From the sequence record NC_061451.1: a stretch of 64,000 nt of DNA; one strand, given 5' to 3'. Below, one piece after another: positions 1-64,000 of this stretch (positions within the stretch are counted from its first letter, which is position 1; each line of letters begins with the position of its first letter). The notes below the pieces were generated by a model. The model was not told where the DNA came from, searched no databases, and saw only the letters and a program-made list of their open reading frames with translations. Position numbers and translations under genes: made by a program.

Positions 1-1446
1 CCGAATATCAAAGAAGCGTACAGGACGGCCATGATGGGCCGTCTTGGCGTTTCCCATTTCAGTTCGGAGATCACTCGCAAAGCATTCCGCCGCATCACCA
101 AGCTGGTGGAAGTTAAAAGCGAAATAATTGAATGGGACGACTTGCTGGAAGACCCGAACTTGGCAGAAGAGTTCAGGGATAGTCTGCGCGAAGCAGATGA
201 GAAGCCAGCAAAGAGCATGAAGGGATTCGACCGCGTCTACGACAATCTGGAGAAGTATCGTCAACGCCGTGACATTATGAATATCGGTAAGATGATTGCG
301 AAAGATTTCGGTGAAGCGGATGCCGAAGAGTTCAACGAGCAAGAGTATATGCAAGGTCTGGCTGATAAGCTGGGTCAAGCGCAACGCGGCACTCGTTCTA
401 CCGAGAAAGTGCATACGTTCGGTGGTAAGAAAAGCAACGCTATCAAACTGGCGAAGCAAGTTATCCTGAACCCGAAAGAGGTGATGTACAAGACAGGCTT
501 CAAGAACTACGACAAACGAAATGGCGGTTGGCCTACAACGGGTGTCGTACTCTTAGCAGGTTCTACCTCTGGCGGTAAGTCTGTAATCTCGATGAACATC
601 GCCGATGCAATGGCAAAGATTAATGGCATCCACTGTTTGAAGGTCACCCTTGAGATGACTGCCGAGCAGGAGATGAAGCGTATGCTGTCCATGATCAGCG
701 GCATCGAGTTCAACAAGATCAAGCAGGGCAAGTTATCGAAGCGTGAGCAGAAGCAGTTAATTGAAGCTGCGAAGCAATACGACAAGATCATGACCAAGTC
801 TAAGGGACGTAACTCATTCACGTCTCCAGAGCGCGGCATGTCTATCGATGACGTTCTGTATATGTCTATCCCGTACGGCGTTCACGTAACCTTCATCGAC
901 TACGTTGGTCTGTTAGAAGGTGTGGACAACGACAACCAGTGGCGTGAACTGTCCACGATTGTTCGTAAAGCGAAAGTACACGCGAACGCAACAGGTCAGC
1001 TTGTTGTTATCCTGTGTCAGCTTGATGACCAGTCTGGTCGTATTCGTTACTCTGGTGGTATGCGTGAGCACGCCGACGTTGTATGGTCATGGAACTACTC
1101 TGACCCTGAGATTCGTGAAGGTCACGTTATCCCGATGCAGGTAATGAAAGCGCGTGATGGTGAGTTGTTCGAAATGGCAATCGCCGAAGCGTTCCACTTG
1201 ATGCGTGTGTCTGACGCAGAAGAAGGTGCTGAGATTCCTCAACGTGCTACAACGTCAGATGATGTTGGTGGATCTCCTGCAAAAGGTAATTTCAAGAAGA
1301 AAGGTAAGGGTAAAGACAAGATCGAAATCAAGAAGTCTCGACGTGCAGCAGCAGCGTTCCTATCAAGCGGCAGCGACGATGATGACGACGATGAAGATCT
1401 GCCGAAGAAGAAAAAGAAACGCAAGCAATATGACGTTGCTGCGTAA
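1..1446 (+). CDS. dnaB: DnaB-like replicative helicase (5'-truncated by window)
   Basis: Walker A GSTSGGKS, TLEM, Walker B FIDYVGLL, LCQL, EHADVV, KARDG; frame open from nt 1; K/D-rich tail. Confidence 0.9.
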   Translation, partial: PNIKEAYRTAMMGRLGVSHFSSEITRKAFRRITKLVEVKSEIIEWDDLLEDPNLAEEFRDSLREADEKPAKSMKGFDRVYDNLEKYRQRRDIMNIGKMIAKDFGEADAEEFNEQEYMQGLADKLGQAQRGTRSTEKVHTFGGKKSNAIKLAKQVILNPKEVMYKTGFKNYDKRNGGWPTTGVVLLAGSTSGGKSVISMNIADAMAKINGIHCLKVTLEMTAEQEMKRMLSMISGIEFNKIKQGKLSKREQKQLIEAAKQYDKIMTKSKGRNSFTSPERGMSIDDVLYMSIPYGVHVTFIDYVGLLEGVDNDNQWRELSTIVRKAKVHANATGQLVVILCQLDDQSGRIRYSGGMREHADVVWSWNYSDPEIREGHVIPMQVMKARDGELFEMAIAEAFHLMRVSDAEEGAEIPQRATTSDDVGGSPAKGNFKKKGKGKDKIEIKKSRRAAAAFLSSGSDDDDDDEDLPKKKKKRKQYDVAA

Positions 1447-1457
1447 AGGAACTGACC

Positions 1458-1706
1458 ATGAGTGATATTCAGCTACAGGAATTCACGCAAGAAATTCGTG
1501 ATGACCTGTCGAAAGACTTTGTGTATCACATCCGTACCAAGGACGGTACGGAGCACACTGGTATGTGGCCCAACTATGCAGGCTTTCATTGTCTCAACCC
1601 AAATGAGGGCAAGCGCATTAGTATGGATGATGTTACGCACATCAGTGAGCAAATGACCTTCGACGATCACTCGGACAAATACGTCTTCAATCGTGAAAAA
1701 GTTTGA
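1458..1706 (+). CDS. hypothetical protein
   Basis: AAGGA RBS, 82 aa ORF coupled to neighbours. Confidence 0.7.
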   Translation: MSDIQLQEFTQEIRDDLSKDFVYHIRTKDGTEHTGMWPNYAGFHCLNPNEGKRISMDDVTHISEQMTFDDHSDKYVFNREKV

Positions 1707-2490
1707 GGGTCCATACGGGCTAGTTGAGTCCGATAACCTTGTCCCACGTTGGACGTACCCTATTGTGCATGGTAGAGTTCGTCAGGTAGAAGCGTGGGAA
1801 CTTGATACGCTACCAAACGTTTCCACAGAAGTTCGTATGGTAAACGATATTCATGCAATTCACAGCACCCCCGTAGAGGATTATGATGACACAATCGACC
1901 TCGAAGCAGAAGCCGAAACGTATTCAAAAACTGAATCCCGACTTCTTATCAAACCTAAGCTCAATGAAATCAGAGCCCGTAAAAACCAAAGTAACACTGG
2001 TCCAGAGAACGTCTTCTCTGTAGCTCCTGAAGTTCTTGACCGTACGCTGGACAGCATTGATCAGCACAGCGAATCCTTCCGTGATTACCTGTTGCATCAA
2101 GTGTTCAGTCCAATCTTAGGCTTTGATATAGCGGCGGGTGAAGTCGAAGCAATTGCGCGTGATTGTCTCAAGACCCCTCTTGAGATCGACAGTGAACTCG
2201 TTCCCTATCTCGAACGAATCGGACTTGCTAATATCATAGGAGTGATGTTGGGCAAATCTGAGTCTGTACCAGAAATCGTGCGTGCAGACGTACTCAAAGA
2301 CTGGCTGATTAAGTCATTCGATGATATTCGTTTAGACAATAAAACGAAAGCTAACGGTACGAAGCTGCGTGATCAAATACGCCGCCTGATGCACGGTAAC
2401 GACGAGCTAGTTGCTCAAGGTGCTGGCATTGGTTCTACCCGAGGCTATTCGGAAGCGAGGAAGCAACAGAAAGAAAATGGCAAAGCCTAA
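1693..2490 (+). CDS. hypothetical protein upstream of terminase
   Basis: 265 aa ORF overlapping both neighbours. Confidence 0.7.
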   Translation: MKKFEGPYGLVESDNLVPRWTYPIVHGRVRQVEAWELDTLPNVSTEVRMVNDIHAIHSTPVEDYDDTIDLEAEAETYSKTESRLLIKPKLNEIRARKNQSNTGPENVFSVAPEVLDRTLDSIDQHSESFRDYLLHQVFSPILGFDIAAGEVEAIARDCLKTPLEIDSELVPYLERIGLANIIGVMLGKSESVPEIVRADVLKDWLIKSFDDIRLDNKTKANGTKLRDQIRRLMHGNDELVAQGAGIGSTRGYSEARKQQKENGKA

Positions 2491-5311
2491 GAAGGGTCCA
2501 GCCTTCCAACTTCGTCCCAAGCGCATAGCTGCATTCGATGCACTGCTTGGTGATGATTTTGAGGAGGCTTCATCTGAGGCGGAAGGGTTAGACTTCCTCT
2601 CAGAAAATAGCGCTAATGCCATAGACTTCCTTGAGAAAGGGGAAGTGAACGTAGTTGACTTGGTGGAGAGTGCGCTAGAGCAGCGTACCCTCGTACCACG
2701 CGACTTGAAGTTCGATGATAGCTCAATGCCGAAAGCAAAGAACTTCTTGGACTGGTGTACTAATCCAAAGTTCCTTAAAGCTGAGCCGTATCTTGAGCAG
2801 GCCATGATCGGTCTGCGTTTGTTTGGTGAGATCTGCGTAAGATGTTCGCCTAACCTACAATGGATGTATACAGAGAATCATGAGCCGCAGGAGGGTACTG
2901 CCGCTATCGGGAAGCATTTGCATCTTCTCCATAACGGTGTGTGTCCTCACTGCGGCGCTCGTCGTTCTGATATGATTCGTAACAAGGAGATTAACTTCTA
3001 CAACGAGCTGGCAGTGAATGCCGGTCAGCGTTGTGTGATTGCGTCTACGCCTGTAGCGACGAACAACGGCATCATGCCTATCGGTCACATGATGATCGGT
3101 CATGACACGCCTGGCTTCCACAAACCTCGTCGCAATTTCAGTGCGCACAACGGACGTGAGATCAAAAAGGTTAGTCAGGTCTATGTGTCAAGCGAGAGTC
3201 CTACCAAGGTCATTACACTCGCTAACGGCATCTGGATTGAAGCAACACACGATCACCCTATCCGTACAGAGACGGGCTTTAAGAAGACCGATAAACTCGT
3301 GCGTGGTGAACGTGTTGAAGTAGCTGTCGGCACGAACACGTGGGGCAAGATACAGCGTCCTACGACTATCTACGAAGCTGGATTGTCTACGCGTGAAGAT
3401 GCGTTGCGATACATTGCAGACAGATCGATTCCGTTCGGCGAAAGCAAGCTACAGTACGTCTCAGAGGACGTTGACGCGATTCAGATGGTATGGTCTATTC
3501 TGCTTAACGCGGGATTTGTGCCGAGCGTGCTGCATGGTGGCGAGGGTTATAGCGTTCTCTACTCTCTGACCGATGAGCCTCAGCGTTGTTCTAAGCACAT
3601 CGAGATCATGTTCGTTGAAGAGGGTACGCCGCAGATAACATACGACTTGCAGATGGAAGGTCTGCCTCAGTTCGTAGCGTCCGGCCTCGTACATCACAAC
3701 AGCGGTAAGTCAGTTGTTGTTGCAATGATCTCTACCTATCTGACGCACAGACTGCTTATGTCGCAGTCGCCTACGGGCATCTTGAGCATCGACAGCACAA
3801 CCGTATTGCACGGTACGTTCGTTGCTCTTACCCAGAAGCAAGCGGCAGATACATTGTGGACTCCCTACTTCAACTACATCATGGGCAGTCCCTGGTTCCA
3901 AGCATACCATGACCTGATTCGTAAACACGAACGGCGCTATGGTATCGAAGTAATGAAGATTCGTGACACGTTCATTCTGTACGGTCACCGTAGCTTTGTT
4001 ATTTATCCTGCAGGTCCTGATGGACGTATTCTTCGTGGTCGAACCCGTGTACTAGCGGTAATCGATGAAGTGGCGTATTTCGACAACGACGCCCAATCGA
4101 AGAAAATCAAAGTCAGTGCTAATGCCGTGTACGGCGCTCTCGACCGCTCGCTCGCCACTGTGCGTGCTAAGGAGAAGCGGCAAGTCGAAGCCGGATATGA
4201 TGAGGCGTTTACGGGTTACTTCTGCAACATTAGTAGCCCGGTACATGCACGCGACAAGATCAATGAACTGATGCGCATGGCAGTTGACTCGAAAACGTTG
4301 CTGGGCATTCATGCTCCTACGTGGAAGATGAACCCAGACATGCCGCGTGACTCAGAGTTCTTGCTCGAAGCGTTCCGTCGTGACCCTGTTGGTGCGGCGC
4401 GTGACTACGGTGCAGAAGCTCCGTTGTCTGCTAACCCGTTCATCACTCAGCCTATCTTTATCGAACAGGCGATACGTGATAAGGGTCGTTCGCTGTGCAG
4501 CTACACGCATCATATTCTACGTCACAAAGATGGCCAGAGACAGCGTTATGGTAGTCTCGTTAAAGCAGTTGAGACAAACAAGAACAGCATCCTCGCAATC
4601 GATGCGGGCTATTCAAACAACAGCTTCTCGCTGGTGACTGGTAGCCGTGACGAAGCAGGGATCATCTCGGTAGACTGCGTTGTGGAGATTATTCCTAAGC
4701 CAGGCATACCTCTCAACTACACGATGATATTCGATGAACTGCTTGTGCCTCTGTGTCGCCTGCGTAACGTTCGCGTAATGCTTGCCGACCAATGGCAGTC
4801 CCTCAAGCTGCTGCAGGATGCGAAGATCAAATGTCCTTCAATCGAAGCTGCCGACAAGTACAGTCTCAAGTATGAGGACATGTGGACAGTTAAGACGATG
4901 TTTGAATCTCAGCCGTCGCGTATCAGTCTGCCTCGTATGGGCTTTGCGAAGACCATTCAGGAAACGTTGCAGTATAACGGTGACGAGTACCCACACTGCT
5001 TTGAGAACAAGCCTACAGAGCACTTGGTGATGCAGCTACAGACGGTGCAAGACACAGGCCGAGGCGTTATCAAGAACACAGGTGCAACAGATGACTTGTG
5101 GCGTGCTATGGCTCTCATGGTATACGGCTTTGAGTGTGGTGAATATGAGGAGTTCTTGTCCACTCCTGCGAAAATCAGCGTTAACCGTGACCCGAATCGT
5201 CTGGGTCGTGTTGCTGGTCGTCTTAACAAAGGCGTTGCAGGGTCTAGTGGTAAGACAGCTCCTACTCGCGTTCTTGGTAGCGCTGCGACTCGTATGATTG
5301 GTCGCAAATAA
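2477..5311 (+). CDS. terL: terminase large subunit, intein-containing
   Basis: After intein removal Walker A reads AGQRSGKS; Walker B VLAVIDEVAYFD; RNase H nuclease ILAIDAGYS...DDLWRAMA; start MAKPKK at 2477 preferred over 2411. Confidence 0.9.
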   Translation: MAKPKKGPAFQLRPKRIAAFDALLGDDFEEASSEAEGLDFLSENSANAIDFLEKGEVNVVDLVESALEQRTLVPRDLKFDDSSMPKAKNFLDWCTNPKFLKAEPYLEQAMIGLRLFGEICVRCSPNLQWMYTENHEPQEGTAAIGKHLHLLHNGVCPHCGARRSDMIRNKEINFYNELAVNAGQRCVIASTPVATNNGIMPIGHMMIGHDTPGFHKPRRNFSAHNGREIKKVSQVYVSSESPTKVITLANGIWIEATHDHPIRTETGFKKTDKLVRGERVEVAVGTNTWGKIQRPTTIYEAGLSTREDALRYIADRSIPFGESKLQYVSEDVDAIQMVWSILLNAGFVPSVLHGGEGYSVLYSLTDEPQRCSKHIEIMFVEEGTPQITYDLQMEGLPQFVASGLVHHNSGKSVVVAMISTYLTHRLLMSQSPTGILSIDSTTVLHGTFVALTQKQAADTLWTPYFNYIMGSPWFQAYHDLIRKHERRYGIEVMKIRDTFILYGHRSFVIYPAGPDGRILRGRTRVLAVIDEVAYFDNDAQSKKIKVSANAVYGALDRSLATVRAKEKRQVEAGYDEAFTGYFCNISSPVHARDKINELMRMAVDSKTLLGIHAPTWKMNPDMPRDSEFLLEAFRRDPVGAARDYGAEAPLSANPFITQPIFIEQAIRDKGRSLCSYTHHILRHKDGQRQRYGSLVKAVETNKNSILAIDAGYSNNSFSLVTGSRDEAGIISVDCVVEIIPKPGIPLNYTMIFDELLVPLCRLRNVRVMLADQWQSLKLLQDAKIKCPSIEAADKYSLKYEDMWTVKTMFESQPSRISLPRMGFAKTIQETLQYNGDEYPHCFENKPTEHLVMQLQTVQDTGRGVIKNTGATDDLWRAMALMVYGFECGEYEEFLSTPAKISVNRDPNRLGRVAGRLNKGVAGSSGKTAPTRVLGSAATRMIGRK
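3032..3700 (+). mobile_element. intein (223 aa) in terminase Walker A, endonuclease largely lost
   Basis: Starts CVIASTPV, block B ATHDHPI, ends FVASGLVHHN followed by Ser. Confidence 0.9.
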
Positions 5312-5350
5312 AAGCTAATTTAACCAAGAAAGCCACTTGAGGAAAAGATC

Positions 5351-5569
5351 ATGGAAAACAAGTTTTACAACCCACTGACAGCCGCCGAGACTGTAAAGTC
5401 ACAGTCAAGCACGGATAAGGCAGAAAGTACGAGCGGTGCGTTTCAAGTTGAAAACCCGAACGTCTGTCCTAAGTGCGCATCGTCTACTGTCCCCACTCAG
5501 TTACTTGACGGGGAACAGGTGATGTTCTGCACATCCTGCCGTGTGAGTCTCGCCATTCCATTGAAGTGA
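5351..5569 (+). CDS. small Zn-ribbon protein
   Basis: CPKC...CTSC, GAGGA RBS. Confidence 0.75.
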   Translation: MENKFYNPLTAAETVKSQSSTDKAESTSGAFQVENPNVCPKCASSTVPTQLLDGEQVMFCTSCRVSLAIPLK

Positions 5570-5576
5570 GGTTATA

Positions 5577-7502
5577 ATGGGCATTCGTGTCGGACGCCAG
5601 TACGCTGGCTCTCCACCGGAGGAGGCCAAGAAAAAGAAACAGTCTACTCTTGGCTCCGCATCCCTCCCCCGAGCAGTAGGCGAAGCTATCCGCAGTGAGA
5701 GTTCGAAGCGTCACACAGAGTTTCTATCTCAGTCTGCTGGTGGCGCAGGAATGGCTGCTGGTAATATGCAGATTGGTACCGTACCGCTAGACATTGACTT
5801 AGAGCCAATGATGGAAGGTATGGACTATGATGCTGATGACCGACAGCTATTCAACGTCTACCGCGATATGTATCACTTCGACCCAATCTGCGGCTCTTAC
5901 GTGGACTTGTTCTCAACGCTGCCGTTCTCTGATGTGAGTTTCAGTGGCGCGAAGGACAGTGTGCTTGAGCCGTATTACGAAGTGAACGAACGTCTGTCAC
6001 TGACGTCCAGTATGCCGAACATCTGTACCGACATTCAGGTTACTGGCGCGTTCATTGGCAGCATGATCTACAACAAAGACCGTAAGAAATTCATCGACCT
6101 GATGACGCACCGTTACGACAATATCGACGTGACACCGCTTCCGTTTATCAGTCAGGACCCGATGTTTGACTTGCGTATTCCTCAGTACGTGAAGCAAGCC
6201 TTCAACAAAGAAGGTAAGCGAATCGATGCGCTCAAGAAAGAGCTGGGGCCTGGCTTTGTTGAAAAGCTGATGAACGATCAAACGATGGAGCTTGACCCTA
6301 TTGGGACAATCTATATCCCTCGCAAGACGTTCACTTTCGGTGAAGGTATCTCTGTATTCCGTCGTGTGTTGCCTATCTGGCTAATTGAGAAGAACCTGTA
6401 TCGCGGTACGTTGATTGAATCTGGTCGTCGTCAACGCGGTATTCTTCATGCTCAGTTGGGTGATGGCGATCAGTGGGAACCTTCGCAGGAAGAAATGGAT
6501 TTCATGACAGACCTGTTGCTGTCTGCTGATAGTGACCCTATCGGTAGTATCATCACAACTCGTCTGGGCGTCAACATTAGTGAGTTCCGCCAAGGCGGTG
6601 ACTTCTGGAAGATTACCGATATCTGGGACCAGACTGCTACGTTTAAGATGCGTGCAATGGGTATCAGTGAGGCATTCCTGAGTGGTGAAGCCAACTATGA
6701 TTCCGGCGCTGCTGGCCTGACTATCTTTGTCGAGGCGATGCGTGCTTTCCGTGATCATCTGACGCGTAAGGTCTACTATGAGAAAGTCTTCCCGCTTATC
6801 AGTATGATGAATGGCCTTGCTGTTCAGCGTAACGGTAAGATCGTTAAGAAGAACAATCTCATGGACGGTGGTCTGACCGAAGTTATGCACAGACTGAATG
6901 ACGGCTCTAAGCTGTTTATCCCGAACGTGCATTGGTCTAAGCAGCTTCGTCCTGATGTTGACCAAGCGATGATGGAAAACTTGCGTGCTATGACTGAACT
7001 GGGTGTTCCAGTTCCGTTACGTGCAATCGCATCTGCTGGTGGCTACAACTTCGACCAGATTCTGATGGACCAAGATGAAGACCTCGCTATGCGCCGTAAG
7101 CTGATGGCTTATAAGAAGCGTATGGCAGAAGTTGATTCTGAGTTCAAAGCACCAGAAGAAGGCGCGGAAGGTGGCGATAGCTTTAGTTCTGTTTCTAACG
7201 ATCTCAAGCGCCGTCGTCGTCACATTGCAGGTATCGGTTTGTCCTCAGCTGTGCTTGGCGGTGAACGCCGTAAAGGCCTGCTGGGCCGTGATTTCGGTGA
7301 GCAGTCAGAAGTCTTCGAGTTCACCAAAACCGGCAAGAAGAAACACATCATCGGTCAGGCGCGTGCTAACCATAAAGCGAACGATGCTATTTGGAAAGCA
7401 GCACGCAACTATGAAGCCAACAAAACGATGCCTCTTGATAACGGTAAAGTGTCCTTTGAGCCTACCGCGCAAGAGCTTCGCGCCATGTCGAGACTTCGCT
7501 AA
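5577..7502 (+). CDS. probable portal protein
   Basis: 641 aa, follows terminase; MY..DPI.GS.VD-type N-terminal pattern and helical character fit portal proteins; mostly positional. Confidence 0.6.
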   Translation: MGIRVGRQYAGSPPEEAKKKKQSTLGSASLPRAVGEAIRSESSKRHTEFLSQSAGGAGMAAGNMQIGTVPLDIDLEPMMEGMDYDADDRQLFNVYRDMYHFDPICGSYVDLFSTLPFSDVSFSGAKDSVLEPYYEVNERLSLTSSMPNICTDIQVTGAFIGSMIYNKDRKKFIDLMTHRYDNIDVTPLPFISQDPMFDLRIPQYVKQAFNKEGKRIDALKKELGPGFVEKLMNDQTMELDPIGTIYIPRKTFTFGEGISVFRRVLPIWLIEKNLYRGTLIESGRRQRGILHAQLGDGDQWEPSQEEMDFMTDLLLSADSDPIGSIITTRLGVNISEFRQGGDFWKITDIWDQTATFKMRAMGISEAFLSGEANYDSGAAGLTIFVEAMRAFRDHLTRKVYYEKVFPLISMMNGLAVQRNGKIVKKNNLMDGGLTEVMHRLNDGSKLFIPNVHWSKQLRPDVDQAMMENLRAMTELGVPVPLRAIASAGGYNFDQILMDQDEDLAMRRKLMAYKKRMAEVDSEFKAPEEGAEGGDSFSSVSNDLKRRRRHIAGIGLSSAVLGGERRKGLLGRDFGEQSEVFEFTKTGKKKHIIGQARANHKANDAIWKAARNYEANKTMPLDNGKVSFEPTAQELRAMSRLR

Positions 7503-7828
7503 TGTATCGCTTCCAGACTTGTCCCATTGAAGGTACGAAGGAGCTGGTGGTGTATCGCCACCCTTCGTTCTCCAACTACGGTCTGGCCTTAAAGGTAAAT
7601 CGCACTGGTGAGCAAGACGCTGTTCAGTGCGATATTGTCTCAGGCAACATTGATGGCGTCTCTCGTCTGGATGCCATTACAGACCATACTGCTCCACTTG
7701 ATGTACAGCTATGGGCTTTTACCTGTATGCACATCTTGCGGGAATCTGTAAATATCGAGAGCATTAATCTTGATACGCTGTTTAGCAATAATGGCGGTAT
7801 CGTATACTATGGTACTTCAGGAGAATAA
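7502..7828 (+). CDS. hypothetical protein
   Basis: TAATG-coupled ORF. Confidence 0.65.
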   Translation: MYRFQTCPIEGTKELVVYRHPSFSNYGLALKVNRTGEQDAVQCDIVSGNIDGVSRLDAITDHTAPLDVQLWAFTCMHILRESVNIESINLDTLFSNNGGIVYYGTSGE

Positions 7829-7830
7829 TC

Positions 7831-8217
7831 GTGAGCGGAATGTTTCCTCATCATGTAATTGAACAAAAGAAAGGCTTCGTGTTTATCGTTACTCCGATTG
7901 AGGACGATCCAGACAGTCTCGAAGCTGCGGAAGAAGTGCGTGCCGTACTCGAAGAGTCGTGGCCTACTGCACCTTCTGAGTTGACCGTGGACGACGTTCG
8001 CGATCCTGAAGAAGCTGAGTTAATCTTGGCTGACATTCTGGAGGTTCTGGGCGAAGCAGAATCTGAGTACGCGAACAAAGTCCTGATCAACAGCGTAATT
8101 GTTGTCGGCGCTCTGGCCATCGTTAACGTCCTGCTGCTGGACGAAGAAGTCAATTCCGAAGAAGAGGAAGAAGACGATGACGCTGATCAGTCTGCGGACG
8201 AAGAAGAGTTCGAATAA
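7831..8217 (+). CDS. highly acidic hypothetical protein
   Basis: GGAGA RBS, GTG start, E/D-rich. Confidence 0.7.
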   Translation: MSGMFPHHVIEQKKGFVFIVTPIEDDPDSLEAAEEVRAVLEESWPTAPSELTVDDVRDPEEAELILADILEVLGEAESEYANKVLINSVIVVGALAIVNVLLLDEEVNSEEEEEDDDADQSADEEEFE

Positions 8218-8225
8218 CGTAGACC

Positions 8226-8247
8226 GTGAGGACCTTCGGGTCCTCAT
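8226..8247 (+). promoter_or_regulatory. stem-loop GTGAGGACC-TTCG-GGTCCTCAT overlapping next ATG
   Basis: 9-bp stem with C(UUCG)G tetraloop, no U tract. Confidence 0.6.
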
Positions 8248-8380
8248 GAATCTAACAGACAAGCATCCCGTACTTGCCGCCAAGTATCTCACTAATCAGA
8301 CCCCTGTGTATGCGCGTGCGTTACTTGATGAACTCAACAACGAGGAAGTATCTGACCTCTACTATCAAATGGTAGCATGA
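8246..8380 (+). CDS. small hypothetical protein (44 aa)
   Basis: MNLTDKHP...YQMVA, ATGA overlap with next gene. Confidence 0.45.
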   Translation: MNLTDKHPVLAAKYLTNQTPVYARALLDELNNEEVSDLYYQMVA

Positions 8381-8859
8381 TGGACAAAACAGAGAGCGCA
8401 AGCTCCAATAGCGAAAGGCACCGAATCTATTTCAGGCAGCCGCAACGAGTACCTCCCTTCGATACAGCTTTTGTTCGTGCGTCAGACACCACGAGCCTCA
8501 AGCTGCTTCTCTCGGCTGCTCCTGAACATTGTCAGATCATATTGTTTACGGACGGCACCGGCACTGCTTATGCCATGAAACGCCTCTTTAAGCGCAAATT
8601 CCTTTTGAACTCTCAAGCTCTACAACTCGATCTGCCTACGATAACACTTACAGGTCAGGTCGTTTATCAGTTCGTTCGCGGCGGCTCTGTGCGCGACAAA
8701 CTGAGTCGTTACTTCTGTGCTGGACCAAGCTATCTGCATGAGCTGGCACAAACGTCCGTTGAATCAGACGTTCTCGATATGTTCTGTTTGGGCTTAGACT
8801 TCCATGCGGTATTGCGTGCGAGGGAGCGTGGCCGTTCTATTGTCTTTACGGAGGAATAA
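8377..8859 (+). CDS. hypothetical protein
   Basis: 160 aa ORF coupled to exonuclease. Confidence 0.65.
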   Translation: MMDKTESASSNSERHRIYFRQPQRVPPFDTAFVRASDTTSLKLLLSAAPEHCQIILFTDGTGTAYAMKRLFKRKFLLNSQALQLDLPTITLTGQVVYQFVRGGSVRDKLSRYFCAGPSYLHELAQTSVESDVLDMFCLGLDFHAVLRARERGRSIVFTEE

Positions 8860-9887
8860 TGGGAAGAACGTTTGCGTCAGTGACTCGCCACTCACCTGTC
8901 GCTCAAATACCTAAGATGGAAATCAAATACGGTAAGAAGCCTATGCTTCACGTAGTTGATGCATCTAACTGGATGTGTCGTGCTTACTTTGCCACACGCG
9001 ATAAGCCTGTATATGCATCAGACGGTACACCCATCTACGGCCTGCGCCAGTTTCTGTACATGGTTCAGGACCTGATTGATATAGCAGCCAAAGACCCTAA
9101 CGGTTGCTACATTGCTTTCTGCTTCGACCCAAGCTCAAACGAAACGTGGCGGTATCGTGCTCTGCAAAACTGGGCAGCAACCAAGAAGAAGAAATTCATC
9201 AGAGGCGTGTTCAAGAAAAGCAGCGACTATAAAGGCAACCGAGACCGCTCTCAAACAGCCGAGCTTGGTGTGCAGATGATTTTAGCGCGGCAGATTCTTG
9301 AACTTGCAGGCTTCTATGTTGGCCTGAAAAAGCCATACGAGTGCGACGACCTTGTAGGAACTATCTGTCATAGATTCAAGCGCAAGTATCTGATCAAACT
9401 CTACTCACGCGATAAGGACTATGTACAGCTTGTTGATCACAAGAACGTTGAACTCATTATGCAGGCGCAGTCTAACGCAAAAGAACGCCGCTTCGATTTC
9501 AAAACAGCGAAAGGCTTCTTCGGTGTTCCTGCCGACCGTGTTATCGATATGCTCGCGCTGTGCGGTGATGGTGTCGATAACGTTCCAGGCATTCCTGGTA
9601 TTGGCGAGAAGACTGCTATTGAACATATTCATCGCCATGGTGGTGCTATTGAACTTCGTGACGCTCTGCTTAATGGCAAAGTGAAATCGAATGCAGGCTG
9701 GGCTAAAGCATTGCGCTCAGAGATTCCTTCGATGGACCTTGAACTCCAGATGGAGCTTGTCACTATCTGCCGCAACGTGCCGGGCATGCCTCGCACTATT
9801 GATGCGTTTGCTAATCGCACGCCTGATGTTAAAGCGCTCAAAGCAGTTAAGAAGCGTCTGGGCCTGACTAAACTATTACACGTATAG
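8859..9887 (+). CDS. 5'-3' exonuclease / flap endonuclease (PolI N-terminal, T4 RNase H-like)
   Basis: VVDASNWMCRAYFA, YKGNR, ECDDLVGT, SRDKDYVQL, GDGVDNVPGIPGIGEKTA. Confidence 0.92.
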   Translation: MGRTFASVTRHSPVAQIPKMEIKYGKKPMLHVVDASNWMCRAYFATRDKPVYASDGTPIYGLRQFLYMVQDLIDIAAKDPNGCYIAFCFDPSSNETWRYRALQNWAATKKKKFIRGVFKKSSDYKGNRDRSQTAELGVQMILARQILELAGFYVGLKKPYECDDLVGTICHRFKRKYLIKLYSRDKDYVQLVDHKNVELIMQAQSNAKERRFDFKTAKGFFGVPADRVIDMLALCGDGVDNVPGIPGIGEKTAIEHIHRHGGAIELRDALLNGKVKSNAGWAKALRSEIPSMDLELQMELVTICRNVPGMPRTIDAFANRTPDVKALKAVKKRLGLTKLLHV

Positions 9888-9894
9888 GAATGAT

Positions 9895-10440
9895 ATGAAA
9901 CATCCTCAGCGCGTTGCTCACTTAGAGCATTGGTTGGAGGCGGGTCGCGCCGCTTTCACCATGGGTGTGCGTACACCAAATAAAGATGGCGTGGAGCTGC
10001 TTGCTATTTTCCGTGCTGTGTCTCGTGGTACAAAAGACCAATGTGCTGCATCAATCGCAAAGCAAACGGCAGAACTGATTGAAGACATTGAACGCGATGT
10101 GCCTGCCTTCAAAGTCATTCGTCGTCGCTTCCGCAAAGAGTTTTATCCAGACTACAACATACCTGCAGAAGTCGAGCTGTATGTTGCGCTTCTGGCAGAG
10201 ACGTTCGGTGACATTGTGCAGACCATGACGTACCTGCATCTTCGTCGCTGTGTCGATACTAAGGACCTGTTGCTTAACTGGCTGCCAAATGGGTATCCAG
10301 CTAAAGACGCTATGGGTCTCCTGTGGAACTTACAGAAAGTGCCTACCGAAAACGAGTTCATGTTCACCGGAAATGCTGTAGACTGCATACAATCTGTAAA
10401 TGACCTATACAACAAAATGTATAAGACAGGAGACAAGTAA
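9895..10440 (+). CDS. hypothetical protein
   Basis: 181 aa ORF with RBS. Confidence 0.7.
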   Translation: MKHPQRVAHLEHWLEAGRAAFTMGVRTPNKDGVELLAIFRAVSRGTKDQCAASIAKQTAELIEDIERDVPAFKVIRRRFRKEFYPDYNIPAEVELYVALLAETFGDIVQTMTYLHLRRCVDTKDLLLNWLPNGYPAKDAMGLLWNLQKVPTENEFMFTGNAVDCIQSVNDLYNKMYKTGDK

Positions 10441-11027
10441 TGGATTTATCTTCTATCGGCTATGCAAACAAACCATTTCGCGTTATCCCTGTTACTTCTG
10501 GTAATATCGTAACTGATTTCATTGCCGGAAAGTTTCAGGTGATTGGCGTTGAGTGTAATGCTCGTGGTGCGTACGGCTCGCCGATTCAACAAAGCATTGC
10601 ACGCCGCTTCCCTGACGTGTTGCAGAAGATGAACGCGCTCGACTACGACCACCAGAACTTCATGGGCAGCACGTTGATGCATCCTGTGCAGACTCAGCAT
10701 CGTCGTCGTTTGTTTGTCGCTAACATGTTCCTTGCACGCGGCTTTGGGTTAGGCCAGAATCGCACTCAAAGTGAAGGTCCGATTAATCGTTTCAGTGAGC
10801 GACACTTGACGCAAGCCTTCGACAGTCTTGTTGATAGCTGTGCATCACTCAACATTAGTCTGGACCGCCAGATTGCTGTGCAGCGTTTCTACGGCGGTCT
10901 TGGTGGGGTATCTTGGGAAGAAGTATGTGAAGTGCTGGACGCTATTTGCGCCAAGCATAAATTCAACATGCTGGCTTATCTCCCTAAGAACTATAACTCT
11001 AACTTTGTGCGGGGTTCTGCGCAATAA
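10440..11027 (+). CDS. macrodomain-like protein (divergent)
   Basis: GNIVTDF, ECNARGAYGSPIQQSIARRFP, GGLGGVSWEEV match the macro pattern GDL..N..G.MG.GIA..FP / GCGLGGLDW. Confidence 0.65.
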   Translation: MDLSSIGYANKPFRVIPVTSGNIVTDFIAGKFQVIGVECNARGAYGSPIQQSIARRFPDVLQKMNALDYDHQNFMGSTLMHPVQTQHRRRLFVANMFLARGFGLGQNRTQSEGPINRFSERHLTQAFDSLVDSCASLNISLDRQIAVQRFYGGLGGVSWEEVCEVLDAICAKHKFNMLAYLPKNYNSNFVRGSAQ

Positions 11028-11042
11028 CTCTGGGGTGTATTG

Positions 11043-11375
11043 ATGAATACAATACGCGGTTTTGATTGGCTTTTTTATGAGGATGGCACCGACAGTGGCC
11101 AACACTCTGTTTTAAATATCGTCTGTGAACCACAGACTAAATCAATGCAGGTAGAAGTTCGAAAGGGATGCGCCGCACCTGTAATTCAAGCAATTCAGGA
11201 AAATGAAATCCTGTATGCTCAGACCGATGAAGGACTTTATCGAGTTCGTTATCGTTGTTCGTTTAAGCATCTTGCAGCGAACGCATTTCCTCCAGAGATG
11301 ACAGTGATCAAGTTGAAGTTGCTTGCACTCGACTTTCTTCCGGGCGTTACTACGCACGATAAACCTTTGGACTAA
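11043..11375 (+). CDS. hypothetical protein
   Basis: 110 aa ORF. Confidence 0.6.
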   Translation: MNTIRGFDWLFYEDGTDSGQHSVLNIVCEPQTKSMQVEVRKGCAAPVIQAIQENEILYAQTDEGLYRVRYRCSFKHLAANAFPPEMTVIKLKLLALDFLPGVTTHDKPLD

Positions 11376-11380
11376 CCGCC

Positions 11381-12103
11381 ATGATTACAGCGAAACACAT
11401 TGAAAGCCGTTTAAGAACAATAGACTATACCAAGCCTAATCCTGATCGGGAAATGCTTGTGGCGCTTGTGTCTGATGGACGTTCTCGTATTTTGAAGACA
11501 GCACAGATCGATGGTCTGTGTCCGCTGTCTGATAAGTATTTTGAGTTCTGCCTCAGCCAGGTCGGCTCTTTCTGCACGGCAGGTTACAACGCTGTGGAGA
11601 TTGCAATGTCTATCGGTGTTCAGCCTATCTATGTCGCAGCGCATATCCATCTGCATGGCTGCGATTGGGCACACAGACTTTTAGGCTTGAAGCGATTTGC
11701 TGCGCTTGCCCGTGGTCCACATACTGTGTGGTCATCAGGTGAAGCGTGGTTCGCTTTGGGTGAATGCCAGCGTCGCTCTAAGCTGCACTATGGCACTTCA
11801 AGCGGGCAGGAAGCACTGCGCAAAGCAATCCAAAAAGCAGAGATGCCTTATGTGCTTGCTGCCGCTGTCACACATCCCCATCGTCTCATGAGCATTCTCC
11901 GTCCGCGTGATGGTCTGTTGTATCGTGACCCACGTATCGAGAAGACGCTGAAACAACGTGAGAAAGCCGCTGCTGATGCAAAGGCGGAAGGCCGTTCTGT
12001 GCTAACGACTGAGAAGCGTAGCGAGTACGGCGACATGGGCAAGTTGTTTAACGGTCATCTGTCTCGTGCTGACAAGACAGGTAACCCTCGCGTAACTGAA
12101 TAA
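11381..12103 (+). CDS. hypothetical protein
   Basis: 240 aa ORF. Confidence 0.7.
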   Translation: MITAKHIESRLRTIDYTKPNPDREMLVALVSDGRSRILKTAQIDGLCPLSDKYFEFCLSQVGSFCTAGYNAVEIAMSIGVQPIYVAAHIHLHGCDWAHRLLGLKRFAALARGPHTVWSSGEAWFALGECQRRSKLHYGTSSGQEALRKAIQKAEMPYVLAAAVTHPHRLMSILRPRDGLLYRDPRIEKTLKQREKAAADAKAEGRSVLTTEKRSEYGDMGKLFNGHLSRADKTGNPRVTE

Positions 12104-12114
12104 GGAAACTTATC

Positions 12115-12495
12115 GTGGACAAGAATGAAATCACGCTGTTGATTGATAGCCTGAACGGAAATCGCAATTTCCCAATCGATCCGGAAGCTGCAATAGGCAT
12201 GACCCTTGAACAGTTCATCAAAACCAATGGGAACTTTGTGTTTCTCATGAATGATGCGCTCGTCCGTGACATGGTAAGCAAGCAGCATGAGTACGATCCA
12301 AACTTCGTACCGGCTACTACTCTCGACGAGATCAACAACGGTCTTATGGGAACTTTCCACGGTGTCAATGTGTACAGCACTTGGGTGTATCGTGCTCCTG
12401 GTGATCTGCCTGCGGACGCGAAGCCTCGTTTCGGTATGTATCGCGCCGACCTAAAACAAATCTTCCCGTTGACTAAACATTTTATCGTAAAGTAA
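12115..12495 (+). CDS. hypothetical protein, possible capsid-like fragment
   Basis: AAGGA RBS, GTG start; FVPATTLDEINNGLMGTFHGVNVYS. Confidence 0.6.
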   Translation: MDKNEITLLIDSLNGNRNFPIDPEAAIGMTLEQFIKTNGNFVFLMNDALVRDMVSKQHEYDPNFVPATTLDEINNGLMGTFHGVNVYSTWVYRAPGDLPADAKPRFGMYRADLKQIFPLTKHFIVK

Positions 12496-12546
12496 AACTG
12501 TTTACGGTAATTTCTGAAGGTCAATCAGAATAACGGAATCCTCATC

Positions 12547-13317
12547 ATGAGCAATATCGATACCACAATGCCTGAAGGCAAATGGGAGTTCAACGAGTCG
12601 GTTGCTTGCGTGTTTGATAACATGCTGCAAAACTCCATCCCATCTTATGGCCGTATGCGTGACCTGACGTACCGTCTGGGTCGTCGCTTCGTAACTCCCG
12701 GTTCAGCTATCGTTGATCTCGGTGCTTCACTCGGCCGAGCTATCGAGCCGTTTGCAAAAGAGTTCGGCAAGTATGACTATCATCATGCTGCGGACGCGCC
12801 GGGCGAAGACTACGAAACAGGCAATCACTATAGCCTGTATGAAGTAGCTCCTGCTATGCGCGAACGTCTGGTGCAGAATGAAGTGCTCAACTCAGTGAAT
12901 GCCAAACTGGAAAGTGAATCGCTGGTAGATACTGACACGTTTATGTTCGACGGTCAGGTGCATTGCTCGTTGATTCTGAGTGTGCTAACTCTCCAGTTCA
13001 CGCCGATTGAACATCGTCAACACATTCTGGAGAACGTGTACAACTCGCTGCAACCAGGCGGCGCATTCATCCTCGTTGAGAAGGTGTTAGGTGATAACAA
13101 CTATCTCGACAAAATGCTGGTGGACACCTACTACCAGATGAAGGGCGGTAACGGTTACAGCGCCGAGTCGATTGCGACTAAACGTAAGTCACTGGAAGGC
13201 GTACTCGTTCCTGTTAAAGCAGCATGGAACGAAGAACTGTTGCGTAAAGCAGGCTTCGGTCAGGTAGAAAGTTTCTATCGTGACCTGAACTTCGCAGGAT
13301 GGATTGCTATTAAGTAA
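12547..13317 (+). CDS. cmoA: CmoA-like carboxy-S-adenosylmethionine synthase
   Basis: WEFNESVACVFDNMLQNSIPSY, VDLGASLG, TLQF, PGGAFILVEK, NGYS...KRKSL (Arg199 equivalent at 13183-13185), AGF...F..LNF, collinear with E. coli CmoA as recalled. Confidence 0.9.
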   Translation: MSNIDTTMPEGKWEFNESVACVFDNMLQNSIPSYGRMRDLTYRLGRRFVTPGSAIVDLGASLGRAIEPFAKEFGKYDYHHAADAPGEDYETGNHYSLYEVAPAMRERLVQNEVLNSVNAKLESESLVDTDTFMFDGQVHCSLILSVLTLQFTPIEHRQHILENVYNSLQPGGAFILVEKVLGDNNYLDKMLVDTYYQMKGGNGYSAESIATKRKSLEGVLVPVKAAWNEELLRKAGFGQVESFYRDLNFAGWIAIK

Positions 13318-13326
13318 GGAAATACT

Positions 13327-14589
13327 ATGAAATTAAACGGGCGTATCTTAGCTATCGTCCCACACAAGACAATGCAAGACCGTACCAAGTCGGGTGTGGG
13401 TTCGTACATTGATGGGCTAGAGGCATACGGCTTCTGCGACTTTATCACAGACGGAGAGAACAGCTCCGTTACGAAAAGTCAGTGGTTCACTTATGGTGAC
13501 ACTACTCTCAGTGACGGTTATAAGATAGGGCATATCCAGAGCGAGTTGCTGATTGCACTTGAGCGCCTCCCATACCGTGCGATTATTTGCAGCACGTATG
13601 AGGCGATTGAAGCCTGTGTGTCTCTGGGACTGCCAAAGATTATGCCCGTTTACTATCGCACGCACAACAGCTTTTTGCTCACACAAGATCTCAAGGGTCT
13701 TGGTGCAGAGAAGATCCATCGTGCGTTGTTGCAAGCACGCGTCACAGGGCTGCGCATACTTGCTAACTGTGATTCGACTGCGATCAATCTTACTGAGCGC
13801 TATAAGACGCCAGCACACGTTGCCTACAACTCGTTCTCGGTGCCTGACTACAACCCACCAGCTCGGCGTTCTCCGCAACTGTTGATTATCTGTCGCTATG
13901 AGAAGGTCAAGCGCACGTTGTTTGCTGCGCGTATTGCTGCTGCATCAGGACTACCCGTTCGTGTTATGACAGGCAGTGATCGTCAAGCACGCAATTGGGA
14001 GAAAGAGCTGGCTGAGGCGGGCGTCAAAGAGTATACGGTCGTCAGTGGCCTTAGCGGCAAACAGAAACTCGAATTTATAGGCGCTTGCACCGTAGCCCTT
14101 TCTACTGCGAGCGTTGAATCATTTGCTAATGGTGTGCGTGAGTCTATCCCCTACTGTCCTACCTTTATCGTGCAAACATCCAAGTACGATTGGGCTAAGG
14201 ACTATACGCGCTTCTGTACCGCCGACAAGCATGTTCATATCAGAACTGTTGATCGCGTATCGGACCAAGCCGTAGCTGAAATCGGAAGTGAGATAGCGCA
14301 AACAGCTACCACTCGTTATCTGACAGGACCTCAGCGTAAGCAGCTACTGACTGCTTGGGCAAAGCAAGTTGATCGTGGTTGGTCCGACTTTGTTCAGAAG
14401 GCTGTTGTTGACGATGACGGCAAGCCGCTGCGCACCGAGCTGTATCAAGAACTGATCGACAAGTCAGAGATCGATTGGTCACAGACGCCCACGCTGATGC
14501 GTACTGTAAATGCGTTACATAAATGCCACGCTCGTTTGGGCCTGACATTTGATGGCACTAAAATCAAATATAAGAGGAAGCGCAAATGA
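13327..14589 (+). CDS. GT-B (GT4-like) glycosyltransferase
   Basis: SGVGSY N-terminal loop, CRYEKVKR, E-x7-E motif ESFANGVRE. Confidence 0.75.
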   Translation: MKLNGRILAIVPHKTMQDRTKSGVGSYIDGLEAYGFCDFITDGENSSVTKSQWFTYGDTTLSDGYKIGHIQSELLIALERLPYRAIICSTYEAIEACVSLGLPKIMPVYYRTHNSFLLTQDLKGLGAEKIHRALLQARVTGLRILANCDSTAINLTERYKTPAHVAYNSFSVPDYNPPARRSPQLLIICRYEKVKRTLFAARIAAASGLPVRVMTGSDRQARNWEKELAEAGVKEYTVVSGLSGKQKLEFIGACTVALSTASVESFANGVRESIPYCPTFIVQTSKYDWAKDYTRFCTADKHVHIRTVDRVSDQAVAEIGSEIAQTATTRYLTGPQRKQLLTAWAKQVDRGWSDFVQKAVVDDDGKPLRTELYQELIDKSEIDWSQTPTLMRTVNALHKCHARLGLTFDGTKIKYKRKRK

Positions 14590-15662
14590 GTGTTATCGGT
14601 GATATTTATAACATCCCACAACCGTTCGCAATGTATGTCGGGAATTGTGAGACGCGTGCTCAAGCCAAAGTTGCTGCTGGCACAATCGAGTGGGCGCCAG
14701 AGAAAGTGTGCTGCACCGTAGATGATGGTAACAACCTGTTCCCTAACGTACCTTCAATCAACCCTGCTGACGTGCATAAGACAGATGCAGAAACTTTAGT
14801 GATTGGCTGTGCACCTTTCGGCGGCCGCATTGACGAGCACATGGACAAAGCTATTCGTAGCGCTATCTATCGTGGCCGCAACATCGCTGCTGCTATGCAT
14901 ACGCGCCTGGCGGATAATCCTGAATACGTTGAGCTGGCTGATCGCTACAACGTCAAGCTGTATGACTTCCGCCATCGTCCTGATGCGTACCCACTCGGTA
15001 CTGGTGAGAAGCGTAGCGGTCTGCGTCTGTTAACTGTCGGTACTGATAGCTCATGCGGTAAGAAGTTTACCACGCTGTCTCTGTATCGTGAACTCAAAGC
15101 TATTCATGAAGCCACTACGTTCTGCTCTACTGGCCAGACGGGTTTCTTGATTAGCGGTTGCGGTATCAACAACGACACGATTGTTGCCGACTTCCTTGCT
15201 GGTGCCGCTGAATCACTTTCGCCTGATGGTCCTGCTGATCATGTTTATCTGATTGAGGGTCAAGGCGCTATCACGCACCCAGCATACACAGGCGGCAGTA
15301 TGAGTCTGATTGCTGGCTCGCAGCCTGATCATCTCATCCTGTGTCACGCATGGAACCGTCAGAATCAGTTGGGCGTTAAGCGTAAGCCTGACCTTGATTT
15401 CGAGATGCGTGCTAACATTGAAGCGGCACGTATTCACGGTCTCAACCCGACTTACATCGGTATCAGCATTAACTTCTCTGAGTGCGACCTCACCGCCGAT
15501 GAGCAAGATAAAATCCTGTACCAACTCGCATCAACGTATGAGATTCCCGTGTTCGACCCATCACAGGACACTTCTGTGTTGCGCGATCTCGCTCGTATGT
15601 TAGCAACTAAAGCCAAAGCAAGGAGCCTCGATGGCCAAGCATCAACTGCGCAAGCTGTTTGA
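14586..15662 (+). CDS. DUF1611 family protein (DgcN-like)
   Basis: LVIGCAPFGG, LLTVGTDSSCGKKFT, STGQTG, IEGQGAITHPAY, GSQPDHLILCH. Confidence 0.88.
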   Translation: MSVIGDIYNIPQPFAMYVGNCETRAQAKVAAGTIEWAPEKVCCTVDDGNNLFPNVPSINPADVHKTDAETLVIGCAPFGGRIDEHMDKAIRSAIYRGRNIAAAMHTRLADNPEYVELADRYNVKLYDFRHRPDAYPLGTGEKRSGLRLLTVGTDSSCGKKFTTLSLYRELKAIHEATTFCSTGQTGFLISGCGINNDTIVADFLAGAAESLSPDGPADHVYLIEGQGAITHPAYTGGSMSLIAGSQPDHLILCHAWNRQNQLGVKRKPDLDFEMRANIEAARIHGLNPTYIGISINFSECDLTADEQDKILYQLASTYEIPVFDPSQDTSVLRDLARMLATKAKARSLDGQASTAQAV

Positions 15663-16506
15663 ACAGCATGTGAAAAAAGAAGTGAAAGCAGACAAGGTAG
15701 CTGTGCTGCTTTCATCTGGCCTCGATGGTTTGGTCAGTGCGTTAGCTGCACACGACCTGGGCAAGAAGGTACATGCCTTCACATTCCAAATGGGTGACAA
15801 CCCTAGCTTTGACAGTCGCCACGCACAGGTCGTTGCACAGAAGATGGGATGGGAGTTCACTCTCGTTAAAGTTCCCACCAGCGTGTCTGCTATCGCGTTA
15901 GCGTGGCGCGTGCTACACTCCAAGTATCGCTGCATCAAGAAGCGTGACTATGAATGTGCGTACCCTATGGTCTATTGCTACAAGGCAATCAAAGACGCTG
16001 GGTATAAGTATGTGTTAAGCGGGCTGGTGGCCGATGGCTACTTCCTGTATAACCGTAACACGCACATTCAGAAAATCAGCGGCCCGCACTCTGACGCTCA
16101 GAAGTATCATGAGTTCCGTACTCAATACTTTAGTCCGTGGCTTAAACACGGTAAGAAGTCTCTGGGCGTTGACGGGTACAACCCGAGCGGTATGTTGCAG
16201 CATGAAATGTTGTGCGATAACTTCGGCCTGATTCACGTTAACCCGTGGATGCAGAACAAGGTGTTTGACTACTTCATCAAATACACTTGGCAGGAGCTGA
16301 ATCAGCCTAAGCAGAAGATGCCACTAACCGAAGCGTGGGCAGAACACATTGCTCTTGTTGGTCATCGCCCACACAGGGGCTATCAGACAGAAGCCAAAGT
16401 GCCTGAATACTTTGAGCATCTGATCGATAACCCTGAGATTAACTTTAACGGGCGCAAGCGCATCATGGACGTGGCACGCGACTGGTCCAAACGAGAGCCT
16501 GAATAA
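15631..16506 (+). CDS. AsnB-synthetase-domain ATP-dependent amide ligase lacking a glutaminase domain (CmoY-like)
   Basis: PP-loop LLSSGLDG, VLSGLVADGYF (AsnB VLSGEGADE), P..K..L; only 291 aa. Confidence 0.75.
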   Translation: MAKHQLRKLFEQHVKKEVKADKVAVLLSSGLDGLVSALAAHDLGKKVHAFTFQMGDNPSFDSRHAQVVAQKMGWEFTLVKVPTSVSAIALAWRVLHSKYRCIKKRDYECAYPMVYCYKAIKDAGYKYVLSGLVADGYFLYNRNTHIQKISGPHSDAQKYHEFRTQYFSPWLKHGKKSLGVDGYNPSGMLQHEMLCDNFGLIHVNPWMQNKVFDYFIKYTWQELNQPKQKMPLTEAWAEHIALVGHRPHRGYQTEAKVPEYFEHLIDNPEINFNGRKRIMDVARDWSKREPE

Positions 16507-16761
16507 ATGCATCCTGTTATCACAGACTTTCTTGGTCCTATCGTTAAGCGGCTGGGCTTATTCACTGCTATATTCGGTTTTGTCGGCGTGCTGCTGTCTG
16601 TGATCGCAGTGCTTGTGTGCCGCCCAGAAGTCCTTCAATACGAATACGATACTGTAAATAGACTTCGTACTGAGGGTATTGTATTCTTGGGTAAAGGCGT
16701 TCTTGTTTACATCGTAGGCGAGATACTTGAAGGCACGTTCAAGTGGAGAAAAGATGATTAA
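16507..16761 (+). CDS. small membrane protein
   Basis: Two hydrophobic segments. Confidence 0.6.
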   Translation: MHPVITDFLGPIVKRLGLFTAIFGFVGVLLSVIAVLVCRPEVLQYEYDTVNRLRTEGIVFLGKGVLVYIVGEILEGTFKWRKDD

Positions 16762-17017
16762 CAAATTCGTGATGAAGAAGACTCCATCCATTGAAGCCTG
16801 TCAGTGGAACGGAGAGAACAAGGAAGAGATTGAAGCCTTCCTTGGCAATAACGGATTCGTTGTTGGGCGTTACGTGCAGATTGGTGTTCTGGATAAATAT
16901 CAGAAGCCAACCATTGCTAACGTAAGCGTGGGCAACTATGTGATCAAGCGTGATGATGGTAAGTTCTATGCCATTACTGCGCAAGATCTGTTTGAGAATT
17001 ATGTATTAGCAGATTGA
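16754..17017 (+). CDS. conserved phage hypothetical protein
   Basis: IEACQWNGEN...VGNYVIKRDDGKFY...F...Y pattern typical of a common small phage family. Confidence 0.7.
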   Translation: MINKFVMKKTPSIEACQWNGENKEEIEAFLGNNGFVVGRYVQIGVLDKYQKPTIANVSVGNYVIKRDDGKFYAITAQDLFENYVLAD

Positions 17018-17024
17018 GGCCATA

Positions 17025-17477
17025 ATGAATCTGTTTTCTATTTTAAAACAGCAAGTGAAGAAATCCCTGACGACCGAAGCAACACTTGAACCAGAAGTGC
17101 GCAAACACTTTGACTGGCGTTTCAGTGTTGACGTCAAGGGCATGATGTACATTGTAGGCAAGACGGGCGCTAACACCTGCTTCTATCTTGAGCCAGGTCA
17201 CGTTGAGCCTACTGCCTGCTACCCTGATGAACTTCTTGCGAAGATCGATAGCTGGGGCGCTGCGAAGTATGTGTCCTACGCTGTCTATTTCAAGAAGTTC
17301 ACCAGTCCTGTAGCTGAAAACATCAAGACGCTTGAGCAAGCCAAGACAGGCAAGCCTAAAGCGTTTAAGAAAGGCTACTTTATCTGTGGCGTAACACCGA
17401 AAGGTAAGCGCGTCAAACTGTGTCGTCTACACAACAGCCTGAGCGGTATGCAGTGGGTTGATGTAGACCAGAAGTAA
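17025..17477 (+). CDS. hypothetical protein
   Basis: GAGG RBS, 150 aa. Confidence 0.7.
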   Translation: MNLFSILKQQVKKSLTTEATLEPEVRKHFDWRFSVDVKGMMYIVGKTGANTCFYLEPGHVEPTACYPDELLAKIDSWGAAKYVSYAVYFKKFTSPVAENIKTLEQAKTGKPKAFKKGYFICGVTPKGKRVKLCRLHNSLSGMQWVDVDQK

Positions 17478-17491
17478 AACAAGGAGCTTAT

Positions 17492-17812
17492 ATGATTAGC
17501 GACATTGACATTGGCCATTATTATAGTTCTGCGAGCGGTATACCGTTTCGCGTAAAAGAACGTGCAGCACACGGACAAGATTGTTCTCTGTCGATGATCG
17601 TATTTGAGAACGTGGAGGCAACTAAGGATTACCCTGTTGGTCAAACTTGGGTGCTTCCAGAATCTCTGTTCGTGAAACAGTATTCCGAATTTACGGAAGG
17701 AAAGTATCATGAACGAAACAACGCTCTTAGAGCATCTGAAAACAAGACACTGGCAACCAGAGAAGCATTTCGGGTGGCTTTCGCCGAAGACCCTGACAGT
17801 GCCACTGTATAG
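17492..17812 (+). CDS. DUF1653-like SH3-fold protein
   Basis: IGHYY...FRV...AAHGQDCSLSMIVF...WVLP..LF. Confidence 0.55.
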   Translation: MISDIDIGHYYSSASGIPFRVKERAAHGQDCSLSMIVFENVEATKDYPVGQTWVLPESLFVKQYSEFTEGKYHERNNALRASENKTLATREAFRVAFAEDPDSATV

Positions 17813-18225
17813 CTTTGACCGACAGATGAGAGGCGTTCAAGTCTATACGCCTAGCGCACCGAAGAAAGACCCGAACCCCAAAGCGTGTCGTTACTTCACT
17901 CGCGTGTTCGGTGGCAAACAGTTGGTGTGGGGAACGGAAATTAGACCTATACGGGCCGACCGTTTTCTTAACTGAGTCTGTGTTCAAAGCGTGTGCGCTA
18001 CATCGTCTCGGTCTCAATTCGTGGTCTGTTTTAGGCTCGAACGTGAGTGACTATTTATACCACCAGCTTAGTCTTCTTGACCTGCGTTTTGTTTGTCTAG
18101 GTGATGCGGATAAAGCTGGTGAGGAGTTCAGTCAGACGTTTGGTCGTGGTGCTGTTAGTGCCGACTTGGACGAGATGACTGATGAGCAGTTACTCGATTT
18201 AACTCTACCACTATTAAGGAAATAG
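17709..18225 (+). pseudogene. Toprim-domain primase-like gene split by a +1 frameshift near 17940
   Basis: Frame A ends QLVWGTE; frame B continues LDLYGPTVFLTESVFKA...GDADKAG (Toprim E and DxD) and has no good start of its own. Confidence 0.7.
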
Positions 18226-18226
18226 G

Positions 18227-18655
18227 ATGGAACATAAAGTTGTCGTGCGTATTCTCGGACCTGTTGGCAGCGGTAAGTCTTCTGTTTACGCCAAGCTCGT
18301 TAAAGGTCTGACTGATACTGGCGCTATCATCAAACACGCAGATGAGCAAGCGTGGAATATGCTGAATAACAGCGGTGAGGTAACTTCGGCCGACACGGTT
18401 CTCGATGAGTTTCGCACCGAAGTTACCTTCGAAGAAGTTGTGATTCGTGACGACTACACCAAGTCTAAGAATCAGATCATGCAGTTCTTCGCGTACTCGC
18501 ATCTGCCGCCTAACTTGCAAGCGATCAGTAAACCGATTGCGTTGCTCGCTCAGGAGATGGACCAGAATCTGCCTGATGGTGCTGAGAAAGCCGCTGGTCT
18601 GCGTAAGCTGCTTGAAGCGAAAGACTGTCTGGTTCGTGCGCTGGTAGCCAAGTAA
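18227..18655 (+). CDS. P-loop fragment fused to an Acb2/Tad1-like helical hairpin
   Basis: GPVGSGKS; C-terminal FFAYSHLPPNLQ..SKP...EKAAGLRKLLEAKDCLVRA. Confidence 0.6.
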   Translation: MEHKVVVRILGPVGSGKSSVYAKLVKGLTDTGAIIKHADEQAWNMLNNSGEVTSADTVLDEFRTEVTFEEVVIRDDYTKSKNQIMQFFAYSHLPPNLQAISKPIALLAQEMDQNLPDGAEKAAGLRKLLEAKDCLVRALVAK

Positions 18656-18669
18656 CTCGGAGAGCAAAC

Positions 18670-19059
18670 ATGCCTAATTTTATTCGCCCTCCTTCATTAC
18701 TCAAGTCAGTGCCTACGTCGTCAACTGTAGAAGCAACTGACATTTTCGCATCACTCGCACCTATCAACAACGTAATTAACCTAAGTGCCGCTCAAGCTCT
18801 GCGCCGTGAGCAAATCGGTGCTGGTCATGTTGAGCAGTTCTCTGAGGCTATTGGTCTGCATCCAGAAGACCCTGCTCCTGAAAATGATCTTGTCAGCGTT
18901 CCAGCGATCACTTTCTCATTTGAAGGAGATGCATGTGAGACCTGGTATTTCTGCGGACCTGAACGTACTCTAGCTGAATGGTCTGTAGTGCGTGATGCCG
19001 TTGAACAATCTTTTGTTGATAATTCATACCATCATGATATGAACTTCGAAATCAACTAA
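18670..19059 (+). CDS. hypothetical protein
   Basis: GGAGA RBS, 129 aa. Confidence 0.7.
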   Translation: MPNFIRPPSLLKSVPTSSTVEATDIFASLAPINNVINLSAAQALRREQIGAGHVEQFSEAIGLHPEDPAPENDLVSVPAITFSFEGDACETWYFCGPERTLAEWSVVRDAVEQSFVDNSYHHDMNFEIN

Positions 19060-19065
19060 CAACAC

Positions 19066-19091
19066 AAAGGGTGGCTTCGGCTGCCCTTTTT
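19066..19091 (+). terminator. intrinsic terminator
   Basis: AAAGGGTGGC-TTCG-GCTGCCCTTTTT. Confidence 0.85.
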
Positions 19092-19095
19092 CGAT

Positions 19096-19103
19096 CTGTA
19101 AAT
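19096..19103 (+). promoter_or_regulatory. candidate phage promoter CTGTAAAT (one of at least 13 copies)
   Basis: Intergenic, directly after the terminator and 31 nt before an ATG. Confidence 0.6.
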
Positions 19104-19133
19104 AACTCGTATAACATCTAACGAGAAGCTACC

Positions 19134-19535
19134 ATGAGACCTGAAAACATTTCACGCACCTATCGCGTCGGTCAGTCTGACCTGGAGAAAGCACACAACG
19201 TCTGCGGAGAGAACAATGTAACACTCTCAGATGTGGTACGCAGATACATCGAAAGAATCGTACTGACTGAGGGTGAGTTCCTTATGAGCGAGCGTAAGCA
19301 CGTACCTGAGTCTCAACTGAATGTACGCCTGCCCTTTTACATTGCGCACTCCTTTGCATCTGTGTGTAAGTCTCGTGGTACGTTAGCCTCTAAAACCATT
19401 CTCAACTTTGTCAGGAATATTGCTCTTTCAGGTACTATCCCTGAGGAGTTAAAGTACGCCTCAGACACAGAGTTGCGTGCCTATATTACCTCCGAGCGCT
19501 CTCGCCTCGATGCACTGGAAGCAAAACTTAAATGA
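19134..19535 (+). CDS. tandem ribbon-helix-helix DNA-binding protein
   Basis: RTYRV...TLSDVVRRYIE and QLNVRLP...ASKTILNFVR. Confidence 0.6.
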   Translation: MRPENISRTYRVGQSDLEKAHNVCGENNVTLSDVVRRYIERIVLTEGEFLMSERKHVPESQLNVRLPFYIAHSFASVCKSRGTLASKTILNFVRNIALSGTIPEELKYASDTELRAYITSERSRLDALEAKLK

Positions 19536-20371
19536 TTCTAACTAGCCCCATTCGCTATCAGGGCAACAAGCGCACTCTGATGCCTCTTATTCTTGAACAT
19601 GCGCCTGTGAAGGATTGCGTTCGCATGATAGACGCATTCGGCGGTAGCGGTACTGTTGCGCTCAACATGCCTCACAAGTTTCGCATCTACAATGAATTGA
19701 GCACGCCTGTGTTTGAGATCGTCCAGTTGCTTGCGCATCAAGATCCGAAGAAAACGTTGGGTCAGATCAAGCGTATCGTCAAGCGTTTTTGTCTAACCAA
19801 TAGCAGCCAAGACAACTACGACATGTTCCGCGCGTATGTGCAGAAGAAGCCTAGCCCTCTTCACCATTACATCGCACACAGGCATGCACGCTCTAACATG
19901 CTGCGCTTCAACCAGAAAGGCATCTACAACGTGCCGTTCGGCGAGCGGGGCCTGATTGGCAAGTTCGATCAGCTCGAACAGGAGCTGGTGCAGTTCCACG
20001 AGCGTATGCAGAACACGCACATCACCAACATGCGCTACAACATGTTGCTCAAGTCTGTGTCAAAGCATATCGGACCTAACACGTTCATTTACTTTGACCC
20101 TCCGTATCTTGCTAGCGGTGCGATGCAATACGGTAAGTGGACTGAGCACAACGAACGCAACCTGCTGTCCGTACTTGAGTATCTGAATCGTCAAGGCTGC
20201 CCGTGGATGTTGAGCAACGTTCTCCAACATCGGCATCACACGAACGACCTGCTCAAACGCTGGCTAAAGAAACACGCAACGACTGTCATCTATCCTGACA
20301 AGTCTTATTCAATGGCCAACTCTCATTCCGATAGTCACAGCACTATCGAGATCCTGGCAATGAACTACTGA
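19532..20371 (+). CDS. dam: DNA adenine methyltransferase (Dam/D12 class)
   Basis: SPIRYQGNK, DAFGGSG, YFDPPY, WMLSN. Confidence 0.92.
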   Translation: MILTSPIRYQGNKRTLMPLILEHAPVKDCVRMIDAFGGSGTVALNMPHKFRIYNELSTPVFEIVQLLAHQDPKKTLGQIKRIVKRFCLTNSSQDNYDMFRAYVQKKPSPLHHYIAHRHARSNMLRFNQKGIYNVPFGERGLIGKFDQLEQELVQFHERMQNTHITNMRYNMLLKSVSKHIGPNTFIYFDPPYLASGAMQYGKWTEHNERNLLSVLEYLNRQGCPWMLSNVLQHRHHTNDLLKRWLKKHATTVIYPDKSYSMANSHSDSHSTIEILAMNY

Positions 20372-20378
20372 GGTGCAT

Positions 20379-20843
20379 ATGAACAAGATTGAAGAACTGC
20401 GCAGCCGTCTTGCTGCTGCATTGGGCTTTCGTGTTAAGTCTTTAAACGGTGCTGACCACTACGTTGACGGCGATGATGTTCTCGGCCTAGTCGAGCAGTG
20501 GCTGCCAGATGAGCCTCAGCACATCCTTGCAGTTATTGAGCGCTATGGGCTGAAAGTCGAACGTATGGTCAAAGAAGGCACTCGCCCTCGGCCCGGTGAA
20601 GAGCCTGTGTTCGTTTTCTGTGTGAGATCAAAGACTCTGGTGTACCGCAGCCTATCTGAGAGTAATCTCGCACGTAGTAGTCTGCCTTACGTATCAGGCA
20701 ACACCCTGACTGAGGCTGTTCTCCTGTGGGCTGTGTTACGTGCAGAGCGCATTGTTGCATATAAGGCCGACCCACTAATGTCTAGCGCCTACAACTTCGA
20801 CCGACTGGAAGAGCTGGTATACATAACGCGGTTTGGAGAATAA
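20379..20843 (+). CDS. hypothetical protein (NinX/DUF2591-like?)
   Basis: WLP...ILAVIERYGL...GNTLTEAV pattern. Confidence 0.6.
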   Translation: MNKIEELRSRLAAALGFRVKSLNGADHYVDGDDVLGLVEQWLPDEPQHILAVIERYGLKVERMVKEGTRPRPGEEPVFVFCVRSKTLVYRSLSESNLARSSLPYVSGNTLTEAVLLWAVLRAERIVAYKADPLMSSAYNFDRLEELVYITRFGE

Positions 20844-20844
20844 A

Positions 20845-21147
20845 ATGGAGGCACCAGAAGGTACTAACTTAAAGCTGTGGTCTATTGCGAAGCGTATGGA
20901 CAGAGTGCTTGAACATGTGGCAAGAGAAGCATGGTTCGTGTCCGGCGATCCAAAAGACACCTGCGGCGCTGTTGCGTGGGCGGGCAACTTTGATGATGAG
21001 TCTTTGATCGCGCATATTGAAATGCGTGCTGCCCAGATTGAAGAACGCCGTCGATACACAACACGTATCAGACAGGGCTCTACTGCCTATACGGTAGCGT
21101 TAGAGAATCATGCAGACGCTATCTATGCTAAGTATGGTCGAACATGA
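20845..21147 (+). CDS. hypothetical protein
   Basis: GGAGA RBS. Confidence 0.65.
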   Translation: MEAPEGTNLKLWSIAKRMDRVLEHVAREAWFVSGDPKDTCGAVAWAGNFDDESLIAHIEMRAAQIEERRRYTTRIRQGSTAYTVALENHADAIYAKYGRT

Positions 21148-21452
21148 TGGACATACTGAACGTCCTTGATACACGCATCATTCAATACGAAGATCTTGTC
21201 TATGCGTTAGGCCGTAAGTATCGCACGTCTCAAGGTCAATGGGGTGCGCTTGCCCCTTTCTCTCATGCAGGTCAAGCCCGTAAGATATTCATTTCACGAA
21301 CCCGTGCAGCCTATAGAAGTTTGCGTACATGGGCACAGGAGCCTATGAACATTGAAGTGGCTTACTATGAGATTCGCATATTGCTCAAGCATCCTATCGC
21401 GCAAGAAATAGAGCATCTGTCTGAATCTGTAAAGAAACCTAAAGCCATCTAA
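21144..21452 (+). CDS. hypothetical protein
   Basis: ATGA-coupled ORF. Confidence 0.6.
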   Translation: MMDILNVLDTRIIQYEDLVYALGRKYRTSQGQWGALAPFSHAGQARKIFISRTRAAYRSLRTWAQEPMNIEVAYYEIRILLKHPIAQEIEHLSESVKKPKAI

Positions 21453-21463
21453 TTGAGGTCAGT

Positions 21464-22186
21464 ATGGAATACACCTTAGAAGAACAACTCAAAGCCTTGT
21501 CTCAAATTCGTATCGATCAGATTCAGGCCTTTGATCATATCGCTCGTCTGGTGCTGAGAAGCATGGACCCAGTAGCTCACACAGAACAATGGCGGTCTCA
21601 TGTATGTGAAGCTATGGGTCTCGATTATTCATTGTGGCCATACTACAATGAACTGTCCAACTTCATGGTGAGTGGTATGCCTCCGTGCTTGGTTATGTTG
21701 CAGATAGCATGTACAACGTTTGTGGGTGCTGACGTGCGGGAGACAATAGCTCGCTTCTCCTCAGTTGATGCAGAGACTGCGCTCAATGCCATGGAGTTTG
21801 GCAACAAGTGGCGTGCAGACAATCAGCGAATCATCTACACAATGAAAGCCATTGATGATCTGCTTGTTTTGTATTCGTCGCTTGTGTCAGATGAAGATGC
21901 AGAGGCGGACGAAAGTCGTTGTATAGGATATCCTGGTATGCCTAATATGCATCCGTATCTGAACATGATCTTCCAGTTGATTGAAGATCATAATATGGTA
22001 ATTGATGGCCGTTGGCGCACACCTGCTGAGTGGTTCAATCAACCTAAGCGCGACTTTGCGCTGATGTACCCGCCGAATCTTTCTGAACAGCATAACGCTA
22101 TCATTAAAACGGAAGTTGGCACTATCTATCTCACCAAAGCGCCAAAGCGCGGTGATACCAACTCTAACCATTTACGCTCCGTCTGA
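21464..22186 (+). CDS. hypothetical protein
   Basis: GAGG RBS, 240 aa. Confidence 0.7.
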   Translation: MEYTLEEQLKALSQIRIDQIQAFDHIARLVLRSMDPVAHTEQWRSHVCEAMGLDYSLWPYYNELSNFMVSGMPPCLVMLQIACTTFVGADVRETIARFSSVDAETALNAMEFGNKWRADNQRIIYTMKAIDDLLVLYSSLVSDEDAEADESRCIGYPGMPNMHPYLNMIFQLIEDHNMVIDGRWRTPAEWFNQPKRDFALMYPPNLSEQHNAIIKTEVGTIYLTKAPKRGDTNSNHLRSV

Positions 22187-22193
22187 GGTCAGT

Positions 22194-22937
22194 ATGGAAC
22201 ACGAAGAAAACATTGCAGATCGTCCTGACGTTATCGTTAACGGTTTTCAGTTCAACGATGCTAACACGAAGCTGCTGGCGTATGCGCTTAATCTCCATCG
22301 TCTGGGTGCAAAGATTGGTCCTGAGTTTTGGACGCAACACATCATTAGCGATGTTGTAGAACAGTCCGATGACGGCTTCGACAAACTTGCAGGCGTAGAC
22401 GAACCTGCCCGTCCTATTACGTCTTCTGATTTGCTTATGCATCAACTGACTGTTGTGGGTCCTGTTATCACTCGCCGTGACTTCTGCCTGTTCGACAGCC
22501 TTGAGAAGTGCCGTAATGATGCTGCTATTGTTCTTGAAGCTCTGAGCAGAGGTCTGCTGCATATGCATGGCTCAATGATTGAGATCTGGGCAATCATTGC
22601 GGATAATCCAGTTAAAGTGTTGACTGAAAAGCAGATGACAAGCCTGGGTCGTGCTACGCTGCGTTATCTCACCAGTAGCGCTAAGCTGGACGAACAGGAC
22701 GAGCGGGTGTCTGTAGCTACGGTACATGCTGACTCTGAGCCTGTGCTGATTCATGTGCCTACAACGCCAGTCGATCAGTACGTGTTTAGCGGTAGCTGGA
22801 CGCATGTGTCTCATCTCGGTCCTCGCGCAGACAAGCTGCGTCTGTGGTATTACAACCACCAGCTCACGCGCTTCCGTATGCAGCAACTGCTGAACATCTT
22901 CCTCACTCTCGATTTCCCCGAAAAGTTTAAGGCCTGA
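22194..22937 (+). CDS. hypothetical protein
   Basis: GAGG RBS, start MEHEEN. Confidence 0.7.
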   Translation: MEHEENIADRPDVIVNGFQFNDANTKLLAYALNLHRLGAKIGPEFWTQHIISDVVEQSDDGFDKLAGVDEPARPITSSDLLMHQLTVVGPVITRRDFCLFDSLEKCRNDAAIVLEALSRGLLHMHGSMIEIWAIIADNPVKVLTEKQMTSLGRATLRYLTSSAKLDEQDERVSVATVHADSEPVLIHVPTTPVDQYVFSGSWTHVSHLGPRADKLRLWYYNHQLTRFRMQQLLNIFLTLDFPEKFKA

Positions 22938-22939
22938 TT

Positions 22940-23284
22940 ATGTCCATCGCGCTCGTTGTAGAAATGAATCATGTGGAACAGATTGACACTGGTTACGAGA
23001 ACAGTCCTATCTTTCGCATTCAGTACATCGCAGACAAATCGGTAGCTCCTGCTGATTATATCCGCGAAAAGCTCGTACCGAAAGCATTCCCGTTCGGTGT
23101 GGACAAAGCAGTAGTGCAAGGCCATGACTATATGGTGCTTACTGCTATCATCGACGGTACTGAGCACGATGTTTGTCCTGGCGATCTGCTTGTCTATCAC
23201 GTTGGTGGTCGTGTGACGTATATCGCAGGCGCCACCAAAGACTGTCTCGTAATCAACGGAGACGGAACAATTGTCATCAGTTAA
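22940..23284 (+). CDS. hypothetical protein
   Basis: 114 aa ORF. Confidence 0.65.
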   Translation: MSIALVVEMNHVEQIDTGYENSPIFRIQYIADKSVAPADYIREKLVPKAFPFGVDKAVVQGHDYMVLTAIIDGTEHDVCPGDLLVYHVGGRVTYIAGATKDCLVINGDGTIVIS

Positions 23285-23669
23285 TCAGTTACGTGATCAA
23301 TTGACCGAAGCTGAATACGCAGAACTTGAGCGCACTACAGCGCGGTCGATCATGGAACAAGTGTGGGCACTACGCGGCTGGACGGTAAAGCTCGACTGGT
23401 GCAACTATATGTGCGACGACGTTGATTGGTTATTCCATGGTAATGAGCGTAAAGCACCAGTTGATCACGCTATGCCGAATTCTGGTGTTGGCACTAGCAT
23501 TGAGCAGCATCGCCTTAATGTCGTGTTTACTCCTACTGAGGTTAGCGTTACGAACTCACTGGTAGACAGCCCTGTCACGGGCACTGGTATGTCACTGCGC
23601 TGTGCTTACTGCGCGTGGCTTTTAGAAATCGAAAAACAAAAGGCTGCCAATGCGCTGCAATCTGACTGA
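23271..23669 (+). CDS. hypothetical protein (NinX/DUF2591-like?)
   Basis: P....GTSIEQHRLNV...G.SLR.A pattern. Confidence 0.55.
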   Translation: MSSVNQLRDQLTEAEYAELERTTARSIMEQVWALRGWTVKLDWCNYMCDDVDWLFHGNERKAPVDHAMPNSGVGTSIEQHRLNVVFTPTEVSVTNSLVDSPVTGTGMSLRCAYCAWLLEIEKQKAANALQSD

Positions 23670-24165
23670 ACTGCCTATCAAACTCGATCAGGCTGAAAAC
23701 ATTATGGGCAGCGTGTTCGCGCTTGCTGCTGGCTCCAAGTCCAAACGCCGTGCTACTGCGGCAATGCTCATTCACTTCCATGAAGGCTACCCTACCATTA
23801 TCAGTAGTGGCGTCAATGGTACTGTGCCCGGTGAGAGCAACGTGTGTGAGAATGAAGACCTCACTCTGACGTTTGCGCACGTCACCCACGCAGAAGCTAA
23901 CTGCCTCAATCGCATGGACGAATACAGTCTGTGGCCAGAAGAAGAGGACATCCTGTTTTGTACTGACAGCCCATGTCCTGATTGTTTGCAGCAACTCGAA
24001 TCTGCTGGTGTGCAGACCATCATTTATGCGCGTGAATACAGACTCACAGAGCACCTGGATAAGTCTGCTATTCGCATGTATTGTCTCGATATTGAGAACG
24101 TGCGGGCGTCTTTGCTGAAATCTGTAAATCGTATAGACGAAGTGATTGCAACCATACCTACTTAA
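23650..24165 (+). CDS. dCMP deaminase
   Basis: SGVNG.PG, HAEAN, SPCPDC Zn motifs. Confidence 0.9.
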   Translation: MRCNLTELPIKLDQAENIMGSVFALAAGSKSKRRATAAMLIHFHEGYPTIISSGVNGTVPGESNVCENEDLTLTFAHVTHAEANCLNRMDEYSLWPEEEDILFCTDSPCPDCLQQLESAGVQTIIYAREYRLTEHLDKSAIRMYCLDIENVRASLLKSVNRIDEVIATIPT

Positions 24166-24182
24166 ATACCATAAGGATTGTC

Positions 24183-24863
24183 ATGATGGACAAGAATCTG
24201 ACTATTGAGTTTTTTGCTCCCCGTATCGAAGGAAAGACAGTGCATGTTGGACCTAAGCCTATCGATGCACCTTCCTGGGAAGAGCAAATGGCTACTGTGT
24301 CTGGTGAGCCTAATGCACAGATGCGCCAGCGTGCGTTTGATCGCTTGGATAAGGAATTCAAATTCACTATTCAAGACATTGCAGACTCTTTGGACTGTCG
24401 TGATAATCCTTCCAGTCCTACTGGTCGTATTCAAGACCCGTATCGTCCGCGTTTGCACAACATCAATCTTCGCCCAGAACAAGCCGCAGTGTTGCGTGAA
24501 GTAATGAGTCCGCCGCGTCATATGGGTGGCCTGCCTGTTGAGTTGATGCAGGGTACGGAGTCCTCTCTTAATGCACGCGCTCTCTTTGAGCATACCAAAG
24601 AGCATTTTCGTAAGGAAGGACCTATCGTTACGATTGATAGCATCCCTGTTGAGTTCACACAGAAAGGTGATGACAGTATCGTCATTGCAGAAGATAAGAT
24701 CGGCCAACAGGCGTGGGGGCGCACGCTTCGTATCGACTATGAATCACGTTCTGACTGGTCGATGAATCGCACCAATCGAGCTGCAACGCCTGCTAAAAGC
24801 CGCAGCAAACTTCGCGCAAAGGGTCGTGCTCAAAAGCAAGCACGCAAGCGCCAAAGAGGATAA
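24183..24863 (+). CDS. hypothetical protein with basic tail
   Basis: AAGGA RBS, 226 aa. Confidence 0.7.
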   Translation: MMDKNLTIEFFAPRIEGKTVHVGPKPIDAPSWEEQMATVSGEPNAQMRQRAFDRLDKEFKFTIQDIADSLDCRDNPSSPTGRIQDPYRPRLHNINLRPEQAAVLREVMSPPRHMGGLPVELMQGTESSLNARALFEHTKEHFRKEGPIVTIDSIPVEFTQKGDDSIVIAEDKIGQQAWGRTLRIDYESRSDWSMNRTNRAATPAKSRSKLRAKGRAQKQARKRQRG

Positions 24864-24868
24864 CAACA

Positions 24869-25366
24869 ATGAGCGACATTAATCAATTACGCCGCAACTG
24901 GTTACAGTCTATGGACGTGCCCGAAGAGCTGGTAGACAAAGTATGCGGCACTGACATTGAACAGCAAGACCTGTTTGAGCGTCTAAGCGCACAGCAACAA
25001 CGCAAAGTAACGATCGGCCTTGCGCTGCTCCATCTGCAAGTGCCTGATGAAATTCGTTTCGATTTGCTCACCAATCATCTGGACGAGACTGAACGTTTGG
25101 TCAAAGAGCAATTCGAAGAACTGGCAGCACGTCTCGTTAATCAAGTGACGCAGACGGGTTCACCGGAGAAGCAATCAATGACAGGCGGTGTTCGTTTAGC
25201 AATGCTGATGAACATCCTTGGCTTTGATGATACCACGCTGCACGGTATCATGTCGAACCCCAGCTTGATGCGTCAGGCGGGCCTTGTTGCTATGACTGGC
25301 CTTCAAGATATGGGACAGAAAATACAGCAACTTTACGACGGAAATAAAAGCAATGAGCCAAAATGA
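24869..25366 (+). CDS. hypothetical protein
   Basis: GAGGA RBS, 165 aa. Confidence 0.7.
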   Translation: MSDINQLRRNWLQSMDVPEELVDKVCGTDIEQQDLFERLSAQQQRKVTIGLALLHLQVPDEIRFDLLTNHLDETERLVKEQFEELAARLVNQVTQTGSPEKQSMTGGVRLAMLMNILGFDDTTLHGIMSNPSLMRQAGLVAMTGLQDMGQKIQQLYDGNKSNEPK

Positions 25367-25490
25367 ATTAGACGATTTCGACATTCCTGATCTGGACGAA
25401 GCTGAACAACGCGCAGAAGCTAAGCGTGATGGTGGCGGAGAAGTTGTCGAAGCATCTGATGAATGTGAAGGCGGCGCCTGCAAAATCTAA
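25353..25490 (+). CDS. 45-aa acidic peptide ending CEGGACKI (NrdA C-terminal tail mimic); not in ORF track
   Basis: MSQNELDDFDIPDLDEAEQRAEAKRDGGGEVVEASDECEGGACKI*; overlaps upstream stop and is followed by a terminator. Confidence 0.75.
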   Translation: MSQNELDDFDIPDLDEAEQRAEAKRDGGGEVVEASDECEGGACKI

Positions 25491-25493
25491 TTC

Positions 25494-25515
25494 ATGGGGC
25501 CTCGTGCCCCATTTC
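25494..25515 (+). terminator. intrinsic terminator
   Basis: ATGGGGC-CTCGT-GCCCCAT-TTC. Confidence 0.65.
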
Positions 25516-25534
25516 TGTTTCTCGGAGAGATGCT

Positions 25535-25990
25535 ATGTCTATTTTATATTCCAACCTTACGCCCAATGAGCGTGACAATTTTCGTGCGCATATTCACCAG
25601 TGGTATCAGTTGAGCACCCAGAAGTCTGCATATCTCGATCTGATGGATCGTGTTGATGAAATTCTCGGCAATATTGTCATGGAGTTTGCCAACATGCAGG
25701 TTGCGGACACTACTCAGATTCGCATCGACCTTGCCTTAGAAGAGTGGTCTGCTAAATATCCTAGATGCATTGCGTTTCGTGACCGTTCTGCCTTCTGGGT
25801 GAAGGTCTCATTCAAAGAGTGGTTGAATAGCACAACCCTATATGTGGAGCGTTCTCATTCATTGCGTGATCTGAGTGCAGGTACTTGTTATGGCGTTGAT
25901 GTGGTAGACACTCACGATTGGCCAGATAGTATTTTGGTCAAGACCTACCACGATATAGAACAACATAAAATGCGACGAGGTGCTCGCTGA
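25535..25990 (+). CDS. hypothetical protein
   Basis: GGAGA RBS. Confidence 0.7.
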   Translation: MSILYSNLTPNERDNFRAHIHQWYQLSTQKSAYLDLMDRVDEILGNIVMEFANMQVADTTQIRIDLALEEWSAKYPRCIAFRDRSAFWVKVSFKEWLNSTTLYVERSHSLRDLSAGTCYGVDVVDTHDWPDSILVKTYHDIEQHKMRRGAR

Positions 25991-26520
25991 TGGAGATCGG
26001 CTACCGCTGTGTCAACTGTCGCCACGTCTATCAAGACATTATCGGCAAGTGTGATTGCAACAACGACAAGTTCGTGTTCAAGCGCGTTGCGATCATTGAT
26101 GTTCCTGACGAGGAAGAAAAGATTCCTCAACTGAATGAGCTGCATCATTCGCGCGGCCCTCGTTTCGTCAACTACCGCAATGGCAGTTCTTGGAATGGCG
26201 TGTACGAGTATCAAGGCCTGCATGAGAACGGTCGTCCTCGCGTAGGCATTCTCGGTAATATGGGTAGCAGCTACGACCACGTAGAAATGTCTAAACAGTT
26301 CGGTGATCGTAATATGCAGTCTAACTGTGTGTTGGCTGCTGCTAGTCCTGAGTTGCTGGAAGTTGCCTACATGTGCTACAACTATTTCAATACGAAGCGC
26401 AAGGTGCAAGGCAACAGTCCTAAAACTGAAATGCGTATCAAACTAATCGCGCAGGCTATCCATGCTGCGACTGACCTCTCCGTCTACAAGGAACCGCAAG
26501 ATGCTCCAGTATCTAAGTGA
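25990..26520 (+). CDS. hypothetical protein with N-terminal Cys cluster
   Basis: CVNC...CDC, TGATG coupling. Confidence 0.65.
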   Translation: MEIGYRCVNCRHVYQDIIGKCDCNNDKFVFKRVAIIDVPDEEEKIPQLNELHHSRGPRFVNYRNGSSWNGVYEYQGLHENGRPRVGILGNMGSSYDHVEMSKQFGDRNMQSNCVLAAASPELLEVAYMCYNYFNTKRKVQGNSPKTEMRIKLIAQAIHAATDLSVYKEPQDAPVSK

Positions 26521-27142
26521 CCCGCATTTTATGACGCGCTTTCTGTGCGCTGTAATTCTGATTATCGTTGCTTATCTGATTTGGCAGAAATTGAAGATCA
26601 GACGCGCAGAGAGCATGAACAACTACCGCGCTTCGTTGGCGGTACGTGCCGGTGATTTCAATTTCGGGCGTTGCTGGCGTCATCGCAGTTCGGGCCGTGA
26701 TTACGTTATACTGTGGATGACCAACCTTACTGCTAACAAGCAGGGCTGGGAAGTTATGGTAACGTACACAAACAACCATCGCGATCTGTACACGCGTCCT
26801 GTGTCGCAGTTCTACGCTAAGTTCCGTCGTATGCCTGACTCTGATAGTGTGAAAGACCTGTCGCTGTCTGAGCTGCTTACTCTGGCTACAGCTAACTGTA
26901 AGATGCGCGTACCACTTGCGGGTGAGACGTGGGTTCGTGAAACCTCGTTGAATCTTAATGGCACGGAAGGTTCGTCCATCACAGAAGCCACAATCACTGA
27001 CGTGTTGGCGCTTGACACGTCTCGTCCTGTTGTCACGTATACTGTAAATGGTAAACACACAGCAATGCTGATGTATGTTTTCCTCGCTGATTTCAAACTA
27101 AAGGAAGTGCAACGTGAGCAACAACCAAAAGTTACCGCCTAA
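26501..27142 (+). CDS. membrane-anchored DUF1653-like protein
   Basis: N-terminal TM; WRHRSSGRDY.IL..TN...VTY...LYTRP.SQF..KF. Confidence 0.6.
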   Translation: MLQYLSDPHFMTRFLCAVILIIVAYLIWQKLKIRRAESMNNYRASLAVRAGDFNFGRCWRHRSSGRDYVILWMTNLTANKQGWEVMVTYTNNHRDLYTRPVSQFYAKFRRMPDSDSVKDLSLSELLTLATANCKMRVPLAGETWVRETSLNLNGTEGSSITEATITDVLALDTSRPVVTYTVNGKHTAMLMYVFLADFKLKEVQREQQPKVTA

Positions 27143-27470
27143 CGTTTTCAAATACGTGATGTTCTTGCTGGTCAAAGACGAGCGCACGAACAAAGATCGC
27201 ACGCATATCCCTATAATCTTCCCACGTCATATCATGCACAGTGATATGGGCGATGAGATGCGCGGCTATGCGATACATAACGGTTACGTGGAGAATCGTT
27301 ACCACCAGACAATGGAACCTGTTAGCGCAGGCTTTGTTGATCTCAACACACTGTCGTGCTTTGGTGAGTCTGAGTCTATGGAACTCAAGTCTCGTCCAGA
27401 AGAAGACAGCCTAATCCTTCGTGAGTATTTCAAAGATGATGGAAAACTTCCTGAAGTACCTGTGGAGTGA
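27114..27470 (+). CDS. hypothetical protein
   Basis: PIIFP...HS.M...PVSAGFV...CFGESESM.LKSRPEED phage-type pattern. Confidence 0.65.
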   Translation: MSNNQKLPPNVFKYVMFLLVKDERTNKDRTHIPIIFPRHIMHSDMGDEMRGYAIHNGYVENRYHQTMEPVSAGFVDLNTLSCFGESESMELKSRPEEDSLILREYFKDDGKLPEVPVE

Positions 27471-27774
27471 TGAGTTCTGGTCCTCTCCTGCTTCTGCGTT
27501 CGCACCCACTGTTGTAATCATCTCATGGTTTGTGTTCTGTGAGATTCGTGAACGCCGTGCGTTACGTGCAGCACAGCGCGTTGTAGCAAGTGGCTGGGAG
27601 CCTGTTGAACACGCCACGTATCAACACAAATGGCTGCCGTGGGTGAAGTGCTATGTCATGTTCTATACTGTCAGTCTGAACGATAAGTTCATGCCTGCTG
27701 TGTACGTGCTAAGAGGCAAGCATAGCTCTGAAATCCCCATGCACAAATTCCATTCTCGTTGGAGTTTAGTATGA
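27436..27774 (+). CDS. hypothetical membrane protein
   Basis: One TM segment. Confidence 0.55.
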   Translation: MMENFLKYLWSDEFWSSPASAFAPTVVIISWFVFCEIRERRALRAAQRVVASGWEPVEHATYQHKWLPWVKCYVMFYTVSLNDKFMPAVYVLRGKHSSEIPMHKFHSRWSLV

Positions 27775-28088
27775 CACCCCTTATTATGTTTGACGCACGA
27801 ACCATTCGCGTACTCAAGCAAAGTTTCGGTCAGGACAAACCTTTCGTTGTTGCTGGGCTGAACCCAATCGTTGGCAACAAAGGTGATCGTGTTACTCTCG
27901 CTAATGCCTGTAGCGTAGTCGCCATCCCTCGTGTGATGGGACTTGAAGTAGGTCAAGTGCTTTACGTAGGAACGGATGATGAAGTCTACGCATGGCCTTC
28001 TGATATGGTGATGGAATTTGCTTCTGTCTCTGATAACCAAACTCGGACCATTGCTTATGCATTGCGTCCAATACTCTCGGATGATTAA
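27771..28088 (+). CDS. hypothetical protein
   Basis: GGAG RBS. Confidence 0.6.
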   Translation: MTPLIMFDARTIRVLKQSFGQDKPFVVAGLNPIVGNKGDRVTLANACSVVAIPRVMGLEVGQVLYVGTDDEVYAWPSDMVMEFASVSDNQTRTIAYALRPILSDD

Positions 28089-28090
28089 AA

Positions 28091-29191
28091 ATGACAGGTC
28101 CTCTCGATCTCACTAACCCACAGCACTTCGAACTGTACTCGCTGCACAGCGTTGATGCACAGTATATCAATCTGTGTGACGCACTCCTCACTCAGGGTAC
28201 GCACGAATCTGACCCAGAGCGCACTACTGATACGTGGCATACGCTGATCGGTATTGGCTTCCAGTTGTCTAACACCAACATCGCTTTCCCTGCGCTGCTG
28301 TCTAAGCGTGTCAACGTCCGTGCAGCTATCGATGAATCATGCTGGTTCGCACGCGGTGAAACGAACATCGCAACTCTCGGTTCTAAAATCTGGAACGAGT
28401 GGGCAGACGAAGAAGGTGAGAACGGTCCTATCTACGGCTTCCAGTATCGCAACTGGCCTGACATTAAAGTGTTCAATACTGTCGAAGGTATGATTGAGCA
28501 GCACATCCCACCAGCAATGATTGAGCGCATCTCGAAAGAGATCAACCGCATGAAGGCGCAGGGCTATATCGAAACTGCGTTGCCTGATGGTCGCGTGCTG
28601 TATGAAGGCTATATCGATCAGTACGCTGATGCACTACGTCAAATCATGGCGCGTAGTCGTAGCCGCCGCATTCGTGTGCAAGCGTTCAACCCTGGTTACG
28701 TTGGTATGCAGAGCCTGCCTCCGTGTCACACTGAGTTTGAGTTCAACGTGACCAAAGCTACTGCGTATGAAATTGCGCAGATGGAAGCACGCTCAATGCG
28801 TCCTGACGCCGACTCACTGCATATCGTGGTGACGATGCGCAGCAATGATGCACTTCTCGGGCGCCCCTTCAACATCGTTGGCTACAGCGCCATGCACCAG
28901 TTGTTTGCGAAGTGGGCGGGTCTGAACGTTGGTTCGTTTACTCTGAATGTGACCAATATGCACATGTACGATCACCACCGCGAAGCGTATGCACAACAGC
29001 GTGAGCAGTGGCTGGAACTACAGACGCAGATGCAGACGACAGGCAAACCTGTTGTTTACCCTACCCTCGAAATCACTGACGACATTCTGGGCCTGACGCC
29101 AGAAGAGCTGCTGGATAACGTCAACGTCGATTGGTTCGAGCTGGTGGACTACTCTCCTAAACCTGCTGTTAAAGGACGCGTAACCAAATGA
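28091..29191 (+). CDS. thyA: thymidylate synthase
   Basis: IWNEWAD, GPIYGFQYRNW, SRR, LPPCH, RSND..LG.PFN, HMY. Confidence 0.93.
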   Translation: MTGPLDLTNPQHFELYSLHSVDAQYINLCDALLTQGTHESDPERTTDTWHTLIGIGFQLSNTNIAFPALLSKRVNVRAAIDESCWFARGETNIATLGSKIWNEWADEEGENGPIYGFQYRNWPDIKVFNTVEGMIEQHIPPAMIERISKEINRMKAQGYIETALPDGRVLYEGYIDQYADALRQIMARSRSRRIRVQAFNPGYVGMQSLPPCHTEFEFNVTKATAYEIAQMEARSMRPDADSLHIVVTMRSNDALLGRPFNIVGYSAMHQLFAKWAGLNVGSFTLNVTNMHMYDHHREAYAQQREQWLELQTQMQTTGKPVVYPTLEITDDILGLTPEELLDNVNVDWFELVDYSPKPAVKGRVTK

Positions 29192-29850
29192 TGCTAATCA
29201 GCCGCATTGCTGCATTCCTGTATGTTGGGTATGCAGAGTCAGTGGAAGATATTCCACGTTTGCTCGTCGAAAAAGTTAAGGTGCGCATCGAAGATCCCGA
29301 TTGGGACCCGTTTGATGACGTTACCGTTGAAGATGCACCGCCTATTCTCGAAATGACAGGCAAGGTCATCTATCATCTGCCGCTCAACTGCTTCCTGATT
29401 GACGGTCGCATGGAGCAGGACGAATCGTCCGAAGATACTCTCAAGATGCAGAAGTATTGTCAGACCAACTTCTTCAAGCACAAGCAGACGCGTAATGGCC
29501 GTGTAGGCATTGCCGTGGACAGCATGATCAGAGAACTGTCTTATGCAGAGGCACAGCACCCTAACTGGCCTACTGAGCCTCTGCACGCTGGTGCTATCCT
29601 TGCAGAAGAAGCTGGTGAGTGTCTGCGTGATTGCGTGTCATACGATGAAACAGGGCGTGAAGATCTGCTTGCATCTATGGCAGAAGAAGCGGTGCAGACA
29701 GGCGCTATGGCGATTCGTTTTCTGATCAATGCGCATCGCTCTAAAGAGCGCACGCTGCCTCGCTCTACAGTCCGTGACCTGCTGTCAGACACATCCATTC
29801 CTCTGGCTGAGCGTGTTGCTAAACTTCTTGATGTGGTGGACGCTAAATGA
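29188..29850 (+). CDS. protein with C-terminal MazG-like NTP pyrophosphohydrolase domain
   Basis: ILAEEAGE...EEAVQTGAMAIRFL. Confidence 0.6.
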   Translation: MMLISRIAAFLYVGYAESVEDIPRLLVEKVKVRIEDPDWDPFDDVTVEDAPPILEMTGKVIYHLPLNCFLIDGRMEQDESSEDTLKMQKYCQTNFFKHKQTRNGRVGIAVDSMIRELSYAEAQHPNWPTEPLHAGAILAEEAGECLRDCVSYDETGREDLLASMAEEAVQTGAMAIRFLINAHRSKERTLPRSTVRDLLSDTSIPLAERVAKLLDVVDAK

Positions 29851-30758
29851 AACTACTTGCACTTATTCCAGCTGCTACCACCAATGTTTTCCGCACGCTG
29901 CATTGTGTAGGCACGGCAGAAGAGTTCCCTGTAGGCGAGCATCCTAAGTGGTCTGGCTTTGGTTTGAATATGACTAACGTCAAAATCATTCCTGACCTGG
30001 CTAAAGACGCCGTGCCTGATTCGTTCTACGTCACTATCGATAGCCACCTCGACTGGTCTGTTGATCTTGATCGTATCGATACATTCAGCGCTGATTATCT
30101 CATCTGGTGCGGTAAGCATACGCCTTCAATTGAAGCTGTGCTCGAAGCCCACATGATTAAAGGCCAGCTGCCGAATCTGGTGCAGGACTTCGATGCTTTT
30201 GTCGCTGATCTGCAAGAGCGTCTGGACAACATGACCAGCCTAGCCAAAGATCGTATGACCATCTCAGGCAGCACGCTGATCGATAGCGACACCACAGCCA
30301 AGTATAACCTGTGGGCTATCTATCGTCACTGTCTAATGTTGGACAACAAGATGGTCCTGCTGTACGGTAAAGACAATCACATCCATGTGTCCGACACGCA
30401 CGTATCTGAAAAGGGTATCGGCTGGTGGTTGACCGAGCACAACAAACACATGATGAGCATTGCACAGCAAAACGATCTGCTGGCCGCTTACATTACGTTT
30501 GAGCGCGATAGCTCTGGCTATACGTTTGTTGGTGCTGACGGTACTCAGGTTAAACGTCCTGTCGAGAGCAGCGAGTTCATGCACATGGCGCATCACGGCC
30601 TGTTCCCTAAAGTGGTAGTGCGTGAAGACGCAGACGGCCGTAACTTTGAACTGTCGTTTGATTACGCCGAATACTTCCCGCAAGCGTATCACGATTTCGT
30701 CAATCATGCGTGGGCCGGCCGTTCTGATCGTTCACGCGATTTGGTTCGCTTCGTCTGA
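29847..30758 (+). CDS. hypothetical protein
   Basis: 303 aa ATGA-coupled ORF. Confidence 0.7.
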   Translation: MKLLALIPAATTNVFRTLHCVGTAEEFPVGEHPKWSGFGLNMTNVKIIPDLAKDAVPDSFYVTIDSHLDWSVDLDRIDTFSADYLIWCGKHTPSIEAVLEAHMIKGQLPNLVQDFDAFVADLQERLDNMTSLAKDRMTISGSTLIDSDTTAKYNLWAIYRHCLMLDNKMVLLYGKDNHIHVSDTHVSEKGIGWWLTEHNKHMMSIAQQNDLLAAYITFERDSSGYTFVGADGTQVKRPVESSEFMHMAHHGLFPKVVVREDADGRNFELSFDYAEYFPQAYHDFVNHAWAGRSDRSRDLVRFV

Positions 30759-30809
30759 TCGTTGCGCTGTCTGCTGTCAGTAATTTGAAGCTACTATAGG
30801 AGACAGCGC

Positions 30810-31148
30810 ATGAAATATGATAAGACCAAAGACTACCAACCGTTCAAGTATCTTGAGCCGGACCCAAAGGCTCCAAGAGTAGGCTTCTACGGTTCGACTG
30901 GCCACACTGTCACAAAGGACGTTCTGATAGGGCAGGACGTATGCGAGTTTGAGTTCAAGCCTGAAGAGTTGAACAATATGAATCGCGGTACGCTGCTCTT
31001 CCGTGCTAAAGATAGTGGCGGAACTATTGTCGTAAAGAAATGCTCTGTGCTTGGATTGAAAATGGTAATTACGCTAGAGAGAAGGGTGATTCAGTTCGGC
31101 AAGGTTCAAGCTGAATGGATGACCACATCCCGACTGTATAACTACTAA
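30810..31148 (+). CDS. hypothetical protein
   Basis: AGGAG RBS. Confidence 0.65.
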   Translation: MKYDKTKDYQPFKYLEPDPKAPRVGFYGSTGHTVTKDVLIGQDVCEFEFKPEELNNMNRGTLLFRAKDSGGTIVVKKCSVLGLKMVITLERRVIQFGKVQAEWMTTSRLYNY

Positions 31149-31190
31149 CTGTAAATACATTGTACAGAAGCAACTACAAGAGAAAAGAGA

Positions 31191-31889
31191 ATGGCAAAAA
31201 TTGCTAAAGCAAAGGAAGGGAAAAAGAAAAGCAACCCTATGTTGATTGACCTGAAAAAGTTCAAGTCAGTTAAACAGCTTAAGGGTGCGAAGTACAACCC
31301 TCGTTTCATTACAGACAGCCGACTGAGAGCGCTCGAAGGTTCTTTGGGCAGCTTCGGTGATTTGTCTGGCGTGGTGTTCAACAACAGCGTAGACAGTGGC
31401 GTATTGATCTCAGGCCACCAGCGTCTCAAGTCGATTGAGAAGTGGGACTCGCGCATTGAGATTCAACAAACGTCTGACAAGTACGGCACGGTAGCGTTGG
31501 GTTATATCCATGCTACCAGCGCCAAAGGTAAAACGATCAGCATCCCACTGCGTATCGTTAACTGGTCAGATAAGAAAGTGGAGTTTGCTGCTAACATTGC
31601 TGCGAATGCCCACGGCGGTGAGTTCGATAACAAAAAGCTCGCGTCTCTTGTTGAGAAGCTGGACCTGACTACAATCAAGCCAGCTCTTATCGGGCTTGAC
31701 CCGTTAGAGATTCGCGGCCTGCAACAGACGCTGAGCAAACAAGCTATCGTCGAGCAGGAAAAGCGTGTTGGTAAAACAACAGGCAAAATGAACGGCAGTA
31801 CTGGCGAGTTCAAAGAGTACACGACTGATGAAGTTGGTACTGCGCTGACCTGCACCTGCCCACGTTGTGGCTTTAAGTTCGAGGGATAA
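31191..31889 (+). CDS. ParB/Srx-like domain protein with C-terminal Zn ribbon
   Basis: KYNPR, SFGDLSGVVFN, LISGHQRLK; CTCPRCGFKF. Confidence 0.8.
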   Translation: MAKIAKAKEGKKKSNPMLIDLKKFKSVKQLKGAKYNPRFITDSRLRALEGSLGSFGDLSGVVFNNSVDSGVLISGHQRLKSIEKWDSRIEIQQTSDKYGTVALGYIHATSAKGKTISIPLRIVNWSDKKVEFAANIAANAHGGEFDNKKLASLVEKLDLTTIKPALIGLDPLEIRGLQQTLSKQAIVEQEKRVGKTTGKMNGSTGEFKEYTTDEVGTALTCTCPRCGFKFEG

Positions 31890-31890
31890 C

Positions 31891-34026
31891 ATGATCATCA
31901 AGCCGCCTACAATGAAAGAGATTAATAAGCTGCCCAAGCCTTGGTCAGGTATGAGTTTCTTTGCAGGTTGCGGTGGTTCATCTACCGGTCACAAGATGGC
32001 CGGTATTAACATCCTACTGAGCAACGAGTTCGTGGACGCGGCTCGTGAATCGTATGAAGCGAACCATCCAACAACCAAAGTGTTGCCCCACGATATTCGT
32101 CGTCTTGACCCGAAAAAGCTGCTTAGCTATTGCGGCCTGAGTCAGGGCGAACTGGACTTGCTCGACGGCAGTCCTCCGTGCTTCACCGAAGACACGTTCA
32201 TTCATACCGACACTGGTATGAAGTTCATCACTGATATGCGCATCGGTGACTTCGCTATGACCTCTGTTGGTAAGTATCATCCAGTGTATGACACGATGGT
32301 ACGTCCGTATGACGGTCAGATGCACAGAATTGAAACGCTGCTTGGTCAGAACAATGCAACGCCTGAACATCCGTTCTTTGTTCGTCGTCAGAATGAAGAA
32401 ACTGGCGGGTACAGTGAGCCGTTCTGGTGTGACGCTAAAGATGTGCAGGAAGGTGACCTGTTAGGTACGCCTCGTGTTACGCCTGATATGGGCGAAGCAC
32501 ACACGCATGAGATTATCTCGTCGTTGACTGCGCAGCTTGTGCGTTGGATTGCATTGCCTGAGTTCTGGTGGCTGATTGGTCACTGGTGCAATCGCGGTGC
32601 AATCGATAAGATTCGTGGTGTCGATGTTATTCAATTCACCTCGATGACAGCGATGGAAAACTCGCTGGTGGAACAAGCGTTCGACGTGCTCAAGTTAAGC
32701 AGCATCAACAGCGCTTCGTCCGACATGGGCGTTCATCGTAAGACCGTTCGTGTTGTTATGGACACAGACCTGTTGCTGTTCTTGCGTATGTTTATCGCGC
32801 AGGGCAAGAAGTCTATGTCCCGCCGTCTGCCTGGCATGATCTTCCATCTGGCTAAAGAGCTGAAACAGCAATTCATTCTCGGCTATCTGGGTCGTGATTA
32901 CGTCACAGCAATGGGCGTTGGTCATGCGTTAGAGGCTGACTCAAAGCGCTTCCTAGTTGAGATGAATTACCTGTGCTGCTCTGCGTTCAACAGACCGCTG
33001 TTCGATGCAATGTTGTTCACTGACTTGCATTACGGTAGTCCGATGTTACCACCGAGTCGCTTCATTACCAAAGAGCACATCGGCTTCCTGTTCTTGCAAG
33101 AAGAGGTTAATTTCTTCTTTGAGTTCGAGCCGGAAGACCCGCATCTGTGGGTTGAAGTGATTGAGAACTTTACGCATCATGAAACGTGCAACGTCTATAA
33201 CTTCTCAGTCAGTGTTGATGAGACGTATGTTGCTAACGGCATGGTCGTGCATAACTGCAAAGGGTTCTCGACTGCTGGCGTGAAAGAAGACGGCTGGGGC
33301 AAAGAGGTTAAGTACAGCGGCAACAAGTATCAGCAAGTCGATGACCTGTTCGATCAGTATTGCCGTATGCTCAAGCACATGCAGCCTAAAACGTTCACTG
33401 CGGAAAACGTTAGTGGCCTCGTTAAAGGTGCGTCGAAGGGTTACTTCATTGAAATCATGAAGACCTTTGATCAGCTGGGCTACTATGTGCGAGCGCCGTT
33501 GCTTAATGCTGCGTGGCTTGGTGTGCCTCAGTCTCGTGAGCGTATCATCTTTATGGGTGTGCGCAAAGACGTGGCGAAAGCACTCGGCTATAAAACTGCG
33601 TTGACTGCTGTGCCTGATGTAACACCTCAATCAAGCATGGCGTTCCTTGCAGATGCATTGCCGAACATTCGTCGCTATAAAGGTACGGAGCGTGACATTA
33701 TCAAGTATCTGCCTGCTGTTAACGGCCCGATGCCTACGATTACCGCTGCTGATGCTATCGCATACGAAACAGCACGCTTCTCCTCTGCTGGCTTCATTGA
33801 AGACGACAAAGGGCACAGACGCAAGCTGACGATTGACGAACTCAAAGTTGTGTCAGGCATGCCTAGTGATTACGTGCTCACAGGTAAGTTTGAAGAACAA
33901 TGGGAACGTCTCGGTCGTGTGTGCGTACCTGCAATGACGTGTGCTGCGGCAAGCGCGTTGATACGCCATGTGCTTGAGCCTTACGCGAAGCTGCGTAAAA
34001 AGAAACCTGGGGATCGTTTTCGTTAA
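31891..34026 (+). CDS. DNA cytosine-C5 transferase (Dcm fold), predicted carboxymethyltransferase (CmoX-like), intein-containing
   Basis: Motif I FFAGCGG, IV GSPP|CKGFS, VI ENVSGL, VIII PQSRERI; motif X reads LGRVCVP instead of GN(S/A)V. Confidence 0.88.
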   Translation: MIIKPPTMKEINKLPKPWSGMSFFAGCGGSSTGHKMAGINILLSNEFVDAARESYEANHPTTKVLPHDIRRLDPKKLLSYCGLSQGELDLLDGSPPCFTEDTFIHTDTGMKFITDMRIGDFAMTSVGKYHPVYDTMVRPYDGQMHRIETLLGQNNATPEHPFFVRRQNEETGGYSEPFWCDAKDVQEGDLLGTPRVTPDMGEAHTHEIISSLTAQLVRWIALPEFWWLIGHWCNRGAIDKIRGVDVIQFTSMTAMENSLVEQAFDVLKLSSINSASSDMGVHRKTVRVVMDTDLLLFLRMFIAQGKKSMSRRLPGMIFHLAKELKQQFILGYLGRDYVTAMGVGHALEADSKRFLVEMNYLCCSAFNRPLFDAMLFTDLHYGSPMLPPSRFITKEHIGFLFLQEEVNFFFEFEPEDPHLWVEVIENFTHHETCNVYNFSVSVDETYVANGMVVHNCKGFSTAGVKEDGWGKEVKYSGNKYQQVDDLFDQYCRMLKHMQPKTFTAENVSGLVKGASKGYFIEIMKTFDQLGYYVRAPLLNAAWLGVPQSRERIIFMGVRKDVAKALGYKTALTAVPDVTPQSSMAFLADALPNIRRYKGTERDIIKYLPAVNGPMPTITAADAIAYETARFSSAGFIEDDKGHRRKLTIDELKVVSGMPSDYVLTGKFEEQWERLGRVCVPAMTCAAASALIRHVLEPYAKLRKKKPGDRFR
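32179..33255 (+). mobile_element. intein (359 aa) with degenerate LAGLIDADG endonuclease
   Basis: Starts CFTEDT, block B ATPEHPF, ends YVANGMVVHN; +1 residue is the catalytic Cys. Confidence 0.92.
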
Positions 34027-34035
34027 GGAGCAGTT

Positions 34036-34119
34036 ATGTTGTGGGTCGGGTTTATTTTAGGTTTTATGCTCGGCACACTGCTAACGTTGCTGCTGCCTAT
34101 CCCTTACTTGTCATGGTGA
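34036..34119 (+). CDS. 27-aa membrane peptide; not in ORF track
   Basis: AAGGAG RBS; MLWVGFILGFMLGTLLTLLLPIPYLSW. Confidence 0.55.
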   Translation: MLWVGFILGFMLGTLLTLLLPIPYLSW

Positions 34120-34189
34120 CAATCTGTGTATTATCTCCGAAGCCTGTCACATTTGAAGGTGGGCATGTCGTCCACTAGGAGATAGTATT

Positions 34190-34360
34190 ATGACAAACGT
34201 AAACACAAACGAAATCGAAACCCCTTGGTACGAAGCAGACGATGAGCAGCTAACCGCAGAGCACATTGCAATCATTCAGCAAAAGGCTAATGCTGATGCG
34301 ATAGCTCGCGGAAAGCCGTTGCCAGATGCGGATGACCCGAGCTGGATTCGTCTGTTCTAA
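34190..34360 (+). CDS. 56-aa hypothetical protein; not in ORF track
   Basis: AGGAG RBS; MTNVNTNEIETPWYEADD...WIRLF. Confidence 0.6.
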   Translation: MTNVNTNEIETPWYEADDEQLTAEHIAIIQQKANADAIARGKPLPDADDPSWIRLF

Positions 34361-34697
34361 AATAAACTTGGGACAAGGATGTCCTTTGGAGAATGCCATG
34401 AACGATCCCGTTGTTCTTTGGTCTATTATCGGTGTGCTGTTGTTTCTGCTTGCGTGCGGTGGTGCGTTCATCTATTTCTTGCTGCGCACTGTATCGGAGA
34501 CAATCTTCCGGAGTCTCTGGGGTGGACACTAGACTTCGTGTGGGTCTAGCCTTCATCATTACAGGGGCACTCACATTCATGTCCTGTAGATCACTGGATA
34601 TGTTATTTGATGACGCCCTACCAATATCTTTAGTGTTCGGCACTCTTGTCGCACTGCATGAGTTTCATTATCTCATGTCAATGAGGGATTTTGAAAA

Positions 34698-34934
34698 TTG
34701 AAAATACCTAAAAAGTGGCGAACGGCTTCGAACTCGTTGGCGCACACTGTTGAGATTATTAACGATAATGCGCAACTCGTTGTCGTGTATAAAGTGTGGT
34801 ACGCTAGGCGCAAACGTTGGGAGTATTGTGCTGAGCCTATCGAAGTCGTCTTGTATATCATTAAGGACCTGCATTTTGGCGGGTCCCTTGCCGAACTTCG
34901 AGCAATCAAAGCCAGTCGAAAAAACAGCAACTGA
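34698..34934 (+). CDS. hypothetical protein
   Basis: GAGGG RBS, TTG start. Confidence 0.5.
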   Translation: MKIPKKWRTASNSLAHTVEIINDNAQLVVVYKVWYARRKRWEYCAEPIEVVLYIIKDLHFGGSLAELRAIKASRKNSN

Positions 34935-35053
34935 AATAATATACAGGCAAACCGAATGTGTCTTGGCCCGACCAAGACGAAACCGCCGAGTAATCGGCAC
35001 TCATGGTGTGAGACACACAAGTGAACTCACCCTCTACCTAAAAGGTATGTAAT

Positions 35054-35920
35054 ATGACTAAGCAACACACTAACTACAGCTCCGCATTCGCTATCAATGA
35101 AATGGCCGTGCTGTCTTTTGATAGCTTCGGTTCGGATAAGCTGTACGGCGTTGTATCAGGCGTTATGTTCTACGGCCCACAACGTATGTATCGCGTCAGT
35201 ATATTCGCCAACGACGGTCCTGAGTCGGCGCCTACTGCGTTCCTGCATGAAGGTCGTCCTATCGATGGATTCATTGCAGATGACCTGCTGCCTGTAACTG
35301 ACCAGTACATTCCGCATATTGGTCATGTTGGTCGCTACGAATCAACTGACCACAAGACGTTTGGTGACTCACCATTCACTAGTGGTCAATTGGTTGAAAT
35401 CAAGATCAAAGATATTGCCGACAGCTTTAACGTGCCTGTTCTCATCACAGGCGTCACTTACGTTGAAGGTAAGATCATGTACGATGTGAGCATCGAGCGC
35501 GCCTACTACAGTGATGGTCGTGTTAACGGTGGTCGTCTGGTGCGTGATACTCTTACCGGCATTGATGGTATCTTCATCAAACCTGTTGGTGGCTGGCCAG
35601 AAGAAGGCGATGACATTAGTGAGTATGCGCTGGAGATTGGCGTTGAAGACAGCGCTGTGCCTATCTCAAACGATATTTTTGACGCGGCGTATGATGCGCA
35701 TCTCCTAGGCGTTCAGTGTGGTGAGCTGAATAAACACGCTGCCCGTAATTTCTTGGGTGCTTACATTAACGCTGAGAATGCGCGTGTGGAAAAGTATCTT
35801 GGTGCACGTACGGGTCGCTGGGACACAAGCAAACTGAATGAAAGCTCCAAACCTCGTTCAGTATCCGACATTGATACGTCGAAGATCTCCCAAGTTCAGC
35901 CTTGGCCAAAAGATGAATAA
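35054..35920 (+). CDS. hypothetical protein with internal domain duplication
   Basis: VSGVMFYGPQRMYRVSI / ITGVTYVEGKIMYDVSI. Confidence 0.7.
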   Translation: MTKQHTNYSSAFAINEMAVLSFDSFGSDKLYGVVSGVMFYGPQRMYRVSIFANDGPESAPTAFLHEGRPIDGFIADDLLPVTDQYIPHIGHVGRYESTDHKTFGDSPFTSGQLVEIKIKDIADSFNVPVLITGVTYVEGKIMYDVSIERAYYSDGRVNGGRLVRDTLTGIDGIFIKPVGGWPEEGDDISEYALEIGVEDSAVPISNDIFDAAYDAHLLGVQCGELNKHAARNFLGAYINAENARVEKYLGARTGRWDTSKLNESSKPRSVSDIDTSKISQVQPWPKDE

Positions 35921-35926
35921 ATAACT

Positions 35927-35952
35927 AAAGGGTGGCTTCGGCTGCCCTTTTT
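35927..35952 (+). terminator. intrinsic terminator identical to 19066-19091
   Basis: AAAGGGTGGCTTCGGCTGCCCTTTTT followed by ATCTGTAAA. Confidence 0.85.
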
Positions 35953-35987
35953 AGATCTGTAAACAACTTATACAAGAGGAGCATACA

Positions 35988-36341
35988 ATGAAAGACTATG
36001 TTATGAAGCGCCTTGCGGAAGACAATATCGATCCTGAAAACAAGGATATGATTATGAGCCGCATACGCGATATTATGGGAGGTGTGTTGCGTGCGCAGCC
36101 TACCTTGCCTCATATGTTCGGTGCACTGGAACACTCACGCGTACCGTCACTGTTTGATGCAATGGTTGTCTGCGATCACACGAACAACTCTGAGGAGGAT
36201 ATTGCAAACAACATCCTTAACGTTTCTATTCTCCCTCGCACTCCAGTACAACAAATTTATTTCAACATCGATCCTGGGAGCAAAGAAGATGCGTCTTTTA
36301 TTTCAAAGACTGTTAAAGTTTCTAAGTCTGAGCAGCAATAA
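35988..36341 (+). CDS. stand-alone tail-sheath C-terminal-like domain protein
   Basis: VVCDHTNNSEEDIANN.L...LP..P...IYFNI resembles T4 gp18 VVCDTTNNTPSVIDRN. Confidence 0.55.
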   Translation: MKDYVMKRLAEDNIDPENKDMIMSRIRDIMGGVLRAQPTLPHMFGALEHSRVPSLFDAMVVCDHTNNSEEDIANNILNVSILPRTPVQQIYFNIDPGSKEDASFISKTVKVSKSEQQ

Positions 36342-36738
36342 ATCTAAGCAGGTTCATGATCGTGAGCTGCGCAAGTATCTGGAGCCTAAACGCGAGCCAT
36401 TCAATCCCGCTAAAGGCCCTCGTATCCCGCCAGTAGTCGACCGTGACTTGGAGTATCGTCGTCGCGTTCTCGCTACGGGCGGTCAACCGCCTAAAGCTGA
36501 CCCTTCTTTGCGCTCCAGCCCTCAACGCCGCAGAGACGATGTAGTTCCGTCACAAGTTGTGATGATGGATGTTAGTACAGGCTTCGGTCCTAGTAAGAAG
36601 ATCCCATCGCACAGCCAGCGTGATTCTGATTCTTACTGTTCACCACATCATACGCACCACACACCGAGTCATACACCGTCTGATAACTATGATGGCGGCT
36701 CGAATGATGGTGGCGGTGGAGGAGGTTCTTGTGATTAA
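36289..36738 (+). CDS. hypothetical protein with low-complexity H/S/G tail
   Basis: GGGAG RBS; ends DGGGGGGSCD. Confidence 0.55.
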   Translation: MRLLFQRLLKFLSLSSNKSKQVHDRELRKYLEPKREPFNPAKGPRIPPVVDRDLEYRRRVLATGGQPPKADPSLRSSPQRRRDDVVPSQVVMMDVSTGFGPSKKIPSHSQRDSDSYCSPHHTHHTPSHTPSDNYDGGSNDGGGGGGSCD

Positions 36739-37057
36739 AGTGTTATTGAACGCGATCGGTCTCCGCCTGATTACTAAAGCGAATCGCCGTAAGATAGAAC
36801 AACACCACTACATGATGCAGGCCTGTACGGATGTGTATGACTGGTGTGGTGCCGAGTTCCCTCAAGCTGCTGAGGCTGTTGAGCATGTTCGCACACGCGC
36901 ACTCGGCTATGAAGGACGCTCTGGCCACAATAGCAAAATCATGACCCCGTACGAAGCACATACGGGCATCAGCAACTGGCGTGAACTTATGCGCAGTAAG
37001 TATAAGGATTGGCCGCCCGTTGATTTCCCTCTTGAGTACAAGAAAGACAATGAGTAA
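36731..37057 (+). CDS. hypothetical protein
   Basis: GGAGG RBS, GTG start. Confidence 0.6.
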   Translation: MIKVLLNAIGLRLITKANRRKIEQHHYMMQACTDVYDWCGAEFPQAAEAVEHVRTRALGYEGRSGHNSKIMTPYEAHTGISNWRELMRSKYKDWPPVDFPLEYKKDNE

Positions 37058-37185
37058 AGAAGGCGATAAAGAAAAGCTGCAAGAGTTCCGAGACGAACTT
37101 GAGAGCGACTGCGACGGTGAAGAGGAAGAGGACTTCGATTTCACCGATCATCAATAATCCGTTTCATCTATACCGAGAATAAAAT

Positions 37186-37407
37186 ATGACACACGAAACT
37201 CAAGGTATTATCTTACTGACCTGGCTGCTGGTCGGCATCTTTGTTTCACTTGCGAAGACCTTCCGTCTGCTTGGTGAATCAGACCGCAGCTACAAGAATG
37301 CACCCTTCTGGCTGTTCATCTTCAACATGTTCTTCTGTCTTATTGTATGGCCGTTCCCTGTTGTGTTTTGTTCAGCACACCAGCGACTCCTCAATCGCTT
37401 CTGGTAA
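37186..37407 (+). CDS. small membrane protein
   Basis: Two TM segments. Confidence 0.6.
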   Translation: MTHETQGIILLTWLLVGIFVSLAKTFRLLGESDRSYKNAPFWLFIFNMFFCLIVWPFPVVFCSAHQRLLNRFW

Positions 37408-37416
37408 GGGACTACT

Positions 37417-37956
37417 GTGGAAAAGAACTCAGACAAGAAAATCATCGTGCTGGACATAGACCGTTTCGCACAACTGTTAGCGCTTGCATCAGTAGGTGAT
37501 CAGGAGCTGTGTGGCCAAACGAATCTGGAAGAGATTATACGCCATGTGCGTAAGTTCAATCCAGTGTTGAAAGCCGCACAGGACGAAGAACAAAAGGAAG
37601 AACGTGAACGCCGTAAAGCTGCGCATCGTGAGCGTGCAAAGGCCAATCGCATTCTGACTAACAGAACGGTGCACAGTTGGCCTTATGAGTCTCGGGGCTG
37701 CGGTACGTTTGAGCAAGTACACAAGGAAGAGCCTCGTGTTTTCTATTACCTGTATGATCATGAAAAGCTGGCGTTCCCTGTTCATGTTCTCGGTCCGTCA
37801 AGCAATGCCATTGGCCTCCTCTGCGTCTCGTTCCTCACTAAAGATCATATTCATCTCGCAGGCCAATACTTTATCCAGATTAATTGCCCTGCTCGAAGCA
37901 TAGCAGAGAGACTTAAAGATATTCCTGAAGGCTACACGCTCATGGAGGTCGAATGA
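37417..37956 (+). CDS. hypothetical protein
   Basis: 179 aa. Confidence 0.65.
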   Translation: MEKNSDKKIIVLDIDRFAQLLALASVGDQELCGQTNLEEIIRHVRKFNPVLKAAQDEEQKEERERRKAAHRERAKANRILTNRTVHSWPYESRGCGTFEQVHKEEPRVFYYLYDHEKLAFPVHVLGPSSNAIGLLCVSFLTKDHIHLAGQYFIQINCPARSIAERLKDIPEGYTLMEVE

Positions 37957-38198
37957 TCGGCAACATGATCGTCCTAATTTTGCTAGGCTCTTTCTTGTTT
38001 GCATTCTGTTCTTATATAGCCTACAAGTTGGAAAGTAGCCACAAAGAGAAAGCAGATCAAGGTATCTATGCATACCGCATAGCCTTCAATATGAAACGCT
38101 ATCTGTTCGCGCGGCTGCTGTGGCGCATCTCTAGCGCAGTCTATTGCGTGCTCTTTGCGTTCGCGCTTTGCTATCTATATTTCACAGGACAACTATGA
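37953..38198 (+). CDS. small membrane protein
   Basis: GGAGG RBS, two TM segments. Confidence 0.6.
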   Translation: MIGNMIVLILLGSFLFAFCSYIAYKLESSHKEKADQGIYAYRIAFNMKRYLFARLLWRISSAVYCVLFAFALCYLYFTGQL

Positions 38199-38593
38199 AA
38201 GCACTATCTATCAGGCAGCCTTGGGCATGGCTCATCGTTCAAGGCCACAAGAAAGTTGAGAACCGTACGTGGGATACAAAGAAGCGCGGACGTTTCCTCA
38301 TTCACGCGAGTTCTAAGCGTCCGTCCGATGATGACATGGCTGCGGCTCAAGCTATCTGTGACAAGCTGAACGTAACGCTGCCACAAAAGTCTGAGTTCGT
38401 GCTCGGTTCCATTGTAGGCTATGCGACACTTATCGGCACAGTGACTGAATCGCGTGACCCGTTCTTCTTTGGTCCTGTGGGTCACTTGCTCAAAGACTGC
38501 CGCGCTGTCGAACCTGTGCAGTTTAAAGGAGCACTCAGTTTCTTTAATACACCGTTCTGTATTGTAGGCGGTAAGCTAGTTCGCTCACGATGA
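38195..38593 (+). CDS. ASCH domain protein
   Basis: MKALSIRQPWAWLIV.G.K.VENRTW.T..RG.FLIHAS. Confidence 0.88.
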   Translation: MKALSIRQPWAWLIVQGHKKVENRTWDTKKRGRFLIHASSKRPSDDDMAAAQAICDKLNVTLPQKSEFVLGSIVGYATLIGTVTESRDPFFFGPVGHLLKDCRAVEPVQFKGALSFFNTPFCIVGGKLVRSR

Positions 38594-38817
38594 GTAGACC
38601 TATCTTGCTACATGGTTCTGGTCACTGTGCGTTTGCTCGGCAGTCAGGCATTGACGGTAAACTCGTATACTTTGTCCGTGACATAAACATCAAAGGGCAC
38701 TCAGCTTTGATGGTAGGGTCCACAACGGTAGATAACGTTATCTTCCTCTACCAGTACGTTCCTAACGCAGATGACGCAGAAGTAATCATAGCTTATAAAA
38801 ACAAGGGTGGCCATTAG
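38590..38817 (+). CDS. hypothetical protein
   Basis: ATGA coupling. Confidence 0.55.
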   Translation: MSRPILLHGSGHCAFARQSGIDGKLVYFVRDINIKGHSALMVGSTTVDNVIFLYQYVPNADDAEVIIAYKNKGGH

Positions 38818-38828
38818 GCTGCCCTTTT
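38803..38828 (+). terminator. intrinsic terminator
   Basis: AAGGGTGGCC-ATTA-GGCTGCCCTTTT. Confidence 0.75.
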
Positions 38829-38900
38829 CTGTTTAATTTGCCAGTGACGAGGGTCCTACACAAGTAGGAAATTTAACTAGCAACAGCTTAAGGAACTATC

Positions 38901-39905
38901 ATGCAACTAGCATTCCCCAGAAAGAGCGACGACCATGTAAGTCTAATGCGCCGTTCGTTGAGTCGTCTATATTTTTTCGATGATGCCGCACCTAAAGAAA
39001 GCATGAAAGCAGGCCACCTTAATTGGTTACAGAACCTGCCTATGTGCAAAGCTATGGGTGTCGGCAGAACTGATAATGTTGTGAGCACAGGTCAGCTACA
39101 GGGTCAAGGTGATAATAACCGCTGGTATGTTGCTACTGGTGGCTATGTAGGTACGGCAGATGCCTACAACTTTATCAATATGACGTATGCTTCCTTTGGT
39201 CAAACAGATGTTGTGTCTGATACGACAACGCCTGTAAGTAATCCTACCACACAAGCAGAAGTCATAGGTTCTACGCTGCTTCCTTCAAACAGACTGATGA
39301 CAGCCTGCCAATATTCAGGCACGATCTATGTAGGCAACAATAGTGGCGGCACTGTCGGTCTAACTGTGTCTGAGATAACGCGCTGGCCTAGTGGCGGCGT
39401 ACACTATAATGACACGTACACGCAAAAGCTGCGTTCGTACCGATTCTGGGTGACAAACAACACATTGACCTCAGTGGCTGGTGTTGATGGTACAGCCAGT
39501 TCAGTAGCTGCTAACGGTACGTATCAGGTATCTTCGTCCACCAGCGCTCCGTTCTTTGCGTTTGTGTCAGCGTACTACACTCTAGTGAGATTGTCGTATA
39601 ACGCGAGTGGCGAAGCAAGCGGAGGAGGAGGCACGTTTGATTACAATGGTGTGTACTCGTCGTTCTCTCGCAACAGAACTGCGCAGCCTATATATCTGCC
39701 ACGAACTGCTGCTAAAGCTGCGGTGAATATTACGTGGGCTGGAATATTTGTAAAGTACCAACAAGCTGAATCTTATTTGCTTCTGGACTCTGCTGATATA
39801 CTCAACGTAAGTACCACAGAGCCAGGGCAATACGCCCAGATACAGATCGCAGACATTGAACCGCTCTTAGCTCAATGGTCACCTGCTCGCCAAATCATGT
39901 TATAA
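38901..39905 (+). CDS. putative virion protein, displaced paralog of the 57.7-62 kb family
   Basis: RRSLSRLYFFDD vs RAMSSLYLFDS; C-terminal ITWAGI...QIQIADI vs LTWAML...QISVATI. Confidence 0.6.
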   Translation: MQLAFPRKSDDHVSLMRRSLSRLYFFDDAAPKESMKAGHLNWLQNLPMCKAMGVGRTDNVVSTGQLQGQGDNNRWYVATGGYVGTADAYNFINMTYASFGQTDVVSDTTTPVSNPTTQAEVIGSTLLPSNRLMTACQYSGTIYVGNNSGGTVGLTVSEITRWPSGGVHYNDTYTQKLRSYRFWVTNNTLTSVAGVDGTASSVAANGTYQVSSSTSAPFFAFVSAYYTLVRLSYNASGEASGGGGTFDYNGVYSSFSRNRTAQPIYLPRTAAKAAVNITWAGIFVKYQQAESYLLLDSADILNVSTTEPGQYAQIQIADIEPLLAQWSPARQIML

Positions 39906-39914
39906 GGAGTCGTC

Positions 39915-40334
39915 ATGTTACCTTTTGCCCCTCGGACGTTAGTGGTTAGTATGCGCAATGGCAACAAAGAGTTTGATGTACGCATCGACCGCGAATCTAT
40001 GTGGGGCAATAAGTTCTACATGAAGAACGAAAGCAAGGAAGAACGTGCGCGAGTTATCTATGAGTATGGCGTGTGGTTGTGGACTAAAATCTACAACGGA
40101 GACATTACACTAAGTCAGCTAGACGCACTATATGGGAAGCGTCTAGGCTGCTGGTGCTCACCTAAGCCTTGTCATGGCGATGAGTTGAGAAAAGCCGTAG
40201 AATGGGCACACGCTACAATCTGTAAATGGGAACGTATATCACGCACATATGCAAGGAGAAAGAAACATGGGCACAGGCAGACCAAGAAAAGAAAAAGCGA
40301 TGACAGCAGCCGAGCGTTCAAAAAAGCTGCGTAA
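39915..40334 (+). CDS. DUF4326 domain protein
   Basis: DVRIDRESMWGNKF...L.GKRLGCWCSPKPCHGDEL. Confidence 0.85.
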   Translation: MLPFAPRTLVVSMRNGNKEFDVRIDRESMWGNKFYMKNESKEERARVIYEYGVWLWTKIYNGDITLSQLDALYGKRLGCWCSPKPCHGDELRKAVEWAHATICKWERISRTYARRKKHGHRQTKKRKSDDSSRAFKKAA

Positions 40335-40548
40335 TCGTATGGCCCCTTTGGGCAAGCGAGTTGATATTTATATGGACGAGGAGACTCTTAAGGCGATTGA
40401 CCGTGAAGTAGCTCAACGTCCTGCGCTGGTGGGCATTACGCCTGCTGTTGCACGTAGCCAGTTGCTGCGTGAGATTCTTACAGGTCGTGAGTTCCTTGCT
40501 GACCTGACTGCATTCGAATACCACAGAGGTCAGACACGCGATGCGTAA
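40267..40548 (+). CDS. putative DNA-binding protein
   Basis: GRPRKEKAMTAAERSKK.R; RHH-like RVDIYMDEETL..ID. Confidence 0.6.
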   Translation: MGTGRPRKEKAMTAAERSKKLRNRMAPLGKRVDIYMDEETLKAIDREVAQRPALVGITPAVARSQLLREILTGREFLADLTAFEYHRGQTRDA

Positions 40549-41092
40549 CAAAGAAAAAGTAAGACGCCGTTTCCTTTCCGCTGGCCGTTCGTTGGACGCT
40601 ATCAGTTCTCAGGTGTTCACAAGCCCGTACTCGGGATTAGCATACGGCAGCTTTAGCCTAGCTGTGGGTTCGAGTTTTGTGCATATCCACGCGCTGGATG
40701 AGAGCACTGCCCCAGAGTCTGATGTTCTGTACCTGATGAAAGTCGATGCTGTTATTCGTCACCTCAAGGACTACATCGCGTTGTTGACTGATTGGGCTGA
40801 CGGCCATGCGCGTATGTGGCTGAACCCTGAAGGCTCTGCTGCTACAGGCTGCGTCGCGTACCACCACGATGTATCGCACCCAGAAAAGCTCGCCTTCTTT
40901 GAGCTATCGTCCTGTAGTCAGACGTTCCGTTTGCAGATGATGACCTTCACGCATAAGGAATACAAGAAGCACATTAACCTGCTGTCCAAAATTAAGGACC
41001 ATCTTATTCGCCATCGCTTTGATATGGATGACTGGATGAAGGCTATTACTGCTGAGTCTGCACGACTCATGGATTCTGTAAATGAACAATAA
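40541..41092 (+). CDS. hypothetical protein
   Basis: 183 aa. Confidence 0.65.
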   Translation: MRNKEKVRRRFLSAGRSLDAISSQVFTSPYSGLAYGSFSLAVGSSFVHIHALDESTAPESDVLYLMKVDAVIRHLKDYIALLTDWADGHARMWLNPEGSAATGCVAYHHDVSHPEKLAFFELSSCSQTFRLQMMTFTHKEYKKHINLLSKIKDHLIRHRFDMDDWMKAITAESARLMDSVNEQ

Positions 41093-41201
41093 CAACGATT
41101 GCTGCTGGTGTGCTTTCGGTATGGGTATAGTTCTCGGACTATTTATCGGCCTGTCGATTGCTGCCTTCGCTGTTAAATACGGCGTCTTCATAAAACTATA
41201 G
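41082..41201 (+). CDS. 39-aa membrane peptide; not in ORF track
   Basis: MNNNNDCCWCAFGMGIVLGLFIGLSIAAFAVKYGVFIKL. Confidence 0.45.
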   Translation: MNNNNDCCWCAFGMGIVLGLFIGLSIAAFAVKYGVFIKL

Positions 41202-41215
41202 GACAAAAGTACCTC

Positions 41216-41884
41216 ATGCTTACTAACATTGCTCGACTTGCTGCGACTAACGCACACGCAAAACAAACTCGTCGCTTCACCGGCGAACCGTACATCAACC
41301 ATCCGCAAGCTGTCGTTCAATTCCTTGAGCGCTTCAACGTGGGTGAACAGATTCTCGCTGCTGCCTGGTGCCACGATGTGTTGGAAGATTGTGGCATCTG
41401 CTACGAAGCTCTGGAACTTTGCATCGGTACGATTGCGACCGACATCGTGTTCGAAGTAACGAACAAAGAGTTCCCAGAAGGCACGCCACGCATTGAGAAA
41501 TATTGGCATAACATCGAACGTCTGGTAAGGGCTTCGCATCAGGCTCAGACGCTCAAGTGCGGTGACATTTACGATAACTGCAAAGATGTATATGAGCGTG
41601 ACCAACACTACGGTGCTAAGTACATCGCAGAGAAGTATTTCCTGATTCGCATATTTGCGCGTGCTCAATCTGATGTACGTCAGACCGTTATGCAGATGCT
41701 GCATGATCGCTATCTGTCCATGACGCCAGATGATCGCATGTACTGCTTAGAGTATATGGCGCGTCTCGATAAAGAATGTCCAGCCGACCTGCGTTCTTTG
41801 TTTGACCAGGCCCGCAAAGAAGCTGGTATTGAAAGCCTCTGCTGTGGAGAACATGATGGAGCTACCTGCATTCAAAACGCGTAA
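41216..41884 (+). CDS. HD-domain hydrolase, RelA/SpoT hydrolase (Mesh1)-like
   Basis: AHAKQTR..TGEPYINHP, AWCHDVLED, KCGDIYDN. Confidence 0.85.
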   Translation: MLTNIARLAATNAHAKQTRRFTGEPYINHPQAVVQFLERFNVGEQILAAAWCHDVLEDCGICYEALELCIGTIATDIVFEVTNKEFPEGTPRIEKYWHNIERLVRASHQAQTLKCGDIYDNCKDVYERDQHYGAKYIAEKYFLIRIFARAQSDVRQTVMQMLHDRYLSMTPDDRMYCLEYMARLDKECPADLRSLFDQARKEAGIESLCCGEHDGATCIQNA

Positions 41885-42230
41885 CGCTCTGGTTGAAAGC
41901 CTCACCATTCGTGATAAGCAAGCGTCTGCATTAGTGCGCGTGTACGAAACGAGCTGGTGGGGTTTCTGCAAACGTGACCTGTGCGTTGCTATCAACTGTC
42001 GTAAGATAACGCGCAAGGAACTCAAGTGGTCTAGCTATGTGCGGTGGTCTGAGGGTTATCAGATTCTGCCTGTATGCGAAGACAGCGAAGTCCTTCAGGT
42101 AGCAAACAGTGCGCTGAAAGATATGCGTCATCTTGGTTACACCAAGTATGAACAGCTTCTGGCGTATCGTCTCCAAATTCACATGAGAAAGCACAATGCC
42201 AAAGAAAATTCTCACGCTCATTCACACTGA
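41853..42230 (+). CDS. hypothetical protein
   Basis: GGAGA RBS. Confidence 0.6.
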   Translation: MMELPAFKTRNALVESLTIRDKQASALVRVYETSWWGFCKRDLCVAINCRKITRKELKWSSYVRWSEGYQILPVCEDSEVLQVANSALKDMRHLGYTKYEQLLAYRLQIHMRKHNAKENSHAHSH

Positions 42231-42585
42231 TGTGGAAGACCAGAAGGCGTATCTGGAAGACCGCTTTCATCGCAGCATTATGTTCATGCACACGACGACG
42301 AACCGCGACCCGTACAAACGTGAATCGAATCCGTGTACGTTCTGCATATATAAAGTGGAAGGCGCGAATGTGTATATCAACCTTCACGGCAACAATGAGA
42401 TGCCAGAAGAGTTGGCGAGCACTCTCGGTCTGGTCAAAGTAAAAGAGTGGACTCTTATCCGCCGTCAGTCGAACGTCTTCTTTGTAGGCCGTAGCTCAGA
42501 AGCTATCATCGCAGAGAACGTTGTACCAATGGAAATTCGTGTTGAAGGGGCGCGTGATGCTGAACGATGCTGGTCCGGACATTGA
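42196..42585 (+). CDS. hypothetical protein
   Basis: 129 aa. Confidence 0.6.
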   Translation: MPKKILTLIHTDVEDQKAYLEDRFHRSIMFMHTTTNRDPYKRESNPCTFCIYKVEGANVYINLHGNNEMPEELASTLGLVKVKEWTLIRRQSNVFFVGRSSEAIIAENVVPMEIRVEGARDAERCWSGH

Positions 42586-43171
42586 GTTCGAAGCAATTGA
42601 TATTGAGAAGTATTGGCAGGGTCGTATCTATCTCGAAGCGGGTCGTTTGCAAGACGCAGACACTAATCTGGAGAACGTGGCTTATACCACTGATACGATT
42701 AAGCCCTACATCGAAGCCGCGACTAAGATCGTTGCATCGAAGCGTGAGCTGCACGAGGAAGGCACTGACTTGCCTAAGGTGGAGTTGGGTGAAGGGCACA
42801 CGATGAGTCCGTACTTTGTCATTGTGTTCTGTCTGATGTTCGAAGCGGAAGGCGTTATCAATGCGCAGACACGCAATGCCCTTAAGGGTTTGTCTCAGGC
42901 CGAGCGTGATAAAAAGATACGCATTGAGATTGCTGGGCATAGCAGCAAAATCGGTGTGAGTCTTCTCAAAGAGCTGGAAGCATCTTTGGCTGATCGTATT
43001 CATGGCCGTCGTCCTGACTTCGCGTTTGCAGAGCTGTCCGAGCCTCGTGAGAAGAAGCCTACGTTTCGTGCTAATGCCCATCTCAAGCAAGGTCGTGTTG
43101 GCAGACACAGCGGCAATCAGCGATTCAATGCTAAGCCGCAGCGTCAGAACTTTAAAGGTAGAGGTCGCTGA
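42557..43171 (+). CDS. hypothetical protein
   Basis: Basic C-terminal tail; start uncertain. Confidence 0.6.
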   Translation: MLNDAGPDIEFEAIDIEKYWQGRIYLEAGRLQDADTNLENVAYTTDTIKPYIEAATKIVASKRELHEEGTDLPKVELGEGHTMSPYFVIVFCLMFEAEGVINAQTRNALKGLSQAERDKKIRIEIAGHSSKIGVSLLKELEASLADRIHGRRPDFAFAELSEPREKKPTFRANAHLKQGRVGRHSGNQRFNAKPQRQNFKGRGR

Positions 43172-43521
43172 TGCCTACTCCTGATAATCTGATGCTCCGA
43201 GTCGTTGAATATAAAGACGGCAATCCCGCTCATATTCATTTGTTCAGCATCGTGCGTGAATATGGTGAGAATCCTTCTAAGGCTATGAATGCGATCAGGG
43301 GTTTTGAGAACATCCTAGACCGACAGAGACCCAACACATATCGCGTAATGACTCCGCAAGAGTGGAAAACTCAGGTTCAAATCGAAACACGCTGGGCAGC
43401 ACGCGGTGTAGCGTATGAGTTCACAGCACTCCCTGTAATTGAGCATGAGAACATCTGGACGTTCTTTCCTACAATTGACTTCAATCCTATAGAAGCTATG
43501 TTTTGTGGGGCAGGCAAATGA
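43171..43521 (+). CDS. hypothetical protein, paralog of next gene
   Basis: EYKDGNPAHIHLF...IEHENIWTFF. Confidence 0.65.
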   Translation: MPTPDNLMLRVVEYKDGNPAHIHLFSIVREYGENPSKAMNAIRGFENILDRQRPNTYRVMTPQEWKTQVQIETRWAARGVAYEFTALPVIEHENIWTFFPTIDFNPIEAMFCGAGK

Positions 43522-43886
43522 GCAAAATCTTCTATGCTACGGAGTATATTGATAATAAGCCTGTGGCAGTTCATCGCTTTCCTGCTGTTGAGCAAGGTCG
43601 AGCACTATCTGATTACCGTTCCTTGATCTCATTGGGTGCGTTCGATAAGCGTCAGACCGAGCAGTGTCTCAAAGACTGCATGGTGCGTCGATTCTACGTG
43701 AAGAACAAACGCGACTATGAGGCAGACAAGGAGATCTTGCAGAAGTCCTCTGCGCGTCTCAATCTACCTGAGGTAGGGCTAAGCACTGTCGAACACAAAG
43801 ACGTGTGGGCATTCTATAAAGCTGTCGGTTATGACTACCGTACTAAAACTCTGGGAGTGAAAGCAGATGACAAGCAACCTGTCTGA
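43518..43886 (+). CDS. hypothetical protein, paralog of previous gene
   Basis: EYIDNKPVAVHRF...VEHKDVWAFY. Confidence 0.65.
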   Translation: MSKIFYATEYIDNKPVAVHRFPAVEQGRALSDYRSLISLGAFDKRQTEQCLKDCMVRRFYVKNKRDYEADKEILQKSSARLNLPEVGLSTVEHKDVWAFYKAVGYDYRTKTLGVKADDKQPV

Positions 43887-44604
43887 CATTAAATTCGGTA
43901 GTCCATTGCCTGATATGGCGCAGAAGTTAGGCGAAGAAATCATCAAAGGCCGTATCGCAATCCCCAACACTCTGTGGGATTTGCATATTCAGTCTAATGT
44001 GCAGCTTCGTCCTATGACTGAGTTGGATATGGCTCTGACAAATACGCTGAACGGCTCATGGACTTACGTGCCCAAATACTTGGGTCCAGCGCGAGCAATG
44101 CGTCAGGCATACAGCTTAGGCCGAACTGTGACAAGCGATGAGCCTCGTGCAGGCTATGAATTGCTGTTGAACCAAATGACCCGTCAGGCGGAGCAGCAAT
44201 TCTTCTACAAGCCGCTGGGTGTGTTGCGCGATCATCTGCTCATTGACGGTAAAATCCGTATGCCTAAACGCTGGCATGTTGAGATTGGTCCGAAGTTTGC
44301 ACTGACTGTTGCCTCTTCCTCGTTTGAGTTGTTCCTCAATCAGGTAGATCACCAGGAAATGCTGCGTACCGTGTATGATATGCTATCGAGTGCGCTGGAT
44401 AATAACGATCCCGCGAATGCATCACACGTGGTGTGCTCTGATAGTTCTCGCGGTCCTACGGATGTGCATGTGCTGAACACGCAAGCAACTCCACCAGCAG
44501 GTTCTGTCAATATGACCAATATTTTCAGATTCCTGCTGCATCCAATCGGTCATGATCTGACGCAAGACAGACTTCAGGACTATTTGGAATCTGTAAATAA
44601 CTGA
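43867..44604 (+). CDS. hypothetical protein
   Basis: 245 aa. Confidence 0.65.
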   Translation: MTSNLSDIKFGSPLPDMAQKLGEEIIKGRIAIPNTLWDLHIQSNVQLRPMTELDMALTNTLNGSWTYVPKYLGPARAMRQAYSLGRTVTSDEPRAGYELLLNQMTRQAEQQFFYKPLGVLRDHLLIDGKIRMPKRWHVEIGPKFALTVASSSFELFLNQVDHQEMLRTVYDMLSSALDNNDPANASHVVCSDSSRGPTDVHVLNTQATPPAGSVNMTNIFRFLLHPIGHDLTQDRLQDYLESVNN

Positions 44605-44649
44605 TGTAAGCAAGCGCCACTCTTTTAATCTAATGTTAAGGAATAAGTA

Positions 44650-45315
44650 ATGTCTGAGAAAACTAGCGGTATCGCTAAAGCACCTAAATCTCGCAACGGT
44701 GCAATGATCTCCCAAACGTATGCAGGCGCAGAAGTTGGTTCTGCCCGTGCTCCAGGTATCAGCACTGCTGGCTCTATCGTCAATCGCATCAACAATCTGT
44801 CCAATGAAGCGTATTCTTTACGCGACACTCTGCGTCAGATTGGTGTTATCGTAGAAGTGCCCGCTAAAGGTTCTGCGGGTGAAGCTAAAGCTGCCGCGCC
44901 TTCTATGCTGCTGGACGTTATCAAAACCGAACTGGGCGACGTTGTGCGTTTCACACAGAATGTGGTGAACGAAGCCGTCCATGGTGCTGATTGCGGTCAC
45001 GAAGACAAAGACTGCGGTGAGGAAGAAGATAAAGAGAACGAAGGCTCTATCCTCTCTACCGAATATGGCCGCACTATCTTCTACGCCGTTGGTCGCACTA
45101 CTGATCGTCTGAGCGATATTCGTCGTCAGGTGGAAACAATCGACCGCACGTTCTTTGGCGATAAGCCGAATGACAACGTTAGCCGTGTGCAGAACAGCTC
45201 CGAATCTGTTGTTGCTTCGGTTAGCGTCCTGATCGACAACCTCGATGACACCATCGTCGCTATCCAGCGTCTGAACGGTGATCTGCGTGCTAACATTCTG
45301 GGTGAGAACGTTTAA
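44650..45315 (+). CDS. helical hypothetical protein
   Basis: AAGGA RBS, highly biased codon usage. Confidence 0.7.
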   Translation: MSEKTSGIAKAPKSRNGAMISQTYAGAEVGSARAPGISTAGSIVNRINNLSNEAYSLRDTLRQIGVIVEVPAKGSAGEAKAAAPSMLLDVIKTELGDVVRFTQNVVNEAVHGADCGHEDKDCGEEEDKENEGSILSTEYGRTIFYAVGRTTDRLSDIRRQVETIDRTFFGDKPNDNVSRVQNSSESVVASVSVLIDNLDDTIVAIQRLNGDLRANILGENV

Positions 45316-45317
45316 TT

Positions 45318-46235
45318 ATGATTGATTGGTCACAAGTAAACGTGAAGTGGGAAGAGGGCACTAACGGTGTTCACGTTCCCTATGTACTTGAGCGCGGCCC
45401 GAAAGGTCGTTTCGTAAAACGCTACCTGACTGACGCTGAGCAGAACGAATACAAACGTTCGCATCATAGTGCAAGCGTATCAGCCTCATCTGATCCAGTT
45501 AATCTGAGCGCAGGTGAGGCTGGTCCTGTGGGTCCTGGTCCTTGTCCGCAGGGTCCTGCTAATGCATACGACCCAGCCCCTGAGCCTCTGTACGAAAGCG
45601 ATGTTGATCTGGGTGCTGCTACACGTCTGGCACGGCGTAGCACAACGCTGTTGCTGTCTGTGCAACGTCTATCTGCTGCGCTGTATGACTTCGGTCTGAT
45701 CTACGATAACTCGTTTGCAGAGATTATCAACCGCGCTAAATCGCTTAACCAAAATCAGGAAGCGGACTCAAGTTCGCCTACTCAGGCTGATTACAACGAC
45801 ACTGATTCTAACTTCCTGCGTCTGGCTGGCTTGTTAAATCACTCGTGGTATATGGATCGCGGCGCTTCTCCTGCGCGTGTTATCGGTAACTATGCTGCAC
45901 CAACTCTGGTGACGTTGCAGTATCTGCTGGGTCTGGCGCTGCCTGATTCTGATTGCTGCATCCGTGCTTCTCACGACGAGCTGATGTTCCGCACCGATGC
46001 ACAGCAAGTGCCTGCGCTGGCTAACGATCTGCTGAACGAATACAACCACATTCAGTCATGCATCACTGCGCTGTGTCAGAACCTGGCGGGCCATGATATT
46101 CCACAGTCTGGCGGCGACATGCAGTACCCACAGAATGCGTCTATCATCGAATACGTCAGCGGCGTTGATGATCTGATTAGCTATCTGGTTGAACGTGTTG
46201 ATGCCCTGTCTGAGATTATCGAAGGCACGATGTAA
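45318..46235 (+). CDS. helical hypothetical protein
   Basis: 305 aa, highly biased codon usage. Confidence 0.7.
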   Translation: MIDWSQVNVKWEEGTNGVHVPYVLERGPKGRFVKRYLTDAEQNEYKRSHHSASVSASSDPVNLSAGEAGPVGPGPCPQGPANAYDPAPEPLYESDVDLGAATRLARRSTTLLLSVQRLSAALYDFGLIYDNSFAEIINRAKSLNQNQEADSSSPTQADYNDTDSNFLRLAGLLNHSWYMDRGASPARVIGNYAAPTLVTLQYLLGLALPDSDCCIRASHDELMFRTDAQQVPALANDLLNEYNHIQSCITALCQNLAGHDIPQSGGDMQYPQNASIIEYVSGVDDLISYLVERVDALSEIIEGTM

Positions 46236-46252
46236 CAACAGTTTGGACAAAT

Positions 46253-46290
46253 AAAAAGGGCGACTCTCAATCACGAGGGCCGCCCTTTTT
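46253..46290. terminator. bidirectional terminator at strand switch
   Basis: AAAAAGGGCG...CGCCCTTTTT between convergent genes. Confidence 0.8.
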
Positions 46291-46293
46291 CGA

Positions 46294-46761
46294 TCACAAC
46301 GCCAATCCAATCCCTATCGCTGCAACAATACGCGTAAACCAAATCTGCATGTTGGCCGACTTCTGGTCTTCTATACGCGCCTTCCTTTCTGCTGCTAAGT
46401 CTTCGGAATAACCGTTAGCACGCACCTCTTCGGCTTGTGCAAGTCTCAGCAACTTGTTGCGCTCATCAATCGTCAGGTTAAGAGTCTCAAGCAGCTTGTT
46501 ACGCTCCTCAGTTCTGTCCTTACCTGCCTTGTACAGATTTATTAGATCAACCATCCCTTTCTTGTCCAGAGTTGCCAGCTTCTGATCGTCAACTTGCTTG
46601 AGCACAATCTGAGGCTTGGCAGGAACCTTTTCTGCTTCCCACTGAACTTTGTTGATCTGCTGAACATCCTGCATGGTAGTCTTTTTCTGAGCATCAATGT
46701 TACTCAGATTGGACGAACATCCGCACAGAATAAGGCACAACAGCATAATGATAGTTTTCAT
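46294..46761 (-). CDS. lipoprotein, probable o-spanin with extra C-terminal hydrophobic helix
   Basis: Lipobox LCGC at Cys15, coiled-coil body, C-terminal IWFTRIVAAIGIGLAL. Confidence 0.55.
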   Translation of the reverse strand: MKTIIMLLCLILCGCSSNLSNIDAQKKTTMQDVQQINKVQWEAEKVPAKPQIVLKQVDDQKLATLDKKGMVDLINLYKAGKDRTEERNKLLETLNLTIDERNKLLRLAQAEEVRANGYSEDLAAERKARIEDQKSANMQIWFTRIVAAIGIGLAL

Positions 46762-47063
46762 AGCTTGTTGTATTTCTCCGCCAGATCATCCATAGAATCG
46801 TTTTCAGATGCGGGCTTAGGGTCAGTCTCAGGCTTCCGTTCGTTCAAGCCCGCCACAGCATCGTTGACAGTCTTGCTGTCTTGGACCTGATTGGCAATAG
46901 CTTGTTCTCGCGTATTCTCTGCGGCTTTCTCTTCACCTGACGTGATTGATTCACTCGCTTTCGGACGACGAAAGAAAAGTGCAGCAACAATCAACACGAC
47001 TACTGAGGCGAAAATCTTCCAGTACTTCTTAAAAATTTCAATAGCCTTCGACATACCAATCAC
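46758..47063 (-). CDS. probable i-spanin
   Basis: Basic N-terminus, one TM, periplasmic helical tail; overlaps the lipoprotein gene. Confidence 0.5.
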   Translation of the reverse strand: MIGMSKAIEIFKKYWKIFASVVVLIVAALFFRRPKASESITSGEEKAAENTREQAIANQVQDSKTVNDAVAGLNERKPETDPKPASENDSMDDLAEKYNKL

Positions 47064-47384
47064 CTATTGGTTGTTATCGTTCTGATCAGTGTTCTGACCG
47101 TCAGCATCTTCTTTCTTTGACTTGGAGATTTGAGTGTTAATCAAGTTCTCTACCGTAAAAGCAAGAGAGAAATAGGTAAGATGATCTGTTTGGCCACTGC
47201 GAATCAAACTAATCATCATGCCTGTAGAGACGCATAGTGCCGCGATACTTGCGACAGGATTGAGCGTCCAGTACTCTTTCCATCCCAAGTGTTCGCGTCG
47301 CGTCTTAACGATATAGTTCATCAACACTCCGCCGATGTATGTGCAGGTGAAGGCGAAAATATCGGTATACGACAAATGCTCCAT
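47064..47384 (-). CDS. putative holin
   Basis: 2-3 hydrophobic segments, charged C-terminal tail, upstream of spanin pair. Confidence 0.45.
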   Translation of the reverse strand: MEHLSYTDIFAFTCTYIGGVLMNYIVKTRREHLGWKEYWTLNPVASIAALCVSTGMMISLIRSGQTDHLTYFSLAFTVENLINTQISKSKKEDADGQNTDQNDNNQ

Positions 47385-47439
47385 TGATCAATACTCCGTA
47401 TCGACAAAAGAAAAGGGAAGCCGAAGCCTCCCTCATGTA

Positions 47440-47679
47440 TCACAGCTGATCAGCGGTAATCTGACCTGCTTGATATAGTTCACGCTTGCGTTCTTTCCAT
47501 GTAGATGATACTTCTGAGAAGAACTCTTTCAGACGGTCGTCATCTAGCTCGAACGGCTGATCAACGCCATACTTGGTACATAAGGCATTGAACGTGGATT
47601 GGTACTCAGATTGCAGTAAGGACTTACCAGCACTAACTGACGTATATTCCTTAGCTGCCAAAGCAACTCGAATTTGCAT
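47440..47679 (-). CDS. hypothetical protein
   Basis: AGGAG RBS. Confidence 0.65.
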   Translation of the reverse strand: MQIRVALAAKEYTSVSAGKSLLQSEYQSTFNALCTKYGVDQPFELDDDRLKEFFSEVSSTWKERKRELYQAGQITADQL

Positions 47680-47714
47680 AACAGGCTCCTCGTATTAGAC
47701 TCTAGTAAATTAGC

Positions 47715-48320
47715 TTACTTGAAAGTAATAACGAGGTCGTTGATTACTGTGGCTTTCGATTGATCGTTGCCTGTTGTAGCGTTGGCATAGACCTTACCAC
47801 CAGCAATGCGAAGCTCTGCGCTGCTGTTCTCGTTACCCACTGAACCCACTGCAATGAAGTCGCAGTAGTATGAAGCGGTAGGCAAGCCTGTTGTCAGATT
47901 CAGCGCTAACGAACCACCAGCAACAAGCGCGAACCACGTAGGCGTTGCATCCTTAGTGATATAGCTGTTGCGGGTATCGGTGTTAGCAGCAACCAGTTTG
48001 GTGTTCATGGCAGCACCGAGAGTAATCGGTACGTTACTTGCCATAAGCGTTATGCTAGGCTTTAAGCCACCAACGCCACCAACGTAGTCTGCGTTGCGTG
48101 CGGTCAGGAACGAAGTCAGGTTCTGATAAGCTGCGTTCGAGCCTGCGTGCTGCGTAGCGCCGTTCAGAAAAGCATTCATCTCAGCTTTAGTTGGCTGAGT
48201 ACCTGTGAACAGCAACACTGCCACGTTCATTGAAGCATACGCGGTAGGCACAGAGCCAGACACATATGTTGAGATAGCGTTGCGCTGCATTGCGTTTGCT
48301 GTAGCTGGTAACATTCTCAT
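47715..48320 (-). CDS. virion structural protein, short paralog type
   Basis: LFTGTQPT...TPTWF...GSVGNENSSAELRIAGGKV. Confidence 0.65.
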   Translation of the reverse strand: MRMLPATANAMQRNAISTYVSGSVPTAYASMNVAVLLFTGTQPTKAEMNAFLNGATQHAGSNAAYQNLTSFLTARNADYVGGVGGLKPSITLMASNVPITLGAAMNTKLVAANTDTRNSYITKDATPTWFALVAGGSLALNLTTGLPTASYYCDFIAVGSVGNENSSAELRIAGGKVYANATTGNDQSKATVINDLVITFK

Positions 48321-49222
48321 TACACACTCTCCAGGAAGTTATCAGCGATGCGGAACGACAGGTCAGGCACGGCTTGCTGTGTGAACTTACCGATGTTAGG
48401 CACACCCAGCGTCATATCAGTAGGCACGTCAAGCACCAGACCATAATAGTCGTCTGCAACGTTACCCAGATAGTTGTTCGCGCCAGAAGGCATAGCAAGC
48501 AGCAACGGAACCAACACAACGTGCGTGAGAGCAGCGCTAACGTACTCACTGGACCGCTCTGCATACAGCGTGAATGACTGATAGGCTGTGGTTGCTGTCT
48601 TGCATGTGATGCGAATACGACGAGCAGTAATGTCCAGACCATCGTTCATGCCTTGAGCAAGCCCTGTGATTGACGTCCACACGTTGCTGCTGTCCAGATA
48701 GCTAATGTCAAACCAACCACTGCTTGGAAGCTGTGCAGAGTTAATCATCATACCACGTATATGCAACGAGCGACCGTAATCGTACTCAACCACATCGCCT
48801 AACGCCCATGAAGGAGAAACAGGACTAGTGAAGTCGAATGCGGCAGAGAGCTGTGAGCACACTTGCTGTGGTGTGTTGTTAGTACCAATAGCAGGCGTGA
48901 GGCGCGAATACTCAGGGTAAGTAGCAAACGTATCAACAGACGCACCAGCAATGAACTGAGTGCGCTTCTGCCCGTAACCGCCAATAGGAAGCATTGAACG
49001 CCCACGACTGAACTGACGCGTCAACAGACCATTAGCTTCTGTGCCTTGAGACTGGAACTTATATTCCACAGCACAACGTGAGCTTGCAATCAAGTCCATG
49101 AGTGTGCGTGGAATGGATGCGCTACTGCCGTTACGGAAGAAAGCAGCAAACCCGCTAGAGTTAGCGGCCGTGCCGACTGTCTGTAAGAACTGGTATAGCG
49201 CAACTTTTTCAGAGACTAACAT
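48320..49222 (-). CDS. virion structural protein with discoidin-like insert
   Basis: EYDYG, VWTSI, ARRIRI. Confidence 0.6.
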   Translation of the reverse strand: MLVSEKVALYQFLQTVGTAANSSGFAAFFRNGSSASIPRTLMDLIASSRCAVEYKFQSQGTEANGLLTRQFSRGRSMLPIGGYGQKRTQFIAGASVDTFATYPEYSRLTPAIGTNNTPQQVCSQLSAAFDFTSPVSPSWALGDVVEYDYGRSLHIRGMMINSAQLPSSGWFDISYLDSSNVWTSITGLAQGMNDGLDITARRIRITCKTATTAYQSFTLYAERSSEYVSAALTHVVLVPLLLAMPSGANNYLGNVADDYYGLVLDVPTDMTLGVPNIGKFTQQAVPDLSFRIADNFLESV

Positions 49223-49231
49223 CGTGCCTCC

Positions 49232-49762
49232 TTAGAGCTTGATGCGGATGTCAGATGGACGCACGGCAACGTTAGCTGTTACGGTACCGCCAACGATTTT
49301 AAGATCCGCTGTGGAGTTCTCATCGCCGACAGTTCCCCAGACCAACGCACTGCACGTAGTAGAGGCAGACCAGTTCGCAAACGCAGATCCCGCTGAGGCC
49401 GCTGCGCACAAACGCATCATGAACCAAGTAGGCGTGCCTGACGTAGCGATCACAAAGTTGTTAGCCTGTGAACTAAGAGGGATAACAAGCGACAGCGCAT
49501 CTGGGTCGATAGTCGGTACGATAGACAGACACGCTAAGTCACCGAGAAAGTTTGACGCTGTAGCGAAAGGTGCAACCGCAGCAGCCGTCCACGTAGGCAG
49601 CTGACTGGATCCCAACAGAGCGAGGATCTGATCGTCTGTAGGCATAGTTCCGTTGAACAGACCTACATGCAGCACGTTGTCCAACATAGTTGAGTTAGGA
49701 ACAAAACGCAGCAGCAGGTTGACCAAACTCTGGTTACTATTGAAAGAAGCAGATACACGCAT
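49232..49762 (-). CDS. virion structural protein, short paralog type
   Basis: GLFNGTMPT...TPTWF...GTVGDENSTADLKIVGGTV. Confidence 0.65.
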   Translation of the reverse strand: MRVSASFNSNQSLVNLLLRFVPNSTMLDNVLHVGLFNGTMPTDDQILALLGSSQLPTWTAAAVAPFATASNFLGDLACLSIVPTIDPDALSLVIPLSSQANNFVIATSGTPTWFMMRLCAAASAGSAFANWSASTTCSALVWGTVGDENSTADLKIVGGTVTANVAVRPSDIRIKL

Positions 49763-50826
49763 TAGTAGTTCTCCAGAGTTACAGGACGCAGGTTGATAAC
49801 AAGACTCGGGCACAGTTGCTCCTGTGCAGGAATCACAGTCGCGTCAGGCATAAGAATGTCGTTTGATGCAGAGACTTTCAGATCGTCTGTCACGCTAAGG
49901 CCAAAGTGGTTGAAGACACGCCCGTAGTTATACCCAGACTGATTCGACACCGCAGGGATAGCAGTGAATGACGTGGCAAAAGCAAACAAGCATCCAACCA
50001 TGTGACCGATTTTACTCATGGTACGCGGTGAAGTGCCTGAAACGTAGTCGCCATAGAAGTGCAGCGCGAACTGACCAAAGCCCGTAGGCCACTGAGTCAC
50101 AGCGTTAGCAGCTTTAGTCACTAAACGGAAACGACGTCCAGTAACAGTTGAAGGCAACTGGAAGTATTTCTCCGAGGCTGCACTGGCGTTGAACAGGTTA
50201 GCTGTTACGCTAGTAACGTCAGTCCAGCTACTGCCATTCTGCACCTGCAGGAAGACCATATACGGAGCAGATGAGACCAAGACGTTATTGCTGCCTGTAG
50301 CGAACGTCAATGACGCCAGAGAGTTGATAGCAACATCAGCACCAAAATCGTACTCAGCAATCGTCCACGAACCATCTGTGTTCTGCACACGAGGTTGAGG
50401 TAGAGAAGCTGTAGCATTCGCAGGGAATGGAATTAAGTTAGCGGCCGTAGTTGACGCACAACGATGTGCCAGAATCGTGAAGAAGATTTGGTCTAACTGT
50501 AAGGCAACGTTGGTCAATGAGTTTTGCGACAGCACGTTCGCATAGTCTGTGCTATACGTAGGCAGATTCACTTTAGGCAACACGCGTTTGCCACGATAAC
50601 CTTGAACAGTAGTCCACGCTGGTGCAGGAGATACCTGATATGCTGTCACTGTGTTCGGCGTAGCTGTGAACTGACCGCCACTTGGAGCCGCTGTAAAAGA
50701 ACGCGCAGACAGCATGTTGTTCAGCACTGTTTGCAGATCATAGTTCAAGGGATCCGGCATAGCTCCCTCAAGGAATGCACCGTAGATTTGCTGCGTGGTA
50801 CTCGAATTAAATGGAGCGAGTTTCAT
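49762..50826 (-). CDS. virion structural protein with discoidin-like insert
   Basis: AEYDFG, NGSSWTDV, GRRFRLV. Confidence 0.6.
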   Translation of the reverse strand: MKLAPFNSSTTQQIYGAFLEGAMPDPLNYDLQTVLNNMLSARSFTAAPSGGQFTATPNTVTAYQVSPAPAWTTVQGYRGKRVLPKVNLPTYSTDYANVLSQNSLTNVALQLDQIFFTILAHRCASTTAANLIPFPANATASLPQPRVQNTDGSWTIAEYDFGADVAINSLASLTFATGSNNVLVSSAPYMVFLQVQNGSSWTDVTSVTANLFNASAASEKYFQLPSTVTGRRFRLVTKAANAVTQWPTGFGQFALHFYGDYVSGTSPRTMSKIGHMVGCLFAFATSFTAIPAVSNQSGYNYGRVFNHFGLSVTDDLKVSASNDILMPDATVIPAQEQLCPSLVINLRPVTLENY

Positions 50827-50892
50827 ATTATGCCCTTGTGTTGAAGACACATCAAATTAATGAGTGCGGCACATATAGCACCGCACACAATC

Positions 50893-51423
50893 TTATACCT
50901 GGAACGACAGATCGAGGAAGCGATATGCCTGACTGGTCTTAATCGTGCCGCCGATGAACTGTAGTTCAGCATCAGAGCCTTCTGCACCGACAGTGCCGAT
51001 AATCACAGGCCCTGCAAGCAGCGTACCAGGAGAAGACGTTAGCATGAAGTTAGCCCATGAAGCCACAGCGGCCGCACCCGCAGCGGCAACGATACGAGCT
51101 ACGAAGTAGGTAGGTGTACCATCAGCCACGCCAACAAGTGTACGACTACTACCCGCAAGAGGCAGAGAGATTGTACGAGATGAAGGGTTGACAGAAGGTG
51201 TAAGGTTATCAATGGCGATAGAGCCAAGGAAGTTAGCCTGCGTCAAACCTAAACCTGTACCACCCAGCACGTTCCAACCCGAAGTTAGAGACATAGCCAT
51301 GAGATTTTTCATCTGAGGCTTAGTGCCTTTAAACAGACCGATATGCAACGTATTTGCCGCAATTGCAGTAGCAGGAAACACTGAGTTCAGTTGAGCCAAA
51401 GAAAGGCCACGGTTACTAATCAT
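50893..51423 (-). CDS. virion structural protein, short paralog type
   Basis: GLFKGTKP...TPTYF...GTVGAEGSDAELQFIGGTI. Confidence 0.65.
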   Translation of the reverse strand: MISNRGLSLAQLNSVFPATAIAANTLHIGLFKGTKPQMKNLMAMSLTSGWNVLGGTGLGLTQANFLGSIAIDNLTPSVNPSSRTISLPLAGSSRTLVGVADGTPTYFVARIVAAAGAAAVASWANFMLTSSPGTLLAGPVIIGTVGAEGSDAELQFIGGTIKTSQAYRFLDLSFQV

Positions 51424-52496
51424 ACGCCTCTCCCTACAATTGCATCAGCACGAACTTTGAAAGCAGGCACAGGCACGTCCGTAAACTTGTCTAGCGTGTA
51501 AGTTGCGTCACGCATGTAGATGTCCGAAGTGGCTGCTTTCGTCAGGTCATCTGTGATAGTCACGTGGAACATCGCGCAGTAACGGCCAAGCACTGTAGTA
51601 ATAGCAGCAGGATAGTTGAAAGCCCACTCAGTGGTAGTAGTATAGCCCGCGGCAGGGATTACATGCAGCATAGTCATGTGCTTGTACTTGCCCAATGTAC
51701 GTGGCTTGGTAGTGGTATAGTTGCCAAAGAAATGCAAACCAAACGGATAGTGACCAACAGTAGACCACGGGAAGGTCGGGTTCTTATTCACTACGCGGAA
51801 CTTCTGCGCTTTAACAGAAGCAGGAAGAACGTAATGATTCGAACCGTAGTTAGTGGACACACGGGTAGCTGCGTATACGTCTACTGCATCTATCCACTGC
51901 CCGTCAACTTGAGCCTGCAAAATAGTTTGCTGGGTATTCGTTATCATGTACGTGCTGTTGGTAGAACCACATGTTGTGCCGAGGATGCTCTTGAGTTCAA
52001 TCTCTGCACCGAAGTCGTACTCAGCACACAGCCACCAGCCTTCCGCAGTTGTGTTATAGATATTACTTAACACGCGGTTGCCTGATGTAGAGAAGGCAAC
52101 AATCGTATCAAAGTGATGCGCAATCATCGCAGCAGCTACAGCCTCGTTGTAATACTGAGCCTGAATAGAGAAACGCTGATCGATAGGTGCGAAACGAATT
52201 TTAGGCACGATACGCTTAGCACCAGCAGGCACGGCAATAGCTGAGTTACGTGCAACGGTTTCGATCCAAGAAGGAACAAAGTTGTTACCGCTAAACGTTG
52301 TATTGCTAATGCTTGGCGTAAACTGAGAAGCGATTGGCGATCCAATACGCGCCATGTTAAACAGACGTATAGCAACAGCTTCATTGAATGCGCTGTGAAT
52401 CCCTTTCTCACCATCGGCAGGAGCATCAGTATCATAGAGCAGACCAAAATACTGAGCGTTGCCTGACAGCAGAGGGTTGTACGGTAGAATCTCCAT
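51420..52496 (-). CDS. virion structural protein with discoidin-like insert
   Basis: AEYDFG, DGQWID, AQKFRV. Confidence 0.6.
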   Translation of the reverse strand: MEILPYNPLLSGNAQYFGLLYDTDAPADGEKGIHSAFNEAVAIRLFNMARIGSPIASQFTPSISNTTFSGNNFVPSWIETVARNSAIAVPAGAKRIVPKIRFAPIDQRFSIQAQYYNEAVAAAMIAHHFDTIVAFSTSGNRVLSNIYNTTAEGWWLCAEYDFGAEIELKSILGTTCGSTNSTYMITNTQQTILQAQVDGQWIDAVDVYAATRVSTNYGSNHYVLPASVKAQKFRVVNKNPTFPWSTVGHYPFGLHFFGNYTTTKPRTLGKYKHMTMLHVIPAAGYTTTTEWAFNYPAAITTVLGRYCAMFHVTITDDLTKAATSDIYMRDATYTLDKFTDVPVPAFKVRADAIVGRGV

Positions 52497-52503
52497 AATG
52501 TCC

Positions 52504-53085
52504 TCAGCTAAAAGTTATGTTATTGAGAACGATAGGACCGCTCAGTGTATAGGTACCATCACCGTTGTCAGTCAGAGTCGCACCCATCTGAGTCAGGTCA
52601 GCAGGCGTAAGCTCAACAACTGAGGGTATCGCAGTTGTTGTACCGATGGCGGCAACACCACTAAGGAACAAATACATGCGATTGAACGGTTGCGTGTATG
52701 TGATGCGACCCAAGTTCTGAATCAGAATATCCAACATGCGAGTACCATCACCCTGATTGATGATACGCACAGCGTTAGAACTGGAATTCACGACTGCGCT
52801 CATCGTACAGTTAACGCCAGCAGCATTCAGCGCTGTGCTCAGAGCATTGATCGTGATGTTCGACGCATACAGCGTATTCCAAATAGAGTCTGGAATGGTG
52901 TCGCCTGTAGAGAAAAGAATAGCTGCTCCTACTTCTGTACTGTAAGGAGCGCCGCCACCTTGCACAGCAACAGCATTATAGGGAGTCACTAGTGCTGGCA
53001 CCCAAGGCGCATCCACTGGAGAACTTGAGTTGTTAGAACTCAGAGCATCACCACGCATGTTCATCATGGCTTTAGAAATATACAT
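52504..53085 (-). CDS. virion structural protein, divergent short type
   Basis: Position and composition in the array. Confidence 0.55.
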   Translation of the reverse strand: MYISKAMMNMRGDALSSNNSSSPVDAPWVPALVTPYNAVAVQGGGAPYSTEVGAAILFSTGDTIPDSIWNTLYASNITINALSTALNAAGVNCTMSAVVNSSSNAVRIINQGDGTRMLDILIQNLGRITYTQPFNRMYLFLSGVAAIGTTTAIPSVVELTPADLTQMGATLTDNGDGTYTLSGPIVLNNITFS

Positions 53086-53987
53086 CAGCTACTCCTTGTG
53101 GTGAAGCGCAGCTTAGGACAATACATGATTGTCTTCTGGTTAGGAATAACGTCGCCCACGATCTTGAATGGACCTGACGTACCGCACGCACCAGCCGCAA
53201 ACATAATGTCATCAGAGTAGTCAATGCTACCATGAGTGAACGTATTGCAGTGAGTGAAAGCAGCCCACGTAGGAGCAGTTGCAGCAGCGCTTGGTGCAGC
53301 ATCTACGGAACTCAACAGGATGCGAGGCATGGACGCAGTGGTGCCTGAGTATTTGAAGCGATAGCGCTTAGCCGCACGTGGCGTAGACAGAGCGAGACAA
53401 GTAGCCTCACCAGCAACAGCCGTAGCACTACCTAACGCATATTCAGTCGCACCATCGTCAGACAACGCCACCAGCGTAAAGCCATCAGAAACAGTGCCGA
53501 GGAATTTGATGTGCGTTACAGTAACCGCAGTATCAAACTCAATGTCCGTATTGCTCGAAGCGGAACGTGAATACACGGACGCTACGGACCCAACGCCAAG
53601 AGGCAGCGTGATGTTTCTGTCAGTGAATCCGCTACGCGTAATGCGATTAGGCAGAAGCTGATTAACAGCGAGCGCAGCAGTACCCACAGTGCCGTAATAC
53701 GAAACGCCTTTAGGTATGTACTGCGACTGTAGAGCAAGCGCAATAACGTTACCGTTTTCTGTTCCTGTCACAGGATTACGCACGATACCAATCGCTTGGT
53801 TGTACATGTCCGCAAGTGACTTCTGGTTGAAAGCCGCAGCGAAGCCCGCATCAGATGTAGGCAGCTTACCGCTAAATGCAAAGATATTCCAGCCGGCGCC
53901 TACGTTCGGGTCATTCAGGACACCAGCTACGTTTGAGGCCGACCCAACAACTGCTTGAGCCATTTGGCGAGTATTGATGATTTTCAT
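53085..53987 (-). CDS. virion structural protein
   Basis: AFSGKLPT, IEFDT, AKRYRF, PTWAAF. Confidence 0.6.
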   Translation of the reverse strand: MKIINTRQMAQAVVGSASNVAGVLNDPNVGAGWNIFAFSGKLPTSDAGFAAAFNQKSLADMYNQAIGIVRNPVTGTENGNVIALALQSQYIPKGVSYYGTVGTAALAVNQLLPNRITRSGFTDRNITLPLGVGSVASVYSRSASSNTDIEFDTAVTVTHIKFLGTVSDGFTLVALSDDGATEYALGSATAVAGEATCLALSTPRAAKRYRFKYSGTTASMPRILLSSVDAAPSAAATAPTWAAFTHCNTFTHGSIDYSDDIMFAAGACGTSGPFKIVGDVIPNQKTIMYCPKLRFTTRSS

Positions 53988-54445
53988 TATCCCACCACCG
54001 GTGCAACAGGTTTGTTGGTAACTTTCGTATCGGACAGATCGAGATTACCTGTCTGCACACGAAACACGATGTTATCAAACAGCACGTCCAGTGTTGCTGT
54101 TGTGACGAACTGGCCACACACCACAGGCGCGTACTGCACAGGCGCTGGTGGGTTTGAGTTGAACGACTCAGGCATAAACTTAGACTGAGACTGCGTAGCC
54201 AGCACAGGTTTAAGCGTCAGAGTATCAACAGCCGCAGTACGCTTGCGCTGAATGAGCGACCACACATTCGCACCCAGCGTTAACGAAATGGCGGTAGCGC
54301 TAGTACGCGTCAGACTAATAGCAGACTGGTTTTCGTTGTCGTACTTACGGTTAGGCTGAGAGGAGCTGCTAATCTCTTGCTGTGAAAGCACGAACGTAAA
54401 GTCCGCAAACATATCTGGGTCATATGTGACGACAGGAATAAACAT
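53987..54445 (-). CDS. putative virion protein
   Basis: N-terminus MFIPVVTYD resembles the 57157 gene. Confidence 0.6.
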   Translation of the reverse strand: MFIPVVTYDPDMFADFTFVLSQQEISSSSQPNRKYDNENQSAISLTRTSATAISLTLGANVWSLIQRKRTAAVDTLTLKPVLATQSQSKFMPESFNSNPPAPVQYAPVVCGQFVTTATLDVLFDNIVFRVQTGNLDLSDTKVTNKPVAPVVG

Positions 54446-54447
54446 CG

Positions 54448-55542
54448 TTACACTCCTTGGCGAATGCTGTATTTGTCAATGATAGGCGTGTAGGCCGCAT
54501 TCGCACTTGAACCATAACCGCCTGTAACGATACTTCCAGTAACATTCGGCTTAACAATCGCATACGTGAAGCTATCCACAACAGTACCGTTGATGGAAAT
54601 AGTATGGATGTTTGACAGTGCGTTATACACATACTTGATGTGGACGTTGCTGGTGGTTTTCATCGCGGCATATGCAGCAATAGGACGAACCACTTTAGCA
54701 GCAGCCGCACCGCCACCTGAGTTGTTCCACAACAGGAAGCCTTTCTCGTTCGAACGGTCAAACGATAGCGTCAGTCTGTCAGTTAACGTGGTGCCCATCT
54801 TGAGCAGCGTGAACTCAGAGTAGTCCGTAGTGCTTGACTGACGATAATCAAACTCAATGGTGAATGACTGACTCAGATCGATATTGGACGTGAGAGACAT
54901 AACGCCTGTCGTGCCTAAATCGATACCAGCAGCACCGTCAGCAGGAGCTTTAGCGTTACCACTTACAGTCGCAGTGGCTCCAAGATAGTCAGCAAAGCTG
55001 GTGGCGCCAGGCGTCCACAACGAACTGTCCAGAGCTACAACCTCTGAACCGCCAAGCCATGTCGCTGTTGTGTTCTCTACCCACATGTTGGTCAGTGGAA
55101 TAGTGAAGCTGTTGATCGTAATCTGCGTCTTATATCCCGCTGCATCGTACTTGATGTTCAGGTCAGGATAAAGCAGAGTAACGTCCGTGCCTACAGTCAG
55201 ACACACAGGCAAGATGCCACCCAGAATAAGATGAGTAGGCACGCCTTCTGCAACTGCGGTCAACAGGCAATCAGATACGGAAATCTTCTGACGGTCGATA
55301 GTGCGAACGCAGTTGGTGCCTTTAGCCAGCACAGTACAGATACCGCTAGACGCTGCTAGTGCTGCATCAAACGAGTAACCTGCACCAGTCTGTGTCTGAT
55401 AGTTAAGGCACTTATTAATGTCTGTCTCAGTGAATCCGTTGTTGAGACGAACGAGATAACAGGACTTATCGTCGGCGGTAGCCTGAGCAAACAGACGAGT
55501 AAGCTGAGGTACGGCAGATGCTGCAAATAAACTGTATTTCAT
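54448..55542 (-). CDS. virion protein with C-terminal LamG/ConA-like domain
   Basis: SFTIEFDY, HIKYVYN...TISINGT, IDKY. Confidence 0.6.
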   Translation of the reverse strand: MKYSLFAASAVPQLTRLFAQATADDKSCYLVRLNNGFTETDINKCLNYQTQTGAGYSFDAALAASSGICTVLAKGTNCVRTIDRQKISVSDCLLTAVAEGVPTHLILGGILPVCLTVGTDVTLLYPDLNIKYDAAGYKTQITINSFTIPLTNMWVENTTATWLGGSEVVALDSSLWTPGATSFADYLGATATVSGNAKAPADGAAGIDLGTTGVMSLTSNIDLSQSFTIEFDYRQSSTTDYSEFTLLKMGTTLTDRLTLSFDRSNEKGFLLWNNSGGGAAAAKVVRPIAAYAAMKTTSNVHIKYVYNALSNIHTISINGTVVDSFTYAIVKPNVTGSIVTGGYGSSANAAYTPIIDKYSIRQGV

Positions 55543-55543
55543 G

Positions 55544-56500
55544 TTATACCTCAGTAGACAGGCGCATCTGAGCGATAGTAGCGAACTCACCCGGGCCCAA
55601 TGCGGTAGCCTGTACTTCGATTGGCTTACCACTACCGATAGCTCCGACTTCGCAAGCGAAATAAGTTGGGATGTAGTTGCCATTTGCCAAAGCACCATAG
55701 TTGGTATCTTGAATCACGACGATAGCGCTTTGCACAGTCTTGTAACTCGCATTCACACCAACATCAGATGCAGTCACAGGAATAGCGCGGCGGTTAGCTA
55801 CAGAGTGGACAAGTCTAAAGCGATTGCTTGCAGCAGGCACGGTGGCCAGCATGTTACCTTCCTGGTTGGCTGCAATAGACCACGCAACAGCAGTTCCAAT
55901 AGAACCATCACTGTTGATAGGAGCAATCGTACCACTCGTAATCAGCGACTGATCGTTAACGTCAGACAGCATGGCATTGATCGTTACCACGTTGTCATAC
56001 GTCAGGTCAGTAGTTGATAAGTGAATCCCAGGCTGCGCTGCATCGTGAGGGATACCCGCATAGTCCCAAGGACGATAGCCCGCTTGACCAATACCCCACA
56101 GTGCTTTGTTGCCTGCATCGATCGAGGTAGTGTACGCAGTTTGAATCGCAACGTTTGCAGCAGCCGAGTAGCCTACAGGAAATGCCTTAGAAGGATAGTG
56201 AATCGTTGCCCCGTTCTTTGGTTCGTACACAGAACCCGAACGCGCTTTCCATCCCTCAGACAAATCAAGCAGTGGCAGCAGGCCTTCTGTTGTTGGACGC
56301 AATACTACCTTCGTTGCAGCAACTGCGTTGTTGAACAGGTTGCGCATGTCAGTCAAATGCTGGCGGAAGTTGCCTTGATCTGCAATGGTGTTCTCAAAGA
56401 AGAACACGTTGGCGATAATACCATTGGACGCTGTATTCGCCCAGCCGGAGCCTTGCTGTAGCACAGACAGCGGCAGAATGTTATGTCCTAAGATACGCAT
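55544..56500 (-). CDS. virion structural protein
   Basis: SNRFRLV, EVGAIGSGKPIE shared with the array. Confidence 0.6.
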   Translation of the reverse strand: MRILGHNILPLSVLQQGSGWANTASNGIIANVFFFENTIADQGNFRQHLTDMRNLFNNAVAATKVVLRPTTEGLLPLLDLSEGWKARSGSVYEPKNGATIHYPSKAFPVGYSAAANVAIQTAYTTSIDAGNKALWGIGQAGYRPWDYAGIPHDAAQPGIHLSTTDLTYDNVVTINAMLSDVNDQSLITSGTIAPINSDGSIGTAVAWSIAANQEGNMLATVPAASNRFRLVHSVANRRAIPVTASDVGVNASYKTVQSAIVVIQDTNYGALANGNYIPTYFACEVGAIGSGKPIEVQATALGPGEFATIAQMRLSTEV

Positions 56501-56509
56501 CAGAACCTC

Positions 56510-57157
56510 TTAATCATATAAAAATACACCAGCACGCAGACGCACTCTATCAATAACTCCAAACGGTCCAGCGACATTTCCATATCTGCCTATAGCCCAA
56601 GGCGTATCGCTTACTTTCGGCATAGCCTGTACGACTTGAGCAACTTGTTGGCCATTGACAAAGATCGTGTGGGTCTTAGCTGTTGCGTCATAGACATACT
56701 TGAAAGGGACCATGCTCAAAGTCAACAGGCCGCCAAGAACACCAGACTGAGCAATTTGCTTTTCTGCCCATGAGCCGCCCGTGCTATACCAAACGCCTAT
56801 GCGAATGTTAGAGCCATTCCATTGGTTCTGCATCAACAGCTCCACCTTGTCTGGGTTAGACTTTAGGTAGGACATGAATATGAACTGTGCTAACACATTC
56901 GTATCAGTCTGTGCATAGAGCAAATCAAGCGTATATGAGGCAGTCGTATCAAACAGCAGATTACCTGCGGTCTTCACGTTACCACCACAGACAATACCTA
57001 CATCAGACAGAGACAATGAAGAAGCAGCAAACTGATTGCCTACATAATCAGTGAACCCGTCTGCGGAGAAGTTGTCACGGTCAAAGGCCACCAGCTCATC
57101 GCCTGTGAACCAAGGAGGCACGTCCGCTATTTCGTATGAAACGACAGGAATATGCAT
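56510..57157 (-). CDS. virion protein with LamG/ConA-like domain
   Basis: YTLDLLY, FKYVYD...TIFVNGQQV, IDRVRL. Confidence 0.6.
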   Translation of the reverse strand: MHIPVVSYEIADVPPWFTGDELVAFDRDNFSADGFTDYVGNQFAASSLSLSDVGIVCGGNVKTAGNLLFDTTASYTLDLLYAQTDTNVLAQFIFMSYLKSNPDKVELLMQNQWNGSNIRIGVWYSTGGSWAEKQIAQSGVLGGLLTLSMVPFKYVYDATAKTHTIFVNGQQVAQVVQAMPKVSDTPWAIGRYGNVAGPFGVIDRVRLRAGVFLYD

Positions 57158-57158
57158 G

Positions 57159-57656
57159 TTAGAACTCCTTAGAGTCTCTGCATACAGTCGCTAAGAACTT
57201 ACCGTTACGCAAGTTGTCTGAACTAAGAATCAGGTCAGCACCCGAACCCGCAGCACCGATAGTCAAGATCAAGAAGCCACCATACGGCGTGCTTGCAATG
57301 CTCTTGTTAAACACAATCACGTTGTACTGAGCAAGCAACTCGGTGATTGTTCCAGCAAACGTTCCCTGAAGTGTGGCAGCAAGTTTGAATTTATATTTAT
57401 TGCCTGAACCGTGAATCCAGCGAACAGGATTGTTAGTCACAGACGTTAGGTCAAGCACAGCAGTTGCGCCAATCGCAGCCTGAACGGTAGTACCATCAGC
57501 AACTACGATGTTCGCAGGGTCAGGCACTTTCGCAAAGCAGATTGTTTTCTGCATGTTTGAAAGGCCATACTTCAACGGCGGATCAGCAGCAGGACGTTTG
57601 CCTGCGTCTGGGATAACGATGCCGTTAGCGACCAGCGGGAAAGAAATGATTTCCAT
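57159..57656 (-). CDS. virion structural protein
   Basis: LTIGAAGSGADLILS array motif. Confidence 0.6.
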   Translation of the reverse strand: MEIISFPLVANGIVIPDAGKRPAADPPLKYGLSNMQKTICFAKVPDPANIVVADGTTVQAAIGATAVLDLTSVTNNPVRWIHGSGNKYKFKLAATLQGTFAGTITELLAQYNVIVFNKSIASTPYGGFLILTIGAAGSGADLILSSDNLRNGKFLATVCRDSKEF

Positions 57657-57720
57657 TATAGTTCTCCAGTTGTTTCGCGTTTAAATTACTGACTGCATGT
57701 GGTAAGTGCGGAACACTATG

Positions 57721-58776
57721 CTACAGCGAAACGGTTTTTGTTAGCGCAACGTCTGTGATAGTTGCTACGGATATCTGAGGGATATCGCCAGGCAGCGTAG
57801 ATGTAGCGTGAGTGAAGTCCGTACCTTCGCGCAGCACTTGCACCATACACGGATGCTGTGGGTCAAACGCTATTGGAAGCATAGCCCACGTCAGTTTGGT
57901 TGCTGGCGTATCAGCACGCGTAACAAGAGGCACAGAATACAGACGATCTGTTTCAACAAAGTTCGTGGTGTTATTCAGCGCACCCTTTGAGTATGATGTG
58001 CTGTACGACCAACCACCTCCTGAGAAATAGCGCGTACCGTACACGTTAGTTCTCCACGAATACAGAACACGCAGGCTTCTAGCAGGCGCAGAACTCAACG
58101 TAGTCTGAGCATTGGCTATGAGCGCACTCTGACCTACAATACCAGACCGCACCGTTACGTTCGTTGCGTCAGAGTAGGTATAGGTATCCATATAGACGTT
58201 AGTGATAGAGCTGGAATCACTAGAAGACCAGTTACCTATTGTGCCTATGTTACCACTGTTAGAGTCAGACATGGGTACAGTCACACCTGTCTGCACTGCA
58301 CACTTAGGGCTTAGGTTAGCTTCTGTGATTGTACTGTCAAATACAGGCAACAACATAGAAGCAGATGAAGGAATGCGCTTACCATCAATGTTCGTATTGT
58401 CCAGTAAGCTGCCTTGCATTGTAACAACAGAACCTTCTGCAAACAAAGTACCGACGCTGTAGTAGCGTCTGAATACTTCTTGAGGAGTCCAGACAACGGA
58501 TTCGGCAGCTGTAGGCAACGTTGACCCGTACGTAGGGTTATCTATCATTGTGTGATAGTATCGCATACTACGATAGCCTGCCATGCGCGTACATTGAAAG
58601 GTATCGTTTGCTACATACTGAGAGAACGAACGCGCCAAGTTAATCGTGTTCATTGCAGAGGCTGCGGTAGACTGTGCTGTTGGAGGAACTGTGTCATCCG
58701 TGAACAGAAATACCCTTCTTCTAGCTAGTGCTAGTTTCTTCTCCAACAGCTTAGCCCCACTTGAGGCAAATAACAT
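57721..58776 (-). CDS. putative fibre protein, MLFAS paralog 4
   Basis: MLFASSG...RRRVFLF; S/T/N/G-rich. Confidence 0.6.
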   Translation of the reverse strand: MLFASSGAKLLEKKLALARRRVFLFTDDTVPPTAQSTAASAMNTINLARSFSQYVANDTFQCTRMAGYRSMRYYHTMIDNPTYGSTLPTAAESVVWTPQEVFRRYYSVGTLFAEGSVVTMQGSLLDNTNIDGKRIPSSASMLLPVFDSTITEANLSPKCAVQTGVTVPMSDSNSGNIGTIGNWSSSDSSSITNVYMDTYTYSDATNVTVRSGIVGQSALIANAQTTLSSAPARSLRVLYSWRTNVYGTRYFSGGGWSYSTSYSKGALNNTTNFVETDRLYSVPLVTRADTPATKLTWAMLPIAFDPQHPCMVQVLREGTDFTHATSTLPGDIPQISVATITDVALTKTVSL

Positions 58777-58785
58777 AAACTCTCC

Positions 58786-59820
58786 TTAGACAGAGATAAC
58801 CGATGCAACCCCGGGGACAGCGAGCGTTTGGAGAAATGATACATCGGGCTCAACGTTTGTCTGTTGCTGTACGTTGTTTTTGAAGTCAGTACCTTTGCGG
58901 AAGATCTCACAGCTAATCTTCTCGCCGTTCCATATAGGACAGCCCAGCCATTCAATTTCGAATGCAGGAGTGTCAGCAGGCGCAGTTGACGCAAAGCCGA
59001 TCTTAACAACAGGCTTATGTTGAAGCGGAACGTCTACGTTACCTGGTCTGGAGTACGTCCAGGTATTCACGTTATTGCCTACAAGCGTGTTATAGATATA
59101 GTTCTGCACACCGTACACAGAGGCCATACCCGCAACAGGAGCGGAACCAAACAGTCGTATGATATTACCTATCGAGGAAGAACCAAAGCTGATGTTGCCT
59201 TGAGCATATGAGTTATCCTCAGTTCCGTACGAGGCTCTTGATGCAAAGTACGTGTAGCTCCAACTGTTGTTACTACCACTGCCAGACGAGTTGTATGTGC
59301 CAGTCCTATCAGGGAAGTGACCACCTACTCCGTAAAGAGACGCGTACTTCTTAGGAATCAGCACGGTCTTTATCGTGCCAACAACAGGCAGATGGCTAGG
59401 GTTATACGTGTCATAAGCAGAAGGTGCAGACAACGACACAGGACCTGCCAGTGGGTTAGCAAACGAATTGTCTGCATTTAGATAGCTCATCACACCGTGC
59501 TTGAGAGCGCGTTGTTGGGCAGTAAGCGTATCTGACATGCTGAATATCGGTGAGTTGTTCACAGTGCGCTCATAGGCATCATGATTCACCTCAGCAGGAA
59601 AGAAATACTGACTCGCAATGCCACTGCATGAACACCCGAGTAGTTTGTTGTCTGCTACACTATACCCGATAGAGCGAGCTTCTACCATATTCTTTACCCA
59701 TGCCACAGGGTCAGTGAGTGCAGCTTCTGGTGTTATTGAACTGTCAAACATGAAGGCACGCTTACGCGCAACAGCCATAAGCGTCTTCTGGATGTTTCCA
59801 CCTGACGATGCAAAAATCAT
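58786..59820 (-). CDS. putative fibre protein, MLFAS paralog 3
   Basis: MIFASSG...RKRAFMFDS. Confidence 0.6.
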   Translation of the reverse strand: MIFASSGGNIQKTLMAVARKRAFMFDSSITPEAALTDPVAWVKNMVEARSIGYSVADNKLLGCSCSGIASQYFFPAEVNHDAYERTVNNSPIFSMSDTLTAQQRALKHGVMSYLNADNSFANPLAGPVSLSAPSAYDTYNPSHLPVVGTIKTVLIPKKYASLYGVGGHFPDRTGTYNSSGSGSNNSWSYTYFASRASYGTEDNSYAQGNISFGSSSIGNIIRLFGSAPVAGMASVYGVQNYIYNTLVGNNVNTWTYSRPGNVDVPLQHKPVVKIGFASTAPADTPAFEIEWLGCPIWNGEKISCEIFRKGTDFKNNVQQQTNVEPDVSFLQTLAVPGVASVISV

Positions 59821-59829
59821 ATTATTGCC

Positions 59830-60927
59830 TCATAGCGTAATAGAGGACGGGGCATTGCACCAGTCTTTAACTGCTTGAGCAACTACCAAGTCAGCTTGTT
59901 GGGCTACTGTCGTCCCTGTCTGCTTAATATCGGCGGAATCGTCCTGTGCAATATCGAACATAGCGAGCCTGTACCCACCAACAGTCTCGTAAGCAATGGC
60001 ACCAACAGTCAGCACACACGCACCATCATCAGCCATGCCTGTTACAATGACAGAAGGAACATCGGGAATAGTCATTGCATTCTGATCTGCGTTCGGCGTT
60101 AGTCCTTCATTGAATGAGTTGTTAGTGGTGCCTCCACCTATAGGGTACGTGGTGAAGCGCCGCTCCTGCATAGTGATTACCATAGCGCCCGACACCGTGT
60201 TGAATGCCTGGGGATCGAATACATCTGCCCAATTGCCATTCCCGCCATAAGTCGTATCGTTCGGCAGCATAATATCAATATAGTTTTGCGCCTGATAAGT
60301 ATTAGGTATAGGGTAGAACACAGCAGACGAATAGAACTGGTCATAGTAATAGTTAACACCAGATTGACCTGAACTACGAAACGATATTGTCGCGTTATTG
60401 AGAAACTTAGGCTGGTACTGCGTCTTATTCTTCGTACTACGCATACTGGTGACGATGCGCTGCGGATAAAGATACAAGCGAGAGGCCAGCTTTGCTTTAT
60501 CGTACTGCCCAACAAGAGTAGAGCCAAGAATGTTGCTCGTCTTGTCTCCGATAGTACCCCTGGGTGCGAGATACTTCACGGTGCAATAGCGGTCAGCTTG
60601 TTGGTCTGGCGTGTTGCCGTCTGAGGAAACGTTATACATGCCATTCCATGAAGCACTATTCGACGCGTTGTTCTGGTTGAATAGCTGAATGTTTGCGCTG
60701 TGTGCAGGGTAATAGCGATTGGACTTTACACCACTAAGCGCTGTTGATTTAAGAGCGTCTACGGTACCGCAAGTCATCGCACGACATTCAGGCACGGACT
60801 GTAATAGATACTGGCGTGCTTGTCTGATAGTGTCTTTGCTGATTGTGCTGTCAAACAGATATAAGGAGGACATTGCACGAGTTCGCACAGCTTTATCTCG
60901 TACTCCTCCTACGGAAGCGAATAGCAT
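59830..60927 (-). CDS. putative fibre protein, MLFAS paralog 2
   Basis: MLFASVG...MSSLYLFDS. Confidence 0.6.
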   Translation of the reverse strand: MLFASVGGVRDKAVRTRAMSSLYLFDSTISKDTIRQARQYLLQSVPECRAMTCGTVDALKSTALSGVKSNRYYPAHSANIQLFNQNNASNSASWNGMYNVSSDGNTPDQQADRYCTVKYLAPRGTIGDKTSNILGSTLVGQYDKAKLASRLYLYPQRIVTSMRSTKNKTQYQPKFLNNATISFRSSGQSGVNYYYDQFYSSAVFYPIPNTYQAQNYIDIMLPNDTTYGGNGNWADVFDPQAFNTVSGAMVITMQERRFTTYPIGGGTTNNSFNEGLTPNADQNAMTIPDVPSVIVTGMADDGACVLTVGAIAYETVGGYRLAMFDIAQDDSADIKQTGTTVAQQADLVVAQAVKDWCNAPSSITL

Positions 60928-60934
60928 AGCTACC

Positions 60935-61990
60935 TCATATTGTGTAGGACTTCGTTGTTACTAAGGCAGCTAACACAGCACTTGAACAAGTGAAGGCAGG
61001 CTGAGTGCCGACCGAAGTACCTGTCGTCAGTGTTAGGTCTGAGCCAATGTCCATTACCATAAGCTCGCTGGACTGTTCAGTGGCTACAGCGATAGCGCCA
61101 AAGCTCAGTGCTGCATCCGGGTCATCGGCCTGAGTAACATCAATGTATGGCAGTTCGACACATACCTCATTGGGTGTACCGTTTCGCCAGTTCTGACCAC
61201 TACCGTAGCTCGTATACCACGTGGCGTTAGCAAACCATGTACGCGTGTAGTTATATTGTGGGTTTATCATGTACAGACCGCCATACTCCGTACGCAGCGC
61301 ACCTAACGCAGTAGGCGTACTGTTTTCATAGTAACCAGCACCAACAGGGAAAGATACACCAGGCATCGTCCAGAATCGAGAAACACCAGAACCCAGAGAG
61401 ATGAATCCAGGAGTTATGCTCTGCGTATAATCAAAGTAGTCCGTGCTTGTACCTGTACGTCCTCCCATCGTGCTCTTTGGTCGGAGTTTAACGGACTTGC
61501 CGCCAAACAAAGAAAGCCGGGATGTAGGCAGCAGATACGTACGGCTCATGCTATCGAATGAAGTAACACCACCGTAACCAGATTGCGTACCGAGCATGTT
61601 GCCTGTAGCGACATCAAAAGCAGCTTTAGTTGCAGGCGAGGCTACCGTAACAAAACGCGCAGCATAGTTCTCAACAGTCTGACCGTCGCTTATGCCATTT
61701 GTCAGACGGAAGAACCAACCGTTGTTACTGGACACAGGACTGAACTGACCGATACGTCCTGTATGCGACAAATAAAACTTATTGTTCTTTATACCGCCTA
61801 TAGCAGTAGCATCCAGAGTATTACCTGTCATTGTGTGCGTGCAGCTACGCGCTTCATGGCACACGTTCAGCAAACCTACAGGGGTGCGAACATTCTGTTT
61901 GTCTACGGACGTGTCAAACAAAAATAGGTGCTGCATAGCGGACTTGCGAATGTTTTCCTGTATAACAGCTCCAGCAGAAACGAATAGCAT
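60935..61990 (-). CDS. putative fibre protein, MLFAS paralog 1
   Basis: AGGAG RBS; MLFVSAG...MQHLFLFDT. Confidence 0.6.
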   Translation of the reverse strand: MLFVSAGAVIQENIRKSAMQHLFLFDTSVDKQNVRTPVGLLNVCHEARSCTHTMTGNTLDATAIGGIKNNKFYLSHTGRIGQFSPVSSNNGWFFRLTNGISDGQTVENYAARFVTVASPATKAAFDVATGNMLGTQSGYGGVTSFDSMSRTYLLPTSRLSLFGGKSVKLRPKSTMGGRTGTSTDYFDYTQSITPGFISLGSGVSRFWTMPGVSFPVGAGYYENSTPTALGALRTEYGGLYMINPQYNYTRTWFANATWYTSYGSGQNWRNGTPNEVCVELPYIDVTQADDPDAALSFGAIAVATEQSSELMVMDIGSDLTLTTGTSVGTQPAFTCSSAVLAALVTTKSYTI

Positions 61991-62000
61991 ACAAGCTCCT

Positions 62001-62040
62001 AAAACGAAAGAGGGCAGACACCTTTCGATGCCCACCCTTT
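62001..62040 (-). terminator. intrinsic terminator
   Basis: AAAGGGTGGGCATC-GAAA-GGTGTCTGCCCTCTTTCGTTTT on - strand. Confidence 0.7.
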
Positions 62041-62043
62041 AGA

Positions 62044-62625
62044 TCACACGAGCAGGCGTCCTGCGATAGTGATCGCCACACCGTTAAGCGTAGTATCAGC
62101 AGTATCAGGCGCAACGATGCGAAGCTGATCACCAGATACGAGAATGATTTCCTGATCTTGGTAAGCAGCAAGCGGAGCAAATACGCCAGATTTTGAACCA
62201 GCACCGAATGAGACGGTACCAAGCTGGATAACAGCCGCAGTTGCAGAGTCATACGCGCTGATCTTAAAAGCAGAAGCAGCGGTAGCAGCAACGTCGGCAG
62301 TAGCCAGAGAACCTGCAAAGTTTTTAGTGATAGCTGTTGTGCGCACAGAGAGGAAACGAGAAATCTCCTGGCCACCAGCGTAACGCTTGAGCACGTTCAT
62401 GCCCAAGTCGTATGGGTTGTATGATTGTAGTTGATTAACCCACTTTGCTCGCACTTGGCTATACACGTATAAGCCAGGCTGGTTAGCACCAGACACAGCA
62501 GTCAGGTTCCACACGCGGCCGTTAGTCGGGCTAGCAGGGAAAGTTGGGCCAGAAGAATTGGGATCACCTGGGGCGCGAACAATCTGAGAGTTCACACCTG
62601 CAAGCTGTAGACCGTAAGATAACAT
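62044..62625 (-). CDS. putative virion/fibre protein
   Basis: GPTFPASPTNGRVW fibre-type motif, AAGGAG RBS. Confidence 0.6.
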   Translation of the reverse strand: MLSYGLQLAGVNSQIVRAPGDPNSSGPTFPASPTNGRVWNLTAVSGANQPGLYVYSQVRAKWVNQLQSYNPYDLGMNVLKRYAGGQEISRFLSVRTTAITKNFAGSLATADVAATAASAFKISAYDSATAAVIQLGTVSFGAGSKSGVFAPLAAYQDQEIILVSGDQLRIVAPDTADTTLNGVAITIAGRLLV

Positions 62626-62636
62626 CAGTATTCTCC

Positions 62637-62843
62637 TTAGGCGATTCGCACTTCACCAGTCACCGCGTACGGGAAGGTAATCTTAACAGTGTCCGAGTCA
62701 ACGATGACTACATCCAGCGGCAGCACTTGATGTAGCTTACCATCAGGTTGCATAGTGCATGTAGTCACGGCGACAGGACGCCCGAAGTTGTGCAGAATCG
62801 TCCATTCAGAAGCAGGCGTGTCTTGCTTGAAGCTACGCCCCAT
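62637..62843 (-). CDS. small fibre-associated protein (W.I.HN motif)
   Basis: PASEWTILHNFGRPV. Confidence 0.6.
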   Translation of the reverse strand: MGRSFKQDTPASEWTILHNFGRPVAVTTCTMQPDGKLHQVLPLDVVIVDSDTVKITFPYAVTGEVRIA

Positions 62844-62879
62844 CGAATAGTTGAGCATAAGAGCCTCGCGATTGTGGCG

Positions 62880-63476
62880 TTAGTACAGGATTACAGTGCC
62901 AGACTCAGGATTGTCGAAGGTAATCGTCAACTGGCTGGTGCTGTCATGCACGATAGACTTAGGCTGCACTTCATTCGCACCTTGATAGATACGCACCGCA
63001 GGGTTATAACCGAGATTATGCACAACAACCCACGTAGCCAGATTCTCGTAAGATGCAGTGAATGCAACGGTAGGAGTAGGCAGACCTGACTCAACGCCAG
63101 ACAACAGTACCGCAGTACCGGCCACAGCAGAAGGGAAGAGGACAACGATGTTGTTAGCATCATCAGCGTGAATTGAAGATGGCTGCACCACGTCACCATT
63201 CTCATCGTAGCACTGTACGATAGGCGTAGCGGTATTCATCTTGTGGTTAATCTCCCAACGAGACGAGGCAGTAGGTTGCGAGTAGCGAACCATAGTCATC
63301 TGTTGAGTTAATGGAACCCAGACAGGAACATCTTCGATAGACACGCAGAACATCAGACGCTTGTCCATGAAGATAGCCATACCAGGCTTAGGGTTAAGAG
63401 GCCAGTCAGTCGCTACGTCAAACGCGAAGTTAGCAAGTGAGCCAAACTCTAAATCAAGAGTCCCTAGGACTTTCAT
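62880..63476 (-). CDS. fibre-associated protein with two W.I.H(N) repeats
   Basis: RWEINHKMN..PIVQCYD..G; WVVVHNLGYNPAVRIY. Confidence 0.65.
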   Translation of the reverse strand: MKVLGTLDLEFGSLANFAFDVATDWPLNPKPGMAIFMDKRLMFCVSIEDVPVWVPLTQQMTMVRYSQPTASSRWEINHKMNTATPIVQCYDENGDVVQPSSIHADDANNIVVLFPSAVAGTAVLLSGVESGLPTPTVAFTASYENLATWVVVHNLGYNPAVRIYQGANEVQPKSIVHDSTSQLTITFDNPESGTVILY

Positions 63477-63496
63477 AAATCTTTCTCCTGAGAGGT

Positions 63497-63526
63497 AAAA
63501 GGGGCAGGCAGAAGCCCACCCCTTTT
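63497..63526 (-). terminator. intrinsic terminator
   Basis: AAAAGGGGTGGGC-TTCT-GCCTGCCCCTTTT on - strand. Confidence 0.75.
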
Positions 63527-63539
63527 GTATGTGTCGTTA

Positions 63540-64000
63540 TTACTCAGCCGGAGTGTAAGCGTTCGCACCAGTAACGAATGCGATTGCAACTTTCTTCTCG
63601 GTGGTCAGTTCAACACGCAGCGTGTTAGCGTCAACAAACACGACCTCATCAGGGATGATCTGATAGCCGGTATCATCAACGACGGTAACGGTACCGTATT
63701 TGACGCCTGCATTGTGTGCGAAGGTGTGAGTAGTGTTAGCCACGTCACCGCTTGCAGTTTTGTCGTACTGGTACAGCTTAGCAGCAGAACCGCTTGAGCC
63801 AGCAGCAATCGCATCGTCAACATATTTCTTGCTGACAACAGACTCATCAACCAGCGCTTCGGTGCCGGTCAGAGTAAGGGCTTCGACAGCGCCGCCTTCA
63901 CCAGCGATGAAACCAGCGCTTTTTAAGGCGTCTTGGTCCACGATGATTTTGCTGTTGGTAGTGTCCTGTTTCAGGCCAGTACCCAGAGCAGCGCCTGCAA
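63540..64000 (-). CDS. fibre/virion protein C-terminus (5'-truncated by window)
   Basis: Frame open to nt 64000; SKKYVDD, THTFAHNAG..TVVDDTG. Confidence 0.7.
   Translation of the reverse strand, partial: AGAALGTGLKQDTTNSKIIVDQDALKSAGFIAGEGGAVEALTLTGTEALVDESVVSKKYVDDAIAAGSSGSAAKLYQYDKTASGDVANTTHTFAHNAGVKYGTVTVVDDTGYQIIPDEVVFVDANTLRVELTTEKKVAIAFVTGANAYTPAE

Follow-up and report, generated by a model that had tools for sequence, protein, structure and literature searches.

A putative cytosine carboxymethylation pathway with glycosyltransferase-like and DgcN-like additions in the jumbo phage pEa_SNUABM_7

Carboxymethylation of phage DNA is, in its core, already known, having been published in December 2025: cyanophage S-B43 uses CmoA, CmoX and CmoY to make 5-carboxymethylcytosine (5cxmC) and, from it, 5-glycylcarboxymethylcytosine (Yang et al., Nat Commun 2025, PMC12783734; CmoX structure 8YF3), as an earlier, sequence-only reading of the DNA considered here had correctly stated. 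The published criteria for CmoX are SPPC and an equivalent of R350, wild-type SpCmoX took Cx-SAM only, and association of CmoX with ParBc was recorded for many CmoX contigs (PMC12783734). Also pertinent are DgcN (NCBIfam NF041892; DUF1611), which N-acetylates D-glutamate in the DgcN-DgcA route of D-Glu catabolism, GT-B phage DNA glycosyltransferases (GTs) acting on 5hmC or 5-hydroxycytosine, e.g. the T4-type alpha-GT and the HY126 GT, 9IQZ, of an arabinosyl-5-hydroxycytosine phage (PMC13326640), and the cassettes for post-replicative, 5hmdU-derived thymidine hypermodification (PMC5889632, PMC8989533).

The window, i.e. the whole stretch of 64 kb analysed, is bases 1-64000 of the jumbo phage Erwinia phage pEa_SNUABM_7. 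A literature search found no paper on DNA modification of this phage or its relatives. The five genes named in the sequence-only reading (gp017, gp018, gp019, gp020 and gp052) are all present where it had placed them; the ParB-like gene and the intein in the following list are additional to it.

12547..13317, + strand: gp017, CmoA-like carboxy-SAM synthase, 256 aa (PDB, TIGR00740 and PHROG 4752 matches)
13327..14589, + strand: gp018, candidate glycosyltransferase, GT-B fold, GT4-like, 420 aa (predicted fold and EX7E motif)
14586..15662, + strand: gp019, DUF1611/DgcN-family P-loop N-acyltransferase-like protein, 358 aa (Pfam, NCBIfam and PDB matches)
15631..16506, + strand: gp020, CmoY-like ATP-dependent (PP-loop) amide ligase, 291 aa (Pfam, TIGR01536 and SpCmoY matches)
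31191..31889, + strand: gp051, ParB-like protein adjoining gp052 upstream (PHROG 620 ParB-like, E 2e-31; PHROG 498)
31891..34026, + strand: gp052, CmoX-type DNA cytosine C5-carboxymethyltransferase precursor, 711 aa (PDB 8YF3, motifs)
32179..33255, + strand: class-1 intein, 359 aa, inside gp052 (Pfam Intein_splicing, E 1.8e-8; Hint_2)

All three enzyme types of S-B43 are thus represented and, as there, CmoB is not. The hypermodification gene set is real, and homology and gene context support its reading as one for DNA carboxymethylation. Probably, pEa_SNUABM_7 would convert cytosines post-replicatively to an amide derivative of 5cxmC by a pathway homologous to that of S-B43, with gp018 and gp019 elaborating the product. 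Identities to the S-B43 proteins are low, however (28% for the verified CmoA, E 3e-25; 36% for CmoX; 33% across 275 aa for CmoY, E 1e-50 in pairwise comparison), and, unlike in S-B43, the genes are in two loci ~15 kb apart.

In the first locus the intergenic gaps are tight (9, -4, -32 and 0 nt), gp018 overlapping gp019 by 4 nt and gp019 overlapping gp020 by 32 nt; the operon claimed earlier can be inferred from this spacing only, because promoter and terminator scans were uninformative. gp017 matches the CmoA structures PDB 4GEK, 1IM8 and 4IWN (E from 4e-28, for 4GEK, to 2e-25) and, at full length, PHROG 4752 (E 3e-78), while its match to TIGR00740 CmoA (E 1e-39), at 136 bits, is under the 193-bit equivalog cut-off. 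Its K212/R213 align with K198/R199 of E. coli CmoA, so the reported retention of Arg199 stands, but not its value as a strict CmoA marker, since in the alignment made here the verified SpCmoA has Glu at the Arg199 column. An E. coli CmoB query matches nothing in the 64-kb window, in agreement with the earlier claim, and its sole match in 50,697 phage records is one 3.4-kb Salmonella fragment; with CmoB in neither the window nor true phage records, there is no tRNA acceptor enzyme. In the same locus, gp020 is, by sequence, a clear CmoY homolog. It matches Pfam Asn_synthase at positions 1-132 (E 1.8e-13) and TIGR01536 at model positions 234-394 only, the synthetase half of AsnB, and so lacks a glutaminase domain, as had been described and as is the case for the S-B43 ligase, likewise a glutaminase-less Asn-synthase-type PP-loop enzyme. 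The PP-loop is SSGLDG, as against SGGVDS in SpCmoY. Beyond Erwinia, Dickeya and Yersinia jumbo phages, the matches of gp020 are ligases of S-B43-group cyanophages and one weak Staphylococcus phage match (E 3e-7).

For gp052 the best solved relative by far is SpCmoX, 8YF3 (E 1.7e-54; HaeIII, 1e-16). Its motifs are FxGxGG, GSPPC, ENV and QSRER, with LGR replacing GN, and R676 aligns both with R350 of SpCmoX and with the Asn in the ‘GN’ motif of HaeIII, which bears out the motif-X Asn-to-Arg change that had been noticed. Both published hallmarks of CmoX, SPPC and the R350 equivalent, are accordingly present and, as in S-B43, SPPC, ENV, QxRxR and the Arg to which the carboxylate of Cx-SAM binds are kept; together with the CmoY homolog this argues for the earlier proposal that the phage makes 5cxmC. 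The spliced protein, predicted to be of 352 aa, is 48% and 50% identical to the CmoX of L021 and L011, respectively. Its target-recognition region is shorter than that of SpCmoX and not alignable with it, so gp052 may not share the GC specificity. (For the gp052 ORF an alternative start is possible at GTG 31867.) Adjacent gp051 has no Pfam match; homologs of 43% identity are directly upstream of CmoX in L009, L011 and L021, and this ParB-like neighbour is a further likeness to many of the published CmoX contigs.

A difference from S-B43 is the intein, which is inserted directly before the motif-IV catalytic Cys of gp052, that Cys being residue +1 of the C-extein. The residues for splicing are intact throughout: Cys1 (CFTEDTF), block B TPEH and the terminus VVHN|C. 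The empty site is defined by the intein-less alleles of L011 (GSPPC|SAFSNAG) and L021 (GSPPCKGFSTAGV), the latter being identical to the predicted spliced junction of pEa_SNUABM_7, and an intein that looks unrelated occupies this site in the CmoX of L009. From the sequence, gp052 would need protein splicing before it could be active. The central intein region gives no match to homing-endonuclease families, which suggests that this part has decayed.

The sequence of gp018 has itself no match in Pfam, NCBIfam or PHROG, and its homologs are just short of the Glycos_transf_1 threshold (26.0 versus 26.4 bits). An AF2 model (pLDDT 82.7, pTM 0.82) resembles, by Foldseek, SenB, GlgM, BshA, MshA, SdgB, TarM and the phage HY126 GT (E 2e-10 to 1e-8), and also viral group-1 GTs; an EX7E motif, E264-E272, is invariant in 7 homologs. 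The ‘GT4’ assignment made earlier thus holds only at the level of modelled fold and motif. In its predicted GT-B fold, and as a phage gene within a base-modification cluster, gp018 is like the GT-B phage DNA GTs (Foldseek TM 0.56 to 9IQZ and 0.48 to the S-TIM5 DNA alpha-GT), but identity in sequence is only 13-15%, the cassette is without a 5hmC- or 5hoC-forming enzyme, and the acceptor would need to be part of the 5cxmC amide side chain. In gp019 the DUF1611 identity reported earlier is upheld for both the N and C domains (DUF1611_N, E 5.5e-18; DUF1611, E 2.2e-46). By sequence it is a member of the DgcN family of D-amino-acid N-acetyltransferases, with which it shares full-length architecture and the conserved P-loop: it matches PDB 7XRJ across residues 10-326 (E 4e-53), with the GTDxxxGKxxT loop kept, and NF041892, ‘N-acetyltransferase DgcN’, with E 2e-86, though at 290 bits against an equivalog cut-off of 480. 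(That DUF1611 now includes a characterised member, DgcN, is absent from the earlier note.) Unlike that of DgcN, the context of gp019 is DNA modification and not catabolism. In sister cassettes the DgcN-like gene adjoins one for a racemase, echoing the theme of DgcN plus racemase; however, this partner is an alanine-racemase-fold protein where bacterial DgcN has DgcA, and pEa_SNUABM_7 has no partner at all. Against the proposed pathway, gp017, gp018 (via its homologs) and gp019 all fall short of curated equivalog or gathering cut-offs.

Co-occurrence in relatives, named beforehand as a point on which the proposal could be refuted, is found. Among Erwinia/Dickeya records CmoA is in 50 and CmoX in 50; in the related phage JA11 the CmoA, ligase, C5 transferase and ParB-like genes are all missing together; the layout in two loci recurs in Yersinia phage fHe-Yen9-02 and is kept across Erwinia, Dickeya and Yersinia phages. 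In distant metagenomic phage contigs the five genes and ParB are contiguous in one operon-like run. The order is ParB-CmoX-CmoA-GT-DgcN-racemase-CmoY in L021 and ParB-CmoX(intein)-GT-DgcN-CmoY-CmoA in L009/L010, and CmoA adjoins CmoX in L021, L010 and PaBG; by gene order, the two loci of pEa_SNUABM_7 belong together.

As envisaged, gp017 would make carboxy-SAM from SAM and host prephenate. Excision of the intein would first join the SPPC catalytic Cys to the rest of motif IV, and the spliced gp052 would then transfer the carboxymethyl to C5 of cytosine, with Arg676, at the position of Asn in ordinary methyltransferases, gripping the carboxylate of the cofactor; ParB-like gp051 probably aids the transferase's engagement with DNA. 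gp020 would adenylate the new carboxyl and then couple an amine. We infer these roles of gp017, gp052 and gp020 from their strong homology to proteins verified by biochemistry, from signature residues and from genomic context. Judged only by conserved synteny and by family, gp019 and gp018, translationally coupled between gp017 and gp020, may elaborate either the amine itself or the completed side chain, gp019 by N-acylation or D-amino-acid-specific handling and gp018 by addition of a sugar, to give a base heavier than the known glycine amide. The chemistry of this elaboration is not self-evident because an alpha-amino acid coupled via its amine leaves no free amine for DgcN-type N-acetylation, and because no obvious hydroxyl is defined for the GT.

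An unlikely alternative is that modification goes no further than the 5cxmC and simple amide of S-B43, with gp018 and gp019 acting off DNA, on a host envelope component, a phage protein or free D-amino acids. Many sister phages have CmoA, CmoX and ligase without the GT or DgcN-like genes, which are therefore dispensable for the core; the usual substrates of GT4-type enzymes are small molecules, lipids or proteins, and that known for DgcN is free D-glutamate. Against it, the GT-DgcN-ligase order is kept in five diverged lineages at 25-47% GT identity, the GT-DgcN pair invariably has CmoA or CmoX on one side and the ligase on the other, DgcN-like genes occur in phage records only alongside a type-1 ligase (34 records for each, all of this clade), and the gp018, gp019 and gp020 reading frames overlap. 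Together, gp018 and gp019 point to a more decorated DNA base than the known one, consistent with the elaboration that had been proposed. The trio of GT, ligase and acetyltransferase also mirrors MshA/MshC/MshD, and MshA and BshA are among the closest folds to gp018, but a low-molecular-weight glycoconjugate built by mycothiol/bacillithiol logic, in place of decorated DNA, is very improbable: gp020 is a CmoY homolog and no Cys ligase, a deacetylase is absent, and in L021 and L009/L010 the module is joined to CmoX/ParB and CmoA.

It is no more credible that DNA carboxymethylation does not occur at all, gp017 serving host tRNA cmo5U synthesis or draining SAM and gp052 being an ordinary 5-methylcytosine methyltransferase. 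The RefSeq label of gp017 is ‘tRNA methyltransferase’, its score is under the CmoA equivalog cut-off, the host encodes its own CmoB, and SAM depletion was proposed as a possible side role in PMC12783734. However, Arg replaces the methyltransferase Asn in gp052, as in the Cx-SAM-specific SpCmoX, 8YF3 is ahead of every methyltransferase by ~38 orders of magnitude with gp052 as query, phage CmoB is absent, and CmoA adjoins CmoX elsewhere. Decay of the system, with a defective intein or other part, relic genes and unmodified virions, would accord with the central intein region just described and with an Intein_splicing score of 34.8 versus a cut-off of 35.8. It too is most doubtful, given intact splicing residues and ORFs, conserved layout, and a C-extein protein that is 100% identical in the SNUABM_7 group despite gp052 DNA identities of 97.6-100%.

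In the preferred reading, DNA carboxymethylation with further elaboration, the modification would, by analogy, be a likely shield of phage DNA against host nucleases. Parallels to the thymidine cassettes are a conserved core that installs a handle and swappable tailoring enzymes varying between related phages. There, however, the handle is a hydroxymethyl from the nucleotide level that is kinase-activated, whereas here it would be a carboxyl on cytosine put on DNA by a methyltransferase homolog, and no 5-HMUDK-like kinase was seen. PMC12783734 mentions neither the GT4-like nor the DgcN-like gene between CmoA and ligase, nor does it contain the intein or the polymorphism of the cassette in sister phages. 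In one relative an aroFGH-type DAHP synthase is added to the operon, which fits a demand for prephenate.

The genome of Erwinia phage pEa_SNUABM_7 (NC_061451.1 / MZ475896.1; 265,635 bp), a jumbo phage of Erwinia amylovora in the genus Snuvirus, carries all genes of both loci in a long co-directional array on the + strand; its bases 1-64000 are the window, without a difference. RefSeq names gp017 'tRNA methyltransferase' and gp051 'ParB-like partition protein', the other genes of both loci being hypothetical. Domain, family and structure matches confirm the five genes named by the sequence-only reading at the positions listed here, with three of the five proteins of the system falling below curated equivalog or gathering thresholds.

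Features of the two loci (window coordinates)
12547-13317, + strand: gp017, CmoA-like (4GEK, 1IM8 and 4IWN, E 4e-28 to 2e-25)
13327-14589, + strand: gp018, GT-B/GT4-like candidate (AF2 fold, EX7E)
14586-15662, + strand: gp019, DUF1611/DgcN-family protein (DUF1611_N and DUF1611)
15631-16506, + strand: gp020, candidate CmoY-like amide ligase of 291 aa (TIGR01536, SpCmoY homology)
31891-34026, + strand: gp052, CmoX-type homolog of C5-cytosine transferases (8YF3, E 1.7e-54)
32179-33255, + strand: class-1 intein of 359 aa within gp052 (Cys1, block B, HN, +1 Cys, empty-site alleles)

From gp017 through to gp021 the successive spacings are 9, -4, -32 and 0 nt. Scans for sigma-70 promoters and terminators around both loci did no better than shuffles, and hence do not give the operon boundaries.

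The CmoA/CmoX/CmoY system, 5-carboxymethylcytosine (5cxmC) as a natural base and a wide distribution are published, the survey counts being 5,615 CmoX, 4,257 CmoA, 2,251 ligases and 1,660 ParBc proteins (PMC12783734). The 5cxmC 'carboxyl handle' is known from one cyanophage, where glycine alone is a proven appendage, and the same paper asks which further amides there are and by what route prephenate is provided. It makes no mention of Erwinia phages, an associated glycosyltransferase (GT), acetyltransferases, racemases or inteins, and a literature search on DNA modification in Y3, AD1, Alexandra and the SNUABM phages found no report. With the system published and GT, acetyltransferase, racemase and intein absent from that account, the locus, as judged from sequence, is a genuine example of a known system and had been read correctly, its extended tailoring module being undescribed. 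Enzymes of the CmoA, CmoX and CmoY types are common to Synechococcus phage S-B43 and pEa_SNUABM_7, whereas the GT and DgcN-like genes and the intein in CmoX are additions of the latter. The proposal that this is a 5cxmC system at all is supported by the match of gp052 to 8YF3, the Arg at its motif X, the match of gp020 to CmoY and the CmoA-like nature of gp017.

For gp052, the nearest solved relative is the S-B43 CmoX (SpCmoX, 8YF3), with HaeIII as runner-up at 1e-16. The published criteria for CmoX are the SPPC catalytic motif and Arg at motif X (SpCmoX R350) instead of Asn (PMC12783734). R676 of the 711-aa gp052 precursor aligns with SpCmoX R350, which contacts the carboxylate of carboxy-SAM (Cx-SAM; PMC12783734), and with the Asn of HaeIII 'IGN' (the methyltransferase 'GN' motif), so that the motif-X Asn-to-Arg change noticed from the sequence alone holds. 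Motif X is LGR, IGR or VGR in all four aligned CmoX sequences, and the further catalytic motifs ENV and QSRER are intact in gp052.

The length of gp052 includes the 359-aa intein, inserted between ...LLDGSPP and CKGFSTAG..., so that the catalytic cysteine of SPPC is itself the +1 residue of the C-extein. The intein starts CFTEDTF, has TPEH as its block B (TxxH) and ends VVHN directly before that cysteine; Pfam Intein_splicing scores 34.8 against a cut-off of 35.8 bits, marginally under, and its central part gave no homing-endonuclease family match. Removal of the intein restores GSPPC, as in SpCmoX and the intein-less genes of L011 and L021, two contigs of relatives. At the empty site L011 reads GSPPC followed by SAFSNAG. 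L009, a sister nearly identical to it, is interrupted there by an insert of 402 aa that is very different from the gp052 intein (19% identity). The intein-less L021 reads GSPPCKGFSTAGV, which is the predicted spliced junction of gp052. At the sequence level, these natural empty-site alleles prove the boundaries of the predicted intein. The spliced product of 352 aa can be aligned over its full length with L021, L011 and SpCmoX, and has all motifs intact. The intein is found throughout the clade (gene coverage of matches 96-100%; the Yersinia homolog is 692 aa), and with an intein at its catalytic cysteine the transferase is naturally dependent on protein splicing. In the Erwinia-type CmoX the target-recognition region (window 33800-33950; about residues 570-640 of gp052) is shorter, diverged and not alignable with that of the GC-specific SpCmoX, and the sequence motif modified may therefore differ.

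Strong matches of gp017 are to CmoA models and structures only, and 4GEK, 1IM8 and 4IWN are all CmoA. The CmoA equivalog cut-offs are missed (TIGR00740, 136.4 versus 193.3 bits; NF011995, 102.6 versus 285); the verified S-B43 enzyme, SpCmoA, is equally divergent, with 28% identity to gp017. K212-R213 of gp017 correspond, ungapped, to residues 212-213 of the 4GEK chain, which after subtraction of its 14-residue tag are E. coli K198-R199, and the Arg199 equivalent that had been read as retained is thus R213. Its weight as a CmoA diagnostic is another matter, for in an alignment of CmoA proteins column 199 is Arg in E. coli and gp017, Glu in verified SpCmoA (K-E) and Lys in L010 and L021 (K-K), with Lys198 (E. 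coli numbering) invariant. Either Arg199 is a weaker marker than was assumed or there is a local shift in that alignment. A CmoA serving tRNA modification, in keeping with the RefSeq name, was considered and rejected. An E. coli CmoB query gives no match in the window, as the sequence-only reading had it, and among 50,697 phage records finds only one 3.4-kb Salmonella fragment, which has cmoA as well and is probably of host origin. A user of Cx-SAM is at hand in CmoX, encoded in the same genome as gp017, and CmoA adjoins CmoX in L021, L010 and PaBG.

The glutaminase-less AsnB-type ligase anticipated from the sequence is seen in gp020, which covers only the synthetase half of asparagine synthase (TIGR01536/AsnB positions 234-394), with the PP-loop present and the glutaminase domain absent. 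Over 275 residues it shares 33% identity with S-B43 CmoY (E 1e-50). Its phage-database matches outside the Erwinia, Dickeya and Yersinia jumbo phages are ligases of S-B43-group cyanophages and one weak Staphylococcus phage match (E 3e-7). The 34 phage records with DgcN-like genes are all of this clade, and so are the 34 with the type-1 ligase (80% or more identity to gp020); because the ligase is strictly paired with the DgcN-like gene an amine substrate other than glycine is suggested. In the second locus, gp051 is ParB-like (PHROG 620, E 2e-31), and its homologs (43% identical) lie directly upstream of CmoX in L009, L011 and L021, which fits the association of ParBc with CmoX contigs reported in PMC12783734.

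That the parts belong together is a matter of their distribution. In the phage collection CmoA is present in 50 Erwinia/Dickeya records and the CmoX C-extein in 50. The AD1 paper has CmoA, an asparagine synthase, a C5 methyltransferase and a ParB-like 'repressor' common to AD1 and Y3 and jointly missing from their relative JA11. A radical SAM protein encoded outside the window (homolog of AD1_267/Y3_272) follows the same pattern there, and may be a further part of the system or unrelated. The two-locus layout recurs in Yersinia phage fHe-Yen9-02, where genes for Dam, dCMP deaminase and ThyA lie between the loci. The most telling case is that of distant metagenomic phages, in which the two loci are one: ParB-CmoX-CmoA-GT-DgcN-racemase-CmoY in L021, and ParB-CmoX(intein)-GT-DgcN-CmoY-CmoA in L009 and L010. 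Other orders are CmoA-84aa-GT-DgcN-racemase-CmoY-DAHP synthase (L006), GT-DgcN-CmoY-small ORF-GNAT (L018 and L019) and DgcN-racemase-CmoY (L020). In the lineages with kept synteny the GT is only 25-47% identical to gp018, so the synteny is old and recent common descent is no explanation for it. Co-occurrence in relatives, on which the sequence-only reading had staked itself, is thus borne out by the 50/50 records, the joint absence in JA11 and the fused operons in distant phages.

Two of these lineages bear additional enzymes. L006:14162-15025, ending the operon, is an aroFGH-type DAHP synthase (TIGR00034, 180 bits; cut-off 173) whose match begins near model position 47, the N-terminal segment being missing. 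Going by its sequence it could raise shikimate flux to supply prephenate for Cx-SAM, and its presence in the operon of a relative suggests that phages boost the shikimate pathway feeding Cx-SAM synthesis. A 302-aa GNAT acetyltransferase follows GT-DgcN-CmoY in L018 (10557-11465) and L019 (10192-11100), with no CmoA or CmoX within the 18-19 kb fetched.

Assignment of gp018 needed a homolog collection, AF2 and Foldseek, since it has no family match in Pfam, NCBIfam or PHROG. Homologs number only seven in 5.8 billion proteins; three of the seven are just under the threshold of Glycos_transf_1 (PF00534; best the homolog P0007, 26.0 versus 26.4 bits), and gp018 itself gives no match at the gathering threshold. 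The AF2 model built from the homolog alignment (pLDDT 82.7, pTM 0.82) matches in Foldseek the GT-B retaining GT4-type enzymes SenB, GlgM, BshA, MshA, SdgB and TarM (TMq up to 0.59), with probability 1.00 against SenB, GlgM, BshA, MshA and TarM. A further match is the glycosyltransferase of HY126, a phage with arabinosylated 5-hydroxycytosine in its DNA, and the viral models matched are group-1 GTs, one a cyanophage 'DNA alpha-GT'. The GT4 hallmark EX7E is invariant in the C-terminal domain (E264-x7-E272). The earlier GT4 claim accordingly stands on fold and EX7E, and lacks a Pfam, NCBIfam or PHROG family match. GT-profile scans of IMG/VR and JGI metagenomes brought nothing beyond the same Erwinia phages, a 268-kb UViG and a single JGI contig, the informative gene contexts having come from exact-protein look-ups.

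A different acceptor for gp018, 5hmC or 5hmU made by the ThyA-like gp047, was rejected as the main reading: gp047 scores above the equivalog cut-off for thymidylate synthase, keeps the dUMP-specifying Asn of PFN, and is linked to the GT in no relative. The gp047 gene (window 28091-29191; 366 aa, hypothetical in RefSeq) is in its own right a thymidylate-synthase homolog above the TIGR03284 cut-off, with catalytic PPCH and PFN kept and insertions that make it about 100 residues longer than bacterial ThyA.

In gp019 DUF1611_N and DUF1611 are both above the Pfam threshold. The match to NF041892, 'N-acetyltransferase DgcN' (E 2e-86, 289.8 bits), is under the equivalog cut-off of 480, and that to PDB 7XRJ (E 4e-53) extends over residues 10-326 with the P-loop conserved; going by these scores gp019 is a diverged paralog within the DgcN family, possibly with other substrates. 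DgcN function is taken here from NCBIfam naming and two papers, in which it is the key enzyme in the irreversible conversion of D-glutamate, and of D-acidic amino acids related to it, into the L-form (PMC12363236, PMC10845958). DgcN being characterised, DUF1611 is no longer of unknown function.

The region after cmoA (about 12-17 kb of six sister genomes) is a swap hot spot, and at least four tailoring cassettes are found in the clade on one CmoA/CmoX chassis.

Cassettes following the common core
Y3: CmoA, type-2 ligase (23-29% identical to gp020) and 2OG-Fe(II) oxygenase; in sisters with or without the oxygenase
AD1 and Alexandra type: CmoA-DgcN-ligase
SNUABM_7 group: CmoA-GT-DgcN-ligase
SNUABM_3, _1 and _17 type, and one IMG/VR UViG: CmoA-GT-DgcN-racemase-like-ligase

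The SNUABM_7 cassette looks mosaic, since gp019 is 74-76% identical to the AD1 type and 57% to the SNUABM_3 type, while the GT shares 79% identity with its SNUABM_3 counterpart.

To judge by homology, signature residues and context, the core steps would follow the S-B43 pathway, which is established biochemically: gp017 would make Cx-SAM, gp052 after protein splicing would carboxymethylate C5 of cytosine, and gp020 would carry out ATP-dependent amidation of 5cxmC. For gp018 and gp019, synteny and family would place them as tailoring steps, and we infer a DNA-directed role for both from gene context. The chemistry of DgcN is N-acylation of a D-amino acid, and 5cxmC (a cytosin-5-yl-acetic acid) coupled to a D-amino acid through an amide would itself be an N-acyl-D-amino acid; in several lineages the DgcN-like gene comes with racemase-like genes; and several of the nearest GT folds of gp018 act on small hydroxyl acceptors or serine. 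Plausible products would therefore be amides with a D-amino acid or diamino acid, acylated on a remaining amine and glycosylated on a side-chain hydroxyl. It is a tentative proposal, less likely than not, that virion DNA has a previously unseen cytosine adduct in which 5cxmC is joined by an amide bond to a (D-)amino acid or a diamino compound, with N-acylation and O-glycosylation on top. If so, amide and sugar decoration would be combined on one base, the clade would be a natural combinatorial series of at least four 5cxmC-derived bases on a single chassis, and the DgcN-like enzyme would bring DUF1611 into nucleic-acid modification for the first time. Such DNA adducts bear on how phages resist restriction and other nucleases, and are of interest as enzymatic tools to functionalise DNA. 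This locus and its sister phages, which are cultured, closely related, of a host that is not a cyanobacterium and alike in core but not in cassettes, open a direct way to both published questions, on amides and on prephenate supply.

Other genes of the window deserve mention. A Dam-family N6-adenine methyltransferase, gp029 (19532-20371; TIGR00571, 114.1 bits versus a cut-off of 114.85), is in the same array as a dCMP deaminase (23650-24165), and the phage DNA probably also carries 6mA, to go by the gp029 match. The RefSeq labels 'DNA ligase' (5351-5569) and 'DNA primase' (17980-18225) are probably over-annotation from PHROG labels, the ORFs being of only 72 and 81 aa. The large terminase (2477-5311) is unusually long at 944 aa and matches its own PHROG family along its whole length; the PaBG paper mentions that terminases in related jumbo phages have inteins.

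Follow-up and report, generated by a model that had tools for sequence, protein, structure and literature searches.

Analysis of a 64,000 nt stretch of DNA (the window), comprising bases 1–64000 of the Erwinia jumbo phage pEa_SNUABM_7 (NC_061451.1, Snuvirus, 265.6 kb), led us to a gene of the DUF1611 family that, judged from sequence, is a regular and previously undescribed partner of a ligase predicted to act on carboxymethyl-cytosine. The gene, an ORF at 14586–15662 on the + strand, specifies 358 aa and is annotated in the record as hypothetical protein gp019. It and the genes that bear on its role are:

12547–13317, + strand: gp017, CmoA-like carboxy-SAM synthase (NCBIfam CmoA TIGR00740, PHROG 4752, similarity to SpCmoA)
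13327–14589, + strand: gp018, predicted GT-B/GT4-like glycosyltransferase, basic (remote homologues, EX7E motif, structure model)
14586–15662, + strand: gp019, DUF1611/DgcN-like putative acyl-CoA N-acyltransferase, acidic (Pfam PF17396 and PF07755, 7xrj, phage-only clade)
15631–16506, + strand: gp020, CmoY-like AMP-forming amide ligase with a PP-loop and without a glutaminase domain, basic (Asn_synthase, similarity to SpCmoY)
31191–31889, + strand: ParB-like protein adjoining the cytosine transferase candidate (PHROG 620; AD1 homologue annotated as ParB-like)
31867–34026, + strand: CmoX candidate (cytosine C5 carboxymethyltransferase), split by an intein (PF00145, SPPC, R350-equivalent Arg)

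The ATG of gp019 at 14586 shares an ATGA with the stop codon of gp018 (13327–14589) and has AAGAGGAA ahead of it; the ATG of gp020 at 15631 is preceded by AAGGAG and gives rise to a 32 nt overlap with the end of gp019 (stop codon at 15660–15662). The initial annotation had claimed both of these overlaps, as well as a glycosyltransferase upstream, an amide ligase downstream and a location within a DNA-modification operon. The overlaps are read directly in the sequence, and the remaining claims stand on the evidence presented below, the operon belonging to a 5cxmC-type cluster that holds CmoA, a CmoY-like ligase, the glycosyltransferase, the ParB-like protein and the CmoX candidate. A scan for promoters and terminators across positions 11000–18500 found no more sites than in shuffled sequences and is uninformative as to the limits of the operon.

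The 5-carboxymethylcytosine (5cxmC) pathway was described in December 2025 with glycine as the single arm identified, and, as its authors point out, further ligase clusters must employ amines not yet known (Yang et al., Nat Commun 2025; PMC12783734). According to the same study, SpCmoY ligates glycine without a partner protein, ParBc genes accompany CmoX, and the diagnostic features of CmoX are an SPPC motif and a carboxymethyl-binding Arg at SpCmoX R350 (PMC12783734). By sequence, the genes surrounding gp019 match this CmoA/CmoX/CmoY system, and all three of the published components (a CmoX with SPPC and Arg, a CmoA homologue and a CmoY-type AMP-forming ligase) have predicted counterparts in the window. 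gp017 matched CmoA TIGR00740 (1.2e-39, below the equivalog cut-off), PHROG 4752 (3e-78) and SpCmoA of phage S-B43 (28% identity, 1.2e-21), and gp020 carries an Asn_synthase domain (Pfam, 1.8e-13) and shares 33% identity with SpCmoY (4.8e-47). The CmoX candidate has two stretches that match PF00145 (6.3e-38), with an intein between them at about nt 32179–33255 (Intein_splicing, 1.3e-7, and Hint_2); local alignments of the two extein pieces to SpCmoX place SPPC at aa 102–105 and R684 at the position of R350, and a second Cys (C464) follows ...HN. The adjoining ORF at 31191–31889 matched PHROG 620, 'ParB-like partition protein' (2.3e-31). We also considered gp029 (19532–20371) as the cytosine transferase, and ruled it out as a Dam-type adenine methylase. 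Residues of the SpCmoY glycine pocket are not given in the supplement to the CmoX study (PMC12783734).

For gp018 no match was found in Pfam or NCBIfam, and PDB sequence searches with gp018 and gp020 returned no significant match. The remote homologues of gp018 belong to Glycos_transf_1 and Glyco_transf_4, an EX7E motif runs from E264 to E272, and the structure model (pLDDT 88.6) resembles the retaining GT4 enzymes SenB, TarM, SdgB, MshA and BshA. As these three lines agree, gp018 is a predicted glycosyltransferase.

With regard to gp019 itself, the initial annotation had described a complete DUF1611 gene and the absence of DgcA from the window, both of which were borne out, and had proposed a role that would be new to the family. 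Both Pfam domains were matched nearly end to end, DUF1611_N (PF17396) with an E-value of 5.5e-18 and 65.5 bits (gathering cut-off 22.6) over profile positions 9–95 of 95, and the DUF1611 P-loop domain (PF07755) with an E-value of 2.2e-46 and 158.3 bits (cut-off 25) over positions 3–195 of 201. A search of the 64,000 nt window for a DgcA-like enolase-superfamily (MR_MLE-type) ORF returned none, nor was DgcA found in any Erwinia or Dickeya phage record. The text of the CmoX paper contains neither 'DUF1611' nor 'acetyltransferase', and the supplements searched contain none of 'DUF1611', 'PF07755', 'racemase' or 'Erwinia' (PMC12783734).

Membership of gp019 in the DUF1611 family (PF17396 and PF07755; COG3367) is carried not only by these Pfam scores but also by fold and invariant residues. 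The nearest solved structure by sequence is 7xrj (E-value 4.3e-53), and an AlphaFold2 model of gp019 (mean pLDDT 94.4) aligned in Foldseek with the solved family members 7xrj, 2obn and 2g0t at E-values of 5e-30 to 3e-20 and TM-scores of 0.75–0.84; for 7xrj, an entry named 'N-acetyltransferase DgcN-25328', the TM-scores were 0.78/0.83 with 34% identity in the alignment. We defined invariant positions as those conserved to at least 93% in the phage group and in the bacterial group alike, and gp019 retains 49 of 49 of these family-wide invariants. They include the P-loop (G152-T-D...G158-K159), TGQTG, EGQG, four Arg, H231 and C253, the latter two being, together with H105, invariant across the DUF1611 family. 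Because all 49 are kept, the chemistry of gp019 is probably still an acyl-CoA-dependent N-acylation of a D-amino-acid-like amine. The phage and bacterial clades are separated by only seven positions, such as G237 versus V (at 99–100%), and a C-terminal helix at about aa 330–357 is found in the phage proteins only. None of gp018, gp019 and the Alr-like protein described below matched a PHROGs family.

DgcN is reportedly a D-glutamate N-acetyltransferase of a DgcN–DgcA pathway, an assignment said to go back to a single study by Yu and colleagues in 2023. gp019 is not a DgcN orthologue but a phage-specific offshoot of the DUF1611/DgcN family, as it departs from DgcN in equivalog score, in DgcA neighbourhood and in its grouping relative to bacterial DgcN in the tree. 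Against the DgcN equivalog NF041892 (NCBIfam) it scored 289.8 bits (E-value 2.2e-86), below the curated cut-off of 480; two phage relatives reached 327.7 and 355.4 bits, and a Vibrio protein (L022) 560.4 bits. In the DUF1611 tree, built with FastTree only and midpoint-rooted, gp019 falls within a phage clade of 72 rows (SH 100, stem 0.62) that contains none of the 79 bacterial-genome proteins.

The association of DUF1611 with the ligase extends well beyond this phage. In a first survey the ligase lay directly 3' of the DUF1611 gene, or was separated from it only by an Alr-like gene, in 21 of 21 ligase-type loci, none of which had DgcA; three more metagenome contigs were arranged identically, and their clusters also include CmoX and CmoA. 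Among all phage or viral-type loci examined, DUF1611 was positioned directly 5' of the ligase in 24/24, at times with the alanine-racemase-like gene in between, and DgcA was present in none. Loci without the ligase (n = 160) displayed the reverse pattern, with DgcA in 112 of the 136 having enough downstream sequence. A scan of metagenome contigs yielded only DgcA-type loci without a ligase among the best 80 by similarity to the query, as would be expected from ranking by query similarity with patterns that match both types; these were used as extra controls. Furthermore, every phage record with a DUF1611 gene also had a matching ligase (34/34), and in the loci L021, L102, L104 and L188–L190 the genes for CmoX, CmoA, DUF1611 and ligase all fall within about 4 kb. 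Jumbo phages of Erwinia and Dickeya have the pair, as do large phage contigs from marine and other metagenomes; in most lineages the DUF1611 stop codon overlaps the start of the next gene, and the pair travels as part of a swappable cassette in otherwise syntenic genomes. In natural variants of this cassette, SNUABM_2 and phB78 have the ligase only, Y3 has the ligase with a 2OG oxygenase, AD1 and Alexandra have DUF1611 with the ligase, and pEa_SNUABM_1 adds a racemase-like gene to the glycosyltransferase, DUF1611 and ligase genes found in pEa_SNUABM_7. Trees of the two proteins indicate a roughly parallel divergence. In the ligase tree, gp020-type ligases are sister to SpCmoY, and ligases lacking DUF1611 are interleaved with paired ones; as SpCmoY also ligates alone, DUF1611 is not needed for ligation as such.

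Some of the divergent phages that have the pair also possess genes for racemase-like or D-Cys-desulfhydrase-family PLP enzymes. The Alr-like gene found between DUF1611 and ligase matches alanine and serine racemases and keeps the PLP Lys as well as a Tyr presumed to act as second catalytic base; L102 encodes a PLP enzyme of the D-cysteine-desulfhydrase family. These co-occurring enzymes need a free alpha-amine and therefore act on free amino acids.

Protein charge was examined as a further, purely heuristic indicator. gp019 has a pI of 5.5, compared with 9.25 for gp018 and 9.3 for gp020. In ten clusters the phage DUF1611 proteins range from pI 5.4 to 6.2, resembling CmoA, the Alr-like proteins and the PALP enzyme, and values for CmoX, most paired ligases and the glycosyltransferase lie between 8.4 and 9.6; SpCmoY, however, has a pI of 5.8 although it acts on DNA. 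The idea that the phage clade gained a basic DNA-binding surface or core insertions was rejected, as it is no more basic than the bacterial clade and has no core insertions. Because gp019 is acidic like the small-molecule enzymes of its cluster, and the DNA-facing ones are mostly basic, charge mildly favours a role in making the amine donor of the ligase over action on DNA.

Taking these data together, we put at about even the probability that gp019 serves the CmoY-like ligase as a dedicated accessory in 5cxmC hypermodification, capping a D-amino-acid-type building block before ligation. Membership of the cluster, fixed adjacency, a separate clade and intact family active-site residues all support this role. 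In such a scheme, CmoA would make carboxy-SAM and CmoX would place 5cxmC on the phage DNA, and gp019 would use acyl-CoA, probably acetyl-CoA, to acylate the alpha-amino group of a D-configured building block that carries a second amine. This compound might be drawn from the host pool or, in sister phages, perhaps from the phage alanine-racemase-like or D-Cys-desulfhydrase-family PLP enzyme. The ligase would then adenylate 5cxmC and join it to the remaining free amine, after which the basic GT4-like enzyme may glycosylate the product on DNA. Such a cap would determine the amine used for ligation and keep a single diamine from bridging two activated cytosines.

Such a supply of capped amine calls for a hypothetical diamino substrate, because an N-acylated simple amino acid (D-Ala, D-Glu or D-Ser) has no amine left. 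As a glycosyltransferase, gp018 must have an acceptor, most often a hydroxyl, and the proposed arm has no obvious one. As DUF1611 is a regular partner of the ligase, these phages probably bear an N-acylated, possibly D-configured, amino-acid arm on their DNA. More tentative, and to be regarded as possible rather than expected, is the full proposal that their cytosines bear a D-amino-acid-derived, N-acylated arm made by the DUF1611 enzyme capping a D-amino acid and the ligase attaching it to 5cxmC, with glycosylation in some. To our knowledge, meso-diaminopimelate is the only universal host metabolite with both a D-centre and a second amine, and, purely by inference, N-acetyl-meso-diaminopimelate would be a candidate arm, with a predicted nucleoside [M+H]+ of about 500.2 versus 286.1 for 5cxmdC.

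Capping of the free molecule before ligation seems to us the most likely order of events, with capping after ligation a close second. In that second order, which we hold to be rather unlikely in itself, the ligase would attach a diamino acid or diamine to 5cxmC, and gp019 would N-acylate the free amine of the arm on DNA; of the two options named in the initial annotation this was the first, the other being that gp019 provides the amine for the ligase. Other phage hypermodification pathways generally proceed by stepwise tailoring on DNA, and gp019 has kept its catalytic residues; moreover, the clade-specific V-to-G substitution at 237, along with others that lie near the invariant H231 in the sequence (the EGQG...HP region), could make room in the pocket for a tethered substrate, and the phage-only helix at about aa 330–357 is consistent with such a function. 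Speaking against it, the phage proteins, gp019 among them, are without exception acidic (pI 5.4–6.2) and no more basic than bacterial small-molecule DgcN-type enzymes, their clade has no core insertion, the proteins of the same clusters expected to contact DNA are basic, and the co-occurring PLP enzymes must act on free amino acids.

We consider it improbable that the role of the ligase ends with the activation of 5cxmC (to an acyl-adenylate or CoA thioester) and that gp019 itself forms the amide, passing the substituted acetyl group on to the amino group of a D-amino acid. SpCmoY, to which the window-type ligases are the sister group, completes ligation alone; gp019 is acidic, and it keeps all residues invariant in the bacterial acetyl-CoA-using enzymes, with no remodelling for a DNA-borne acyl donor. 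Nevertheless, such a division of labour would explain simple D-amino acids (from a racemase, or host D-Ala or D-Glu) without a second amine, and the cytosin-5-yl-acetyl-D-amino acid that it yields would be formally analogous to N-acetyl-D-glutamate. It would also suit the invariance of C253, H105 and H231, the roughly parallel divergence of the two lineages, and the fixed place of DUF1611 just 5' of the ligase, where stop and start codons overlap and where asparagine synthetase has its glutaminase domain. Least credible of all, and in our estimation very improbable, is that gp019 is an unrelated auxiliary metabolic gene, i.e. an ordinary DgcN that acetylates free D-glutamate, for instance to upset host peptidoglycan precursor pools or to exploit D-amino acids, and a neighbour of the ligase by chance. 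Although the best matches of gp019 are DgcN (NCBIfam, 2.2e-86; 7xrj) and all family invariants are conserved, its 289.8 bits compare with a DgcN cut-off of 480 and with 560.4 for the Vibrio protein, neither the window nor any of these phages has DgcA, and no bacterial-genome protein falls within the phage clade. That DUF1611 adjoins the ligase in 24/24 loci of very divergent phages cannot be chance, and the gene moves with the ligase when the cassette is swapped in otherwise syntenic genomes.

The DUF1611 enzyme emerges as a fourth recurrent enzyme of the 5cxmC pathway, one that travels with the ligase and is tied to D-amino-acid enzymes, and the poorly studied DUF1611 family would acquire a second, unrelated biological role. 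A D-amino-acid-derived arm, if real, would constitute a new function for the family and, as far as we know, the first DNA base to contain a D-amino acid. Natural cassette variants in near-identical phages may offer a cheap route to new DNA hypermodifications, and the two proteins might serve as a new enzyme pair for coupling protected amines to DNA in vitro. Because these phages are applied against fire blight, their DNA chemistry also matters for understanding restriction escape.

In comparison with known systems, gp019 resembles DgcN in its two-domain DUF1611 fold and the 49 family-wide invariant residues, but differs in its separate phage-only clade and sub-cut-off equivalog score, in seven clade-specific substitutions (including G237 for V) and in the phage-specific C-terminal helix; the ligase-linked phage genes, moreover, never adjoin the DgcA racemase and always adjoin a CmoY-like ligase. 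Like the 5cxmC-glycine system of S-B43, the window has homologues of CmoA, CmoX and CmoY and a ParB-like neighbour. S-B43, however, lacks genes for DUF1611, a glycosyltransferase and a racemase, and its ligase uses glycine without a partner, whereas in pEa_SNUABM_7 the glycosyltransferase and DUF1611 genes precede the ligase and the CmoX candidate, with its intein, lies 15 kb away. Thymidine hypermodification in phages is likewise stepwise, with amino-acid transfer followed by PLP-dependent tailoring. Its handle is a hydroxymethyl or pyrophosphoryl group on uracil rather than a carboxyl on cytosine, and we know of no DUF1611-family enzyme in those pathways. Both systems would nonetheless share a common plan, in which a handle is set on a pyrimidine and an amino-acid-derived arm is then tailored by the accessory enzymes of a variable cassette.

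The window corresponds to bases 1-64000 of the 265.6-kb genome of pEa_SNUABM_7, a jumbo phage of Erwinia amylovora (NC_061451.1; genus Snuvirus); positions 12500-16600, compared with that record, match at 100 % with identical coordinates. The product of gp019, recorded there as 'hypothetical protein', covers the DUF1611_N (5.5e-18) and DUF1611 P-loop domain (2.2e-46) profiles nearly end to end. Its start shares an ATGA with the stop of the upstream gene and has a Shine-Dalgarno-like AAGAGGAA 5' of the ATG, whilst gp020, with AAGGAG before it, starts 32 nt ahead of the gp019 stop. The initial annotation, a complete DUF1611 gene overlapping a glycosyltransferase (GT) gene by ATGA and a ligase gene by 32 nt, proved exact from both domain matches and sequence. 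The relevant genes are:

12547-13317: gp017, CmoA homologue (TIGR00740, 1.2e-39, under the equivalog cut-off)
13327-14589: gp018, GT4-like glycosyltransferase (by remote homologues, motif and predicted structure)
14586-15662, + strand: gp019, DUF1611 protein, 358 aa
15631-16506: gp020, 291-aa PP-loop asparagine-synthetase-type ligase, glutaminase domain absent
31867-34026: CmoX candidate, 719 aa, C5-methylase homologue with intein (~32179-33255), ParB-like gene ahead

Two of these resemble enzymes of the 5-carboxymethylcytosine (5cxmC) system of Synechococcus phage S-B43 (prefix Sp): gp017 is 28 % identical to characterised SpCmoA, and gp020 33 % identical to SpCmoY (4.8e-47). Although gp018 had no match in Pfam or NCBIfam, its designation as a GT was supported by homologues bearing Glycos_transf_1 and Glyco_transf_4 (exhaustive search), by an aligned EX7E motif and by a model (pLDDT 88.6) resembling retaining GT4 enzymes, e.g. 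SenB, TarM, SdgB, MshA and BshA. CmoX enzymes are recognized by SPPC plus an Arg at the SpCmoX R350 position (Yang et al., PMC12783734). As the N-terminal piece of our candidate ends in SPPC (aa 102-105) and alignment to SpCmoX restarts after ...HN at a second Cys, C464, the intein lies at the catalytic cysteine (SPP-C...HN/C); R684 aligns opposite R350. With CmoA, a CmoY-like ligase and a CmoX candidate all found, pEa_SNUABM_7 therefore encodes the full published toolkit (PMC12783734); judged from sequence, it is that toolkit plus two extra enzymes.

Another window gene, gp029 (19532-20371), was rejected as a cytosine transferase, being a Dam-type N6-adenine methyltransferase (PF02086, 7.3e-26); the small ORF ahead of it (19134-19535) has weak RelB/DinJ-antitoxin-like matches. 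The window also holds a dCMP deaminase (23650-24165), a long (366-aa) thymidylate-synthase homologue (28091-29191) whose match falls into separate stretches, perhaps through an insertion, and an annotated hypothetical (8859-9887) with both 5'-3' exonuclease (FEN-type) domains (5.7e-24 and 1.5e-15).

A gp019 homologue occurs in only 34 of 50,697 phage records, all Erwinia or Dickeya jumbo phages, and all 34 carry the matching ligase. Database relatives down to 37 % identity led to metagenomic contigs of 34-222 kb containing the same pair; genes for primase, polymerase, RecA-type and baseplate proteins make these contigs look viral. By profile HMMs, the ligase lies directly 3' of DUF1611, with at most an alanine-racemase-family (Alr-like) gene between, in 21/21 first-survey and 3/3 later loci, and a gene like DgcA, the usual racemase partner of the D-glutamate N-acetyltransferase DgcN, in 0/21 and 0/3.

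Gene order at surveyed DUF1611-ligase loci
L005: DUF1611 - ligase
L006/L007: DUF1611 - Alr-like - ligase
L008/L009: CmoA - 84 aa - GT - DUF1611 - Alr-like - ligase - DAHP synthase
L021: CmoX - DUF1611 - ligase - CmoA
L102: CmoX - DUF1611 - ligase - CmoA - 147 aa - PALP
L103: 436 aa - DUF1611 - ligase
L104: CmoX - CmoA - DUF1611 - ligase
L188: CmoX - 78 aa - chorismate mutase - CmoA - DUF1611 - ligase
L189, L190: CmoX - DUF1611 - ligase - CmoA-like

Among 160 ligase-less comparison loci (80 in bacterial genomes and, for metagenome contigs, the best 80 by similarity to the query), profile HMMs found ligase, CmoA and CmoX each in 0/160, and a DgcA-like MR_MLE gene in 112 of the 136 with sufficient downstream sequence. 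The Vibrio order (Na:Ala symporter, alanine racemase, DUF1611, MR_MLE, class IV aminotransferase) confirms D-amino-acid catabolism as the setting of true DgcN. In related phage clusters, a DAHP synthase (L008:10943-11806, 2.4e-42) and a chorismate mutase (CM_2; L188:4622-5089) lie beside CmoA; these shikimate-pathway genes could boost prephenate, the CmoA co-substrate. A 491-aa ORF of L021 (11064-12539) also has an intein.

All phage-context proteins fell into one 72-row clade (SH 100, stem 0.62; FastTree, 170 proteins) holding none of the 79 bacterial-genome proteins; its nesting within bacterial diversity suggests a single capture. Against the NCBIfam DgcN equivalog model (cut-off 480) phage proteins scored 290-355 bits and the Vibrio protein 560, and thus, given the separate clade, gp019 is a DUF1611 member and not a DgcN orthologue. 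Its AlphaFold2 model (pLDDT 94.4) superposes on DgcN (7xrj, TM 0.78/0.83) and on two structural-genomics DUF1611 structures, with weaker matches that include P-loop enzymes of the BioD type and further nucleotide-binding proteins. It retains 49/49 positions conserved at ≥93 % in the phage and bacterial groups alike, including the P-loop, TGQTG, EGQG, H105, H231, C253, K28 and four arginines. The two clades are told apart by just seven positions (phage/bacterial: S181/A, F187/I, T198/A, I199/V, A228/S, G237/V, S240/G), and the phage clade's sole addition is a C-terminal helix, with no core insertions. The simplest reading is that gp019 would perform the family's chemistry, by analogy to DgcN acyl-CoA-dependent N-acylation of an amino-acid-type amine, with a modestly changed acceptor pocket.

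The DUF1611-paired ligases form two deep lineages (IQ-TREE, 15 sequences), one sister to SpCmoY and the other grouping with the unpaired ligase of Erwinia phage Y3. The split roughly parallels the DUF1611 tree, so that DUF1611 has accompanied the ligase since ancient times yet is dispensable. Otherwise syntenic Erwinia jumbo phages carry a swappable cassette between the conserved CmoA gene and conserved downstream genes: ligase only (SNUABM_2, SNUABM_5, phB78), ligase plus 2OG-Fe(II) oxygenase (Y3; oxygenase at 4478-5116 of locus L185), DUF1611 plus ligase (AD1), GT, DUF1611 and ligase (pEa_SNUABM_7), or GT, DUF1611, racemase-like and ligase (SNUABM_1). Such a pattern is expected of a diversifying DNA-modification arm, and the Y3 oxygenase in place of DUF1611 suggests another tailoring of the 5cxmC arm.

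Hints to the substrate come from PLP enzymes. In several phages an Alr-like gene (314-327 aa; L003:6032-6976, L006:9055-10038, L008:9103-10068) lies exactly between DUF1611 and ligase. Its product, which has no PHROG family and is structurally closest to alanine and serine racemases, retains the PLP lysine (VVKGN.YG.G) and the GYG tyrosine, presumably the second catalytic base. A 181-kb metagenomic contig with the cluster CmoX-DUF1611-ligase-CmoA carries instead a D-cysteine desulfhydrase/ACC-deaminase-family enzyme (L102:10058-11035; TIGR01275, 1.1e-25). Both enzyme types work on free amino acids and suggest D-amino-acid chemistry, which fits the family of gp019.

Gp019 is a cluster member in fixed pairing with the ligase, falls in a separate phage clade and has an intact active site; it is very probably an accessory dedicated to the ligase branch of the 5cxmC pathway. 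For the mechanism as a whole, we see about an even chance that gp019 would N-acylate, at the alpha-amine, a D-configured amino-acid-type molecule (which would need to carry a second amine), that the ligase would join the remaining amine to adenylated 5cxmC, and that the GT would then glycosylate the product on DNA. Tailoring after ligation, with gp019 acylating the arm on DNA, is possible but doubtful, acylation ahead of ligation being somewhat more likely. At a median pI of 5.8, against 6.2 for the bacterial enzymes, the phage clade shows no gain in basicity. Among cluster proteins of ten clusters, DUF1611 (pI 5.4-6.2) groups with the small-molecule enzymes CmoA (5.1-5.7), Alr-like (5.5-6.1) and PALP (5.5), and GT (8.9-9.25) with the DNA-acting CmoX (8.7-9.6) and paired ligases (8.4-9.6), a split that is no more than a heuristic, since the pI of SpCmoY is 5.8. 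A role for gp019 in forming the amide or delivering the amine for the ligase is unlikely: SpCmoY ligates glycine without a partner (PMC12783734), which places DUF1611 outside ligation chemistry as such. A D-Glu acetyltransferase unrelated to modification would suit the family, and is highly improbable beside so constant a ligase pairing.

The text of the CmoX paper (PMC12783734) mentions no DUF1611, acetyltransferase or glycosyltransferase, and the accessible part of its supplements no DUF1611, racemase or Erwinia phages. Literature searches found no further 5cxmC papers, and a single phage mention of DUF1611, in a table that lists a 'DUF1611-domain containing protein' for Dickeya phage AD1. 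The context in phage DNA modification, and probably the function too, is new for the family. Whereas DgcN pairs with DgcA, phage DUF1611 pairs with a CmoY-like ligase, and the known 5cxmC system gains a variant with a DUF1611 enzyme.

Follow-up and report, generated by a model that had tools for sequence, protein, structure and literature searches.

The window analyzed here comprises the first 64 kb of the genome of the jumbo Erwinia phage pEa_SNUABM_7, which is 265.6 kb long as a whole; positions in the window and in the sequence record coincide. At positions 13327 to 14589 of its plus strand (the strand of every feature described below) lies gp018, a 420-aa reading frame with an ATG at 13327 and a TGA at 14587 to 14589, which RefSeq labels "hypothetical protein" and which we assign to a divergent GT-B (GT4-like) glycosyltransferase (GT). 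A preliminary description of this DNA had given the same start and end and had placed the gene directly after cmoA. Both points hold: the frame is that of RefSeq gp018, and a gap of 9 nt with an AAGGA ribosome-binding site separates it from a cmoA-like gene (12547 to 13317). On its other side, the gp018 stop overlaps the start of a DUF1611 gene (gp019; 14586 to 15662) within the letters ATGA, and gp019 in turn overlaps a cmoY gene (15631 to 16506). This tight operon encodes, in order, CmoA, the GT, a DgcN-like DUF1611 protein, and a CmoY homologue; gp018 is translationally coupled inside it, and promoter or terminator signals above chance were found nowhere in the operon. With a dN/dS of 0.07 relative to its pEa_SNUABM_3 orthologue, gp018 is a real gene under strong purifying selection. 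The genome also carries a second glycosyltransferase, gp154, which is a GT2.

What do the neighbors of gp018 encode? The CmoA homologue, a putative carboxy-SAM synthase, matches phrog_4752 and NCBIfam TIGR00740 (E = 1.2e-39, under the curated cut-off), and is 28% identical to SpCmoA (E = 3e-25). The gp019 product matches Pfam DUF1611_N and DUF1611, PDB 7xrj (E = 4e-53), and, over its full length, NCBIfam DgcN (E = 2e-86), although its 290 bits stay below the equivalog cut-off of 480; the literature on DUF1611 is minimal. The CmoY homologue resembles an asparagine-synthetase-like, ATP-dependent amide ligase without the glutaminase domain (Pfam Asn_synthase), and is 33% identical to SpCmoY over 275 aa, nearly its full length (E = 1e-50).

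The putative DNA cytosine-C5 carboxymethyltransferase, CmoX, lies 17 kb downstream of cmoA (31891 to 34026; Pfam DNA_methylase, Hint_2, and Intein_splicing) and is split into an N-extein (31891 to 32178), an intein (32179 to 33255), and a C-extein (33256 to 34026), such that the motif GSPPC appears once the intein is removed. Its best PDB match is 8yf3_A (E = 1.7e-54), and its "LGRV" aligns with "VGR350M" of that structure and with "GN" of HaeIII; the carboxylate-binding Arg (R350 of the published work) stands where ordinary C5 methylases have Asn. Directly upstream is a ParB-like gene (31191 to 31889; RefSeq annotation); a gene of this type is also conserved upstream of CmoX in lineages L007, L009, and L021. 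Each member of the CmoA/CmoX/CmoY system has a homologue in pEa_SNUABM_7. No nucleotide-sugar synthesis genes were seen.

Fold, motifs, and charge of gp018

What kind of enzyme is gp018? Searched alone, the protein has no match in PHROG, NCBIfam, or the PDB sequences and none in Pfam even at E ≤ 10 (PF00534 included), so its identification comes from the family profile and the structure model. PF00534 (Glycos_transf_1) is matched by 29 of 40 aligned relatives, and the family profile retrieves the group-1 glycosyltransferases 7ec1 and 7ec7 from the PDB (E = 5e-8); gp018 is a divergent relative of the GT4-like/PF00534 enzymes, not a model-level member. Scanning IMG/VR with the family alignment returned Erwinia phage relatives only.

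The AF2 model of gp018 (pLDDT 92.6, pTM 0.90) has the GT-B architecture: two Rossmann-like domains, a cleft between them, and a C-terminal helix that crosses back. The N-domain spans approximately residues 1 to 175 and the nucleotide-sugar domain approximately 176 to 330, followed by a family-specific basic C-terminal extension (331 to 420). Foldseek found 178 PDB matches at E ≤ 1e-3 with TM scores of 0.5 to 0.6, the best 50 of which are nearly all GT-B glycosyltransferases; the exceptions among these 50 are two pseudo-glycosyltransferases and one sucrose-phosphate-synthase-like protein. SenB (2.7e-12), GlgM, TarM, SdgB, GtfA, BshA, and PimA are among the fold matches. The same search against BFVD gave generic viral group-1 glycosyltransferases only; among them, at rank 29, is a Cyanophage S-TIM5 protein that bears the unspecific name "DNA alpha-GT."

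The expected sequence motifs of a GT4-like enzyme are in place. The N-terminal Rossmann-like domain carries the glycine loop G23-V-G25 (13393 to 13401; G25 is kept in at least 90% of 40 sequences) and the histidine His113 of YRTHN (13663 to 13665), which is invariant in both of our alignments, A1 and A2. Farther along are Arg190-x4-Lys195 (13894 to 13911), a diphosphate-binding motif typical of GT4 enzymes, and Glu264-x7-Glu272 (14116 to 14142); both are invariant in A2 and align with ARYSPEK and E-x7-E of 7ec7, respectively. Overall, G23, H113, K195, and E264 never vary; R190 and E272 come close to this and do not vary at all within the close family, which preserves R-x4-K and E-x7-E. The preliminary description was right to see GT-B motifs here, as the relatives, the family profile, the AF2 model, and the invariant residues all show. 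By sequence and model, gp018 is a GT-B, GT4-like glycosyltransferase, catalytically intact as judged from its motifs and predicted to be of the retaining type.

The C-terminal end sets the family apart. It forms a basic mini-domain (helix–strand–helix–hairpin; 14389 to 14586; pI 9.6) that closes on a KYKRKRK tail and may be a DNA-binding element. The extension has a net charge of +8 (family median) versus −4 in the outgroup, and the whole proteins have a pI of 8.85 to 9.48 in 13/13 close-family members, compared with an outgroup median of 5.9 (n = 27). A uniformly basic family with a Lys/Arg tail is what would be expected of a DNA-directed enzyme, and these charge data support that reading. 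In a fold search, the isolated mini-domain (model pLDDT 74) had no significant match (best E = 0.69); many of the nonsignificant matches are winged-helix DNA binders, to which we give no weight. The nearest outgroup consists of acidic proteins of ~450 aa whose genes, in T4-like cyanophages, have those for PTPS and GTP cyclohydrolase I as neighbors. We considered this wider family as DNA enzymes and dropped the idea: both their neighbors and their low pI suggest glycosylation of small molecules of the pterin type, and the ~450-aa proteins were therefore treated as an outgroup and not as support.

Linkage to the 5cxmC pathway and the proposed acceptor

Is the association of the GT with cmo genes peculiar to this phage? 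CmoA, CmoX, DUF1611, or CmoY directly flanks the GT in 10 of 11 lineages, which are 25 to 47% identical (the context of the distant relatives was taken from exact-protein look-ups), and gene orders differ among them, with CmoX beside the GT in some and CmoA in others. The remaining lineage, L017, is a 3.8-kb contig on which the GT has no cmo neighbor. Sister clusters contain, in addition, an alanine/serine-racemase-like gene, and the DgcN-like gene is missing from just one of them; one GT-cmo cluster has a DAHP synthase at its end, and phage Y3 has a 2OG oxygenase in its cmoA-proximal island. The connection to the 5cxmC machinery drawn in the preliminary description is thus well supported, by coupling within the operon and by a cmo neighbor across divergent lineages. 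Our literature search found no paper linking CmoA, phage, and glycosyltransferase. Among close relatives, the GT is a clean presence/absence cassette: Dickeya phage AD1 has cmoA-DUF1611-cmoY without the GT and with an 87%-identical CmoY, and pEa_SNUABM_3 has the GT plus the racemase. Because CmoY is unchanged with or without the GT, the latter would act after ligation or independently of it. Together with pEa_SNUABM_7 (with the GT), these two phages are natural, isogenic-like comparators.

What, then, might the GT glycosylate? We infer that its acceptor is a hydroxyl on the amide-linked arm of 5cxmC. The preliminary description had proposed such a hydroxyl, for example that of Ser or Thr; the Ser/Thr choice is conjecture, the one characterized CmoY being a glycine ligase. 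In the pathway we propose, CmoA would convert SAM and prephenate to carboxy-SAM, and the intein-spliced CmoX would place the carboxymethyl group on C5 of cytosines in phage DNA. The CmoY homologue would then adenylate the 5cxmC carboxylate and join an amine to it, probably that of an amino acid, which may have the D configuration. Finally, the GT, whose basic C-terminal extension would hold it to DNA, would use a host nucleotide sugar to add a hexose or N-acetylhexosamine to a hydroxyl on the arm, and the product—a glycosylated carboxymethyl-amide cytosine—would hinder host nucleases. That gp018 is an optional tailoring glycosyltransferase of phage 5cxmC hypermodification is a proposition we regard as evenly balanced. 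Counted against it are that a glycine arm would offer no hydroxyl, that the nearest outside relatives look like pterin-type small-molecule glycosyltransferases, that the phage has no visible nucleotide-sugar genes of its own, that no cmo neighbor is seen in L017, and that the winged-helix likeness is not significant.

The racemase-like and DgcN-like genes in this type of cluster point to D-amino-acid chemistry of the arm, an element that the preliminary description did not include. A broader proposal, which we advance tentatively and would not expect to hold in full, is a three-part cytosine hypermodification—a C5-carboxymethyl, an amide of an amino acid (possibly a D-amino acid), and a sugar added by gp018—in which the cmoA-proximal island (GT, DgcN-like gene, racemase, and the Y3 2OG oxygenase) would be a swappable tool kit that diversifies the arm among collinear jumbo phages.

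Could the sugar be attached before the arm reaches DNA? The GT might glycosylate a small molecule, such as a hydroxy-amino acid, that CmoY then ligates to 5cxmC, in which case the GT would never touch DNA. Such an order would suit the small-molecule GT4 enzymes among the closest relatives (BshA, TMq 0.60; SenB; tetrahydrobiopterin glucosyltransferase) and the PTPS and GTP cyclohydrolase I genes adjoining the outgroup in cyanophages. We consider it unlikely, however: AD1 retains its 87%-identical ligase in the absence of the GT, which makes a GT-dependent ligase substrate improbable, and the uniformly basic pI and Lys/Arg tail, both lacking in the outgroup, would be unexpected in a small-molecule enzyme.

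Alternatively, the GT may only travel with the cmo genes, its target being a protein of the phage or the host, or else a polymer of the host envelope. Glycosyltransferases that modify the envelope are known from phages, and the PDB matches include the pneumococcal O-GlcNAc transferase GtfA as well as SdgB and TarM, the last of which was solved with bound ribitol phosphate; we take SdgB and GtfA to attach O-GlcNAc to Ser residues of surface proteins, and TarM to be a wall-teichoic-acid enzyme. Nevertheless, hitchhiking is hard to defend against the combination of cmo adjacency in nearly all lineages, varied gene orders, and translational coupling, and neither a signal peptide nor a membrane feature was seen in the gp018 model; a non-DNA target is decidedly unlikely.

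A sugar could also be attached without any hydroxyl: through an acyl (ester) linkage to a carboxylate, either that of 5cxmC or that of the ligated amino acid, or as an N-glycoside on an amide nitrogen. The synteny and charge data that speak for glycosylation of an arm hydroxyl speak for such linkages too, and a glycine arm like that of phage S-B43 would in this way be reconciled with the presence of a sugar. Yet none of the GT4-type structural matches listed for gp018 is described with a carboxylate or amide acceptor, and enzymes that form glycosyl esters or N-glycosylate Asn fall into other GT-B families; we rate this chemistry as improbable.

Finally, does pEa_SNUABM_7 have a source of hydroxymethylated bases, the acceptors of classical phage glycosyltransferases? 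The only candidate is its 366-aa ThyA homologue, which the preliminary description had called canonical on the basis of LPPCH and PFN. These motifs are present (residues 209 to 213 and 259 to 261), along with IWNEW and GPIYG; the best PDB matches are thymidylate synthases, and TIGR03284 is matched above its cut-off. The protein also has an unusual insertion of ~50 aa (residues 125 to 173). A dCMP hydroxymethylase was considered and rejected, dCMP being excluded as the substrate by Asn (not Asp) in PFN. The earlier argument from a canonical ThyA succeeds to that extent but, taken alone, leaves room for a dUMP hydroxymethylase, with which the motifs are compatible; that activity is unlikely because GT-less AD1 retains the homologue (73% identity). 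The preliminary description had also seen no TET/JBP or dCMP hydroxymethylase in the window, which stands, and had suggested that a gene outside it might make hmC. That suggestion found no support genome-wide: among ~135 proteins (mostly of at least ~150 aa) searched with Pfam, none was recognized as a TET/JBP protein, a 2OG oxygenase, or a further member of the thymidylate synthase family, a ThyA paralogue was likewise not detected by tblastn, and no hmC- or hmU-making enzyme of the kind co-encoded with hmC/hmU-directed phage glycosyltransferases was detected. A 5-hydroxymethyl-uracil or -cytosine acceptor, made by the ThyA homologue (whose PPCH and PFN motifs a dUMP hydroxymethylase would share, and whose insertion is unusual) or by an undetected enzyme, is very remote, given also that dCMP deaminase, thymidylate kinase, and dUTPase are annotated or detected in this phage and that metagenomic GT relatives are linked to cmo genes, not to ThyA homologues.

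Comparison with known systems

How does the proposed arm glycosylation relate to described systems? Natural 5cxmC and its glycine amide were first reported in December 2025: CmoA, CmoX, and CmoY of Synechococcus phage S-B43 make 5cxmC and then 5-glycylcarboxymethylcytosine (Yang et al., Nat Commun 2025, PMC12783734). The sole characterized CmoY adds glycine, an amine without a hydroxyl, and the same paper notes a ParB-like association with CmoX and asks which other amide modifications exist (PMC12783734). It counts 2,251 ligases of the CmoY type, and the S-B43 pathway was reconstituted in E. coli. Like S-B43, pEa_SNUABM_7 has homologues of the three Cmo proteins and a ParB-like gene beside CmoX; in pEa_SNUABM_7, however, CmoX contains an intein and is encoded far from cmoA, the ligase operon adds the GT4-like glycosyltransferase and the DgcN-like DUF1611 protein, and sister phages add the racemase-like protein. 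These GT, DgcN-like, and racemase-like genes are absent from the text of PMC12783734 on the S-B43 system. The locus offers a concrete candidate answer to the amide question, with a GT and a homologue of a D-amino-acid-type acyltransferase in one operon and a racemase or oxygenase in its sisters. Bacterial DgcN is the D-glutamate N-acetyltransferase of D-amino-acid catabolism; gp019 matches it over the full length, yet is a phage gene with a set place between those of the GT and CmoY.

The T4 alpha- and beta-glucosyltransferases and the glycosyltransferases of TET-encoding phages act on 5-hydroxymethylpyrimidines, presumably as protection from host nucleases. Those enzymes and gp018 alike are of GT-B type and are encoded beside enzymes that install a handle on pyrimidine C5, but no sequence relationship between them is detectable, and in pEa_SNUABM_7, with no hydroxymethyl-making enzyme detected, the handle would be a carboxymethyl-amide arm in place of hydroxymethyl. 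The comparison suggests that a sugar-capped carboxymethyl-amide arm is a DNA decoration not yet described. If the sugar is indeed on the arm, this would be the first glycosylated DNA base without a hydroxymethyl handle; it would extend what is known of the chemistry by which phages camouflage their DNA against restriction and provide new enzymes for site-directed DNA functionalization by successive carboxymethylation, amidation, and glycosylation.

With the retaining GT4-type enzymes BshA, SdgB/GtfA, TarM, PimA, SenB, and tetrahydrobiopterin glucosyltransferase, gp018 shares the fold, glycine loop, His, R-x4-K, and E-x7-E at only 11 to 16% identity. Among them, gp018 alone has the family-specific basic C-terminal mini-domain and tail, and, unlike theirs, its genomic context points to a DNA-linked acceptor.

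A divergent GT-B glycosyltransferase in the cmoA operon

What is encoded directly after cmoA? The sequence is identical to bases 1–64000 of pEa_SNUABM_7 (NC_061451.1/MZ475896.1), a jumbo myovirus of Erwinia amylovora (265,635 bp, genus Snuvirus), with record coordinates unchanged. The gene (plus strand, ATG 13327 to TGA 14589; 420 aa) is gp018, annotated "hypothetical protein." Alone, gp018 has no match in Pfam (even at E ≤ 10), PHROG, NCBIfam, or PDB sequences, and tblastn found no paralogue in the genome. HMMER, run exhaustively against 1.84 billion representatives, recovered 101 relatives, 8 of them at E ≤ 1e-30; the others form a wider group of mostly 430–470 aa (~1e-16 to 1e-4). Forty of the relatives were aligned, 29 of which match Pfam Glycos_transf_1. 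Five positions never vary (G23, H113, K195, K247, and E264) and two hardly do (R190 and E272); among them are the N-domain His, the R-x4-K pair, and the E-x7-E motif, along with a glycine loop. Searched against the PDB, the family profile retrieves group-1 glycosyltransferases (7ec1/7ec7, E 5e-8; also CapJ, WbnH, WlaC, and a tetrahydrobiopterin glucosyltransferase) with the R/K and E-x7-E motifs in register. An AlphaFold2 model built from the 40-relative alignment (pLDDT 92.6, pTM 0.90) resembles the GT-B enzymes SenB (2.7e-12), GlgM, TarM, SdgB, GtfA, BshA, and PimA (TMq up to 0.60, for BshA), and dN/dS against the 79% identical pEa_SNUABM_3 orthologue is 0.07. Profile, motifs, fold match, and dN/dS therefore confirm the glycosyltransferase (GT) of the preliminary description: judged by motifs, predicted fold, and selection, gp018 is a real, selected, catalytically intact, and very divergent GT4-like GT-B enzyme.

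The gene lies second in a tight plus-strand operon consisting of a cmoA-like gene (12547–13317), GT, DUF1611 (14586–15662), and an asparagine-synthetase-like gene (15631–16506). Its position directly 3' of cmoA also holds, with a spacer of only 9 nt that contains AAGGA; the DUF1611 start overlaps the GT stop (ATGA), and the last two genes overlap by 32 nt. No promoter or terminator signals in the operon exceeded chance. The first product hits the equivalog model for CmoA at E 1.2e-39, under its cut-off, and shares 28% identity with the CmoA protein from Synechococcus phage S-B43. The asparagine-synthetase-like product aligns almost end to end with SpCmoY (33% identity, E 1e-50), the ATP-dependent S-B43 ligase that was shown to turn 5-carboxymethylcytosine (5cxmC) of DNA into the corresponding glycine amide (PMC12783734). 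The DUF1611 protein resembles the D-amino-acid N-acetyltransferase DgcN (E 2e-86, under the equivalog cut-off) and PDB 7xrj.

A CmoX-type C5-methyltransferase homologue (711 aa; 31891–34026, plus strand) follows a ParB-like gene 17 kb downstream of the operon. Of all PDB entries it matches 8yf3_A best, by a wide margin (E 1.7e-54), and it carries GSPPC and an Arg aligned to R350, the carboxymethyl-binding residue of S-B43 CmoX (PMC12783734), where HaeIII has Asn. The gene is interrupted by a 359-aa intein (32179–33255) whose first residue is Cys97 (CFTEDT) and whose last four are VVHN. The catalytic Cys of motif IV is the +1 residue, Cys456 (GSPP|intein|CKGFSTAG), and CmoX would therefore be inactive until spliced. 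An intein fills the same site in Dickeya phage AD1 (62% identical) and metagenomic contig L007 (19% identical), and the site is empty in L009, L018, L021, L036, and S-B43. Elsewhere in the window, four successive minus-strand ORFs of ~350 aa each (57721–58776, 58786–59820, 59830–60927, and 60935–61990) look like a tandem paralogue array by sizes and spacing alone.

Linkage of the glycosyltransferase to cmo genes

How is the GT distributed among related phages? The Erwinia and Dickeya jumbo phages compared are otherwise collinear but have a variable tailoring island after cmoA (window 12547–16506; compared regions L023:5234–7933, L024:3253–8131, L033:3642–6233, and L034:3044–4737). Among close relatives the GT is a cassette at a single fixed position. 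Phage AD1 has cmoA-DUF1611-cmoY; its CmoY is 87% identical, and its whole record contains no GT. In pEa_SNUABM_7 the GT is present in addition, as cmoA-GT-DUF1611-cmoY. pEa_SNUABM_3 has GT, DUF1611, an alanine/serine-racemase-like gene, and CmoY; in Y3, cmoA is accompanied by a ligase of another type together with a 2OG-Fe(II) oxygenase; and pEa_SNUABM_5 has cmoA with the ligase type of Y3. That the ligase is nearly the same whether or not the GT is present suggests a role for the GT that follows ligation or does not depend on it.

We also looked up contigs for 11 GT lineages (25–47% identical to one another or to gp018). The arrangements are CmoA-GT-DUF1611-racemase-CmoY-DAHP synthase (L004/L006), ParB-CmoX-GT-DUF1611-CmoY-CmoA (L007–L009), CmoX-GT-DUF1611 (L018), CmoX-GT (L036), GT-DUF1611 (L010, L035), GT-DUF1611-racemase-CmoY (L019), ParB-CmoX-CmoA-GT-DUF1611-racemase-CmoY (L021/L022), and CmoA-GT-CmoY without DUF1611 (L011); only the 3.8-kb contig L017 showed no cmo partner. 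A cmo-module gene thus immediately adjoins the GT in 10 of 11 lineages and in several different orders, which favors a functional link over simple inheritance of gene order.

The racemase-like gene (~310 aa) lies 3' of DUF1611 in pEa_SNUABM_3 (L024:6324–7259) and also in the majority of distant clusters. With DgcN-like DUF1611 fixed between GT and CmoY and the racemase-like gene next, there is a hint that the amide arm—the group CmoY would ligate to the 5cxmC carboxylate—involves a D-amino acid. The DAHP synthase closing one metagenomic cluster (L004:14162–15025, L006:4509–5372) may boost the shikimate pathway toward prephenate for CmoA.

The sugar acceptor

Is the acceptor DNA or a small molecule? 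The wider 430–470 aa relatives, from T4-like cyanophages and Xanthomonas phages, adjoin PTPS and GTP cyclohydrolase I or NAD salvage genes and have a median pI of 5.9; by neighbors, pI, and the pterin glucosyltransferase PDB match, they look like small-molecule enzymes. The nearest outgroup of the GT family consists of acidic proteins of T4-like cyanophages (L003:7743–9086, L031:8001–9359) whose genes neighbor those for PTPS/QueD and GTP cyclohydrolase I, with QueE as a further neighbor in one phage; they may be pterin (or deazapurine-precursor) glycosyltransferases. All 13 members of the cmo-linked GT family are basic (pI 8.85–9.48, net charge +7 to +18). Most of the surplus is concentrated in a C-terminal extension specific to the family (median +8 vs. 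−4 in the outgroup) that finishes in Lys/Arg tails such as KYKRKRK. This charge fits a polyanionic acceptor. The extension is predicted to form a small helix-strand-helix-hairpin unit, for which fold searches gave only nonsignificant winged-helix-like matches.

In the pathway we propose, CmoA would supply Cx-SAM, spliced CmoX would carboxymethylate cytosines, CmoY would amidate the carboxylate with some amine, and the GT would then glycosylate the arm on DNA. A Ser/Thr hydroxyl, suggested earlier as the acceptor, is plausible, and D-Ser is a candidate where relatives carry the racemase-like gene. Alternatively, the sugar may be added first, to a small-molecule amine; the arm may bear an ester or N-glycoside; or the GT may have a target unrelated to DNA.

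Hydroxymethyluracil or hydroxymethylcytosine is the least likely acceptor. The only thymidylate-synthase-family protein found (28091–29191) is canonical, as previously described (LPPCH, PFN), and also has IWNEW and GPIYG; it passes TIGR03284, its best PDB matches are thymidylate synthases, and the Asn in PFN rules out dCMP as substrate. Its motifs alone would also suit an enzyme that hydroxymethylates dUMP, but AD1, which lacks the GT, retains the protein at 73% identity. Its ~50-residue insertion relative to bacterial enzymes (residues 125–173) is conserved in AD1. The reported lack of TET/JBP or dCMP hydroxymethylase extends to the full genome: a Pfam scan of ~135 proteins (nearly all genes of at least 150–200 aa) found no TET_JBP, 2OG oxygenase, or second ThyA-like protein, and tblastn found no ThyA paralogue. 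The scan yielded only a GT2 (gp154), one radical-SAM protein, and dUTPase; the record annotates dCMP deaminase and thymidylate kinase. gp154 (GT-A; annotated beta-1,4-glycosyltransferase; record 114092–115324, minus strand; L027:14092–15324) lies outside the window, with a single gene between it and the NAD-dependent DNA ligase.

Comparison with phage S-B43

Glycosyltransferases, DUF1611, inteins, and Erwinia phages all go unmentioned in the main text of the S-B43 paper (PMC12783734), and we found no literature linking CmoA, phage, and glycosyltransferase. Homologues of CmoA, CmoY, and CmoX are all found in pEa_SNUABM_7, which therefore has, by homology, the complete tool-kit published for S-B43.
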